A DNA stretch of 64,000 nt from Macrostomum lignano (taxonomy: Eukaryota): assembly GCA_002269645.1 (NCBI GenBank), contig NIVC01001621.1:14320-78319 (forward strand), in the 5' to 3' direction. The notes beneath the pieces were generated by a model. The model saw only the letters and a program-made list of their open reading frames with translations. It did no database searches and was not told the origin of the DNA. Positions 1-64,000 of the stretch are shown here, piece by piece. A program made the translations under genes and the position numbers. Each line of letters begins with the position of its first letter. Position 1 is the stretch's first letter.

Positions 1-109
1 CAGCAGCCCAAACTTTATTAACAATGAACAAGCTAAATAATTATTAAAACTACGCGTAGAGAAAAAACAAATGAAAGTGGACAATAAATTCTGCATGACT
101 CAAACTCAC

Positions 110-496
110 CCCGCTAGACACGGTGGCATAGGCCGGAGAGGCGCCAACCCCAATGCCGCTGCTGACTCCGCTACTAACCATGTAGCGCCCAGCGACTGCC
201 GCTGTGGCGGGCGTGCTGCGGCCGCTCATAGGCGGGCTGGGCCCGGCCCAGCCAGCGCTAGAAGCAGCCAGATGAGAGGCGCTACCAACACGGGACTCGA
301 GCTCTTCGGCACGCTGCTCAGTTGATTCTTTCTCTTCCTGAATAAGTCGGATCTCATTGTTAATAGCGTCTAGTTGCTCCTGGATCATTGCGGCTAACGA
401 GTGCGCGTCAGCTGTCTGCTGAGGATCGGCCGAGTCCGAGAATGCCGACGGATAATCTGGCGCGTCGGAGGAGCTTGCAGCGGAGCTGTCAAATGC
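110..496 (-). CDS. PPFIA: Liprin-alpha coding exon 5
   Basis: CAG|AFDSS...[18 protein letters not shown]...VSSG|GTGAGT; 387 nt. Confidence 0.9.
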
Positions 497-3400
497 CTGC
501 AGATGTTGTTGTTGTTTTTGGATATTGCACAGTGACAGGGTGTTGTTGTTGGATATTGCACAGTGACAGGGTGTTGTTGTTGGATATTGCACAGTGACAG
601 GGTGTTGTTGTTGGATATTGCACAGTGACAGGGTGTTGTTGTTGGATATTGCACAGTGGCAGGGGGTTGTTATTATTGGATATTGTACAGTGACAGGGTG
701 TTGTTGCTATTGGATATTGTACAGTGACAGGGGGATGTTATTATTGGATATTGTACAACCCTAAACCAGACAAGACAAAGCCTACCTGTTGCACATTCTG
801 CAGCACGTGCTGCTGAGCCAGTCGCTCAAAATCACCCTCGCCAAGAGTGCGCACTTTTGCTTCAATCGACATTTCGCCGCGCCCAGCGGAAGCGCCGCCG
901 CTGCCAGGCGTGCCGCAGCCGCCCCCGTTTCCGTCGACGCCGCTGGAACGACCGCGGGCAGGTCGCAGACAGGCCTGGCCCTCCTGCAACAGCTGCTGTT
1001 GTTGCTGCTGCCGCAACCGCTCCAACTCCAGTGTTAGATCGTCCCGTTCAAACTGCGAGTCCTCCAGTGCTCGCCTGATGCGATCCAACTCGGCGCTAAG
1101 CTGGTTTCTCTCCTCCAATGCGGACATTTTCTCGTGCAAGTGCAACTGCAGCCTCTCGTTGCTCTCCATCAGCAGCTTGTCAACCGTGGCAGACAGTCTA
1201 CTGTTATGCTCCTCGTGCAGTTTCTCTCTCTGCTGAGAACGGGAAAGTTCATTGCGTATCTCTTCTAGTTCGGCCAGCAGTTCGGCTGGATCGGCCTGTC
1301 CGGTTTCTGATCCGGCTAAAGCTTTATCGCTAGCGTCAGCTGATCCGGAGCCTTGCTGCTGCTGCTGCTGATTCTGACTGTCTGACGCTGTCAGCTGGCG
1401 CAATTTCTCCTCAGCTAAGCGCAAACTGTTCGCCTGCATTGCTAGCTGCTCTTCTAGCCTGTCGTTGCGCTCGTGCGCCGAAGTTGTCTCGCGCTGGGCG
1501 CTGAGGTAGCGCTGCTCTAAAGTGGCGATGCGCTCTTCTTGATCCTCGCGCTGCGCCTCCGCCTCCTGGGGTTGGATGGTTCCAGTTATGTTTTTATTAT
1601 TACTACAGCTGCGGCAATCTGAGATGACAACTTTTTATAAGGATTTCTGTAGTACTGATTTATACGCTCTTAATTGGCAGATTCTGCAACACTGAAACTC
1701 TTAATTGGCAGATTCTGCAACACTGAAACTCGTAATTGGCAGATTCTGCAACACTGAAACTCTTAATTGACAGATTCTGCAACACTGAAACTCGTAATTG
1801 GCAGATTCTGCAACACTGAAACTCTTAATTGGCAGATTCTGCAACACTGAAACTCTTAATTGGCAGATTCTGCAACACTGAAACTCGTAATTGGCAGATT
1901 CTGCAACACTGAAACTCTTAATTGGCAGATTCTGCAACACTGAAACTCTTTGGCAGATTCTGCAACACTGAAACTCTTAATTGGCAATCTGCAACACTGA
2001 AACTCTTAATTGGTAGATTCTGCAACACTGAAACTCTTAATTGGCAGATTCTGCAACACTGAAACTCTTTGGCAGATTCTGAATCGCTGAAACTCTGACA
2101 GTAACGAATTATTTAATGCACATTATAAAAAGTACATTAAACTCAGCGCAAACCTTGAGATCCCGCTGCAATCGTTCAATAACTTCGCCGCTCCGACTGC
2201 TCTCAGCCTGGGCGCGGTGCAGAGCCTCTTCGAGTTCGCGCACGCGACCAGACAGTTCGGAGTTTTGACGCCTGCTCAGAAGCAGCTCGGCACTGCTCTT
2301 GTCAAGCCGATCCTGATAGTCCACTATTTTAGCGGCGTCTAAGTCCGCCTCGGCGTTGCCGTTGGACACAGCCGGCTGAAACAGCGGGTGAAGCGACTGA
2401 TGGTTGTTTGATTGCTAGCTGACTGGCAGTGTCTGACAGTCTCACTGTATCTGACACCCTCACTATGCTTCCCTGACTGTCTGACACCCTATGCTTCCCT
2501 GACTGTCTGACACCCTATGCTTCCCTGACTGTCTGACAACCTCACTATGCTTCCCTGACTGTCTATTGAGGTTGACACTCACTGTGTCTGACACCCTCAC
2601 TATGCTTCCCTGACTGTCTGACAACCTCACTATGCTTCCCTGACTGTCTGACACCCTCACTATGCTTCCCTGACTGTCTGACACTCACTGTGTCTGACAC
2701 CCTCACTATGCTTCCCTGACTGTCTGACACTCTCACTGTGTCTGACACTCTCACTGTGTCTGACACCCTCTATGCTTCCCTGACTGTCTGACACCCTATG
2801 CTTCCCTGACTGTCTGACACCCTCACTATGCTTCCCTGACTGTCTGACAACCTCACTATGCTTCCCTGACTGTCTGACACCCTCACTATGCTTTCCTGAC
2901 GGTCTGACAACCAATGATCAAAGCAGTCATACTTACAACTGCATCTGATGAAGCACCAGCACCAGCAGCACCTGCGCTATCTGACGCTCTAGTCAGCCTG
3001 GCAACCTGCTCCCGCAGGCTGAACAGCTCCTGATTGGCTGAGCTCAGCTCCTCCTCCAGCTGACCAGACCTGTCAAGAGCTTGTCGCAGTTTCTCTTTGA
3101 TTTTCTCATCCAAAGCTTTGTGATGCTCAAATAGACTCTTTAAAGCTTTGAGCACTTCCACTTCGGAGCTGACGCCAGCTGGTGAGGCTGCCTGCCGCTT
3201 GACAACTGTCATACGAAGCGAACGCTCGTGCCTAGCAACCAGTGACTCGAGATGCTCCAGCAGCAATCTAGTATTGTTTCGCTCAGCTTTCAGATCGCTA
3301 ACTTCGTCTTCGCGTTCGCGAAGCTGCTCGCGAACTAAATTGAGCTCGCGGCTGAGTACGGCGACATCCTGCACAAAATACAGCAGTTTATTCATTTAAC

Positions 3401-6400
3401 TTTTTTTAGCAATTATGTTTTTGAAAATGTTTGCTGAAGCACTGTTCTTGACGAATTTTCAAGAATGCAGACAATCGAAATTAAAATGTTATTTTCAAGT
3501 TTTTAAAAGTCAGACAATAAAGACGGTATTAAAGACTATTGAGATAACTGAAATATTCTGCGGGGATAACAGTGTGGCCCAGTGACGTGAGCAGTAATTT
3601 TACTTCGAGGGTGGTCGCAACCGTAAGGGGAGCCAATATTTGGTGTTTTGGTTGGCATCCCTGTCTCTTGGTGGGCGCCCCTGTCTCACGGTGAGTGACC
3701 CTGTCTCTTGGTGGGCGCCCCTGTCTCTTGGTGGGCGCCCTTGTCTTGGTGGGCGCCCCTGTCTCACGGTGAGTGACCCTGTCTCTTGGTGGGCGCCCCT
3801 GTCTCACGGTGAGTGACCCTGTCTCTTGGTGGGCGCCCCTGTCTCACGGTGAGTGACCCTGTCTCTTGGTGGGCGCCCCTGTCTCTTGGTGGGCGCCCTC
3901 TGTTTCTTGGTGGGCGCCCCTGTTTCTTGGTGGGCGCCCCTGTCTCTTGGTGGGCGCCCCTGTCTCTTGGTGGGCGCCCTCTGTTTCTTGGTGGGCGCCC
4001 TCTGTTTCTTGGTGGGCGCCCCTGTCTCTTGGTTGGCGCCCCTGTCTCTTGGTGGGCGCCCTCTGTTTCTTGGTGGGCGCCCCTGTCTCTTGGTGGGCGC
4101 CCTCTGTTTCTTGGTGGGCGCCCCTGTTTCTTGGTGGGCGCCCTCTGTCTCTTGGTGGGCGCCCTCTGTTTCTTGGTGGGCGCCCCTGTCTCTTGGTGGG
4201 CGCCCCTGTCTCTTGGTGGGCGCCCTCTGTTTCTTGGTGGGCGCCCCTGTCTCTTGGTGGGCGCCCCCGTCTTTTGTAATTTATGCAGCTTGGTTGCCTC
4301 TTTCATTAAATTTATGTAGGGAAGCCGCGGCCATTTCATTTCATTCATTTTACAAATCAAAAATTTTTAAATTAACGCGATAAATTGTTAATATATCATA
4401 AGCGCCTGATGGACCCTCGAAAAAAAGTTTTAAGTCAGCCTATGCCCTAAAAATAGCAAAACATTCCTAAGAATCAATATTGCCAACAATTACTATCGCT
4501 AAAAAATTGATACAATTTATTATGCATTTCTAAAATTCAAGTTGGTATCTATAAAGGAAGGACAAGTGCAGTTGAATTTGCTAGTCCACTTTCTGGGTCA
4601 AACTATTTAGAAACAAGCTGATCGATGAGATCAGATGGGAACTGAACAAGAATTCCTTCATACGCAGCAGTTTTGGCTTAGCACTGGGAAAGTTGCTAGT
4701 TAGGATAGTTATCGATTAGGCCAGACCCTACTGTTAAAAGAGCTGAAAGAAAGTTGATGCTTCAGATAAACTTTGAATGGCTTTTCCATGTGTTTTATGA
4801 GCTGAGCTATGGCTTGACCAATTGAGAGGTTCATTAACTGGGGAAATGTCTACATGTATGGCCGAAGCCAATTGGCCTGTCATAACCCCCCAATTACCCC
4901 AGCTAATGCTGGCACCCATTTTACAGTTGGGTGAACTTAAGCAATGCAGAGGTTAAGTGTCTTACTGAAGGACACAAATTTTTCCCAGTAGAATCAGGAA
5001 TCGAAACCCCGACCTTTCAGTCGTGAGTCCGTCGCTCTAACCGCTAGTCTACAACCGCCAAGCCTAGTGGTTGGAATCTATGAGTTTTTCTGATTACATT
5101 GCTGGTTTGGATTAACTAGTGTCTTAACTTGGTTGATAATTTTTTCTTTTCCCATTGCAAAATTTATCATTTATTAACTAGCTCATTTTCGGTCTGGCCA
5201 TGAAATATAAAAACAAATCCTTCTAGATTTTTACGTGTTTTTTTTCGTGTTTGGAAAGATGAACTTTAGGAGTGAAATTCGTATTATTAAAGGCCGAGTC
5301 GAAAATATCGAGTATGCATTTTGCCCGTACATAAATCAGCGTTTGATGAGCCGTAGCTCAACTCAAGAACCACCTGTAGAAGCCAGTCAACACGTTAATC
5401 TAAAGCATCAAAGGTTACACTTTTAGCTGACTTGCGTGATTTGGAAACAGCAGTAGCCAGTAGGGGGTCTGGCCCTAAACGATCAACAGTCCCAAGTAAC
5501 CAGACCAAGTTGTAAATTATTTGATGCTCATAAATAAATAACTAGAGCAATTCGTGCAGCTCAGAATCAGGCTTAGAGTGCGAAATACGAGAAGGAAAAA
5601 GCATTTTTGAGAACACCCACCCGCCGCAGCGACTGTGGTCTTGGCCAGTTCAGTCTCTCCAGAGTCCAATTCTGTATATGCAGCATTGCATAGCAGGATA
5701 GAGGAAAAGTCCAATTGAGCTTTTCAAGCTTGAGCTGCCAAACAAGCCTAGCGCCAATGCATATATCACCACAATATAAATACATGCCACATTATAATAG
5801 TATTCAGCATTATGTATAGTTGTCAAGGGGGTGGGGGACGGCGGGGGGCGAACGACGACAAAAATGGGAACGAGAGGACCGAGCAGGATGGAGGAAGTCC
5901 CCGCGGGGGTTTGAGCGGCTGTTCAGGGTGGGGGGGCAAGCCGCACTTAATCATACTGCTGCTGCTGCAGATGAGGGGAAGAGACCCCGAATTCCCCACT
6001 CTGTACCCAATTTCCTAGGCCTCTTGTTCTCTCATCTTCAGCGGCGTCATTGACCGCCCCCTGGCGGCTGCAACAGGGTAAAACTTAACGGCATCGCTAC
6101 AGTATCGCCTGTTGATCTGCTTCTTTCACTAAGAATTTGCATTGCACCAGAGCACGCATCAAATTTAAAGCAGACTTCACTTGTTCATTTTTAACATTTA
6201 TAATCTATCAATCATTGGGAATCCAAAATACTGTATGTTTTTAACTGCACAACAACATATTTTGGAAAAAATCAAGCCGTATTATCTAAGGTAGCCATTT
6301 TCACCTATTGATTTTATCCAATGTCAATATCAGTGCCCCATAGTAATTTACTCGGGCATGCGATGTAGTGGCTGGATTAAACTATACGCTTCTATTGAGG

Positions 6401-9400
6401 AGTCTGATCGTTTGAGCACACGATAGCTTAGTTTGAGCTAGCAGAGCATGAGCTATTGATTTTGGTGTATTTACAGTGGAAGTAAGTTGGATTAGAAATT
6501 ATACACATAGTGATAATAATAATAAATAAGCTTAGTCTGCAGTAAAAAAACAAAAATGAACTGTGTTGATAAGCAAGGAGAGTAGACTGTAAGACTGTAC
6601 CACTAATTGGCTGGCATAAGTAGTATACGGCGCTCCCTTACAGTACAGCTTTGGCGCCCCTTACAGTACAGCTTTGGCGCCCCCCTTACAGCATAGCTTT
6701 GGCGCCCTCTTACAGTATAGCATTGGCGCCCCCTTACAGGTATAGATTTGGCGCCCCCGTACAGCATAGATTTGGTGCCCCCTTACAGCATAGCTTACCG
6801 TATACATTTGGCGCCCCCTTAGAGCATAGCATTAGTGCCCCTTAGAGTATAGCTTGGCGCCCCCTTAGAGTATAGCATTGGTGCCACTTAGAGTATAGCT
6901 TTGGCGCCCCCTTACAGTATAGCATTGGCGCCCCCTTACAGTATAGCATTGGCGCCCCCTTACAGTATAGCATTGGCGCCCCTTACAGTATAGCTTTGGC
7001 GCCCCCTTAGAGTATAGCATTGGTGCCCCTTAGAGTATAGCTTTGGCGCCCCTTACAGTATAGCTTTGGCGCCCCCCTTAGAGTATGGCATTGGTGCCCC
7101 TTAGAGTATAGCTTTGGCGCCCCTTAGAGTATAGCTTTGGCACCCCCTTACAGCATAGATTTGGCGCCCCTTACAGTGTAGCTTTGGCGCCCCTTACAGT
7201 ATAGATTTGGCACCCCCTTACAGTATAGCATTGGCGCCCCCTTACAGTATAGCATTGGCGCCCCCTTACAGTATAGCATTGGCGCCCCCCTACAGTATAG
7301 CCTCAAAAACAGCTAGCTAAAAGAAGTCTAGCACTTACAAATATAGTACGAATTAAGTGCGAACAACGAGGCCAGCCAGTACAAGAGATTTTTCACTCTG
7401 AAGCAACAGGATAAGGAAAGCAATCGGCACTACGGTTGCCGAGCCTTAATCTTCGTCTTTCTATATTCTCGATACTTGAGTTATTGGCGCCCAGCTTTGC
7501 CTTTCCGCCAAATGAGTAGTGAATATACTCGCTCAGTTCACTGATTAAGTTGCTCTGCATTTTTTGCACTAAGAATTAAATATACACTCATGCTGCCAGT
7601 AATGTAAAGATTCTTGAACGCTAACTTGGCAGAAAAACACTCGTGCGGAATCTCATTCTTAATTGATTCTTTTTTAGACCATGGAGTTCAACCATAGACA
7701 AAATCAATCCTGCACTTTATTTTTTTGTCTTGCTTCATGTTTTTATCTTGCTTTCCTCGTTCATTTGTTACAGTTTGCCGTTTCAGATGACCGTGTCGCC
7801 AAAATTCGCTCACTTTATAAGGCCAAGCATCATACAAAAAATGTTCAAGCTGAACAAAATCAAACTTATCAGCTGTTTTGATTTGACAGTATACTAACAT
7901 AATAAACATGCTTAGTGCTTATATTGATTTGACAGTATACTGACATAATAAACATGCTTAGTGCTTATATTGATTTGACAGTATACTGACATAATAAACA
8001 TGCTTAGTGCTTATATCGCACAGGAAACACTCGGTTAGCCAATAGAAGAAAAGTTCAACTCAAATTCCGCAACGAATTCCCCAGAGTAATAGCTCGTTTG
8101 CTTGGCCCTAAACCTAAACAAAAAACAGACTAGAGAGCAATCTTCGCCCCCATTGGGGAGGCAACAGAGAGAGCAATAAAAACTTATAGAATAAACTACA
8201 TGTTGTAGGTTTCGACCTTCTACAGTCACTATTGTTAGTTTCTTAACGAAAATTATATTTAAAGCAAAAAGCATTAACTAACTCTCTCTTTGATGCTTGG
8301 CCAACAACCACCAACTCACAATTGACCATTGACATCTCAGCAGCCCCCTCCTATGAGTCAAAGTATTTTAGCAATCCAAAATGAGCCTTGACATTTTAGC
8401 AATTCCCCCATTGAGACTTGGCATCTCAGCAATTGCTCCATTGAGAGACTTGGCATCTCAGCAATTGCTCCAATGAGCCTTGACCTCTCAGCAATTGCTC
8501 CAATGAGCCTTGACCTCTAAGCTATTCCCCGTGAGCCTTGACCTCTAAGCTATTCCCCATGAGCCTTGGCATCTCAGCAACTCCCCATTGAGCCAATTGG
8601 CATCTCAGCAACTCCCCATTGAGCCAATTGGCATCTCAGCAACTCCCCATTGAGCCAATTGGCATCTCAGCAACTCCCCATTGAGCCAATTGGCATCTCA
8701 GCAACTCCCCATTGAGCCAATTGGCATCTCAGCAACTCCCCATTGAGCCAATTGGCATCTCAGCCACTCCCCATTGAGCCAATTGGCATCTCAGCAACTC
8801 CCCATTGAGCCAATTGGCATCTCAGCAACTCCTCATTGAGCCAATTGGCATCTCAGCAATTCACCCCATGAGCTTTAGCATCTCAGCAACTCCCCTCATG
8901 AGCCTTGACATCCTAGCCATTGCCAACCAGCCTATGCATAGCTGTTTTATTATTTCGCTAGCTTATTTTGTAGTAATGAAAATATCATAAGCACTTCTCC
9001 CTAGACAGCTCCTAAAAATCGATGCATATTTCCCTAATCCACCCTCTCCCCTGCTGCTTCCTGTGTCTGTGCAATCACTCTGATGTAATACAGTTTGACA
9101 GGCTCCACCTTAGACTCGGCATACACTGACTGTTGTCTCTTAGACTGTGTACTTGTGTGTCAACTTGAAAATACCCTGTGTTGTTTACAATGAATGAACA
9201 AAAGCCAACTAGGCTTATATTTATATACGATATATGCATAAAAATTCTTAAGCTAGTTAATATAATTAGGGAATTAATTCAAGATATTAGAATTAGTGTC
9301 TGCAGTCTCCCGACTAAAAAACCCATTCATATGCAAAGAACAAAAGTTCTCCGAGTATGAGTAAATTGAGTATTGAGATGCCCCATTGCATATATAATAT

Positions 9401-10515
9401 ATGTATATTACATACACACAAAGGTTAGCACCGAGGGCATATCCATACCGCAAAATACTAAAAGAAGGGAAACAGAGAGAGGGGGGAAGGAAGTTAAAGC
9501 GGTTAATATCCCTACAGCCTCTAAAACTGTCTGTAATTCAGCGATCCCCTCATTTTCCTTTCTTCCGGATTTCGGCCCCCACCCGTGCCCCTTCCCTCCC
9601 CATTCCCGAGTAAATCCCGCAGGGAATTAACTTGGCCCATACTAACGAATATATAAACACTCAATGCTTTAATGCTGAGGTTCAAGAAAATTGCCGCGAC
9701 CTAAAATCAAAATCTAACGGTGCAAATTTACTGTATACAGTATAACTTTTATCACAGAGAGTACTCCTCCGTCTTGTCGAGAAACCGGCTTTTAAAATAT
9801 AACAAGCATTTATCAATTCGAATAATTGTTAAATAACCTACAAAAGGACCATTCTATGATGCTTTAAGACAGATGCAGGAAATGATAGAAAACATCCGCA
9901 CTTTTATAACTCTGATTAATCTGATTAACAGACATTTAGACAGACAGTAAAAACAAACCCTTTGAAGAAGACTTTTAGGAAGCTTGGGCCTGCGCTGTAG
10001 GCGCTGTAGGCCAAAGCTGACACCCACTTGACTGACGGCTATTTGACTGACAGCCATACGACTGACAGCTATTTGAAGCTGACAGCCATTTGACTGACAG
10101 CGACTTGACTGACAGCCATTTGACTGACAGCGACTTGACTGACAGCCATTTGACTGACAGCCTGAGCTTTGAATGTCAGTTATTTGACCGCTTAACGATT
10201 TAGGCTAGGGTTAGGTTTATATATAGCATGAAGCCCCTATCCCCAGAAACTAAACAGATGACTCACCTGTGGCATGGCGGAACTGAGCTGCTTATTAAGC
10301 AATTCTCTGTCGCGCTCCAACTCGTCCATCTTCTGCTGGGCCAAACCCAGCTGTTCCTGGGCCTCCCGCAACGATTCCATAAGCTTGTCTCGCTCATCTA
10401 GCATATTGATCATCAGCTGCTCAACATTGTTGGCACCGTCCTCGGATAACTGGGACTCGCGATCGCCCTGACTACTGCCATCCTCCGATATTGTTGGCAT
10501 CACATCGCACATCAT
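110..10515 (-). CDS. PPFIA: Liprin-alpha (PPFIA-family scaffold), 5' part; exons 10267-10515, 2937-3368, 2154-2375, 786-1565, 110-496; continues beyond window start
   Basis: [13 protein letters not shown]-terminus, [63 protein letters not shown] and [32 protein letters not shown] are liprin-alpha signatures. All junctions are GT-AG, phase 0 and join in frame. Confidence 0.96.
499..757. repeat. 31-bp minisatellite
   Basis: GGATATTGCACAGTGACAGGGTGTTGTTGTT, ~8 copies. Confidence 0.95.
786..1565 (-). CDS. PPFIA: Liprin-alpha coding exon 4
   Basis: CAG|[20 protein letters not shown]...[23 protein letters not shown]...LQNVQQ|GTAGGC; 780 nt. Confidence 0.94.
1670..2095. repeat. 31-bp minisatellite
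   Basis: TTAATTGGCAGATTCTGCAACACTGAAACTC, ~13 copies. Confidence 0.95.
2154..2375 (-). CDS. PPFIA: Liprin-alpha coding exon 3
   Basis: TTTCAG|PAVSNGNA...RLQRDLK|GT; 222 nt; coiled coil. Confidence 0.88.
2425..2910. repeat. ~30-bp minisatellite with 18-bp subunits
   Basis: CTCACTATGCTTCCCTGACTGTCTGACACC. Confidence 0.93.
2937..3368 (-). CDS. PPFIA: Liprin-alpha coding exon 2
   Basis: CAG|[14 protein letters not shown]...SSDAV|GTAAGT; 432 nt. Confidence 0.95.
3655..4268. repeat. 20-21-bp minisatellite
   Basis: CTGTCTCTTGGTGGGCGCCC. Confidence 0.95.
4885..5056 (-). mobile_element. tRNA-derived SINE copy (3'-truncated)
   Basis: A box TAGACTAGCGG, B box GGTTTCGATTCC; body shared with three other copies. 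Confidence 0.72.
6625..7300. repeat. ~24-bp minisatellite
   Basis: TTACAGTATAGCATTGGCGCCCCC. Confidence 0.95.
7879..8015. repeat. 46-bp tandem repeat x3
   Basis: TGATTTGACAGTATACTGACATAATAAACATGCTTAGTGCTTATAT. Confidence 0.9.
8330..8930. repeat. 31-bp minisatellite (same family as 40825-41690, opposite strand)
   Basis: CTCCCCATTGAGCCAATTGGCATCTCAGCAA with degenerate edges. Confidence 0.93.
10020..10165. repeat. 15-bp minisatellite
   Basis: TGACTGACAGCCATT. Confidence 0.88.
10267..10515 (-). CDS. PPFIA: Liprin-alpha coding exon 1
   Basis: ATG at 10515; [12 protein letters not shown]...SSAMPQ; GTGAGT donor at 10266. Confidence 0.95.
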
Positions 10516-13500
10516 TTTTGAGCTGATTTAGTCTGAGCTATCGCCTTTTATTAATTTGCTGTGCTGTGCTGTCAGGCGTTGCGATTTTTAAATTACCAAC
10601 CGGTGCCAGTGGAAAGTAAAAGTACATTTGTGTACTTTATCAACTATTGCAGAGTGCAGGAAAAGTACACTTAGCACTAGCTGAATTGGTTGTTGTTTTA
10701 AATTATTTCCATTGATTTCATCGCTTATAATCATAAAATTATAAATATATGCTATCAATCAGTCAATAGCAATACTTTTATAGGATGTTTATATTAAAAA
10801 TTACCTGACCAGCACAACATAGTTTTCAACAAATATATGACATCCAAAGTTTGGTCATACACATTGAGACATTGCAGTGGTGTCTACTTTGATTGAATAC
10901 ATTTCAAAGATCATATAAGAGTTTAGTGGCTAGCCTTAAGGCACCTTTTTGGCACAGAAATCTATATGTACATACATATACATCAGTAGTATCAACACAG
11001 TGTTCTAATCTAACTTTTGTTCTAATGTAAATTTTTCTGCAGTGCTTTCAGCTGACAATGGCACACTTTATACATAAGTTTAAGTCATGTGCTATACTAA
11101 ATAATGAATGGGATGGCAGCTGGTCTGACAGTAGATGGCTTATATCTAAAGCCTTGGTTGCAATCAATAAATCAAAATTAAAGACTTTCCCAAATTAGCA
11201 TGCATCCATATTAGGTCTGATATAATATCCAAAATAGGCTAAAATCTACTTTTTATATACAATAGAATTTTCTAATATATATTTGGTTTGGTATGCATTA
11301 TGTACATTTAGTTTTGGTGTTTTGATATGCATTTAACATGATCCAAAGTATGGCCATGGCATGGGCTAAGGCATATACATAAAAGATATAATTAGATATT
11401 ATATTATCAATATTTTAAGATACAAAGGCCCATGTATAACTGCTTGCTAATCTAGGCAATCTAGGTGACATAAATTGTAAAAAGCCAGGTTTAAATAAAA
11501 AATCATAACTTTTTAAGATTTATTCAACAAAATTTAGCTATATAAACAGATTTTATAATTTAAGATCTATCTAATAATTAATTAAGTTAAAAAACTAAAT
11601 TAATTGCATAGTTAAAACTAAGCCAAATGCAAATAATCTATATATGATCCTATCCTATCTAATTTCCAACAATTTGAGACTAGGTCATAATTGCAATCAA
11701 TAATTTTAAAAGTATTATCTATATAGACAATTAGTAGATACTAAATTAATATCCTTTCTTAGTTTAAATAATAGATAAAACAATTTTTTTTAGCCTTTAT
11801 TAGCCCTAGGCCTATCTTTATAATAGTAAAGTTTTATTAGGTCTAATTGTTTATTTTAATATTTATATAACATTCTTTAATTTTATGATATTAACATTTT
11901 GCATAAATTTTTTGCATAGGCTTAATACCTGGAAAAATAGTGAGAATTAAAATAGATTTAGGTCTAGCCATGATTGCAAAAATTCTATAATTGTAGCTTA
12001 TTAGAGCATGATCCTTACATTCACTTTTGTTATACAATATCCTAAATGGGCAATTGGTTAATAATATATTATAAAAAAGGTGAAAAGAGATATGGAAAAG
12101 AAATCAAAGACCCAAAAGTGAAAAAAACAGAGTTTCTGATTATTCTGCCTCATTTTTGCTTTTATATCTTTTTTTCACTTTTGTTTTACAATGTTTCATT
12201 AACAAATTATCCATTTAGGATATTAGGCCTAGGCCTATATAAAAGTAAATATAAGGATTATGTTCTGTTAAGCAATGAGTAGGCCTAGGATTTTGCAATT
12301 AGCTAGCCCTATGGCTATATCTTTTTTAATTCTTTATTCTTTTATTATTCTCTCTTATTGCTTATTTTGGCTTCCATATCCCTTCATTTTTATTTTATAA
12401 TATATTAACAAATATCCATTTAGGGTATTGCGTTGTGTTATATAGGGGCCTAATAAAATAAATATAATAAGGATAGTACTCTATTTACTATTATGCTACA
12501 ATAAACCTAGGTCTATCCTATCCAAGGACCTAGGCTAGAGCAGAGCCTATATTAGCATATCTTAGGCCCCCTAATCTCATAGCACTTGCACCTAGGTTGT
12601 AGGAGAGATTCATAATCATAGAATAGAATAGGCCTATCTAAATGCAAAGAAATATAATCTACAATTCTATATTATATAGATAGGCCTAACTGATTCTAGA
12701 TCTCTATCTAGTATAAAGGCATGTTTCTATATTTTTAATATAGACCTACTATGTATAGATATTAGATAACAAATTAACCCAGACCCAGGGTGGGCCGGTG
12801 GGGGAGCAGTCTGGGCAGAGTAATCTGTGCATGGGGGGGGTGCGACCTGTGGAGTGTGGACTGTGGTCTTGAACTGAAAACCTCATCTAGCCCTCAAGTG
12901 GAAAAAGGTTGCCGACCCCTGGAGTAAGGCAAGGCCAAGGGGCAAGGGCTAGGGCTAAACTTTTATATATTAGGCCTATATTATACGCCAGCAAGTATTA
13001 TTTAGGTATGGGCTTAGGCCCCTATCAATAGGGGCCTAATATTTGACAAGGACAATTGGTTATCTGAACTTATTAATAATGGATAATAAATAGACGAATA
13101 GATACGGATCAGATTCACAACAATCACAGTTCGCAGTTTCTTATCCTAGGCTTTTATAAAAGCAATGTACTAGTACATTTTTGCTTTTTTCTGAAAGACT
13201 CAAAGTTGCAACACGGTATCCGGATTTTATTAAATCCGTCAGATAGCTTTAACAAACTTTTAATTAAAAAAATAATATATTGCAGAAATTAATTACATTG
13301 TTTACTTTTCCTACTTAAATAGTCAAATAATATAACTTTCATTCATAATATGGCAAAAGATAGTATAAGGCCAGCAAGCATAATTTATAGCCCTTATAAA
13401 ATTGTTGGCAGCTAACTCTCTACATTATAAAGCATAATAGCATTCTATATTATGATGGAATGCTAGGTAGGACTAACCTGCCAACTAATTTATTTTTTCT

Positions 13501-15984
13501 CTTAAAATCATGTGTGCAATGCGTGGAAGCTAGTAGGACGCTACATTCACTCGCAGTCGTGTTAAATATGGCGAAGACGTATTGATCTTTAAATTTAAAG
13601 TAAATTTATGGATCTGTAGCATGTAGAAACGGAAAACATGTCTCTAAGTTGCTCAGAATATTATCTACTTCACTATAAAGCAACAGAAAACTTAACGAAC
13701 AATAAAAGAACTGGTAGCTCTGTTAAAAGACGCCAAGACGCGTTTGCAATTCATATACTGCATGTAGATTTTCGGCCGAACCCGCGAAATTTTTTACTAG
13801 TCTAGAAAAAACTGCAAGATTGATATTTTACGAGCGTAGGATGCACCAATACAATTACTATACTATACAATACAATAGCAGTTTTTAAGATTACTTTAAT
13901 TTACTTAATTTACTTGTAATTAACGTACACGTGAAATTAATTATTGAAATTCACATTTTTTTCTACTGATAGTAGAAACATAAGGAAAAATTCGGTACAT
14001 GGTAATACCTATTTAAATGTATTCACATGTACCTTTATGTTTGTAGCATGAAATTTCAGATTTGGGTAATTAAGCATGTGCCAACGACATACGAGCTATA
14101 CTATGATACAGTTTGGTCCACTGACTGCATTTATTTTTAGCTGTTGTAAAAAAGCGAAGTTGTGGCGGCCAGACCGGTGCACGGCTGAGAGCGGGGACGC
14201 CTGTACACAGACGCCTGTAATTTTGCCCAGCCAGCCAGTTCGATCTGACTCACACCTCCCTATTCTCGTTAAATAAATGATGATGCTTAAACAAATATAC
14301 GCAAAATCTTTTTGCTCGCTTGCTATACCAGCTACCACTTGCAAGCCGCTTCAAAGTACAATAATGTATATAATAATCCTAATCTAGCTGTGGAATATAG
14401 CTGGGTCAGACAAAGACAGAGGCAAACTCAGAACCTCAGCTAGATTTTAAGTGTAGAAAGTATGCAGACCAATTGATTACCAATTCTGTGACTGGAATAC
14501 GATGCGCCGGCTGCCAATGTCTAACGATCGATGATGATGAAGATCGTTCTGATGAAGGCAATTTTGATTGGCCGATTAGCTGAATTTAACCAATTAACGA
14601 TGTCCAGTTTACACGTATGAGTACAACATAGGCACGCACTCACAGTTATATATTAGAGGGTGTCAGATGTAGAGCAGCTCACACAGCGGGTAAACGCGTA
14701 CGTCTGACTCTCGCGCAACACTACCCCGATCGTTTGATTCCTTTGATCGTTCGATTAGAAAGTAAAAAAGCCACTGTGCACCCTGTCTGAGCGTTTTTAT
14801 GAGCATGTTCCCTAAAATTAATCAAGCAGACACAAACTCTCGCAAAACAAAACAACACACAAGTTGTCGCGTGATTAATTGAGCTACAATGAAGGTTCAT
14901 GCAGAACCAACAGTACATCCCATCATATCTCGCGTGCTACTAGCGCGTGATCGAATGTGTTCCGCAGCTGTCATGGTCAGGGTTCCGCCCGGACACTTCT
15001 CAGATTTTGCGGTTCAGAGAGCCTATGTGACACTTTCATTCCGTCTAAGATTATTTATAAGATTAAGGCTGACAGGCTGCTATATTCGTCATGCTATAAA
15101 AAATGGCGACTTTTGAACCATGTGATTAAAATTACATTTAGGCAGTGCTTTCAACATGGACAGATTAGTGTAGAAGAGAGGAGGCTATGCACGCGCAAAT
15201 TCTGGACCTTCTGTGGCCTCCACCGTATTTACTCGTATATATACACCATTTTACCCTCGATTTTGAACAAGGAGAACTTCGAAACTGACAAACTCCTCTT
15301 CAATATTGACACTTTATGGTCGGGCACTCAAAATCTACAATCTGAATCAATATTGACAGATCAAGCTTCAATTTTGACAAACTCTGGTTCAATTTTGACA
15401 ATGCACGTTTAGTCAACTTCTCCTGGGAGAATTCGGTAACAAAGCAATCCAATGAAAGCCTGAACGGGGCTGAAGTGAGCTGTGCAAAATCAGCTTATTC
15501 TGATTTTGCTTTTTGGATCTACAAGTATTGATAAAATTTATTTTTCTCTATCCTTTACACACACAGACTAAAATAGCCTGTCTGGTTGGGCTGTAAGTCT
15601 GATTCTATTTTGACAGAGTTGCTTCAAAACTGACACTCTATGGTTTGTGTACCCAAAAAGTCCGCTTCATTTTTGACAACTCCGAATCAATATTGAACAG
15701 TTAACAATCGATTTTGACTAAGACATTTTTTGAAATAGATTTTGACAATTTTTACTAAGATTTCTCTCTTGAGGGGGGGTACTTGCTAGTTGGGAGAGGG
15801 GGTACTGGCTGCATGTATCTACGAGTACATGTATGGGAATCTTTCTTTCTAGTCTATGGCCCAACCCCATTCAGCTCTATGCAAAACATCAAATCGTTTT
15901 TTGAAACTTTTTGGAAAACATAAAACATAGAAAACATAGAAAACATAATTATTGCAGTTTTAACACTTAGATGGCAAAATCTTA

Positions 15985-16126
15985 TATTATAGTATTTATG
16001 AACTGTGTTACAATGAATAAATAGAGTTACATGAGTGCATTAATCAATGGGTTCATATTATAGTATTTATGAACTGTGTTACAATGAATAAATAGAGTTA
16101 CATGAGTGCATTAATCAATGGGTTCA
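15985..16126. repeat. 71-bp direct duplication
   Basis: ATATTATAGTATTTATGAACTG...CAATGGGTTC twice. Confidence 0.88.
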
Positions 16127-16549
16127 GTTACAATGCTGATTGATGCCACTTAATTTAATAAAACATCAGAGATTTTCTGACTTTATGGTATTAAGAGTGA
16201 CGGTTTTGCACAAAAGGGTTATTTATACATGTTGCAAATGTACTTGACTGATATGCCTATAGAATGAGCCATTTTTAGAAGATATGAGCACATGTAATCA
16301 GTATATGGGTGCCTGAATGTACGCAATCCAATGTATCACATTTTTGTAGTCAGTTTTAACAACAATAATCAAAGGTGCGCGATGTGCCACATGCACAGAA
16401 CACATTTTTAGTCAAATCACCCCCCCCCCAATCGGGGGGCAACAAGATTAAAGAGTCAAACAAGCCCGACGAATGACGACATGCAGGAGCTCAACTTTTG
16501 CCACCTGTCTTGGACGTGATTTCCTGCACCGGCCTATAGAAGACACGGG

Positions 16550-18970
16550 TAGGGGCGCCCACCAAATGACAGGGGCGCCCACCAAAAGACAGTGGTGCCC
16601 ACCAAAAGACAGTGGTGCCCACCAAAAGACAGGGGCGCCCACCAAGAGACAGGGGCGCCCACCAAAAGACAGGGGCGCCCACCAAGAGACAGGGGCGCCC
16701 ACCAAGAGACAGTGGCGCCCACCTATAGACAGAGGCGCCCACCAATTAAGACACAGGGGCGCCCACCAAAAGATCGATAGGGGCGCCCACCAATTAAGAC
16801 ACAGGGGCGCCCACCAAGAGACAGCAGGGGCGCCCACCAAGAGACAGCAGGGGCGCCCACCAATTAAGAGACAGGGACAGGGGCGCCCACCAAAAGACGG
16901 GCGCCCACCAGTTAAGACACTGGGGCGCCCAACAATTAAGAGACAGGGGCGCCCACCAATTAAGACACTGGGGCGCCCAACAATTAAGACACAGGGGCGC
17001 CCACCAATTAAGACACTGGGACGCCCACCAATTAAGACACAGGGGCGCCCACCAATTAAGACACAGGGGCGCCCACCAATTAAGACACAGGGGCGCCCAA
17101 CAATTAAGACACAGGGGCGCCCACCAATTAAGACACAGGGGCGCCCAACAATTAAGACACAGGGGCGCCCACCAATTAAGACACAGGGGCGCCCACCAAT
17201 TAAGACACAGGGGCGCCCACCAATTAAGACACAGGGGCGCCCACCAATTAAGACACAGGGGCGCCCACCAATTAAGACACAGGGGCGCCCACCAATTAAG
17301 ACACAGGGGCGCCCACCAATTAGGACACAGGGGCGCCCACCAATTAAGACACAGGGGCGCCCACCAATTAAGACACAGGGGCGCCCACCAATTAAGACAC
17401 AGGGGCGCCCAACAATTAAGACACAGGGGCGCCCACCAATTAAGACACTGGGACGCCCACCAATTAAGACACAGGGGCGCCCACCAATTAAGACACAGGG
17501 GCGCCCACCAATTAAGACACAGGGGCGCCCAACAATTAAGACACAGGGGCGCCCACCAATTAAGACACAGGGGCGCCCAACAATTAAGACACAGGGGCGC
17601 CCACCAATTAAGACACAGGGGCGCCCACCAATTAAGACACAGGGGCGCCCACCAATTAAGACACAGGGGCGCCCACCAATTAAGACACAGGGGCGCCCAC
17701 CAATTAAGACACAGGGGCGCCCACCAATTAAGACACAGGGGCGCCCACCAATTAGGACACAGGGGCGCCCACCAATTAAGACACAGGGGCGCCCACCAAT
17801 TAAGACACAGGGGCGCCCACCAATTAAGACACAGGGGCGCCCAACAATTAAGACACAGGGGCGCCCACCAATTAAGACACAGGGGTGCCCACCAATTAAG
17901 ACACAGGGGCGCCCACCAATTAAGACACAGGGGCGCCCACCAATTAAGACACAAGGGCGCCCAACAATTAAAACACAGGGGCGCCCACCAATTAAGACAC
18001 AGGGGCGCCCACCAATTAAGACACAGGGGCGCCCAACAATTAAGACACAGGGGCGCCCACCAATTAAGACACAGGGGCGCTCACCAATTAAGACACAGGG
18101 GCGCCCACCAATTAAGACACAGGGGCGCCCACCAATTAAGACACAAGGGCGCCCAACAATTAAGACACAGGGGCGCCCATCAATTAAGACACAGGGGCGC
18201 CCACCAATTAAGACACAGGGGCGCCCACCAATTAAGACACAGGGGCGCCCAACAATTAAGACACAGGGGCGCCCACCAATTAAGACACAGGGGCGCCCAA
18301 CAATTAAGACACAGGGGCGCCCACCAATTAAGACACAGGGGCGCCCACCAATTAAGACACAGGGGCGCCCACCAATTAAGACACAGGGGCGCCCACCAAT
18401 TAAGACACAGGGGCGCCCACCAATTAAGACACAGGGGCGCCCACCAATTAAGACACAGGGGCGCCCACCAATTAGGACACAGGGGCGCCCACCAATTAAG
18501 ACACAGGGGCGCCCACCAATTAAGACACAGGGGCGCCCACCAATTAAGACACAGGGGCGCCCAACAATTAAGACACAGGGGCGCCCACCAATTAAGACAC
18601 AGGGGTGCCCACCAATTAAGACACAGGGGCGCCCACCAATTAAGACACAGGGGCGCCCACCAATTAAGACACAAGGGCGCCCAACAATTAAGACACAGGG
18701 GCGCCCACCAATTAAGACACAGGGGCGCCCACCAATTAAGACACAGGGGCGCCCAACAATTAAGACACAGGGGCGCCCACCAATTAAGACACAGGGGCGC
18801 TCACCAATTAAGACACAGGGGCGCCCACCAATTAAGACACAGGGGCGCCCACCAATTAAGACACAAGGGCGCCCAACAATTAAGACACAGGGGCGCCCAT
18901 CAATTAAGACACAGGGGCGCCCACAAATTAAGACACAGGGGCGCTCACTAAGAGACAGGGGCACCAACCA
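16550..18970. repeat. 2.4-kb 24-bp minisatellite with higher-order structure
   Basis: CCACCAATTAAGACACAGGGGCGC, ~90 copies; edges grade into the 20-bp unit seen at 3655. Confidence 0.97.
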
Positions 18971-19048
18971 AGACATCAAATATTGGTGCCCTTTCAGTTT
19001 CCGACCCTCTCCAATTAGCATTCTCTACAGTCTACTTCCTGCCTGTGC

Positions 19049-19308
19049 TCAGTGCAACTCAGACAAGTTATTCAGAAGCAGCGGCTTCTGCTGACTTCTG
19101 GCTCCGGTTGCAGCTGTCGCACGGGTCTGTGCCCCCGCACGATTGGCACGTCGCACCTGACAGGTGAGGATGCGACCGAATGCCCGACGGAAGTCGCGGT
19201 TCCAGCAGGCGTAGATGACCGGATTGCAGAGCGAGTTGCAGTAGCCCAGCCAGAAGGCCACCTTGAATGCCAGCTCGGGAATGGCACAGGACTTGCAGAA
19301 GATCCATT
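19049..19308 (-). CDS. GPCR exon 3 (ECL3, TM7, C-tail)
   Basis: Pyrimidine tract + TAG|(K)[43 protein letters not shown]...TGA. Confidence 0.92.
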
Positions 19309-22300
19309 CTAGATGGGAGAGGAGGGGAATGCAAGTTGCTGGAGCGAATGACTGTGCCTGCCTGCCCTTACAATCAATCAGCTGGCACCGCGGCCTGCCC
19401 CACCCCCTCCAGCCTGCCCCACCCGCCTCCAGCCTGCCCCACCGCCCTCCAGCCTGCCCCACCCCCTCCAGCCTGCCCCATCCCCCTCCAGCCTACCCTA
19501 CCCCACCCCACCCCTGTAGCACCAACATCTCACCTGTGGCACTAAAAGACGCACTAAACACCACACATTATTAAAAGTATGCACTTTACGTCAAATCAGT
19601 ATATGCAAATCTGCATACTGAAAATAATATCGTACGAGCAGGTCTCTACTGAGCTAAGATTCGCCCAACTCACTGAACGGATAGAGGAAAAAGAACGGCA
19701 GCCAGCAGACAATGAAGACGCCGACAACTATGCCGAGCGTTTTTGCTGCTTTTTTCTCGCGTCGAAATCTGGCCAGCTTGCCTGAAATTCATGAATTTGT
19801 GAATAAGATGAATCACGTAGTTAATTGACTAATAAGACTTCTCGGTCTGACGCACGTCCCTGATTGGCTGGCCAATCAGCGAGCGAAGGCCTCAGAGGCG
19901 TATTGGGTTAGGCCATGCTTTCTCAGCCAATAGAATTCCTTAAAGTTAGTATTGGAACCCCATAAGTAATCGCGAGTCGCTAGGCCTGCCATAACACCCC
20001 TCCGGCCTGCCCCAACACCCCTCCAGCCTGCCCCAACACCCCTCCGGCCTGCCCCAACACCCCTCCGGCCTGCCCCAACACCCCTCCGGCCTGCCCCAAC
20101 ACCCCTCCGGCCTGCCCCAACACCCCTCCGGCCTGCCCCAACACCCCTCCGGCCTGCCCCAACACCCCTCCGGCCTGCCCCAACACCCCTCCGGCCTGCC
20201 CCAACACCCCTCCGGCCTGCCCCAACACCCCTCCGGCCTGCCCCAACACCCCTCCGGCCTGCCCCAACACCCCTCCGGCCTGCCCCAACACCCCTCCGGC
20301 CTGCCCCAACACCCCTCCGGCCTGCCCCAACACCCCTCCGGCCTGTCCAACCACACCCCTTCGGCCTGCCCCAACACCCCTCCGGCCTGCCCAACCACAC
20401 CCCTTCGGCCTGCCCCAACACCCCTCTGGCCTGCCCCAACTACCTCCAGCCAGTGGGCATCCATCGCTTCTAGATAAACCAAACTAGCTTAAGTAAGCAC
20501 AAAGGGTTTAATTAAGGACTAGAGGTGGCGAAAACACTGTCACCGTTAGATCTGGATAAATTCAAATAAATGTTATGATTCGTGCATTGTGTTCTTCAAG
20601 CTGTACGCTCTTATATAACACAGGCTATATACTCGTAGTACTAAAAAGCATACTACTAAAATAATATTAATAATTGGTTACACCTGCCCTAATGAGCAGA
20701 TGTGCAACCGACAGCTCAGCCGCAGCTATTGCGCGGCGCATCTGAAGGCTGCGTACGGCTGTTCAGTCAAAGACTGGGGGGGGGGGGTCGCCAAACACAG
20801 CCTCAATTACCCCAGCTAATGCTGGCACCCATTTTACAGCTGGGTGAACTGAAGCAATGCAGAGTTATAAGTGTCTTGCTAAAGGACGCAAGTTATCGTC
20901 CGAGTGGGTCGAGAATCGAACCTCCGACCTTTCAGTCGTGAGTCCGACGCTCTAGATCTTAACCACTAGGCTACAACCACGATGCTAAGAGCTACAAAGA
21001 GCAGTAATAAAGCAGAATAATAGCAAATAAAAAAGTAATTAAATCTAAATAGCCAAATACCAAGTCAAAGTAAAATTTGTGAAAAGTGCAATTCATTTAG
21101 CATTCGAAGTGAACTGCATCAAAGCTACTAGAAGCCATGCTATCAATAGACCATCAGTAATTCTAAGATAAAGCTTGCATGGTAGAACATTGATGAGCGG
21201 TCCTGATGACTCACTATGCAGCACAGCCCGTACTGTCATTATGTCGGACTGCATTCTTTCTGAAATCAATTATTTTTTAGAGTGTTACTAAAAGATGGAA
21301 AATTTCTTGAGGCTTCAAAAAACATCTGACACACTTGACTGCAGTAATTGACTGCCGACCCTATAACCCTAACCTAAACCCCAACCTAAACCTCAATCTA
21401 AATTCTAACCTAAATTCCAACCTAAAACCTAAGCTAAACCGGTGAACCCTAACCTAAATCCTAACCTAAATTCCTAACCTAAATCTTCATCTAAACCCTA
21501 ACCTAAATTTTAGTTTAAACACTAAAATAAGCCCTAACCTAAATCCTAACCTAAATGCTAACCTAAATCCCTAACCTAAATCCCTAACCTAAATCCCTAA
21601 CCTAAATCCCTAACCTAACCGAATTTCGTAACTCAAATCCTCATCTTCATCTAAGCCCTAACCTAAATATTAGCTTTAACACTTAACTAAAAACTCTATC
21701 CTAAATCATACCCTAAATCCTAACCTAAATTATAACCTAAATCCTTAACCTAATTTCCTAACCTAATTCTTCATCTAAAGCTAACCTAAATCTTCATCTA
21801 AATCCTAATCTAGTCCCTAAGCTAACCACTAATCTGCCGAGCACGCTATACTGTGCCCAAACGACCTCAAAAGTCAATAATGATGATGAGTTATATTTCC
21901 AGAAAATGACTTTGAACCATGCAAAAGACTTTGAAAAAAGCTTGAGAACTAACACTGCTTATCGATCCGATGGGGCACAAAAACAGCAGGCTCTCATTAT
22001 AGTCTTACTTCTTTATAACAAAGCTAAACTAAGCTACTTGTTGTAGAGATCCAGCATTCAACTGTTCATTACTGACTCAAATTTGCTAAAGTGATCTCAA
22101 ATCGAGCCCAGAATTAGTTGCAAGTCTTTTTGCATCAAATAATTACATGTATTATTTAACAGCTCTAATGTATTATCCTAAAACATTTGCAGCTTAAGAG
22201 ATTTAGAGGATAAAGCTACATGGCATATTGCATGAATTATTCACTCACAGATGTACCCCTGCATGTATATAAAAAATGAAAACCTACAATGTTACCATCG

Positions 22301-25300
22301 AAGCATTTTGATCGGGTAAATATCTTTATACTAGACTTTCACTTACTAAGCATTGGGGGTGAATTGGGGGGTAAAAATCATTGCGGGTGAATCTCGGCGG
22401 GCAATTCGTCTGCCGGCAATTCTCATCGACCCAGCCGAATTGCCATTGCCGAATGGTATGCCCAACAAGTGAATGCAGATCATGGTTTCTACCATAGACG
22501 TTTAAATACTTTTACGAGTACATAAAAATACTTAGCAGATCAATCAGTGCGCAGACAATAGCGCATTAATGCAAGATAATTCATCTTTTAGTTTATGGTA
22601 AATTTGAAGTCTTCTCCACAGTTGGCTCTATCAGTCGGCAATGTGATAGATGCACGGCTTGATCTTGCAATAATGCCATAGACAGTCAGACAATGTCAGA
22701 CCATAGACCAGTCGGCAATGTGATAGATGCACGGCTTGATCTTGCAATAATGCCATAGACAGTCAGACAATGTCAGGCCATAGACCAGTCGGCAATGTGA
22801 TAGATGCACGGCTTGATCTTGCAATAATGCCATAGACACTCGTGCGCTAACGACTTGGAGCTACGACTCAGACTATTTCTCCATTAACCTTGGCCATTAA
22901 CTTAAACTCTCGCTTCAGAATAAACCTTCCTATTAACCACTTCGCGCCCAAGCTTGGTTCCGCAAGATGGCTTAAAAGCCCAAAGGCCTGCAGAGCAGTC
23001 CATAGACAAATTTGTCTTTTTTGCTGAATCGAGTGCACACCCTAGAAGCCCAGAAGTAAAGTATATCACATAGTTTTTCAGCTAGCTCCTGTTCAAACCT
23101 TCCTACCCACAAATGGCTTTTACGCGGCCGAATAGGACAGCTAAAAGTGACGCCTTGCGTAGACTGGGACTCGATTCCGATTCGGAAGACGCTTTATCAA
23201 GCAATGACTCGACGGTTTTTGAGTCAGAAACGGAGTCGGAAGGCATGGATCCAGAAATTGATCAGAGCCAAGATGAGGCGACCGCGGAATGGGTTGAAGT
23301 AACCCCTGGAAATGACAACTCGTTTGACCACGACGGGGTGCCGGAATTCCGAGGGTTTTTGACCATCAATCTAAGCACTGGTCTACCAGAAAATCCAGAC
23401 GAAAGTATGAAATAATTTTTATCAATCTTCCTGACTGAAGAGTTTCTCACCACCGTCTTGTCACATGGACCAATGAGCGAATGTGGTTGGCTGTCAGGGA
23501 GTTCCAGCAGGAGAGTGCAGAAATGGCGAGGAAGAGAGCGAGAGTTGTTGTTGAGCTTAGCGGCGAAGTGCTGGGCGAAGGATACCACAAATACACGGAC
23601 GACTCCCTGCAACGGAAGCCCAGACTCGCCCAAGCAAACGATTCCGAATTTGAAACCTGACGTTCCAGCTAAGAAGACAGTATTTTGCTGCAGCCAATGT
23701 CCCGGAAATCCTGGTCTCTGTCCAGATCCATGCTAATTCATCCACGCTTTATTTCCCCTTTAACATTTCCCATTTGAGTGAAAACACAATAGAAATGCAC
23801 AATGGACGTCTTTAAATCAGTCATGGCCTGCACAGCAGGCCATACTGGGCACTTGCTTTAGTGATTGGGAGATGGTTTTTGATGCCATAGACATTTTTCA
23901 ATCTCTGGGTTTCTGGGCCGTTTCGGTATGGCCTGCAGTGCAGGCCTTTGGCTTCCAAATGGTTAAGCATCTCGCGATTCGCGAGTGGCATAGCGCCTTT
24001 CTGCTCCAGCTGTCTATGATGCTCAACTCACTGGACTTAGACTTCCTCCTGCAGACAGTCACATATGTATGACACGTCCACTGTGGGGGGGGGTTGTGAA
24101 GCAAAGCCAAGCTGCTTGTCGGCCGGCTTATATTACAATCTTGCACACAAACTGCTGCAGCTTTGAGCGTGTCAAATCGCTAAGCAAACAAAGGAACCAG
24201 CAGTAACTAACGGAACGGGGCTCGCATCTTAGAGTCTGTAGGTAGTTTGCTTTTTGGCAATAATAAACGCTGCGGAGACGCCCACAAGCTACGAGACGCA
24301 TCTGTCTTTGCTTTTTCCCCTTCTTATTTTTAGAGAAATTGCTTTTCTTCCCAGCAATGATAAGCTTCCTACACATATAGAGCAGGAGAAGAACCCGCGG
24401 GTGCCGGATCGCGCGCTGGTAGTTGCCTAGATTAAGGATTAAGGTTGAGAAATTTCCCCAGCTTCGTAATCCGCAGAGACTCAGGCAAGAGGGAGATTTC
24501 CCAGTCCGCATTTGCTGCTCCGTTCTTCTTTCAGAATTTTTCATTTTTTCGGTGTCAACTGTGCGGCTCCCCCGGCCGAGACCGAAGACTAATCCTGAGG
24601 GTAATTTTTCTTTTGGACTGCTTGGATAAAGTGCCTTTTTTAATTAAGTCAGACTCAAAGCCGCTGCGTGTTTCAGCTGATGGCTCAGCCCCGAATTACA
24701 TGGGCTCAGACACAATCTATGATGGCTCAGACACAATCTATGATGGCTCAGACACAATCTCTTGTGATGGCTCAGACACAATCTATGATGGCTCAGACAC
24801 AATCTCTGATGGCTCAGACACAATCTATGATTGCTCAGACACATCTATGATGGCTCAGACACAATCTATGATTGCTCAGACACATCTATGATGGCTCAGA
24901 CACAATCTCTGATGGCTCAGACACAATCTGGTGGCTCAGAGGCTCAGACACAATCTGATGGCTCAGACACACCCAATAAAGGCTGAGACACCTTTTATGT
25001 TGGCTCAGTCCCGATTTTGTTTTTCTTTATTAAATTTTTTCCTAGAAATGCCTGTAGAACATTCCTAGAAAAATAACACAGCTACTGGATCACGCGGCTG
25101 ATTTGCAATTTCCGGTTGAGTAAAATTGTGAGAATTCCCAGAAAGAAATTCGAGAAAGTTTAGATTGACAGGTCGGCCAATTCCGTAACAAAAGCCGATA
25201 AATCTTCAATAAACTGGAGAAATATCGCATACCAGGGACTACTCAAACATCGGGACGGGAAACTAGGCAAATCATGGCGAAGTTTTTACGATGCTGGTTT

Positions 25301-28300
25301 GTTAGCAGCTGACGAGGCTGGCTGGCTTATTTGTATAGAGCGATACTTTGTTGTCTATGGTTATCTTCTATTACTTGAAGCTTGTGACACCGCTATTTCG
25401 ACTGCAGTCTACACCTTTTTACTTTCTATTTTGCAAAATCTGCACTCAATATTGACATCTTTGCATTCAATTTTGACAGTCTGTGATATCCCCATGAATG
25501 AATAATATAACTGGATCGCCAGAAGCTCGATTTTCTTGGTCCTAGCCATAGACAAGCACCAGCATCACAAGACGCTCAGAATGCCGTACTTTCACACAGA
25601 CAAATAGCCGCTCCAGGAGCTGCAAACCTTTATTTATTAGTATTCTATTTTATGTCCAAGCACATGCTCGCAATATATGCAGGGCGGCAAAAGATGGCTC
25701 CGCGAGATGAATAAGGACGTCAGAATTTGTGCTGCAATCGGATGCCTATCCAAAAGTGAACAAGGCACGAAACCTGTCACCTTTTTTTCTTATCCAATCG
25801 GTGATCCGTATCGACTAGCGCAGTGGAACAGCAATGTGGAAGCAAAGCCACATTTCAAATTCGTTGCTCTGCGAACCTTGCGACGTACAGGAAACTTGGA
25901 GCTGAGCTGCCGTCTAGTCCTTATTTCCAAATCTGTTTGCAACCAGATCGCATATTCGCATTCATTGACAACAGTCATTTGATAAAGTTGGTGCGCAATT
26001 CGCTGGCCGATTTGGGAGTATTCGTTGTTCACGATCGCATCATCAACTGGCACTATCTGGAACTATTGCACAATCTGCAAGAAGCTGAGGGGGTTCGAAT
26101 CAGAAATCGGCTGACAAAGAAATGCATTGAATTGTGGCAGCGACACAAGATGAAGGTCTGCTTGGCTGCACAGACAATCAGTTCGTCCGTCGCTGACGCT
26201 CTCACATTCCTAAAGGAGCTTATAAGTATACTAATAAATAAAGGTTTGCAGCTTCTGCAGCGGCTATTTGTCTGTGTGAAAGTACGGCATTCTGAGCTTC
26301 TTGTGATGCTGGTGCTTGTCTATGGCTAGGACCAAAAAAATCGAGCTTCTGGTGATCCAGTTATATTGTTCATTCATGGATACCCCTCGTTGAAATGTTC
26401 AACCTATTTTGACAAACTCAAATGCAATAAAGACGATTTTTAACCAAAAATGACAAACTTCAACCTTTATTAACAATTCGCAAGCAATTTTGACAGAAGG
26501 CATTCAAAAGTGACAGATTACATTACATTGCATTCAGGGACTACTTAGGTGTTTGAGTAGTCCCTGATTTCATAGCAAACATTGAAATTTTCTCAGTTAA
26601 CCGTAATACAGTAGCTAATCAGTTTGCCAAGTCGTATTACGTTCTGTGTATGGCAGGTCCGCGAGTCAACGCCAAAGTTAGCGACGACAACAGGAGGCGG
26701 TTAACAATTAATTAACCGGTTAACTACTGCCCATGAGAATGGTGACGACGGATAGGACTAGCCAGATTTTCTGCTTGTGTTGTTGGCATGTACTCGGTTG
26801 AGGGGGAGCGACGCTTAACTGCCCACTCACCCGTTTGTGCAACGAGAGTGCAGACATTCACTATTAACGGCCCTTACAAATAGCCCTCAATGTTACCTTA
26901 TATGTTTTATGAAATATTTTTCCAATGAACTTTCAAGTAAATATACACAGTTCATAGAAGCACCTGAATATTAAAATTCACAGATATAATAAAGTATAAT
27001 ATTTATTAAAATATTGAAATAGCTACTGCTGCATTGACGCGGCCATAGATTTAACCAGCCTCGTAAAAACTTCGCCATGATTTGCCTTGTTTCCCGTCCC
27101 GATGTTTTAGTAGTCCCTGTCGCATGGGTTCTATACGTAGGAGAATGACGTCACATTTCTGCATAGACTTGAATTGGGACTGCTTTTTACTTGTAAGCTG
27201 ATTGTTTCTCGTAGCTATTAATGAAACTCGGCGCCAGCACTAAAGGCTTTTGCACAGGGGCTTTGGCACCAGGGGCTTTAGCACAAGGGATTATTAGCCC
27301 CAAGGGCTTTAGCACAAGGGGTTTTAGCACCAGGGGCTTTAGCACCAGGGGCTTTAGCACCAGGGGCTTTAGCACCAGGGGCTTTAGCACCAGGGGCTTT
27401 AGCACCAGGGGCTTTAGCACCAGGGGCTTTAGCACCAGGGGCTTTAGCACCAGGGGCTTTAGCACCAGGGGCTTTAGCACCAGGGGCTTTAGCACCAGGG
27501 GCTTTAGCACCAGGGGCTTTAGCACCAGGGGCTTTAGCACCAGGGGCTTTAGCACCAGGGGCTTTAGCACCAGGGGCTTTAGCACCAGGGGCTTTAGCAC
27601 CAGGGGCTTTAGCACCAGGGGCTTTAGCACCAGAGGCGCCAGCACCAGGGGCTTTAGCACCAGGGGCTTTAGCACCAGGGGCTTTAGCACCAGGGGCTTT
27701 AGCACCAGGGGCTTTAGCACCAGGGGCTTTAGCACCAGGGGCTTTAGCACCAGGGGCTTTAGCACCAGGGGCTTTAGCACCAGAGGCTTTAGCACCAGGG
27801 GCTTTTGCACCAGGGGCTTTAGCACCATGCAGGGGCTTTAGCACCAGGGGCTTTAGCACCAGGGGCTTTAGCACCATGCAGGGGCTTTAGCACCAGGGGC
27901 TTTAGCACCAGGGGCTTTAGCACCAGGGGCTTTAGCACCAGGGGCTTTAGCACCAGGGGCGCCAGCACCAGGGGCGCCAGCACCAGGGGCGCCAGCACCA
28001 GGGGCGCCAGCACCAGGGGCGCCAGCACCAGGGGCTTTAGCACCAGGGGCGCCAGCACCAGGGGCGCCAGCACCAGGGGCGCCAGCACCAGGGGCGCCAG
28101 CACCAGGGGCTTTAGCACCAAGGGCGCCAGCACCAGGGGCTTTAGCACCAGGGGCTTTAGCACCAGAGGCGCCAGCACCAGGGGCGCCAGCACCGGTGGC
28201 GCCAGCACCAGGGGCGCCAGTATGAGGTACAGAGACGATTGTCTATTGAGAGTTAAATTAATTTTTAAATACTACAAGACAACGCAAGCAAGCAAAGTTC

Positions 28301-29335
28301 CGGCAAAATTTCAGTTGTTCCTGTCTTGCTGTAGTGTATTGTTTCTAAACCAAAGTTGTCTACAGCCAAAGCCCATTCAGCGCTGCGCAAGACAGCGAAT
28401 CTTTGCTTAGAAAAAGTGCAAAAAAAACTGAAAGCTTCCTAATCTCGGTAATGCATTTTACAGCCAAAATCTTCACCTGCTGCGAGCAGTCGCGAGCTGA
28501 GCTGCAGGTCACCCGATGGACCGCCGCGGCCGCCACCAGCTCCGGCGCCGCCGCGATGTACCCGCAGCGTGACGGTGTCAGACGCAGTGGCATGCGAGGC
28601 ATTGGAGGAACCGTGGCCGGTCGCTCGAGTCGTCTTGACCCCGGAGGCGAGGAAGCGAGTCTGGCGCGCCGCCGCCTGGTAGACCCGGATGTAGAAGAAC
28701 ACGACAATGCCAAGCGGCAGATAGAACGAGAACAGCGAGGAGAACATAATGTAGGACGGATTGTCGGACACCGCGCACTGCTGGTGATCGCCGTCTGCTG
28801 CCTGCTGCTGCTGCTGGTCTCGCCAGCCAATAAGCGGGCCGACTGACACGAGGCCTGACAGCAGCCAGACGCACAGGACAATGACGCAGGCCCGGCGCTT
28901 GCTGACAATACGGCCCCTCTGCAGCGGCCGGGTCACTCCGACGTAGCGATCCATTGAGATGGCGCACAGCGACATGATGCTGGCGGTGCAGCACAGCACG
29001 TCAATTGAGGCCCACAGGTCGCAGAGCAGCGGCCCGAACAGCCAGCAGCCGTGGGTAATCTCCAGCACGCTGCTCAGAGGCAGAACGCAGGCGCCTAGCA
29101 ACAGGTCAGCAACGGCCAGGTTAGAGACAAAGATGACGGTGGTAGAGCGCAGCGATGTGTGCAGCAGGACAGCGAGAAGTACCAAGGAGTTGCCGAAGAC
29201 CGTGGCAAACGAGATCAATCCCAATGCAAGCGCGGTGGCCAATGACCACCTGTCTAGCTGGAGGCTGTCAGAGCAGCTGCTGTTTTCGCTAGAATTCGCC
29301 ATAGCTGTACTGACCATAGAATTAGAGCTCTCCAT
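19049..29335 (-). CDS. ADRA1: Class A aminergic GPCR, alpha-1 adrenergic receptor-like; exons 28477-29335, 19674-19781, 19049-19308
   Basis: TM3 [22 protein letters not shown]5 [13 protein letters not shown]3 VTLRVHR, TM6 [28 protein letters not shown]7 [15 protein letters not shown]. Both introns are GT-AG, phase 1. The symbol denotes closest family resemblance, not proven orthology. Confidence 0.9.
19385..19510. repeat. 21-bp C-rich repeat in GPCR intron 2
   Basis: CCAGCCTGCCCCACCCGCCTC-like units. Confidence 0.8.
19674..19781 (-). CDS. GPCR exon 2 (TM6, 108 nt; absent from ORF track)
   Basis: TTTCAG|(G)[35 protein letters not shown]|GTGAGT. Confidence 0.93.
19983..20445. repeat. 21-bp C-rich minisatellite in GPCR intron 1
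   Basis: CCAACACCCCTCCGGCCTGCC, ~21 copies. Confidence 0.95.
20702..20978 (-). mobile_element. tRNA-derived SINE, near full length
   Basis: A box TAGCCTAGTGG, B box GGTTCGATTCT, central CATTGCTTCAGTTCACCCAGCTGTAAAATGGG domain. Confidence 0.82.
21360..21830. repeat. Degenerate telomere-like (CCTAACCTAAAT)n tract
   Basis: Irregular CCCTAACCTAAAT units; not a perfect (CCCTAA)n array. Confidence 0.85.
22632..22840. repeat. 77-bp tandem repeat x2.7
   Basis: Copies start at 22632, 22709 and 22786. Confidence 0.9.
22937..23962 (+). mobile_element. piggyBac deletion derivative
   Basis: TTAA on both sides; termini CCACTTCGCGCC / rc CCATTTGGAAGCC; acidic N-terminus, [15 protein letters not shown] segment and C-terminal [19 protein letters not shown] Cys-rich domain; no DDD core. 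Confidence 0.85.
24700..24972. repeat. 21-bp minisatellite
   Basis: GATGGCTCAGACACAATCTAT. Confidence 0.92.
25233..27119. mobile_element. hAT-like non-autonomous element with ~70-bp TIRs (CAGGGACTACT...), containing a nested P element
   Basis: Inverted ends 25233-25300 and 27055-27119; flanks TCGCATAC / TCGCATGG (6/8). Confidence 0.75.
25493..26378 (+). mobile_element. P-element deletion derivative (THAP domain + transposase remnant)
   Basis: TIR CATGAATGAATAATATAACTGGATC; TSD GATATCCC/GATACCCC; THAP-like CAAIGC..FFSYP..W and [37 protein letters not shown]. Confidence 0.88.
27230..28222. repeat. 15-bp minisatellite with two zoned variants
   Basis: AGCACCAGGGGCTTT (left) grading to AGCACCAGGGGCGCC (right). 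Confidence 0.96.
28477..29335 (-). CDS. GPCR exon 1 (N-terminus to ICL3; TM1-5)
   Basis: ORF with TM1-5 and N-glycosylation sequons (NSS x2); GTGAAG donor at 28476. Start could be 29335 or a nearby downstream ATG. Confidence 0.92.
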
Positions 29336-29508
29336 TGTTCAGTTGGAAGTAGAGGTGTTATAATCTCTAGTCAGTGAATTCCAAACCAGTTTTGTAGTTA
29401 AAGATCATGCATCCTCCAAACCCAGACTAATGCTGATTTGCTGAGCCTCTGGCTTAACCAATCGTTGAGAAGTTATCTAAAGGACTAACTAACTGCCCTA
29501 ATGGTATT

Positions 29509-29741
29509 GAAGGCTGCGTACGGCTGTTCAGTCCAGGGACTGAGTGGGGAGGGGGGGGGGGTAGCCACACACCCTCAATTACCCCAGCTAATGCTGGCAC
29601 CCTTTATACAGCTGGGTGAACTGAAGCAATGCTGAGTTAACTGTCTTGCTCAAGGACACAAATTGTTCCGAGTGAGTCGAGAATCGAACCCGGGACAGCT
29701 TTCAGTCGCGAGTCTGACGCTCTAACCACTAGGCTAAAACC
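29509..29741 (-). mobile_element. tRNA-derived SINE copy just upstream of the GPCR start
   Basis: Same head and body as 20702-20978. Confidence 0.78.
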
Positions 29742-30276
29742 CGTACCACAGAACAATTACATCTAGATTTGCTGTTTTGCACAGCACTGAATGGTTTGGC
29801 CACAGACAAATTGGGTCTAAAAGAATGCACTACAGACACGGATGAAGGAAAAGAAAGGATCGCTCATCTGAAAGCGAGTCTATGGCCAAAACCTACTAAA
29901 AATTGGGGCATTCCCCCATGAATTTCATTGGCTGCTGGAATTTAATAATAGTCCCCTCTGATTTTCCCATTAACGCCCTTAAAGCATGGGTATTACTATA
30001 TTGTGCCATAGACATTGCGTCCTTGACAAAGTGGGACAAAATTAGCGGGCAGTTAACGATATTAACTGCCCGCTAATTTGCATTAGAGTAAGTGTGAAAT
30101 AGACAATCGGGCGTTAAATGTCATTAACTGCCCGCTAATTTGCATTAAAGTAAGTGTGACTCCTGCAAGCGGGCTTAAATGTAGTTTATGGCATTAAAAG
30201 GCAAGAATAAGTGCCCAGCGGGCACAAAGGTCATGGTACAAAAGTGCGATAAGTTATAGACTGAAGCTGTGGTTGC

Positions 30277-30570
30277 CATGGATGAATAATATAACTGGAT
30301 CGCCAGAAGCTCGATTTTTTTGGTCCTAGCCATAGACAAGCACCAGCATCACAAGAAGCTCAGAATGCCGTACTTTCACCCTGCATATATTGCGAGCATG
30401 TGCTTGGACATAAAATAGAATACTTATAAATAAAGGTTTGCAGCTTCTGCAGCGGCTATTTGTCTGTGTGAAAGTACGGCATTCTGAGCGTCTTGTGATG
30501 CTGGTGCTTGTCTATGGCTAGGACCAAAAAAATCGAGCTTCTGGCGATCCAGTTATATTATTCATCCATG
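30277..30570. mobile_element. 294-bp P-element-derived MITE
   Basis: Same TIR as 25493-26378; perfect 8-bp TSD GTGGTTGC. Confidence 0.9.
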
Positions 30571-31596
30571 GTGGTTGCTGAATAACAAGCCCCTGCGTCA
30601 TATAAAACACTACATGTACTTCAGTGGGAAGTGCAGAACATTGCCACATATACCAACTAGCAGTTTAGGGTGTAAAAATTGTACATATTCATACAGGAAG
30701 GATGAAATATCCAAATTGTATGTTATACAGTGTAAATTATCTCCTGGCACTTGGGACACAACTTGTTGCATAATTATACCAATTTTGGCGATTTTACATA
30801 ACTCGTACTTAATTGGCCTGACCTCGATGCTTTAAATGTACGAGTATAGATGCATAAATTGTTAAACAGTGTTACATCTGGAAGCAATTTGGATATTTAG
30901 AAACAATCCGCAAGCACTAATCATTAAATAAGTTCAAGCTCCAACTTCGTTCATTATCCCGGACGCTTGACTGTTGACTGTTGCGCCACCGTGACCCCTG
31001 GTACAATTGTGAACAACAATTTGGCCAGGGGTTTTCGTGTGATTGACAACCAGCCGTGATTAAAAATTCAATAGATCAATAAATTCAATATAGTGGTGTG
31101 TTCGATAGATCGTTGAAGGCAAAAATTGTTATTTATTTTTAACTCTATCAAAAGTTGCGAGCTGCTTTTCTTTGGTTCGACTGTGCCATCCTACAAAAAT
31201 CCCATCACTTTTGGATTTCGGTTCAAGCGAGAGAAGGAGAGTCCCGATACGATCACCAGTGCGGCATATGCAAGACTGGCAGCAACAGCTGTTGAAGTTT
31301 GTTCAGCCGCGATCTGTGCCGTTAAAAAAGCAACACAAGACAACAACGGTTTCACGCTCTCTGTTGACCTGAACAGCGGCGTTCGTGCAGCAGACCAAAG
31401 GATGGAATGGTGCTTTGACACGTTTCCACGGCACAACACGGACACTGAAGACTGCCGGCATAAGAGATGCACAAGTTTTGCACAGGATAATCCTGCTGAA
31501 TATGTTGATTCCAAGTTAAGCAGAGTTGGTGGCGGTTAGTACGCCAGCCGAACCAGATTGAACAAGCGGCAACTTAAGCTGAGTGATAAAGAACAG

Positions 31597-31665
<69 letters not shown>

Positions 31666-31666
31666 C

Positions 31667-31703
<37 letters not shown>

Positions 31704-31704
31704 C

Positions 31705-31741
<37 letters not shown>

Positions 31742-31742
31742 C

Positions 31743-31817
<75 letters not shown>

Positions 31818-31862
31818 CATCTATCTATTTATCTTTCTATCTATCTATCTATCTATCTATCC

Positions 31863-31893
<31 letters not shown>

Positions 31894-31894
31894 C

Positions 31895-31929
<35 letters not shown>

Positions 31930-32090
31930 CATCTATCTATCTATCTATCCATCTATCTATCTATCTATCTATCCATCTATCTATTTATCTGTCTGTCTGT
32001 CTATCTAACTATCTATCTATGTACGAGTATCTACTTATCTGTCTATCTATCTACCTACCCATCTATCTACCTACCCATCTATCTATCTAA
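31597..32090. repeat. (TCTA)n microsatellite
   Basis: ~490 bp of ATCT with occasional ATCC/ACCT variants. Confidence 0.97.
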
Positions 32091-32628
32091 ACATCCAACA
32101 ATATTTCAAGCCCACAAGTTTTGATCCCTCAAAGCTTGTAGAAGAAGCAACAATGAAGCAGCAAAGACACAAAAATGGAAATGAAAAAAACAAAACTCGA
32201 ATTCGGAATAAAACAAGGGGCGGTCTAACAATCCTTTTTATATATCGATTTTGTGTAGAAACTCGAAACAGTCTGACAAAACTAATAAGTGTTTTCTGCT
32301 ACCGTAGACTGTAGTTAGATCAATTTGTGAAATTTGCGGAAAAAAACTGTGGGACTGACGGACGATCAGCTATGAGAATTTGACAGGGCTACATAGTGCA
32401 GAAAAATCAGTGTACTCTTATGTAACGCCTAAATTTTGACAGATGAAATAAAATGTGGTTATTTTTAGCAACCTATTGCCAGGCAATGTCTGGGATAAAA
32501 AACAATAATAGAAATTTGTTTAAAACCGGGTAAACACTATTAGGCAGTATAGAAAACCTCAACAAGAAAAGGTGAATTTTAGACTCGTACTGAATAAATA
32601 ACACAGAAATAGTAGAGCACAATGTACT

Positions 32629-32761
32629 TTTATTTGTCACTGTTGTAAGCTACTTTCAGTTCAGTAGTAAGTTACAATGTCAACCCTAATTAATGCACAC
32701 TACCAACTGCACTAATTAGCAATCAGGTAAGCCACTCCTTAATGCTGCTTCACTTTTTATT
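32629..32761 (-). other. Candidate polyadenylation signals of the RNF213-like gene (AATAAA at 32756-32761 and 32629-32634)
   Basis: Two minus-strand AATAAA hexamers 55 and 180 nt after the stop codon. Confidence 0.45.
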
Positions 32762-32815
32762 AAAAATTAGCTTACATATTCTTACCTACTACTGAACTGA
32801 AAGTCTAGCTACTAA

Positions 32816-33827
32816 TTAATCGTTGCGGTTAAGCCAGACCCACAGCAGGCCAGCGTGTCGGCACAGCAGTCGCTTGTCGAAGCGGTCAAACACGCCCACG
32901 TACTCGTCCGAGATGTCGCCGAGTTCGCACAACGGATAGTCCGACAGGGCGGTCTCGCTGCGCAGGTCCAGCGCCAGCAGCTGGTGAAGACGCTCGCTAA
33001 GCAGATCCCGCCTGCCCGACATGCCGCTGGGCAGGGGCGAATCCGGTGACGCGATCGGCAGCTGACGCTCGCCCCGACAGGCGTCGGGCAGGCAGTGCTC
33101 AAGCATGCCGGCATTGAGCAGCAGCTGCCAGCGCAGCCGGTCCAGACGCAGCCAGAGAGCCCGGGCGTCGGTGACGCGAGCGGCGCGTAGGCAATCCGGC
33201 AAGCCGTTAGCAGCGCCGGAATCAGCTGACGAAGTCGACGGCATGCGAAGCACCTCGGCAGAGAAGCGGCTGAGCTCTAGGCTGGCGGGAGACTCCGGCT
33301 GCATGACGCAGAGGAACTTGATAACGGTGAGCAGAGTGTCCTCAACTAGGCCGGTAACTGTGGCCAGGTCGGAGCCGAGGCCGTTCAACAGGTCCTGCTC
33401 AAGGCCGAGGTCCAGCCGCTCCGACTGGCCGGGCGCGCAGCGCCGGAGTCTATCAAGCAGCTCCTTGACGTTGAACTCCTCCTTGTAGATGATCAGCCTG
33501 GGATGGCCAACAATTCGGCGACGCCCGCGAAGGCACCGATCGGCTAGCTGGGTCTGCAGGCCGGTGAAATTGTATTCAAGCCGGCCGCCTTCGCCTACCC
33601 GCAGCGAATAGGCGGCGTTGCCTAGCAACAGCGGCAGCAGGTCGCGTTCAGCGTCGTAAGTGATCACAGCCGACTGTGTCAAGCCGCTCTCGCCTTCGCC
33701 CTCGCCAACAGCGCCGAGATCTACGGGTTCGGCAATCTCCGGGCCCAAGTTGGCCAGCTCTAGCAGGCGGTTCTGTGTGTCAGCCAGGAGCTGCATCAGC
33801 GCCACTATACAGCGGCCCCACTGGCGC
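32816..33827 (-). CDS. RNF213: RNF213-like terminal exon (C-terminal domain)
   Basis: RQWGRCIVAL...VITYDAERDLLPLLLGN...EYNFTGLQTQL...WVWLNRND-TAA. Confidence 0.92.
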
Positions 33828-36800
33828 CTGGAAAGGTCAAGGAAAATATTTTATTCAAAACCAGTTGATCAACATCAGTGCTGCAGGTATGACAAGTGTT
33901 AACTAAACATCCAATTCGAGTCCGTGCTTGTTCACGGAAATTGGCTCAAGGGGCTGTCATGCGATTCACGGCCTTGAAGGCCAACCCCCAAGGCACAGTG
34001 AAGTGTACATGCCTAACGATAAATAAAGTTAGGGCTGCTGTACACTCCTGTATGAGTGTGTGCCTGCTCAGGGGAGTCGGCGGAATGGACAGTAATGCCT
34101 CTCGCCGGTTGTGTGACAATGTGGCGCTTAGAGTGCGCCAGGGTGCACATGGCCCCTGCCTTCTAAAACTAACAGCGGAATGTCGCCGAAGGAATTCATT
34201 AAGCAATTAATGAAACAAACAGCGCACCTGCTAGGCAGTAGGGCTGCAACAGGCCAAGAGCCGGTGCATTCAACTCCAGCTTTATCAAGCGCCAATCTGC
34301 CCGAGTCTTTGTACTTGGCGTAGCTCAACCGATCGCGCAGGTCGTTCCAAACTAGCTGGAAGATTTTCACCGCCTCTGTCCAACGCCCGTTGCGCCTGGT
34401 TCGCAGACTGTCGATGGTGGCTGAGGCGGACTCGGCCTCAGCGAAGCTCAGATTGCCGCTATGCACGGCGACAAGATCCGCGGCCAGCCAGGCCAGAATC
34501 GGCAGCGAGCGGATGTGCCGCAGCACCGGCTCCAAGTCGAAGAACTCGCGCACCAACGCGAACTCGTCGGTGGCAGCGCCGCTGAGCTCGCGCAATCGCT
34601 GGGCCGCGTGTTCAACGGTGACAACCTGACGGTAGCGCCAGACAGCCGCCTGCTCAGGCTGCTCACTGTCTACTCGGCTAGTCTCGTGTACCAGACTCAC
34701 TAGCGAGCTGGTGTCGCTCACCTGATAGAATTGAAATTATAATTATTGGAATTCAGAAGCGCAGGGATGTTGAAAGGTAAAAGTTGAAATGCCATCATCG
34801 GGCAGGTGATGAAAGTTTCTGACGGCGTCGACTCATTATTATAAGAAGACGTATCAAAAACTATCGTCATCCCTGTCAGCAGCACTCATCACCTGTATAT
34901 CTCTGTTTGTGCGTTTTTAACTAGTTCGATCACGTCTCAATGCGTTGGCGGCATTGGCAGATATATGTAGAACTAAATTAAAGAGTATTGAGATGGCCAT
35001 ATATAGTCCCGAAACGGGTCGAAAAGTTAAGGACTGGGACCGCAGGATTGGGGACTGAAGGATTCGGAACTAAAGGACTTGGAACTGAAGGGTTGGAGAT
35101 GGAAGAATTGGGACTGAAGGACTGGAATCGGGACTGAAGGATTGGGGACTGAAGGGTTGAGAATGAAGGATCGGGACTGAAGGACCGGGACTGATGGACT
35201 GGGACTGAAGGATCGGGACTGAAGGGTCGGGACTGAAGGACCGGGACTGATGGACTGGGACTGAAGGACCGGGACTGAAGGACCGGGACTGATGGACTGG
35301 GACTGAAGGACCGCGGGACTGATGGACTGGGAATGAAGGACCGGGACTGATAGACTGGGAATGAAGGACCGGGACTGATGGACTGGAAATGAAGGGTCGG
35401 GACTGATGGACTGGAAAAGAAGGACCGGGACTGATGGACTGGAAATGAAGGGTCGGGACTGATGGACTGGAAAAGAAGGACCGGGACTGAAGGACTGACG
35501 ACCAGCATAAGATATTATTTTGTTTAAATACTATATCGTTATTATACTATTTCAGTCTCTCAGGGTGCAAAACTGACCTGTACATCGGCCAGTTGCCTAT
35601 TAGCAGTCTGCAGCCGTTCCGCCAGTTTCTCAATGACAGCAGACAGAATTCGATCTCGAAGTAGATTCTCAGTCTCGCGGCGCTGATCCTGAGTAGCCAG
35701 CTGCAGTTGACCAGGCCGACTATGAGCTTCGGCTAGCGCACCGAGAGCCAGATGAATAGCCAGACAGGCATCCTCGCTGCTGTGCCCGCTAGCCTGACAG
35801 AATCTGGCCGAGTCGCGTTGAAAGTGCTGCCGCATTGAGTCGGCGTTGGCGGCCTCCGGTCGGCCAGCTAGGGAGGCCAGAGACAACAGCATGCGGGTCA
35901 GTGCGACTGCCACGGGAGTGAGGTTGCGGACTGACTGCGCTTGGCCAGTGCTGTTGAGGTCCACAAAGCCGCGAGGGCTCTGATCGTCGCGGGCTAGCAG
36001 CGGGTTGTTGCCAGCGGCCGAGTTGTGCTGCGAGCCGCCAATGGGAGCGGAACAGTCCGGGCAGGTGGCCAGTTCCATGGGGCGGCCGCACTGCGGGTTA
36101 TGGGGTGGGGGCCGTGCGGCTTAGCCAGCTGAGAAATGCTTTTTGCAATCTGACTGTCAGCAGCGTGACTGTCAGCAGCGTGACTGTCAGCAGTGTGACT
36201 GTCAGCAGTGTGACTGTCAGTAGTTTGACTGTCAACAGTGTGACTGTCAGTAGTTTGATTGTCAGCAGTTTGACTGTCAGCAATGGGACTGTCAGCAATG
36301 TGACTGTCAGCAGTGTGACTGTCAGCAGTGTGACTGTCAGCAGTGTGACTGTCAGCACTGTGACTTGTTGGGAGTTGCTGAGATGTTGACTTGCTGACTT
36401 GTTGAGATGTTAAAGCTAATATGAAGTTAATTTAACATAAAATAACACAGAAAAAACTTACATTTCCAATATAGTATGGATGACCGTTTGGGCAAACTGA
36501 AATTTGAAATTAATATATCGAAATACAAAAAAGACTATAAGAAGTTTTGATTTCATACTGCATGGTTTTAAAAGAAAAAAACTAAAAGCACAAGCTATTA
36601 CTCACAGTAGACAGTAGGGTTATCGCCTTCCACACCCTTCTGCTTGCGGACAGCTCTGTAGAGCTCGTGCAGCTGATCGTGCGGCATGCACGGCAAATAG
36701 TAGGCCGACACGTCGTCGGTTGCCATGGCAACAAATAGTTTTACTAATATGTCTTCAGTATCGCGTTTAATAGCCAGAGTATAGGCCATGTGAAGTGCCA

Positions 36801-39800
36801 GGCAGGCTAGAGAGTGGGCACCGTTCCAGCTGGCATCCAGTATGGGCTGCAGGCGCTGCTCATAAATCTCCTGGAGTTGAGTCGAGGATTACTAATTAGC
36901 TGACCAGGCATGGTTTCGAATTGCTCTTGCCGTTTACCCATGACTTTATTAAATAACGGGTATGGTTATAAAATGGGTGCCAGCATTAGCTGGGGTAATC
37001 GAGGGTGTGTGGCGACCCCCGAATCTTTGGATTGAACAGCCGTACGCAGCCTTCAGAAGCGCCGCGCAATTGCTGCGGCTGAGCTGTCGGTTGCACACCT
37101 ATCTTAATTATATTATTGGAGGCTAGCAGTCAGGTCTATACTCTAGACTGCTCACACAGGGTCTCAGTGCCTTGGAGGACACTCCAGCTAATACAGACAG
37201 CAGTACAAATATGCCCCCAGTTACCTTGGCTCTTTTTGACATGTGCTCAGCCATGAGTTCCACAGCATTGGCCAGATTTTGATTACTACAGTCGCTTTCA
37301 ATATGCCGAGCTTTGTACACTCCGGCCGCGGTTGCCAGAGCAATCAGATGCCCATCGGACTTATTTAGCTTTATCTTCTGCGGGGATGAGTTGATTAAGA
37401 GTACAAGCATGTAGATATAGAAATGAGTTGCAATGCATTGTGCACAGGACACATAAATGAATGTGGCCGCCCACGCAATCAAACCAAGGACAACTAAAGC
37501 AACGTTTATAAAGGACGCAAAACTCGAAATCTATGGAAAATGTTTTGAAGGCCACTTTTCGCAGAAAAATACACTAAGGAGATAGGAAGTTTTCATTTTT
37601 TCAGCACAAAGATTGTTATTGCTTGCTTTCGATAGGAGGGCTGAGCCTCTCTTATAGCTCTATTGATATTCATAGAGCTTTTCGTTCAGAGAATCAGGAT
37701 TCTATGTTAATTTGTATTCTACGTACAAATTGCACATGTCCCTTGCCTAAAAACCATTAAAAATGGCACGGCTCATCTTATGGGTTTTTATGAGTCTATT
37801 TTGTCATTCTCAGCTGACTGTGTAACAGTATGTGTGACAGAAATGATAAAATAGATTTATAAAACCAAAGATTTGAGCTGTGTCATGAAATTTAATGATT
37901 TTTAGGTACAGGAAATGTACGTAGAATACAAAATGAACATAGAATCCTGATTTTCTGAACGAAAAGCTTTATGAATATCAATAGAGCTATAAGAAAGGCA
38001 CAACATATCAAAAGATGAACATTGGATCTGCCTCCTATCGAAAGCTTCCTATCTCCGTTGTGTATTTTTCGACGAAAATTGGCCTTCAAAACATGTTCCA
38101 TAGATTTCGAGTGTAGCGTCCTTCTACTCGTACTTTAGTAGTCCTTGAATCGAACCAGGGGCCGCTACGGTTTAGTAAATCCGAATAAAATCCGAATTGA
38201 TTTGCAACCCACCTTCATCGCGGCCGAGAACTCGGGCTTTCCAGACAAATAGCCGGTCCAAAAAGCGTCGCGCAGTTTTCGATAAGCAGGCGACAGACAG
38301 AGCAGCAGCTCGGGCTCCTGACAGCGGCCTTCGAGGCTTCTCAGCTCGGCGGCAAAGACGACGCCGAGGCCTGTGGGATCGCGGCGCAGAGCTGCCAGGC
38401 CAGCTGACACGCCGAGCCGACGGCACAGGCAGCGGAGCAGGTAGATACGAGGCCAGGCCTGTCAATTAGTAGGCGTTTCTTTCTATCTACATGTGCTATA
38501 GGCCCAAAGTCGTTTGAGTTGTCTGAGTTGCGTCCACGGATATTAGAATAACTAGATGGGCAACAGGCATATATACTTATTAGTAAAACAGCTTTCTACT
38601 TTCAGTTCAGTAGCAAAGAAGAATACATGAGCTATTTTATAAAAATAAAGGCAGCTGAAACGACTGATAAGTTTAAAAGCCCCAAAAGCTTGCAGGCGTA
38701 AACAGCTTGCTAATTGGTTCAGCAATAATGTACATTGGCCAGTCCACTGAAATGTACATGGCCGCTTTAGGCTGGAATTCCGAGAGAAAGGCAATAAAAT
38801 TGGGGCGGGGCGGGGGGGAATGTGGAAAGGCGCGGTTGGAGGGTTTAAGCTGTGGGGAAAGAGCCAATAAATGAGCCTTGGCTTTAAAAATACATTTAAA
38901 TGCTCCGGTTTAACTTACTACTGAACTGACAGTAGCTTACACGCAAATGTGCTGACTGGCCCATCTAGTTATTCTGTGGTTGCATCCAAAGCGCATCTGC
39001 GTCACTTAATGAATTTAGAAACGCATTTCGAATTTATAACGACTCTGTTGAGTCTACTTGAAATGAATACTCGTAGAAAGTAAAGCGCTAACACAACGGC
39101 TATAATGATATACCTGATGCTTGTCTGCCAGCCGCTGGAGAAAATCGGCACTGCCCAGAGCTGAAGCAACAGACCCGCTGGCAATGATTCTGTTAGCCAG
39201 CAGAGCAAGGCCAATACGCCACGTGGCGAGCCGACGCAGCTGGCCAATCAGGCTGGACACAAAGGCTGGCGTGACTGAGTTGGACCCGGCGCTGACAGCT
39301 GGCGGCAATGGCTGCGGCAGATTGGTGGACAGCCAGTCGAGAGCTTGATGCCAGCGGCGCTCGGGGTCCATCCTGAGTGTGTAACGAGGCGATTGTGTCT
39401 GGCATCAGTAGGAGCAAGGGGCGCAGCCAAGGTGGGGTTCTGTTCCAAAATTATGACAATTGGCGCCGCAAAAGACCCATTTAGATGGCGCCCCCCCCCC
39501 CAACTCAAATGAGATTGTCTCCACTCAAATGAGATTGTTTCCCCAACTCAAATGAGATTGTGTCCCAACTCAAATGAGATTGTGTCCTCACTCAAATAAG
39601 ATTGTCTTCAACTCAAATGAGATTGTGTCCTCACTCAAATAAGATTGTCTTTAACTCAAATGAGATTGTGTCCTCACTCAAATAAGATTGTCTTTAACTC
39701 AAATAAGATTGTGTCTCCAACTCAAATAATATTGTGTCCCCGCTCAAATGAAAAAGCGCCCCCACGTGAAACGGCACTCTACTCAAATGAAATAGCACCC

Positions 39801-42800
39801 CCACGTGAAACGGCGCCCCCACGTGAAACGGCGCCCCCATTCAAATGAAATAGCGCCCCCCACATGAAACGGCGCCCCCATTCGAATGAAATAGCGCCCC
39901 CACATGAAACGGCGCCCCCATTCGAATGAAATAGCGCCCCCCACATGAAACGGCGCCCCCATTCGAATGAAATAGCGCCCCCACATGAAACGGCGCCCCC
40001 ATTCGAATGAAATAGCGCCCCCCACATGAAACGGCGCCCCCATTCAAATGAAATAGCGCCCCCACGTGAAACGGAGCTCCCACTCAAATGAAATAGCGCC
40101 CCTCACGTGAAACGGAGCTCCCACTCAAATGAAATAGCGCCCCTCACGTGAAACGGAGCTCCCACTCAAATGAAATAGCGCCCCTCACGTGAAACGGCGC
40201 TCCCATTCTAATGAAATAGCGCCCCCCACGTGAAACGGCGCCCCAATCAAATGAAATGGCGCCCCAACGTGAAATGGCGCCCCCACGTGAAACGGCGCTC
40301 ACTCAAATGAAACGGCGCCTCACTCAAATGAAACGGCGCCTCACTCAAATGAAACGGCGCCCCACTCAAATGAAACGGCGCCCCACTCAAATGAAATAGC
40401 GCTTACCTCGTCAATTCAACCAAACAGGCATCTTCAAAGCAGTGCAATATAATTAGCCGCAGATGGAATTCCTCCTCAGGCTGAATTAGGATCAGCACAT
40501 GAGTTAAGTGCTCAGTGAGTTGCTCTACTACTAGTTCATGATGATAGGACAGTAGTAACTGCAGTACATAAGACCGGAAAACCACGCCTTCACCGTCTGA
40601 GCGGTCTTGGAAGAAGCCAAAATTGTCGTCGGGACTGCACCTGAAATTACAATACGGCAAATTATTTAACTAGGCTTGTTTCCGGAATTAATAAAATACA
40701 ACTCGTCAACAATACTTGTATAAGGGACGCTGAACTTTTATACAAGTTTTGTATCAGCATATAAACTTTAGTAAGCTAAATGAAATGTTTATGTATACTA
40801 AACAGTAAGTTTGTGGTATCTCATGGAACAGTTGCTGAGATGCCAATTGGCTCAATGGGGAGTTGCTGAGATGCTAAAGCTCAATGGGGAGTTGCTGAGA
40901 TGCCAATTGGCTCAATGGGGGGAGTTGCTGAGATGCCAATTGGCTCAATGGGGAGTTGCTGAGATGCTAAAGCTCAATGGGGAGTTGCTGAGATGCCAAT
41001 TGGCTCAATGGGGGGAGTTGCTGAGATGCCAATTGGCTCAATGGGGAGTTGCTGAGATGCTAAAGCTCAATGGGGAGTTGCTGAGATGCCAATTGGCTCA
41101 ATGGGGGAGTTGCTGAGATGCCAATTGGCTCAATGGGGAGTTGCTGAGATGCCAATTGGCTCAATGGGGAGTGGCTGAGATGCCAATTGGCTCAATGGGG
41201 GAGTTGCTGAGATGCCAATTGGCTCAATGGGGGGAGTTGCTGAGATGCCAATTGGCTCAATGGGGGAGTTGCTGAGATGCCAATTGGCTCAATGGGGAGT
41301 TGCTGAGATGCCAATTGGCTCAATGGGGAGTTGCTGAGATGCCAATTGGCTCAATGGGGAGTTGCTGAGATGCCAATTGGCTCAATGGGGAGTTGCTGAG
41401 ATGCTAAAGCTCAATGGGGAGTTGCTGAGATGCCAATTGGCTCAATGGGGAGTTGCTGAGATGCCAATTGGCTCAATGGGGAGTTGCTGAGATGCTAAAG
41501 CTCAATGGGGAGTTGCTGAGATGCCAATTGGCTCAATGGGGAGTTGCTGAGATGACAATTGGCTCAATGGGGGGGAGTTGCTGAGATGCCAATTGGCTCA
41601 ATGGGGAGTTGCTGAGATGCCAATTGGCTCAATGGGGAGTTGCTGAGATGCCAATTGGCTCAATGGGGGGGAGTTGCTGAGATGCCGTCTTTAACTCCAT
41701 CAGTGAAGAGACTCCTGAAGAAGATTATCTGAGAAACCGTTTAATAGATAAGTAAAAATAAATATTTCCACCAACCGAGTGACATAGTTAAGCAGATAGG
41801 CACATAGTTCTGGTTTGGGCGCCTGGCGCATGTTAGATCCGAAGCATAACCGGGACACGACGTCCATTAGGAAGGCGTTGCATCGATTTCTAAACTTTTC
41901 TAATAAAGGATGCGGTCCAGCGGCGGCTTTAGCGGCTTTCTTAGCGTCCGATTCGGTGAGCTGTTTGCGGCAGCGCGGACAGGAGTTCTTGGTTTTGTGG
42001 CCGCCAGAAACTGCCAGACGAAGGCACCGACCGCAGAGATGGTCGCCGCAGCTCAAAGCCGCGATGGTGCTACGCGAGTCCTCGCAAAGCTGACACCTTG
42101 TGACCCTGAGAATTGGCGAGGATAGATAGAAACTTTCATTGATAAATAGAAGACAACAGATTGCTTCAGCTAGATCTGGATCACAGATACTAAAATAACT
42201 TGATGGGCCACTCAGGCATATATACTAAGTAAAACAACTTTCTATTTTCAGTTCAGTAGCAAAGCTAGGAATAAAACATAAGGAGGAATACATCCATAAA
42301 AACCACAGATACTAGAATAACTAGATGTGTCACTCGCAATTAAAATTGTGAAAAAGTAAAGCCTCTACTCTTTTTTCAGTAGTTGTCACGCGAATGTAAT
42401 TTAAATTTGATGTAAAATTCCTTTCCTTCCTCATGGAAGAGCAAATGGGGTTAAGAATGAACAAGCATTTGTTAACTCAATGTACACAAATGAACGCAAG
42501 ACGGACGAAACTCAGCCTAGGGGGGGGGGAGGGGCAGGCCCAATCTAGCTCAGCCAATGAGAGAGCAGTAGAGAGATGTCTGGGCGCCAGCACTAATTCT
42601 CTCTTGCTCTCTATGTCAAGCACTGAATTTGGGAATTTTACATTTTTATAGTTTTCTACAGTCTTAAGTCTTAAATTCGTTTATTTTTGAACCGGTAAAA
42701 CTCAGCAGACATGCTTATTTAATTAGCCTGCTTGTAGAATTAGGCACAGACATATTTTGCAGCTTTAAAAACATAAAATTTCGTTTGAAAGTAGATAAAT

Positions 42801-45800
42801 TTTAATTTTACTTTTATAAAGGCAAAAACGCTAATTTTGCTACTGAAAAAGAGTAGAGAAACGCATTTTTTTGCGAGTGACACATGTATATAATCATGGA
42901 TGTTTAATGCGCATTCTAGGGTTAGAAAGTCCGAGGCTGCATTTGATGGTCTCGAGGCGAGCGAAGCGAGCCGAGGACCATTAAGTGTGGCCGAGGACTT
43001 TCTACCATAGAATGCGCATTAAACTACCTTGATCTTATATGAAATCCGAATTACTTATTTTTGTAGCTTTCTCTTGAGCCGGGCCGAATGCGGTGCAGCC
43101 AGTCGGCAAAGATTCGACTGGGGGTGTCGGGGCGAAGCCCCGACTGGGGGTGTGGGGGCGAAGCCCCCACATTGGAACCATAGACAAATTTTCCATAAAT
43201 TTAAGACAGTACTAGCTAGACGAAATCCGAATTACTTTCTTTCGTAGCTTTCTCTTGAACCACACCGCGATGGAAGAAGAATTTGATAGCGACACCTTTT
43301 TTAATTTTTTCGATCTAGCCCCTGCTGGAAATGTAGTTCCGCCGCCCCTCGGAAACGCTAAAACACTGCCGACCAAACCTAGCTCTCGTTTCGGTGAGTT
43401 GCTTGATGAGACCGCTTTGGAGCGCAGAATGCTAGAGAGCTCACCTGAGTCTACACTAGCAAGAGAAAAGTGGGCGATGAATGTGTTCCAGACGTGGAAG
43501 GAGAATCGTGTCCAACTGCAAATGCAAGGCCGTCTGTCAGGACTCGCGGTGATTAAGCCTGTCGAAGAGCTTACAAAGAATGAGATCAACGAACTGTTGC
43601 ACTTCGTTTTTGAGGTGAGGAAGGAGAATGGCGAAAAATATCCGCCGGGAACTCTGAAAAACTTGGTATCGATGATCCAACACTTTTACGTGAGCCTGTC
43701 GCTTCTGGAGATTCCAGCGCTCCTATTACTGACCACGGTGTCAAGTCTATCATCATTGATGGAGCTAAAATCGAAATTCAGTTTAAGTGAGTTTGTGAAA
43801 CGTTTAATGCATTGCCTATTATTGAAAAAAACGTAATATGTTTCCTATATAACCCTACCAATTGTCCATGGCTTGGCTAGAAAATTGTTTTTTGTTGCTT
43901 CGTTATACAGTATATAATAACAGTTTTTTTGTTGCATCCAAGTACACTGTCTAGTTCTGTTTAGTCTATGGTTCAAACTGCTTTCATTTAGGGACCATCA
44001 AATCATTTGATGGTCTCCATTTTGGAGCCCATCAAATTATTTGATGTGCCTGGAATTATAGCACTTTAAACCATAGACTAGGCTTTCCTGGCTCAGAATG
44101 AGCCCAATAAATGTCAATAAAATAAGTAATCGGATTTTATCTAGTTATTCTAGTATAGTATTTGTCATGCTATCTCAGCCTAGAGACATCCAAACTCAGC
44201 CAGTCCCATTCCGCAATGCGTTTTTTTGGCTCGAGCTAGTCGACTTTTATCATAGACATGCTTCTTAAGGCCATGCTATCTCAGCCTGGGACATGCAATC
44301 TCAGCCAATATAGATTTCAATTGCAAACAGATCTCAATGCTGGGAAGCTGGGCACTCAGCTTCGTGCGCAATGCTTTCAGCGTCGCCAGGGGGTTCGCAT
44401 CCACGAAAGCAATAAGCGCCTGGCGCATCTCCTCATCGAACTTGCATGAGCTAATCTTTCTTCCCCCTCGCGGGAGGGCATCCACCCGGCCCGTTGCTTC
44501 ATAAATCCTGACGATATGCCGAGCTGTCTTCAGATTCATGCGAAGAACTTTGGCGGCCACACGTAGGTCCTGACCTTCCGTCCACGCAGCAATCAGTCGT
44601 CTTCTGTCTTCGTCGCTTGTTGCTCTCATTCTGTTTCATTTGCTTCGATCACAGACTAAGCCACAGACAGCTTGACATAGCATCTGAAAAGTGGCTGAGA
44701 TTGCATGTCCCAGGCCGAGACAGCACGGCCCCAAGAAGCATGTCTATGGTAAAACTTGACTGGCTTACGTAAAAAATCGCACTGTCGAGATGGGCTGGCT
44801 GAGTTTGGATGTCTCTAGGCTGAGATAGCATGACAAATACTATATCTGTGATAAAAACAAAGGCAGCTGATATTACTTTAATAAGTTTAGAAGCCCACAA
44901 GCTTGCAGGCGCAAACAGCTTGCTAATTGGTTCAGCAATAATGTACATCGGCCAGTCCACTGAAATGGGGGGCGCTTCATAAGACCTAAATTTCACAACG
45001 CCTAAAGCACGTGACTTCACATCACCTAAATTTCATAACGCCTAAATTTCACATCGCCTAAATTTCACAACGCCTAAAATTTCTGCACGCTCCTTCACAT
45101 CGCCTAAATTTCATATCGCCTAAATTTCATAACGCCTAAATTTCATATCGCCTAAATTTCATATCGCCTAAATTTCATATCGCCTAAATTTCATATCGCC
45201 TAAATTTCACAACGCCTAAAAATCTGCATGCTCTTTCATATCGCCTAAACTTCATATCGCCTAAATTTCATCGCGTTGTGAAGGAGGCTGCATATATTTT
45301 AGGCGTTGTGAAATTTAGGCGATATGAAATTTAGGCGTTGTGAAGTGTGGTGGTTTTAGGCGTTGTGAAATTTAGGTCTTATGAAAGCGTCCCCTGAAAT
45401 GTACATGGCAGCTTTAGACCGGAATTCCGAGAGAGGCAATAAAAATTGGGGCGGGTGGGGGTAGTGTAGAAAGGCGCGGTTGGAGGGTTTAAGCTTGGGG
45501 GGGGGGGGTAAGAGCCAATAAATGAGCCTTAGCTTTAAAATTGACAGTATTTTGACATTAAAATGCTTCTGTTTAATTTACTACTGAACTGAAAGTAGCT
45601 TACATGCAAAAGTGCTAAGTGGTCCATCTAGTTATTCTAGTATCTGTGATCTAGATAAAAGTTTTAATGTTTCTAAGAAACTAAGAAACTAAGTTTCGTG
45701 TCATTTCATCATGATTCTGATCTTAGTATAAAGCAATACTCACCCCATAACTTTTGAGCGCACTGATTCGTTAGCAGTTTCTAGAAATCTTTCCAAAGTT

Positions 45801-48800
45801 TTGATGCAATCGGCCTCTTGGAATGTTATATTTTCGCGCTCAAGCATCTGAAAGTGTTGAACAGAAACATAAGAGTATAATGCAGCCTTAGTTTATGGCT
45901 CTCTTGGTAATGCAGCTTTAGTTTATGACCCTCTTGATAATGCAATCTTAGTTTATGACCCTCTTGATAACGCAGCCAGCCTTAGATCATGACCCTCTTG
46001 ATAATGCAGCCTTAGTTTATGACCCTCTTTATAACGCAGCCAGCCTTAGTTTGTGACTCTTGATAATGCAATTTTAGTTTATGACCCTCTTGATAACGCA
46101 GCCAGCCTTAGATCATGACCCTCTTGATAATGCAGCCTTAGTTTGTGACCGTAACTTTTTAAGCGTTACTGGATAAAATGGTGACAAATTATATTATATT
46201 AATGTGTTATTAATCAGTGAATAGACATTCACTCACACTCCAAAGCTGAATAGGCTTAATAAGAAATTCTTCCAGTTCATGCTCGGCATCAAACGGCATG
46301 GAAACGTGGCGCAAGAAGAATGCCACGCACTGAACCCGGTCCCACAGCTGGCGATGGGAGTCCCGCGGGTTTGTACAGTACTGATCTAGTATCGACTGCA
46401 CAACGCTCTGACAATTGGACACCTGAGCTATCCAGCGGGCCCGGGTATGCGGCTTGTTCAGGTCGTGCCTGCTCTTGTCCAGCTGCTGGTGGAACGACTC
46501 GAATAGGATCTGGATGATGAAGGGGACATTCAGGACTGAGCATTAGATCGCGCGTATAATTATAGTAAGCTTTCATGATGACTTGAAGAATTTATTGAGT
46601 ATGCTAAGCTTTTTAACTTCTAGTAGAAGATTAAGGGGCGATTCTAGAGGGGTATGAAGGCAGATTCTAATGGGGTATGATGGGGATTCCAGTCGGGTAT
46701 TGAGGGGCGAGTCTAATTGAGTGTGGATGGGCGATTCTAATGGGGTATTGAGGGAGATTCTAGAGGGTATGAGGCCAGATTTTAATGGGGTATGATGGGG
46801 ATTCCAGTCGGGTATTGAGGGGCGATTCTAATGGGGCATTGTGGGGCGAATCTAATTGGGTGTGGTGGGGCGATTCTAATGGGGTATTGAGGGAGATTCT
46901 AGAGGGTATGAGGCCAGATTTTAATGGGGTATGATGGGGATTCCAGTCGGGTATTGAGGGGCGATTCTAATGGGGCATTGTGGGGCGAATCTAATTGGGT
47001 GTGGTGGGGCGATTCTAATGGGGTATTGAGGGAGATTCTAGAGGGTATGAGGGCAGATTCTAATGAGGTATTGAGGAGCGATTCTAATGGGGTATTGAGG
47101 GAGATTCTAGAGGGTATGAGGGCAGATTTTAATGGGGTATTGAGGAGCGATTCTAATGGGGTATTGAGGGGCGATTCTAATGGGGTATTGAGGGAGATTC
47201 TAGAGGGTATGAGGGCAGATTCTAATGGGGTATTGAGGAGCGATTCTAATGGGGTATTGAGGGGCGATTCTAATGGGGTATTGAGGGAGATTCTAGAGGG
47301 TATGAGGGCAGATTCTAATGAGGTATTGAGGAGCGATTCTAATGGGGAATTGAGGGGCGATTCTAATGGGGCATTGAGGGGCGAATCTAATTGGGTGTGG
47401 AGGGGCGATTCTAATGGGGTATTGAGAGAGATTCTAGAGGGTATGAGGGCAGATTCTAATGAGGTATTGAGGAGCGATTCTAATGGGGTATTGAGAGAGA
47501 TTCTAGAGGGTATGAGGGCAGATTCTAATGAGGTATTGAGGAGCGATTCTAATGGGGTATTGAGAGAGATTCTAGAGGGTATGAGGCTGCGGCACTGCGG
47601 CAGCACTGCAGTTTACTTACCAGTGGCAACGCGGCCGGTCCACCAACGCATGCGTCAACAGGCGGCAGCTGGAGACCTTTGACGCGGTGCAGCAGCCGCA
47701 GGGCGCAGGTCAGGTGCGGCTTGGCACCGGAGACGGCTACATAGACGCGACAGATGGCCAACAGAAGGCTGTGCGAACCGGACCGGATTCTCTCCAGACT
47801 GGTTGACTGCTGAAGACCTTCAGGGTCTTCGCCATATTGCGCAACATCCGCCGATTCCATACCAGCCACCGAGGCGGAGATCACAGGAGTCAGGACGGCA
47901 ACGTCGTCCTCAGTGGCCGATAGCACCTCAATGTGAAGAAGATCGTGCAGGAACTGATTCCACAGGCCAGTGACATTGTCTGTCATCCCGGTGTCGCAGC
48001 TGTCAATCAACGCCCTGCCGCAGGGAGTCTCGACAGTAGTCGGGCCAAATCCAGAGCCATGGCCTCCTCAGCTGAGGCAGACTGCACAGCGGTTGGCAAG
48101 GCCTGGGCAAGGGAGCGCAGCTGCTCGGCGAAGCACCAGGCGAACGGGAATGCGCCGACGAATCGGTGCCCGTCCAGACTCGAACTCGGGACGTCAATCC
48201 GTTGCAGCTCGCCGGTTCCCTGATGATAGCTGGCGGTCAGCTGGTCGCGATTAGCCGCGGGCCGAAGGCAGCGCAGCCACAGGCGCCGGTGCAGCGAATA
48301 GCCGTCCAAATTGTCTTCCTTGTCAACGAAGGCCACAAAGCAGGCCAGGGCTGGGATGACTTTGCGTTTAACATTGCGCCAAGCGCTCTCCCTGCATGGA
48401 TTGATGTTGTTAAAAACAGGGCGCGATGTACTTTAAATCAGCAGCCCATAGATAAATACAATAATACAACAGTAGAAAAACTCACATAAATGTACCAGCC
48501 TCTGTAACATTCTCATCTTTAGCGGCCTCGAAGCTGAGCCAATCGTTTGGATTGTAGTTGGCATAGGAGTTTGATTCTCTATGCTCCAGAGTGGACACTA
48601 TGTACTCATTGAGTGCTGCCAGGAACTCCTGGTCTGCGAAGGATTAAATGGCGATCGTCGTAGTGACTTAGTTTGACAACCAATTATGCAGGTATAAAAA
48701 CCCCACCCAGCCAATTACCATAGACTATTGTGTTTTGCTTCAGTCAGTCAGTCAGTCAGTCAGTCAGTCAGTCAGTCAGTCAGTCAGTCAGCCAGTCAGT

Positions 48801-51800
48801 CAGTCAGTCAGTCAGTCAGACAGTCAGTCAGTTAGTCAGTACACTAACCATTCAAAGCATTCGCCAGAATTGAATAGCGCTTAGTTGATCGCGCATCCAA
48901 CACGCCGCCGCCACCGCCGCCTTCGGCCAGCATAGCCAAAGCGGCGTGCAAACTTTGCAACAATAGCAGGCGAATGTCGATAGCTTCTGGCTGGGCAGAG
49001 CCAGACGGTTCGCTGTCCACCTCCATTGGCTGACCCGTAGCGAACAGCTCGTGCACCCGACGGCGGCCGAGACAACCAACGGCAATCTTGCTGGAGGCAA
49101 CCAGCTCCTCCAGGTGAGCGGAGCACCAGTGACCGCATTCAAAGCCAGTAAATGGATTAGTATGAGATCGGATTAGCTTGACAACTAGAATGACAAGTTT
49201 ATTAGCGGCGTGAGCGGTTGGCTGTTTGGCAAAATCTTCAACCAGGTACTTGGCGCAGGAGACCCGGTTCTGGTAGCCGGGACGAAGTGCTTCGAATTGC
49301 AGTATAAGCCAGGTAGGCTCGGGGCACTTGAAGAACTGATTCAGGTAGTTAGTAAACTGAATCTCCGTGTCAAAATCGTTTAAATTGTTGTCCTGCAGAA
49401 GGCCCAGATTGGGGCCGAATCGAGCCGAGAGTTCGGATAATTCTGCCTTCGACAGCAGCCGGTCAAATGTGGTCACCTGGATTGGGCAAGGCGAAACATA
49501 TTGAGTCTGACGTATTCAATAAAAGGAAAATAAAGGACCTTTTTGATGGAGAAAATAATAGCAATACTTTCAGCGAAGTGTACACATCGGCAATATGATC
49601 GAACGGAATCGAACCAGGGCCCCTGGCCACATTCATCTGGGGCTTGTGCGCAGAATAACTCACCTGCACGAACTGCTTGTCGCCATAGGCTCGACAGCTC
49701 AGGAATTTCTCCAGACCCGAGTGCCGATCGTCATTATGATACAAACGACTCAGAGCATCCTTCTGTCCAGCCAGTGGAGTCTGGTCGAGTCGTACAAGAC
49801 TCTCAGGTGTGCAAGCTGCCAGCAGAGCGTGCTGGACTGCCCGTACGCGTTCCGGATTGGCCAGGTTGGCAAACTCGATCAGCAGCGATGGCACAACATC
49901 TTCGTGATAGCCAACAAACACGGTGTTTAGTTGCTTAGCAGTCACTTTTTGTTTATTTTGATTGCTAGTTGAATTTGTTGGCAGAAAACTGCGCGCCCAC
50001 TCGAGCAGCTGGGCGCATAGTTGAGCATCTTCAGAATTGAGCAGCGACTCACAGGACAGCCGGTGCTTCTCCATCCGGTTGATAAGCGGGATAGGGAATT
50101 TATTCATGACGGTGTCCCGTTCGGCAATGACCACAATGCGGAAGTGCGAGTGCACCTTGCACTTTAGCCGATGCGTGCCAAGGCCAAGATCGACAAAGCG
50201 GTCCTCGCCGCAGCTTTCGTAATACTGATTGAGCACATCGTATAGCGACTCGTAGAGCGAGTCCATGTTCATGAGCACTACAGTTTCACCGCGCTCCATA
50301 CAGATCTTGATCCGGTTGATGTCCTTGCAAATCTTTGTGTAGGCCTGGGGAAAAAGAGAAATGAAGATATTTAATTTTGTCAAGGTAATTTTGGTACTAA
50401 TAACGCTTGCTCTGATAAAGTAATTAGAAGAAACGCTACTAATATAGATAAGAGATCTAAATGCACTTTTAAATAGTATGAAACGCGCAGGAACAATAAT
50501 AATCAGTGCTCCCAGTTGGTAAAAGGTGTTCTAAGAAAAATACTTTTACAACTTTCTTCCGACATCGTCTCACAGCACCTCTGCCCATTCCGCTGACTAA
50601 TGAGCACATACAAGCGCGCCAATACTGTACGCAGGCACGCACTCATACACAAGCTCACACAGGGTGTACAGCGGCCCTTTGACTATCAAATCGTCAGGCA
50701 TGTACACTGTGTGCCTCGTGCAAATTGTTGTGTCGTGGCAAGGAGCCAGAAAAGGGCCGTTTTTCTGACTAACTAAAAAGGTTTTTTTTCTTACTACACT
50801 ACTTTCAGTAGTGCAGTTCATAAATCATTCGTATAATGTATTTTGGAATCACGTGACATTTTGGGGTTTCTAATTTATTGATCGTGTAATAATTTATTGT
50901 TGGATGTCAAATATAAGCGCGGGTTGTCCTAAGGGAGCTCTTGTTCTTGCTTTCCGGCAAAAGTCTTACCTGCCTAAGTACTCGTTTGTTTTTTCCTGTG
51001 TTAGTCTATCGAGACACCACACAAATGAATAGTCAAACCAGGGGTCGTGGTGGCGCCAGAGTCAGAGGCGTTGAAACCAAGGACTACTTAAGTAGAAGGA
51101 CGGGACACTACGTTTCTTAGAAAATGTTTATTAGGCTGGTCTTCGCCGAAAAATACACTACGGAGATAGGAAGATTTCATTTTTCAGCACAAAAATTGTT
51201 ATTGCTTTTGATAGGAGGCAGATCCAGTGTTCATCTTTTGATATGCTGTGCCTTTCTTATAGCTCTATCGATATTCATAAAGCTTTTCGTTCAGAAAATC
51301 AGGATTCTATGTTACTGCTTTATTCTACGTACAAATTGCATATGTCCCGTGCCTAAAAAACCATTAAAAATGACACGGCTCGGCTCATTGGTTTTATGAA
51401 TCTATTTTGTCATTCTCAGCTGACTGTGTAACAGTATGTGTAACAGAAATGATAAAATAGATTCATAAAACCAGAGTCGACCTACGCCGTGCATTTTTCT
51501 AAGATAATTTTCTATTTTCTAAGAAACGTAGTTTCCCGTTCTCCTACTTGAGTAGTCCCTGGTTTAAGGTTTGGTTTCCTATACAATCCCACAGATACTA
51601 GAATAACTAGATGTGTCACTCGCAAAAAATGCGTTTCTCTACTCTTTTTTCAGTAGCAAAATTAGCGTTTTTTGCCTTTATAAAAGTGAAATTAAAATTG
51701 ATCTACTTTCAAACGAAATTTTAAGTTTTTAAAGCTGCAAAATATGTCTGTGCCTAATTCTACAAGCAGGCTAATTAAATAAGCATGTCTGCTGAGTTTT

Positions 51801-54800
51801 ACCTGTTCAAAAATAAACGAATTTAAGACTTAAGACTGTAGAAAACTATAAAAATGTAAAATTCCCAAATTCAGTGCTTGGCATAGAGAGCAAGAGAGAA
51901 TTAGTGCTGGCGCCCAGACATCTCTCTACTGCTCTCTCATTGGCTGAGCTAGATTGGGCCTGCCCCCTCCCCCCCTAGGCTGAGTTTCGTCCGTCTTGCG
52001 TTCATTTGTGTACATTGAGTTAACAAATGCTTGTTCATTCTTAACCCCATTTGCTCTTCCATGAAGAAGGAAAGGAATTTTACATCAAATTTAAATTACA
52101 TTAGCGTGACAACTACTGAAAAAAGAGTAGAGGCTTTACTTTTTCACAATCTAGTTATTCTAGTATCTGTGTACAATCCTACCCAACCTTACCTGATCGC
52201 GAGGAAAGCTGCTACCAAAGATGACACTAGCCGGGCCAGTAATCTGGCGAAGTACCACCCGAAATCCGGAATAATTCTCAGTGATAAACAGCAGATACCG
52301 CTGGTCCAGTTCGCCCCGGCTGGCCAGAGCCTCGGCAACCACAGACCGATTGGCCAGTTTGTGAAGTGTCCCGCTGTTGTCCGGTCCCACTAGACGGGCG
52401 TACAGTTTCACAGGATTAATATCGAAGCCGCTGAAGTTCCGCAGCAGAGCAGTTGTCAGTAGCTCATCTGACAGGCTGCTAACTAGGCTGGGTTGGCTAG
52501 TCTGACTGGCTTTTGACCAGGCGGCCAGGTGTTTCACTAGGCTGAAGAAATCGCGCAAACCGAAAAATTCTCGAACTTTTAGCGTCTCCTGTAGCATAAA
52601 TCAAAATGAGGATATTTTAGGCCCCAACTTGAAGCTGAGTAGATATAAGAGACCTTGGTAGCCATCTGGGTAATTTTTAGATTATTTTCTACGCCCTACT
52701 AGGTATTTTGCATATGGCGCTGAATGTGGTATGGCCATTTGTTTGAGAACAAATACACTAATCTAAACTTTGGGGCGACGCAGGTGACTCTGGGGCAAGG
52801 AGAATTTAAGTAGAAGGACGCAACACTCAAAATCATAGGCAATTTTTTGAAGGCTACTTTTCGCCGAAAGATATACTCTTCGGAGATAGGAAGTTTTAAG
52901 TTTTTCAGCACAAAAAATGCTATTTCTTTCGATAGGAGGCAGATCCAGTGTTCATCTTTTGATATGCTGTGTCTTTCTTATTGCTCTATCGATATTCATA
53001 AAGCTTTTCGTTCAGAAAATCAGGATTCAATGTTAAATTTTGTATTCTACGTAAATTTCCTGTACCTTAAAATCATTAAAATGCATGACACAGCTCAAAT
53101 CTTTAGTTTTATAAATCTATTTTATCATCTCTGTCACACATACTGTTACACAGTCAGCTAAGAATGATAAAATAGACACATAAAACCCATTAGATGAGCC
53201 GTGCCATTTTAATAATTTATAGGCACGGGACATGTGCAATTGTACATGTACGTAGAGTAAAAAAAGAACAGAATCCTAATTCTCTGAACGAAAAGCTTTA
53301 TAAATGTCAATAGAGCTATAAGAAAGGCACAACATATCAAAAGATGAACACTGGGTCTGCCTCCTATCGAAAGCAATAACAATTTTGTACCAAAAAATGA
53401 AAACTTCATATCTTTCAGGGAAAAGTGGCCTTCAAAACATTTTCCATAGATTTTGAGTGTTGCATCCTTCTACATAAGTTGTCCTTGCTTTGGGGCTGTA
53501 GAGTCGTATCTCAGGCGTGCTAGAATCGCGTCACTTTATGAATTATAAAAACGCTATTCACTCTACTTGATGAGTTAGTAGAAAGACTATTTCGCGACTC
53601 GTTATAATGACTCTACGATTCCCTACCTTATAGATAGCCCTGTAGAACTTGGCTAGCGGCTCCAAGTAGTTAACAATTGGGCCCGAATCGTCGCGACCGC
53701 AGATTCCTTTGGCAGTTTCAACCAGCTCGTCCTCGGTTGGCACGTCGCGCTGAACATAGAGACCGCGGTTCATCTTGGCCGGATCCAGCGCCCAGTTGGA
53801 TATGCCGATGAAGCCAATCTTTTTACGCAGCTTCTCCTCAGCTGTGAGTCCGTCACCGTTGATGAAGCCGTCCTCTAGCAGTGGATGCAGAGTCTTCAAC
53901 GGCATGCTGGGACTGTCCTCGGCCAGGCCGATCTCGTCCAAAATGATCACGGACACAAATCTTTGATGTTGAAGATTTGAGTTACAAAGTTAGCACATGA
54001 AAAGGAAACTGATGCGATTTCCTGGATTTGACTTCATAAGGAGGTCAAGGGAGTCTCTTCCCTTAGTGGAAGTGAGGTGTCTTGTTTTCTGGAGAAAATC
54101 TGGCCTAAGGCGCTAGATTGGCGCTAAAGCCTGGTCCAAAGCGCTAGTTGGCGCTAAAACCTATATTCTATGGCGCTAGATTGGCGCTAAAGCCTGGTCC
54201 AAAGCGCTAGTTGGCGCTAAAACCTATATTCTATGGCGCTAGATTGGCGCTAAAGCCTGGTCCAAAGCGCTAGTTGGCGCTAAAACCTATATTCTATGGC
54301 GCTAGATTGGCGCTTAAGCCTGGTCCAAAGCGCTAGTTGGCGCTAAAACCTATATTCTATGGCGCTATATTGGCGCTAAAACCAGGTCCAAAGCGCTAGT
54401 TGGCGCTAAAACCCATATTCTATGGCGCTAGATTGGCGCTAAAACCTATATTCTATGGCGCTAGATTGGCGCTAAAACCTGGTCCAAAGCGCTAGTTGGC
54501 GCTAAAACCTATATTCTATGGCGCTAGATTGGCGCTTAAGCCTGGTCCAAAGCGCTAGTTGGCGCTAAAACCTATATTCTATGGCGCTATATTGGCGCTA
54601 AAACCAGGTCCAAAGCGCTAGTTGGCGCTAAAACCCATATTCTATGGCGCTAGATTGGCGCTAAAACCTATATTCTATGGCGCTAGATTGGCGCTAAAAC
54701 CTGGTCCAAAGCGCTAGTTGGCGCTAAAACCCATATTCTATGGCGCTAGATTGGCGCTAAAACCTATATTCTATGGCGCTAGATTGGCGCTAAAACCTGG

Positions 54801-57800
54801 TCCAAAGCGCTAGTTGGCGCTAAAACCCATATTCTATGGCGCTAGATTGGCGCTAAAACCTATATTCTATGGCGCTAGATTGGCGCTAAAACCTGGTCCA
54901 AAGCGCTAGTTGGCGCTAAAACCCATATTCTATGGCGCTAGATTGGCGCTAAAACCTGGTCCAAAGCGCTAGATTGGCGCTAAAACCTATTCAATGACGC
55001 TAGATTGGCGCTAAACCTAATCTTAAGCGCTAGAGTGGCGCTAAAACCTATTCAATGGCGCTAGATTGACGCTAAAACCTATTCTATGGCGCTTTATTGG
55101 CGCTAAAACCTATTCAATGGCGCTAGATTGACGCTAAAACCTATTCTATGGCGCTTTATTGGCGCTAAAACCTATTCAATGGCGCTAGATTGGCGCTAAA
55201 ACATATTCTATGGCGCTTTATTGGCGCTAAAACCTATTCTATGGCGCTAGATTGACGCTAAAATCTATTCTACGAGTATGGCGCTAGGACTCTGACGTGA
55301 TAAAAATCACCCACAGATAAATATGACCAACAACACAAGAGTAGTTTGACAGGAAATTTCAATTCGAACTTACTTGCTAAGATCCTTTTCGTCCTGCAGG
55401 CGAGAGCACTGACTAAATGTCTTAATAATACTGTCAGATGTGCTCCAAGGTGAGCACTGAAAGCTCAGCATATGAGTACCTGGAAGCTCTTTGAACAGAT
55501 TTGACTGAGAATCAGCGCCCAGCATGTTGCTCTTGACAATGGTTTTAGCCAGAGATTTGGAGCTACCCGGCTTGCCGACAACGAAGAGCGGAATTCGCAG
55601 TTTGATGCATACAATCATCATAAATAGGTTCTCGCGTAGAGCGTCATTTTTGGCAATAAAATCTGGCAGTTTAGCGCTGTTTAGAAAGGCCTCTTGACAC
55701 CTTGAAATTGGAGGGATACATTTATATATTTTTTGTATTTATGAATGTACACTTTACAACAGATTCATTGTGTAGTTAATCGTAATCTGAGCTTGACTTG
55801 GTTGGTTCTAGGCTTCTGTCTATGGCCAAGACTGACAAATCTGAGCTTGATTTGATTGGTTCTGGGCTTCTGTCTATGGCCAAGACGGACGAATCTGAAC
55901 TTGATTTGGTTGGTTCTGGGCTTTTGTCTATGACAAAAACTGATAAATCTGAGCTTGATTTGATAGGTTCTGGGCTTCTGTCTATGGCCAAAACCGCTAA
56001 ATCTGAGCTTGATTTGATTGGTTCTGGGCTTCTGTCTATGGCTAAAACCGCCAAATCTGAGCTTGAATTGATTGGTTCTGGGCTTCTGCACTGTCTATGG
56101 CCCAAACCGACAAATCTGAGCTTGAATTGATTGGTTCCGGGCTTCTGTCTATGGCCCAAACCGACAAATCTGAGCTTGAATTGATTGGTTCTGGGCTTCT
56201 GTCTATGGCCCAAACCGACAAATCTGAGCTTGAATTGATTGGTTCCGGGCTTCTGTCTATGGCCAAGACTGACAAATCCGAGCTTGATTTGATTGGTTCT
56301 GAGCTTCTGTCTATGGCCAAGACTGACAAATCCGAGCTTGATTTGATTGGTTCTGGGCTTCTGTCTATGGCCAAAACCGCTAAATCTGAGCTTGATTTGA
56401 TTGGTTTTGGGCTTCTGTCTATGGTCCATCCTGTCTTTGTTGTCTAAGACTCTTTAGTTTTCGCTGACCGGTTTCTTAAGAAACGATTAAAAGATTCAAT
56501 TGAGACTACTGAGAAAAGTAGACGAATAAAGATTTTAATCGTAATGTCTCTAATAGTCTGAAAAATGTTTAAATGCTATCCAAGTCGGTAACAAGCCGGT
56601 TCACCTGTAGATCTCCCGGTAGAGATCACGATCAGTGAGGGGCCGGCCAGCTGTGTCGCACAATCTGGCGGCCAGTTCAGTCAGGTAAATCTGCTTATTC
56701 TCGTATGACAGACGGCTATAATAGCAGATGGCAGCAGTCAGCAGTGCAGCCCGTGTGTAGTCTGTGATAGCCGGCACCGCTAAATGATCATCGGGCTCAT
56801 TCACAATGTTTTTAACAATAATCTGTTGAAAATCGATGAGCCAGTTAACCACTTGGATGACTTTTTCCACTTCTCGCAGCGACACAAACTTGGTCTCATC
56901 GTTGATTCGACGCATGAAGGCCTTGAGGAGTTGAAATAAATGTGTTAAATTACGAGCGAATATCTAGCAAGACAAAAACTATGCAAACAGTGAAATCCTA
57001 CACCTAGGCAGTGAAATCCCACTCCTTGGAATCTCATATTGTGAGAAATCCCACTCCTTGGAATCTCATACAGTGAGAAATCCCACTTCTTGGAATCCCA
57101 TTTAATGAAATCCCACTCACTGGAATCCCATTTAATGAAATCCCACTCACTGGAATCCCACTCAGTAAAATCTCACTCACTGGAATCCCACTCAGTAAAA
57201 TCCCACTCACTGGAATCCCACTCAGTGAAATCCCACTCACTGGAATCCCACTCACTGGAATCCCACTCACTGGAATCCCACTCAGTGAAATCCCACTCAC
57301 TGGAATCCCACTCAGTAAAATCTCACTCACTGGAATCCCACTCAGTAAAATCCCACTCACTGGAATCCCACTCAGTGAAATCCCACTCACTGGAATCCCA
57401 CTCACTGGAATCCCACTCACTGGAATCCCACTCACTGGAATCCCACTCAGTGAAATCCCACTCACTGGAATCCCACTCACTGGAATCCCACTCACTGGAA
57501 TCCCACTCAGTGAAATCCCACTCACTGGAATCCCACTCACTGGAATCCCACGGAATTCCACTCAGTGAAATCCCACTCACTGGAATCCCACTCAGTGAAA
57601 TCCCACTCACTGGAATCCCACTCAGTGAAATCCACTCACTGGAATCCCACTCACTGGAATCCCACTCACTGGAATCCCACTCACTGGAATCCCACTCAGT
57701 GAAATCCCACTCACTGGAATCCCACTCACTGGAATCCCACTCACTGGAATCCCACTCACTGGAATCCCACTCACTGGAATCCCACTCACTGGAATCCCAC

Positions 57801-60800
57801 GGAATTCCACTCAGTGAAATCCCACTCACTGGAATCCCACTCACTGGAATCCCACTCACTGGAATCCCACGGAATTCCACTCAGTGAAATCCCACTCACT
57901 GGAATCCCACTCAGTGAAATCCCACTCACTGGAATCCCACTCACTGGAATCCCACTCACTGGAATCCCACTCACTGGAATCCCACTCAGTGAAATCCCAC
58001 TCACTGGAATCCCACTCACTGGAATCCCACTCAGTGAAATCCCACTCACTGGAATCCCACTCAGTGAAATCCACTCACTGGAATCCCACTCACTGGAATC
58101 CCACTCACTGGAATCCCACTCAGTGAAATCCCACTCACTGGAATCCCACTCACTGGAATCCCACTCAGTGAAATCCCACTCACTGGAATCCCACTCACTG
58201 GAATCCCACTCAGTGAAATCCCACTCAGTGAAATCCACTCAGTGAAATCCACTCACTGGAATCCCACTCACTGGAATCCCACTCACTGGAATCCCACTCA
58301 GTGAAATCCCACTCACTGGAATCCCACTCACTGGAATCCCACTCAGTGAAATCCCACTCACTGGAATCCCACTCAGTGAAATCCCACTCACTGGAATCCC
58401 ACTCACTGGAATCCCACTCAGTGAAATCCCACTCACTGGAATCCCACTCAGTGAAATCTCACTTAGTGAAATCCCACTCACTGGAATTCCATTCAGTGAA
58501 ATCTACTAAATTAAACAATTTTTTTAATTTTTTTAATCTTTCGATTCACTATTTGGTACCTAATATATACAACAAAATGCCATTTTAGATGTTATATTTC
58601 GGCCAGATTAACTTGATTACAGCAATTTAATAATCAAAGATGCAATATACCTGGGAAAAGCGAACCAGCTCGGCCAAGTGTCCGCAGTGCGGCTGCACCA
58701 GCTCGTGAACGCGAGCCTCAATCATGCGCTGAATATACTTGGCCTCAGCATCCTCGGACAGGTTGCCGAAATCCCACAGCACATTGATAAGGCTAAGCGG
58801 CAGAGGTTTGACTCGATAGACAAGGTGGCGCATGGGGATCGCACCGAATCGATCCTGAGTCGCATCTTTGCGCACCCAATAGCCCAGGCCGCTGTTCTCC
58901 AGACGCTGGATCATGGCCTCAGAGTGCTGCCTGTACGGGTTGCAGGCAGCCACACAGCGCAGGCCGCTAGTGAAGTTAATGGGACGGCCGTGAACCCGAC
59001 CGTCGCACATGATCTCTTTGATTAAGCCGACTGCGCTGGTTGTGTTTACCTGGAGTATTGTTGTGCAAAAGTGTTATTTTTTATGCTATTTATTGATATG
59101 GTTCATAGCCAAGCTGTTTACAAGTCTACTCTTTTTTCAGTAGTTTGTCTGCGCAGTGTCACTTCATTTAATGTGGCAGCTAAAATTTCCTCTTCTTCCT
59201 CGGTGTTGTGGCCTCGGGAGTATTTGAGTTAAGAATGATCAAGCATTCAACTCGATGTGCACACACAAACGCAAGACGGACGAAAATCGGCCTAGGAGAG
59301 GGGCAGGCCCAATCTGGCTCAGCCAATGAGAGAGCAGTAAGGAGAGGTCAAAGTCAGACGGACCAAACCCGGCCTAGGGAGCAGGCCCAATCTCGCTCAG
59401 CCAATGAGAGAGCAGTAAGAAGAGAGGGTCACAGTCAGACGGACGAAACTCAGCCTAGAGGATAGGCCCAATCTCGCTCAGCCAATGAGAGAGCAGTAAG
59501 AAGAGAGGGTCACAGTCAGACGGACGAAACCCAGCCTAAGGGGCAGGCCCAATCTAGCTCAGCCAATGAGAGAGCAGTAAGAAGAGAGGGTCACAGTCAG
59601 ACGGACGAAACCCAGCCTAAGGGGCAGGCCCAATCTAGCTCAGCCAATGAGAGAGCAGTAAGAAGAGAGGGTCACAGTCGGACGGACGAAATCCAGCCTA
59701 AGGGGCAGGCCCAATCTAGCTCAGCCAATGAGAGAGCAGTAAGGAGAGAGGGCAAAGTCAGACACAAGCGGGCAACAGGAAAGCCCAGCTGCTTATCAGC
59801 CTGGCTGAGGGCTGGGGGGCCACCCCTTTTTCTCTTGCTTGCCATGCACTGGATTTGGCTTGCTTCGCTGTTGCTGGATATTTAGCAACATTAAAAACCG
59901 CCACCCCAGACCCAGTGAGCCTGAAAAACATTGCGTCATGGCATGCAGTAAGACGTTGAGCTACTCTGCTCCTGCAATATCGTTCCAGACTCGCTTTTAA
60001 CTAACATTCTTTAGAGTAAGAAATTTATGAGGCTAAAATCTGGCGATTATTATTTTTAATACTATTATCACAATCAGCAGCTAACCGACTCACCTCGTCA
60101 AAGAACAGAACAGTATAGAGTTGGCCAGACCGATTTGCCTTATTTATACTTTTATAATTTCTGTCGGCCAGTTTCTCAGCCTTGCGAACAACATTAACGA
60201 TAGAATCTTCCGTGATGCCGCCGTGCACTTTAAGAACAATCATATTGTCAATCCTGAGCGTGCTTGGCCGCATCAGCTTGGCCAAGTATTCCACTAGGCG
60301 AGTCTTGCCGCATCCAGTTTCGCCCATAACAACAACGGGTATGCCGCAGCGGAAGCGCATCACAATGGCTAGCATTTTCTTCACATTGTCCAGAGTCAGC
60401 TCGTAGCTGGGATCGGGATCTGGCACCATACCGGTGGTCTGCGATTGTGTGCAGTTTTAATTAAAAATCAATTTTACGGTGGAATCAAACCGACTGCAAT
60501 ATTGATAACTTTTCAGACCAGAGTAAATTATCGGATGCAGTGCTCAGTAGACTTATTTCGGGCTCATCGAGGGTCGCCTTTGAAAATTTGAAACTCCATC
60601 GTCGAAAAGTCTCTTGCCCAACAAAACTTTTTGACGATGTTAAATTCGAGCTCAAGCAAAGTTTGCCAGCGTTCGAAGTTTGAAGAATCGAGCCCGTAAA
60701 GTTTAGAGTTGATAAAGAATCGAGCTTGTGAAGAATCGAGCTTGTGAAGACTTGAGCTTGTGAAGACTCGAGCTTGTGAAGACTTGAGCTTGTGAAGACT

Positions 60801-63800
60801 TGAGCTTGTGAAGACTTGAGCTTGTGAAGACTTGAGCTTGTGAAGACTTGAGCTTGTGAAGAATCGAGCTTGTGAAGACTTGAGCTTGTGAAGAATCGAG
60901 CTTGTGAAGAATCGAGCTTGTGAAGAATCGAGCTTGTGAAGAATCGAGCTTGTGAAGAGTCGAGCTTGTGAAGAATCGAGCTTGTGAAGAACCGAGCTTG
61001 TGAAAAACAGAGCTTGTGAAAATTTAATTCGGTGATTTAGTGTCTGACAATTCACTTTTCGACGATTGTTGAATTTTCAAATTATGAAATTCATTCATAA
61101 GGCGTTTAAGAGTGGGATACGCTTTAAAAGCTACATATATACACAGTAAAAAAGAAATCAATCAGTATCACACCTGATAGCCAAGTATAGTCCTCAAACG
61201 AGCAATTTTATCAGGCCGCTTGATGGTGTCGAAATTCTCGTCTAGCGGCACCCGTTGAGCGCGCAGAATGCGAAATAGTTGAGGCGGCATAACGCCCGGC
61301 TGAATAACAGCCCGAGTCTTGGCGTCCAGCAGGTTCCCGTTGCGGTCAATAACGAAGCCGAAGAAGGTGAAAGACATCCGGTCGTGATTGAAAAGAACAT
61401 AAGGGTGCACCTCGTGCTCCCAGCGACGCTTCAGATTATACTGCTGCAGCAGCTGCTCAGCTGAGCCGCTTGCCACTGCTGCCGGCGCTGATGACTGGGC
61501 ATCGCGACCGCCAGATTCGTCCGATATGTTTAACGACCTTGGAGAGAAAATTGCAAACAGTGAGAATGGTACCAATACCAATCATCATGACTATTACACA
61601 GGGCATACAGTGGCCTAATTATTTTTTAATCAACAGTGTACCAGATAGTATCGACAAAATGGGCGAGCCCGAGTGTACAAAATGGGCGAGCCCGAGTCGA
61701 CAAAATGGGCGAGCCCGAGTGTACAAAATGGGCGAGCCCCCGAGTCGACAAAATGGGCGAGCCCGAGTGTACGAAATGGGCGAGCCCGAGTGTACAAAAT
61801 GGGCGAGCCCGAGTGTACAATTGGCTAGCCCGAGTGTACAAAATGGGCGAGCCCGAGTGTACAAAATGGGCGAGCCCCCGAGTCGACAAAATGGGCGAGC
61901 CCGAGTGTACGAAATGGGCGAGCCCGAGTGTACAAAATGGGCGAGCCCGAGTGTACAATTGGCTAGCCCGAGTGTACAAAATGGGCGAGCCCGAGTGTAC
62001 AAAATGGGCGAGCCCCCGAGTCTCGAAAGGGGTTGATCGCTTGTATACATGCATATTTAAATACAATTAACAATCTCACCTAGTAGCAAAATCTTTCGAC
62101 ATGAGCAGCATACACCGAACAATAAATTCCCTAAAGCCCGGCAAATCGTCCTTCATCACTTCGCTACAGAACACTGAATTGTCGCAGTCTTCCATTTGTT
62201 TATTGAAAAATTTGGCAAAGTTGATCAATTCCTGCCAAGCAGGCGCAGTCAGACCGCAGTGCTTCAACAGAGCGGCCAGAATCTCGACAGGTTGATCCAT
62301 CACGCCGGATGCCAGTGGTGGCGGCGAATTCAATCCACGGTCGAAGCAATCCAGCGCCAATGCGGGCCGGCGCATCCAGCCCTGCTTGAAATTCTCCGTA
62401 TCATACAGCGGCTCCCAGGGTGAATTGTAGCTAGCAGCATCGCCTGACTCATCTCTGATGCGCTGCAATCGTTGCAGAGCTTCAACAGGCCCCAGACACC
62501 GGATTCTTGGCAGCATGGCGAGCACATGGAATTCATCCCGACAGAACAGATTCGGCGAATGCTCGACAAGGTACAGATCGCGCTGGTCTCGCCGCCACAC
62601 GCGGCCGGTGGAGTCGACAAGGCCGCCAAAGATGAACAGCTGAGTCAGACAGGCGTCTAGGCCAGTTTGCACCTCGCGGGCTAGGTCCAGGTGAAACACC
62701 TGGCCACAATAGGAGGTTCTAGCAGCTCCGGCAGCGGCATCGTCCAGTAGCTGATTGTCAACAAAGAAGCGAAACAGCTGGTCCGAAGGCAGATGGCTGT
62801 CGTGCCAGGCAAAGATTCTGGCTGCTGGCATCTGCCCTGCAGTTTAGCTTCGGCCATGCGTTGGCAGATTAGCGATTTGCCCATGCCAGACCTGTCTGAG
62901 TGGACTAGCACCACCTGTAGGATTAATATACAATCAGCTATTTAGTCAGCTTTGGGTCAAATAGTTCACTGGGTCAAATGGTTCACTGGGTCAAATGGTT
63001 CACTGGGTCAAATGGGTCACTGGGTCAAATAGTTCACTGGGTCAAATGGTTCACTGGGTCAAATGGGTCACTGGGTCAAATGGTTCACTGGGTCAAATGG
63101 GTCACTGGGTCAAATAGTTCACTGGGTCAAATGGTTCACTGGGTCAAATGGTTCACTGGGTCAAATGGGTCACTGGGTCATGGGTTACTGGGTCAAATGG
63201 TCCACTGGGTCAAATGAGTCACTGGGTTAAATGTGTTATATTTCATCAGTAGTATGAGATTGTAAATATTTTTGAGACCAAGATAAAAACTTTAATTTCA
63301 CGACAGCACCTTGGGGGATGCAATTAAAATGGAGAACATCTCGGCAGAAATTCTTGCAACAAGCCAAGAAAATCTTGCTCAAAACCATGAATAAAGTCTT
63401 CTCTGAAGATTTTCAAAGCGAAACACTGTCTATGGGCCAACCATCCTTGGGCGGGAACGTACGTGAAATATAGCTCCCGTGCAAGAGCAGAACGGTCACA
63501 TTTTTGGTACACTGCCTGTCACGCTTGTGACCGTTACGCTTGACTGTGATGTGACCGTCAGTTAATAATGTGACCGCCAACGGCGCTAATGTGACAATCA
63601 AATGTGACCGTCAAATAAACGGGCTCTCGTGTGACCGTCAATATGACGGTCCAATGAGAGAGCCAAATAAACTGTCACTATTGAGGGTCACAATGAAGGG
63701 TCAAATGTGATACCGTTGTTTGGGTGTCATAAAATGGTCACAAAACTGACTATCTGACCGTCCTACTTTTATACGGGTAAAGAGAGCAAAACAAATTTAC

Positions 63801-64000
63801 AGTAAAAGAAGCAGAAGCAGAGGCAGAATAGAACCGCAAGCTAAACAGAGAGCATACCGATCCAAGCTGGGCAGAGAAGCAGAGAATAATGGCCATCTAG
63901 AACATAATCTTGGCCCCACTACGAGTGCCTACCTGACTATTGGCGGGCTGTTGGCCACGAAGTCGATTTGACACCCAGCGGCAGAGCTCAGCACGATCCG
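32816..64000 (-). CDS. RNF213: RNF213/mysterin-like giant AAA+ ATPase/E3 ubiquitin ligase, 3' ~9.56 kb of CDS in 25 exons; 5' part outside window; two apparent frameshifts
   Basis: Motifs SDRSGMGKS, GETGCGKT/VLFFDE, AACNPYR, GKPGSSKS/VIILDEIGLAEDSPSMPLKTLHPLLEDG, SNWALDPAKMNRG, GSSFPRDQ, FPIPLINRMEKH, RING, and RZ finger CPNGH..CGRPM..CPDC..IGGSQH occur in RNF213 order. Intron phases join except at 47621/46535. Confidence 0.95.
34228..34721 (-). CDS. RNF213: RNF213-like penultimate exon (VWRYRQVVTVEH)
   Basis: Phase 0 to 2; ends LLPSR. Confidence 0.9.
35030..35500. repeat. 14-bp-based minisatellite
   Basis: GGGACTGAAGGACC / GGGACTGATGGACT. Confidence 0.9.
35578..36090 (-). CDS. RNF213: RNF213-like exon beginning at the RZ CGRPM cysteine
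   Basis: CCGCAG|CGRPMELATCPDCSAPIGGSQH...; 513 nt. Confidence 0.92.
36150..36365. repeat. 15-bp minisatellite in the intron splitting the RZ finger
   Basis: GTGTGACTGTCAGCA. Confidence 0.93.
36462..36496 (-). CDS. RNF213: RNF213-like 35-nt micro-exon encoding (F)CPNGHPYYIGN of the RZ finger
   Basis: TTTCAG|TT TGC CCA AAC GGT CAT CCA TAC TAT ATT GGA AAT|GTAAGT; phase 1 to 0 exactly bridges its neighbours. Confidence 0.92.
36606..36870 (-). CDS. RNF213: RNF213-like exon preceding the RZ finger (YYLPCMPHD)
   Basis: EIYEQRL...SAYYLPCMPHDQL...PTVY; GTGAGT donor, phase 1. Confidence 0.9.
36970..37098 (+). mobile_element. 5'-truncated SINE copy
   Basis: AAAATGGGTGCCAGCATTAGCTGGGGTAAT...GTCGGTTGCAC matches the SINE 3' half. 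Confidence 0.72.
37225..37377 (-). CDS. RNF213: RNF213-like exon (KIKLNKSDGH...MSKRAK)
   Basis: 153 nt; CCGCAG acceptor, GTAACT donor. Confidence 0.72.
37485..38147. mobile_element. Foldback hAT-like MITE family D
   Basis: CAAGGAC...GTCCTTG; arms are long inverted repeats; TSD AATCAAAC/AATCGAAC. Confidence 0.8.
38213..38458 (-). CDS. RNF213: RNF213-like exon (AWPRIYLLRCLCRRLG...YRKLRDA)
   Basis: 246 nt, phase 0-0. Confidence 0.85.
38535..38978. mobile_element. hAT-like MITE family A (TIR CACAGATACTAGAATAACTAG-like)
   Basis: Inverted termini; TSD GTTGCGTC/GTTGCATC. Confidence 0.8.
39114..39372 (-). CDS. RNF213: RNF213-like exon (MDPERRW...LADKHQ)
   Basis: Phase 2 to 0 fits neighbours. Confidence 0.78.
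39490..40400. repeat. Composite minisatellite (21-22-bp zone, then ~41-bp zone)
   Basis: CTCAAATGAGATTGTGTCCCAA then GAAACGGCGCCCCCATTCGAATGAAATAGCGCCCCCACAT. Confidence 0.92.
40407..40640 (-). CDS. RNF213: RNF213-like exon (VFRSYVLQLLL...LHCFED)
   Basis: Phase 2-2, GT-AG. Confidence 0.9.
40825..41690. repeat. 31-bp minisatellite
   Basis: GGGGAGTTGCTGAGATGCCAATTGGCTCAAT. Confidence 0.95.
41776..42105 (-). CDS. RNF213: RNF213-like RING exon
   Basis: CQLC..CGDHLCGRC..CPRC followed by FRNRCNAFLMDVVSRLCF. Confidence 0.92.
42887..44140 (+). mobile_element. Crypton-like (tyrosine-recombinase transposon) remnant; ORF 43255-43836
   Basis: SRFGEL..STLAREKWAMNVFQTW..ELTKNEINELLHFVFEVRKENGEKYPPGTL resembles the N-terminal domain of Crypton/DUF3504-associated proteins; subterminal hairpin 42909-43023; catalytic domain absent; no clear TSD. 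Confidence 0.7.
44156..44842 (-). mobile_element. Tc1/IS630-like deletion derivative with long TIRs; HTH ORF 44276-44629
   Basis: TA duplicated at 44154-55 and 44843-44; ~170-bp imperfect TIRs; paired-like HTH..PRGGR..HTH; no DDE domain. Confidence 0.85.
44968..45393. mobile_element. Non-autonomous TIR element with GGG termini and internal CGCCTAAATTTCA repeats (Merlin-like by ends)
   Basis: TIR GGGG.CGCTT.CATAAGACCTAAATTTCACAACGCC; duplication CTGAAATG (8 bp) versus the empty site in the 38535 copy. Confidence 0.7.
45744..45847 (-). CDS. RNF213: RNF213-like small exon (MLERENITF...RSKVMG); absent from ORF track
   Basis: TTTCAG acceptor, GTGAGT donor; 104 nt, phase 0 to 2, bridging into the RING exon. 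Confidence 0.82.
45880..46150. repeat. 29-33-bp minisatellite
   Basis: CCTTAGTTTATGACCCTCTTGATAATGCAG. Confidence 0.9.
46237..46535 (-). CDS. RNF213: RNF213-like exon (LNVPFIIQILF...WIAQVSNC...WDRVQCVAFFLRHV)
   Basis: CTCAG acceptor, GTGAGT donor. Confidence 0.8.
46635..47585. repeat. 21/24-bp G-rich minisatellite
   Basis: TTGAGGAGCGATTCTAATGGGGTA alternating with TGAGGGAGATTCTAGAGGGTA. Confidence 0.93.
47621..48391 (-). CDS. RNF213: RNF213-like exon (AFVDKEDNL...GAFPFAW...ETPCGRAL); frameshift between ~48010 and 48075; donor 47621 or 47617
   Basis: Two overlapping ORFs, 48007-48336 and 47549-48010, both resemble RNF213 E3-module sequence. Confidence 0.78.
48486..48633 (-). CDS. RNF213: RNF213-like small exon (DWLSFEAAKDENVTEAGTF); absent from ORF track
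   Basis: CGCAG acceptor, GTGAGG donor; phases 1 to 2 fit both neighbours. Confidence 0.82.
48741..48840. repeat. (TCAG)n microsatellite
   Basis: ~25 units abutting the donor at 48848. Confidence 0.95.
48849..49476 (-). CDS. RNF213: RNF213-like exon (VTTFDRLL...FDTEIQF...HLEEL)
   Basis: 628 nt, phase 0 to 1. Confidence 0.9.
49664..50344 (-). CDS. RNF213: RNF213-like exon (LYDVLNQYY...LGLGTHR...FPIPLINRMEKH)
   Basis: 681 nt, phase 0-0. Confidence 0.94.
51078..51561. mobile_element. Family D-related MITE (one long arm)
   Basis: CAAGGACTACTT...AGTAGTCCCTG; interior matches family D arm; TSD degenerate. Confidence 0.65.
51590..52171. mobile_element. hAT-like MITE family B, uninterrupted copy
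   Basis: Perfect 21-bp TIR CACAGATACTAGAATAACTAG; perfect TSD TACAATCC. Confidence 0.9.
52193..52588 (-). CDS. RNF213: RNF213-like exon (EFFGLRDFFSLVK...GSSFPRDQ)
   Basis: 396 nt, phase 0-0, GT-AG. Confidence 0.93.
52796..53487. mobile_element. Foldback hAT-like MITE family D
   Basis: CAAGGAG...GTCCTTG; TSD CTCTGGGG/CTTTGGGG; arms homologous to the 37485 copy. Confidence 0.8.
53627..53960 (-). CDS. RNF213: RNF213-like exon, Walker B VIILDE
   Basis: VIILDEIGLAEDSPSMPLKTLHPLLEDG...SNWALDPAKMNRG. Confidence 0.95.
54108..55290. repeat. GGCGCT-rich composite minisatellite (63-bp higher-order unit)
   Basis: GGCGCTAGATTGGCGCTAAAGCCTGGTCCAAAGCGCTAGTTGGCGCTAAAACCTATATTCTAT. Confidence 0.93.
55374..55700 (-). 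CDS. RNF213: RNF213-like exon, Walker A GKPGSSKS
   Basis: IAKNDALRENLFMMIVCIKLRIPLFVVGKPGSSKSLAK...SFQCSP. Confidence 0.95.
55790..56425. repeat. 54-bp minisatellite
   Basis: GGTTCTGGGCTTCTGTCTATGGCCAAAACCGCTAAATCTGAGCTTGATTTGATT, ~11-12 copies. Confidence 0.94.
56605..56921 (-). CDS. RNF213: RNF213-like exon (FVSLREVE)
   Basis: AFMRRINDETKFVSLREVEK...CYYSRL; phase 0 to 2. Confidence 0.92.
56990..58505. repeat. 15-bp minisatellite
   Basis: CACTCACTGGAATCC / CACTCAGTGAAATCC, ~95 copies. Confidence 0.96.
58651..59049 (-). CDS. RNF213: RNF213-like exon (AACNPYR, LVYRVKPLP)
   Basis: VNTTSAVGLIKEIMCD...VRFSQ; 399 nt. Confidence 0.94.
59125..59760. repeat. Family-B MITE relative whose interior is amplified as a ~62-66-bp tandem array
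   Basis: 59125-59340 matches 42363-42570; the unit GACGGACGAAA..GGGCAGGCCCAATCTAGCTCAGCCAATGAGAGAGCAGTA is repeated ~7 times. Confidence 0.8.
60094..60438 (-). CDS. RNF213: RNF213-like exon, Walker A GETGCGKT and Walker B LFFDE
   Basis: PDPSYELTLDNVKKMLAIVMRFRCGIPVVVMGETGCGKT; 345 nt, GT-AG. Confidence 0.95.
60690..61020. repeat. 15-bp minisatellite
   Basis: GAGCTTGTGAAGACT / GAGCTTGTGAAGAATC-type units. Confidence 0.92.
61174..61537 (-). CDS. RNF213: RNF213-like exon
   Basis: SLNISDE...RRWEHEVHPYVLFNHD...LRTILGYQ; phase 2 to 0. Confidence 0.92.
61655..62030. repeat. 23-bp minisatellite
   Basis: AAAATGGGCGAGCCCGAGTGTAC. Confidence 0.93.
62080..62914 (-). CDS. RNF213: RNF213-like exon, Walker A SDRSGMGKS with degenerate Walker B (VFHLD); frameshift near 62843
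   Basis: TACAG acceptor, GTGAGA donor; two overlapping ORFs 62681-62914 and 62076-62831. Confidence 0.88.
62950..63230. repeat. 17-bp minisatellite
   Basis: GGGTCAAATGGTTCACT. Confidence 0.93.
63933..64000 (-). CDS. RNF213: RNF213-like exon (partial, window edge)
   Basis: DRAELCRWVSNRLRGQQPANSQ|GTAGGC, phase 0 into the next exon. Confidence 0.6.

Follow-up and report, generated by a model that had tools for sequence, protein, structure and literature searches.

The minus strand of the window, by which the whole analysed stretch of 64,000 nucleotides is meant (positions 14,320 to 78,319 of contig NIVC01001621.1), very probably carries the 3' 58% of one copy (BOX15_Mlig015539g1) of the RNF213/mysterin orthologue of Macrostomum lignano. 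Judged from its sequence, this part of the gene occupies positions 32816-63998 and reaches from AAA2 through the C-terminal domain (CTD). A preliminary description of the DNA, made from its letters, had proposed an RNF213/mysterin protein of an invertebrate. The identity was borne out by colinear matches in the PDB, the pattern of the AAA motifs, an RZ finger scoring 72 bits and the presence of the CTD, and the invertebrate is the flatworm M. lignano. The sequence was already public under uninformative names, and the gene is a member of the known RNF213 family.

Gene model

The gene model was built from stop-to-stop open segments, splice-site enumeration and alignments to solved RNF213 structures. 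The visible part of the gene runs on the minus strand from 63998 to the stop codon TAA at 32816-32818 and consists of 25 exons; all features given below lie on this strand. After bridging of two single-base gaps the 25 exons encode 3,176 aa with a single terminal stop, and zero in-frame stops occur within the 3,176 codons of the bridged model. The splice-site check of the model found GT-AG at the borders of all 24 introns. The 25 exons and about 3,200 aa counted beforehand agree with this final model of 25 GT-AG exons, and the six motifs quoted beforehand were all found on the minus strand where they had been placed.

Contig NIVC01001621.1 (assembly GCA_002269645.1) terminates at window position 64000 (25,994 bases compared in reverse complement, 0 mismatches). 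Hence, the RNF213 gene is cut by the assembly itself and not by the window alone, and the N-arm with stalk and CBM20, the linker and AAA1 are absent from this contig. The full domain layout that had been claimed is therefore present from AAA2 to the CTD, but its AAA1 and N-arm lie off the contig. The first visible exon, counted as exon 1 (DRAELCRWVSNRLRGQQPANSQ, 63933-63998), is identical to residues 2326-2347 of PAA82849.1, the intact homeolog described below, and ends with the donor CAG/GTAGGC; the gene extends 5' beyond this exon, past the contig end. An additional exon of 93 nt (63402-63310) that brought in a third frameshift was rejected, because the intact homeolog splices exon 1 (frame f2) straight to 62914.

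Exon 2 (62080-62914) contains AAA2 and the first frameshift, and its bridged translation aligns to mouse RNF213 with E 6e-28. Exon 3 (61174-61537) lies between AAA2 and AAA3. Both Walker motifs of AAA3 are located in exon 4 (60094-60438), which matches human RNF213 with E 1e-72 and is assigned to AAA_5 by Pfam, and the remainder of AAA3 is in exon 5 (58651-59049). For exon 6 (56605-56921) the acceptor was set at 56921, where PAA65746.1 and homologues read ...SQ/AFMRR; the same sequences ruled out an acceptor at 56963. Exon 7 (55374-55700) carries Walker A and exon 8 (53627-53960) Walker B of AAA4, followed by exon 9 (52193-52588). The strongly conserved exon 10 (49664-50344) covers the AAA5 region. 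Exons 11 (48849-49476) and 12 (48486-48633) lead to exon 13 (47621-48391), which covers the AAA6/hinge region and holds the second frameshift. Exon 14 (46237-46509) is followed by exon 15 (45744-45847), a local divergence hot spot with 89% identity to the homeolog. The idea of two mutually exclusive versions of exon 15 was dismissed, as each copy has one exon 15 only.

A RING-like finger, CQLCEDSRSTIAALSCGDHLCGRCLRLAVSGGHKTKNSCPRC at 42095-41970, is encoded by exon 16 (41776-42105). The E3 module continues with exons 17 (40407-40640), 18 (39114-39372), 19 (38213-38458) and 20 (37225-37377), the last of which is 100% identical to the homeolog. Exons 21 to 23 encode the RZ finger and are described with it. 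The end of the E3 module and the start of the C-terminal domain are in exon 24 (34228-34721), and exon 25 (32816-33827) contains the C-terminal domain and the TAA. A poly(A)-signal-like hexamer AATAAA, a consensus match only, is located 55 nt past the stop (32756-32761). The RNF213 gene has a GPCR exon as a neighbour, which shares 99% identity with a protein of M. lignano.

Identification as RNF213

The protein pieces were compared with all PDB chains (phmmer), and strong matches were obtained to RNF213 only. The E-values against RNF213 in the PDB were 2e-44 for the AAA2 to AAA3 junction, 1e-72 for AAA3, 1.6e-133 for the AAA3 lid to AAA5 and 1.7e-17 for RING to RZ; AAA5/6 matched weakly (E 9e-4). 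On the human chain 9jwg the matches are colinear (2022-2238, 2248-2937, 2951-3286, 3628-3821, 4079-4337 and 4373-4629). Furthermore, a single BLASTP segment covers 3,334 aligned positions with a full-length mussel protein of 4,701 aa. With E-values between 1e-72 and 1e-133 for solved structures of RNF213, a chance match is excluded.

From AAA2 to the C-terminus, the parts of the flatworm protein follow each other in the order known from mammalian RNF213 (mouse 6TAX/6TAY/7OIK, human 8S24/9G08/9JWG). Six Cys/His of the RZ finger at equal spacing and the CTD are likewise found in both, and the E3 module of the flatworm protein contains a RING-like finger in the place of the mammalian RING. Identity, estimated by eye, is about 50% in AAA3/AAA4, whereas the hinge, AAA5/6 and some of the E3 module show barely detectable similarity. 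The flatworm copy also differs in being cut by the contig end and in carrying two frameshifts.

The probability that the protein is another RZ-finger or AAA-RING protein, for example a ZNFX1-like helicase or a relative of midasin or dynein, is negligible. An RZ finger with catalytic Cys and general-base His is common to ZNFX1, but it is the sole feature in common: ZNFX1 is an RNA helicase, with a superfamily-1 core upstream of the RZ finger, and has no dynein-like AAA ring and no RNF213-type CTD, whereas the flatworm protein has both and Pfam detected no helicase domain in it (RNA_helicase PF00910 with 17.9 vs. 21.5 bits, P-loop only). The AAA3 piece also matches midasin weakly (E 2e-12); however, matches to midasin and ClpB are confined to the P-loop region, and those to RNF213 are colinear over the entire 3,176 aa and tens of orders of magnitude stronger. 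Splicing of the exons followed by HMMER/BLAST, the check suggested in the preliminary description, gave a protein that matches RNF213 colinearly.

AAA core

In AAA2 the Walker A motif reads SDRSGMGKS (62899-62873) and the Walker B motif, VFHLD (62699-62685), is without Glu. The corresponding motifs of mouse RNF213 are SERAGVGKS and IFHID-I (flatworm VFHLD-L), the catalytic Glu being missing in both proteins. AAA3 contains GETGCGKT (60324-60301) and LFFDE (60108-60094), AAA4 contains GKPGSSKS (55576-55553) and IILDE (53947-53933), and both of these Walker A motifs are identical in mammalian RNF213. The flatworm motifs of AAA2, AAA3 and AAA4 each align to the corresponding motif of mouse or human RNF213. 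By its motifs, the flatworm AAA2 is of the ATP-binding type without catalytic Glu, and AAA3 and AAA4 are, in the same terms, complete ATPase sites. In mouse RNF213, AAA2, whose Walker B is without Glu, binds ATP, and the competent units are AAA3 and AAA4 (PMC7311170). The degenerate Walker B of the first visible AAA unit and the two complete Walker A/B pairs reported beforehand therefore correspond to the pattern of the mouse enzyme.

RING, RZ finger and C-terminal domain

The RING-like finger of the flatworm protein has the spacing C-x2-C-x11-C-G-D-H-L-C-x2-C-x12-C-x2-C. All Cys/His expected of a RING had been claimed for it. Eight candidate ligands are indeed present, but in contrast to mammalian RNF213 an Asp stands at the canonical His position, with a His one residue later, and the Pfam RING models remained just below the cut-off (zf-C3HC4_3 with E 1e-5; 25.7 vs. 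27 bits). The region aligns weakly to the RING of human RNF213 (domain E 0.004). At the ligand-4 site several flatworm paralogues have no His (C-N-D-R-I-C, C-A-D-R-L-C). As the RING is dispensable for the activity of mouse RNF213, the off-consensus RING of the flatworm need not matter.

The RZ finger is coded across three exons. Exon 21 (36606-36870) ends with ...NPTVY and one base of the next codon. Exon 22 is a micro-exon of 35 nt (36496-36462; cag/TTTGCC...GGAAAT/gtaagt) that encodes the finger's first half, (F)CPNGHPYYIGN, with the zinc ligands Cys and His. Exon 23 (35578-36090) starts with CGRPMELATCPDCSAPIGGSQH (36090-36025) and encodes the rest, with the putative catalytic Cys in the first codon, two zinc Cys and the putative general-base His, the roles being assigned after PMC11549300. 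In the human RZ finger C4516 is the nucleophile and H4537 the general base, and the others are Zn ligands (PMC11549300). The flatworm sequence CPNGHPYYIGNCGRPMELATCPDCSAPIGGSQH corresponds to C-x3-H-x6-C-x8-C-x2-C-x8-H. This spacing equals that of human C4505, H4509, C4516, C4525, C4528 and H4537, so that all six conserved residues are present, as the preliminary description had stated. Pfam PF20173 (RZ finger; cut-off 27 bits) was recognised with 72 bits and E 3e-20 when the micro-exon was included, and with 40 bits without it. A reading of the finger through the intron was rejected because of the wrong spacing of His, which the micro-exon restores.

The C-terminal domain matched with E 4e-13 to human RNF213 (positions 4373-4629) and aligns to mouse positions 4682-4974. 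In mammals this domain binds the E2.

Intact copy and frameshifts

An intact copy of the gene is deposited as PAA82849.1 (BOX15_Mlig015539g5, 5,501 aa) on contig NIVC01000446.1 and falls into the same 90% cluster. It is the same gene in another subgenome. All 25 exons are present in order at its locus, and the gene model aligns to residues 2326-5501 ungapped, with 98.9% identity and 35 substitutions. Intron 4 measures 18.2 kb in this copy vs. 1.0 kb in the window copy, and intron 15 measures 148 nt vs. 3,638 nt. The upstream 1,745 aa of PAA82849.1 align to the N-arm/linker of human RNF213 (E 2e-41). Pfam found no family in the N-terminal part of PAA82849.1, and the label 'Mab-21 domain-containing' that UniRef gives to an N-terminal fragment had no counterpart in the Pfam result. 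PAA65739.1 is the third copy (g2), and several near-identical genomic copies were seen for Mlig015539.

Two frameshifts had been mentioned in the preliminary description, and exactly two are required, at about 62821 and about 48032. According to the DNA comparison with PAA82849.1, one C is lost at each of these sites and the frame of the window copy is interrupted. At the first site (62819-62822) CCC is shortened to CC (intact copy CAGCAGCCCAGAATC, window CAGCAGCCAGAATC), and the codon-bias frame changes from f0 to f2. At the second site (48031-48033) CC is shortened to C (intact copy CTGTCCGAGACT, window CTGTCGAGACT) with a change from f1 to f0. The paralogue PAA74374.1 is continuous across both sites, and the alignment of AAA2 to mouse RNF213 is unbroken once the first frameshift is bridged. 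A 122-nt intron (48137 to 48014) in place of the second frameshift was discarded, as the codon bias is coding in f1 to about 48076 and the homeolog runs through this region without a break.

For the window copy compared with g5, a dN/dS of 0.19 was calculated (dS 0.026, dN 0.0049). Over 1,070 shared residues 6 private amino-acid changes were counted for the window copy, 3 for g2 and 7 for g5. With this dN/dS and no excess of private changes the window copy is not an old pseudogene. Purifying selection has acted on it through practically its whole history, until very recently.

The window copy could also be a real, very young pseudogene, one of three redundant homeologs decaying after recent polyploidisation; we consider this possible, if rather doubtful. 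Pilon polishing, for which both Illumina and RNA-seq reads were used, has left the two frameshifts in the deposited assembly, and the annotators kept them in a GenBank model truncated at both sites. Polishing is hampered, however, where reads map to several homeologs, and both lesions are single-base homopolymer contractions. A one-base loss in a short run is at the same time the commonest natural indel, and with three near-identical copies (g1, g2 and g5) the loss of one would cost the animal little. The copies also differ greatly in intron content, for example by an insertion of about 3.5 kb in intron 15 of the window copy, and exons 14-15 are unusually diverged between them. Against decay stand the lack of in-frame stops in 3,176 codons, GT-AG kept in 24 of 24 introns, the dN/dS of 0.19 with 6 private changes vs. 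7 in g5, and the preservation of every catalytic residue in the window copy.

The assembly was generated with PacBio/Canu and polished by Pilon with Illumina and RNA-seq reads. The genome of M. lignano consists of three subgenomes 1.4-2.4% apart, and reads multi-map. Single-base homopolymer contraction is a typical residual error of a PacBio CLR consensus. This kind of assembly, together with the multi-mapping reads, favours residual homopolymer errors. Thus, the two single-C losses are somewhat more probably leftover long-read assembly errors than real lesions.

GenBank annotation

The GenBank model between the two frameshifts is PAA65746.1 (BOX15_Mlig015539g1), a 'hypothetical protein' of 1,691 aa. 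It agrees with our gene model at each of the 1,686 residues that lie between the frameshifts (100% identity). Its start is the first ATG to follow frameshift 1, and its end is a stop made by frameshift 2. In the GenBank annotation viewed downstream of PAA65746.1 no gene is called within 10 kb; hence, annotation is missing from the latter half of exon 13 as far as about exon 18, a stretch that contains the RING. An exact look-up of the last-exon ORF gave no match.

Taken as it stands, this annotation might mean that the locus encodes split products, the AAA-only PAA65746.1 and a separately translated E3/RZ/CTD protein, which is very improbable. The 1,691-aa model does start at an ATG right after frameshift 1, and internal 5' ends are conceivable with the widespread trans-splicing in M. 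lignano. However, the model starts and stops precisely at the frameshifts, which is what an annotation artefact would produce, and the frames on either side of each shift continue within single exons and are continuous in the homeolog and in the paralogues. In addition, the 10 kb following the 1,691-aa model contain no called gene. With a single continuous protein as the preferred reading, the locus corrects a fragmented annotation, in which the 1,691-aa 'hypothetical protein' is part of an RNF213 of about 5,500 aa. Two probable assembly errors are thereby flagged in NIVC01001621.1.

RNF213 in M. lignano and other invertebrates

In M. lignano the RNF213-like genes fall into at least three diverged lineages, Mlig015539, Mlig025717 and Mlig021635, with others in addition. 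With exon 10 as query, 1,543 relatives at E <= 0.001 were obtained among 1.84 billion representative proteins, and the 1,691-aa PAA65746.1 was matched with 100% identity; exons 13-15 as query for homologous proteins gave no match. None of the matches listed in the homologue search was longer than about 420 aa, hence no full-length RNF213 was among them.

Annotated RNF213-like genes also exist for amphioxus and corals and, among molluscs, for oysters, clams, limpets and mussels. Mlig025717, Mlig021635 and the genes of Lottia, Mya ('R213A/B-like'), Saccostrea ('rnf213-alpha/beta-like'), Sinanodonta and Branchiostoma belong to the same family and have the same architecture, with 32-57% identity over long alignments. 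They are distinct paralogues or orthologues of the window gene. In clam, RNF213 transcripts respond to PAMPs. RNF213 had been described beforehand as little studied outside vertebrates. This is correct as regards function; annotated genes, however, are already available for many invertebrates, M. lignano among them, and the clam transcripts have been examined for their response to PAMPs. The mouse RNF213 structure paper refers to vertebrates only (PMC7311170), and a full-text literature search gave no paper naming RNF213 together with 'flatworm'.

Predicted activity and possible role

In mammalian RNF213, the E3 is turned on when ATP binds to the AAA core, the E2 is Cys-reactive, and Cys and His of the RZ finger act in the transfer. 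If the flatworm enzyme works in the same way, ATP would be held by AAA2 as structural glue and would be bound and hydrolysed by AAA3/AAA4, and ATP binding to the AAA core would switch on the E3. A Cys-reactive E2 loaded with ubiquitin would dock on the CTD/E3 scaffold. Ubiquitin would be passed to the RZ cysteine in the first codon of exon 23, with the downstream His assisting, and then to substrates, for which the RING would not be needed.

With several diverged paralogues in M. lignano and PAMP-responsive RNF213 transcripts in clam, a cell-autonomous defence role for the flatworm RNF213 is plausible by analogy. The preliminary description had put forward antibacterial or lipid ubiquitylation as a possible role, and ubiquitin transfer of the mammalian type would include LPS as a substrate. 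M. lignano is not known to have an interferon system. Extending the mammalian model, we tentatively suggest, at somewhat less than an even chance, that M. lignano keeps an active multi-paralogue RNF213 family which would serve cell-autonomous defence, independently of interferon, as an ATP-gated ubiquitin ligase that works through the RZ cysteine. M. lignano is small and transparent, and transgenesis and RNAi knock-down are feasible. If the suggestion is true, this animal could become the first invertebrate model for ancestral RNF213 function. If the flatworm enzyme is active, the whole RNF213 machine is older than vertebrates and interferon, with its AAA ring that senses ATP, its RZ site for transthiolation and its CTD. 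The practical value of the locus is modest, and knowledge of the RNF213 family is unchanged by it. The Asp-for-His RING and the fast-evolving patch before the RING (exons 14-15) could mark lineage-specific tuning.

Divergence between the RNF213 copies

The window copy of RNF213 and its intact homeolog (PAA82849.1) share about 99% identity over most exons, but only 96.7% in exon 14 and 89% in exon 15. This divergence hot spot lies at 46509-45744 in the window and at 53506-55481 of L001, the comparison locus outside the window. Of the 35 amino-acid differences between the two proteins, 15 fall within the 125 residues encoded by these exons, directly N-terminal to the RING. Hence, dN/dS is near 1 across exons 14-15 by a rough estimate. 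Each RNF213 copy has a single exon 15. Positive selection, relaxed constraint and gene conversion from a paralogue are candidate causes of the divergence.

A further difference between the homeologs concerns intron 15 (45743-42106), with a length of 3,638 nt in the window compared to 148 nt in the intact copy. The ends of the short intron correspond to the first 96 and the last 57 nt of the long one. Thus, the window copy carries an insertion of about 3.5 kb. Two ORFs were found in this intron, one HTH transposase-like (44635-44279, minus strand) and one QRICH1-like (43255-43836, plus strand).

Tandem repeats

Large tandem arrays are housed by the introns of RNF213 and of a GPCR gene. Five are located at 16551-18948 (24-mer, 101 copies), 27245-28215 (15-mer, 64 copies), 46630-47564 (24-mer, 40 copies), 54105-55272 (63-mer, 18 copies) and 57047-58503 (15-mer, 98 copies); further ones are present. 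Spurious long ORFs in all frames are produced by these intronic arrays. Array length is very unequal between the homeologs: the RNF213 intron 4 of the window, for example, spans 1.0 kb, and its counterpart in the other homeolog 18.2 kb. In addition, a 31-nt satellite unit, AGTTGCTGAGATGCCAATTGGCTCAATGGGG or its reverse complement, is repeated in tandem at 40830-41686, in RNF213 intron 16, and again at 8398-8895. The two arrays lie 32 kb apart in opposite orientations. This satellite is a dispersed tandem-repeat family.

Neighbouring genes

The GPCR gene (19049-29335, minus strand) encodes a rhodopsin-family aminergic receptor, alpha-1-adrenergic/octopamine-like. Its first coding exon (29335-28439) covers TM1-5 and its last (19462-19049) TM6-7, both on the minus strand. 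Identity to a UniRef protein of M. lignano was 99%; paralogues showed 88% and 72%. The intron of about 9 kb is crowded with satellites and also contains a plus-strand ORF (25823-26329), probably a transposon remnant. This ORF scores E 2.8e-24 against Pfam PF21788, a TNP-like GTP-binding insertion domain of the THAP9/P-element transposase type. Coiled-coil exons of a liprin-alpha-like gene were identified at 50-3395 on the minus strand (Pfam LIP-1 for 741-1439, E 1.6e-27); this gene extends past the window start.

N-terminal regions and paralogues

A Pfam-A search with the first 2,347 aa of the intact RNF213 copy detected no family at E <= 0.01. A match to the RNF213 N-arm/linker was obtained for residues about 1280 to 2000 (E 2e-41). 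In UniRef, an N-terminal fragment of this RNF213-like family (proteins P0393/P0392, residues 1-2325, outside the window) is named 'Mab-21 domain-containing protein'. One member of the paralogous RNF213-like cluster Mlig021635 of M. lignano (P0399/P0402, likewise outside the window) carries an ankyrin-repeat region label, which may point to a swapped N-terminal domain in this flatworm paralogue of RNF213.
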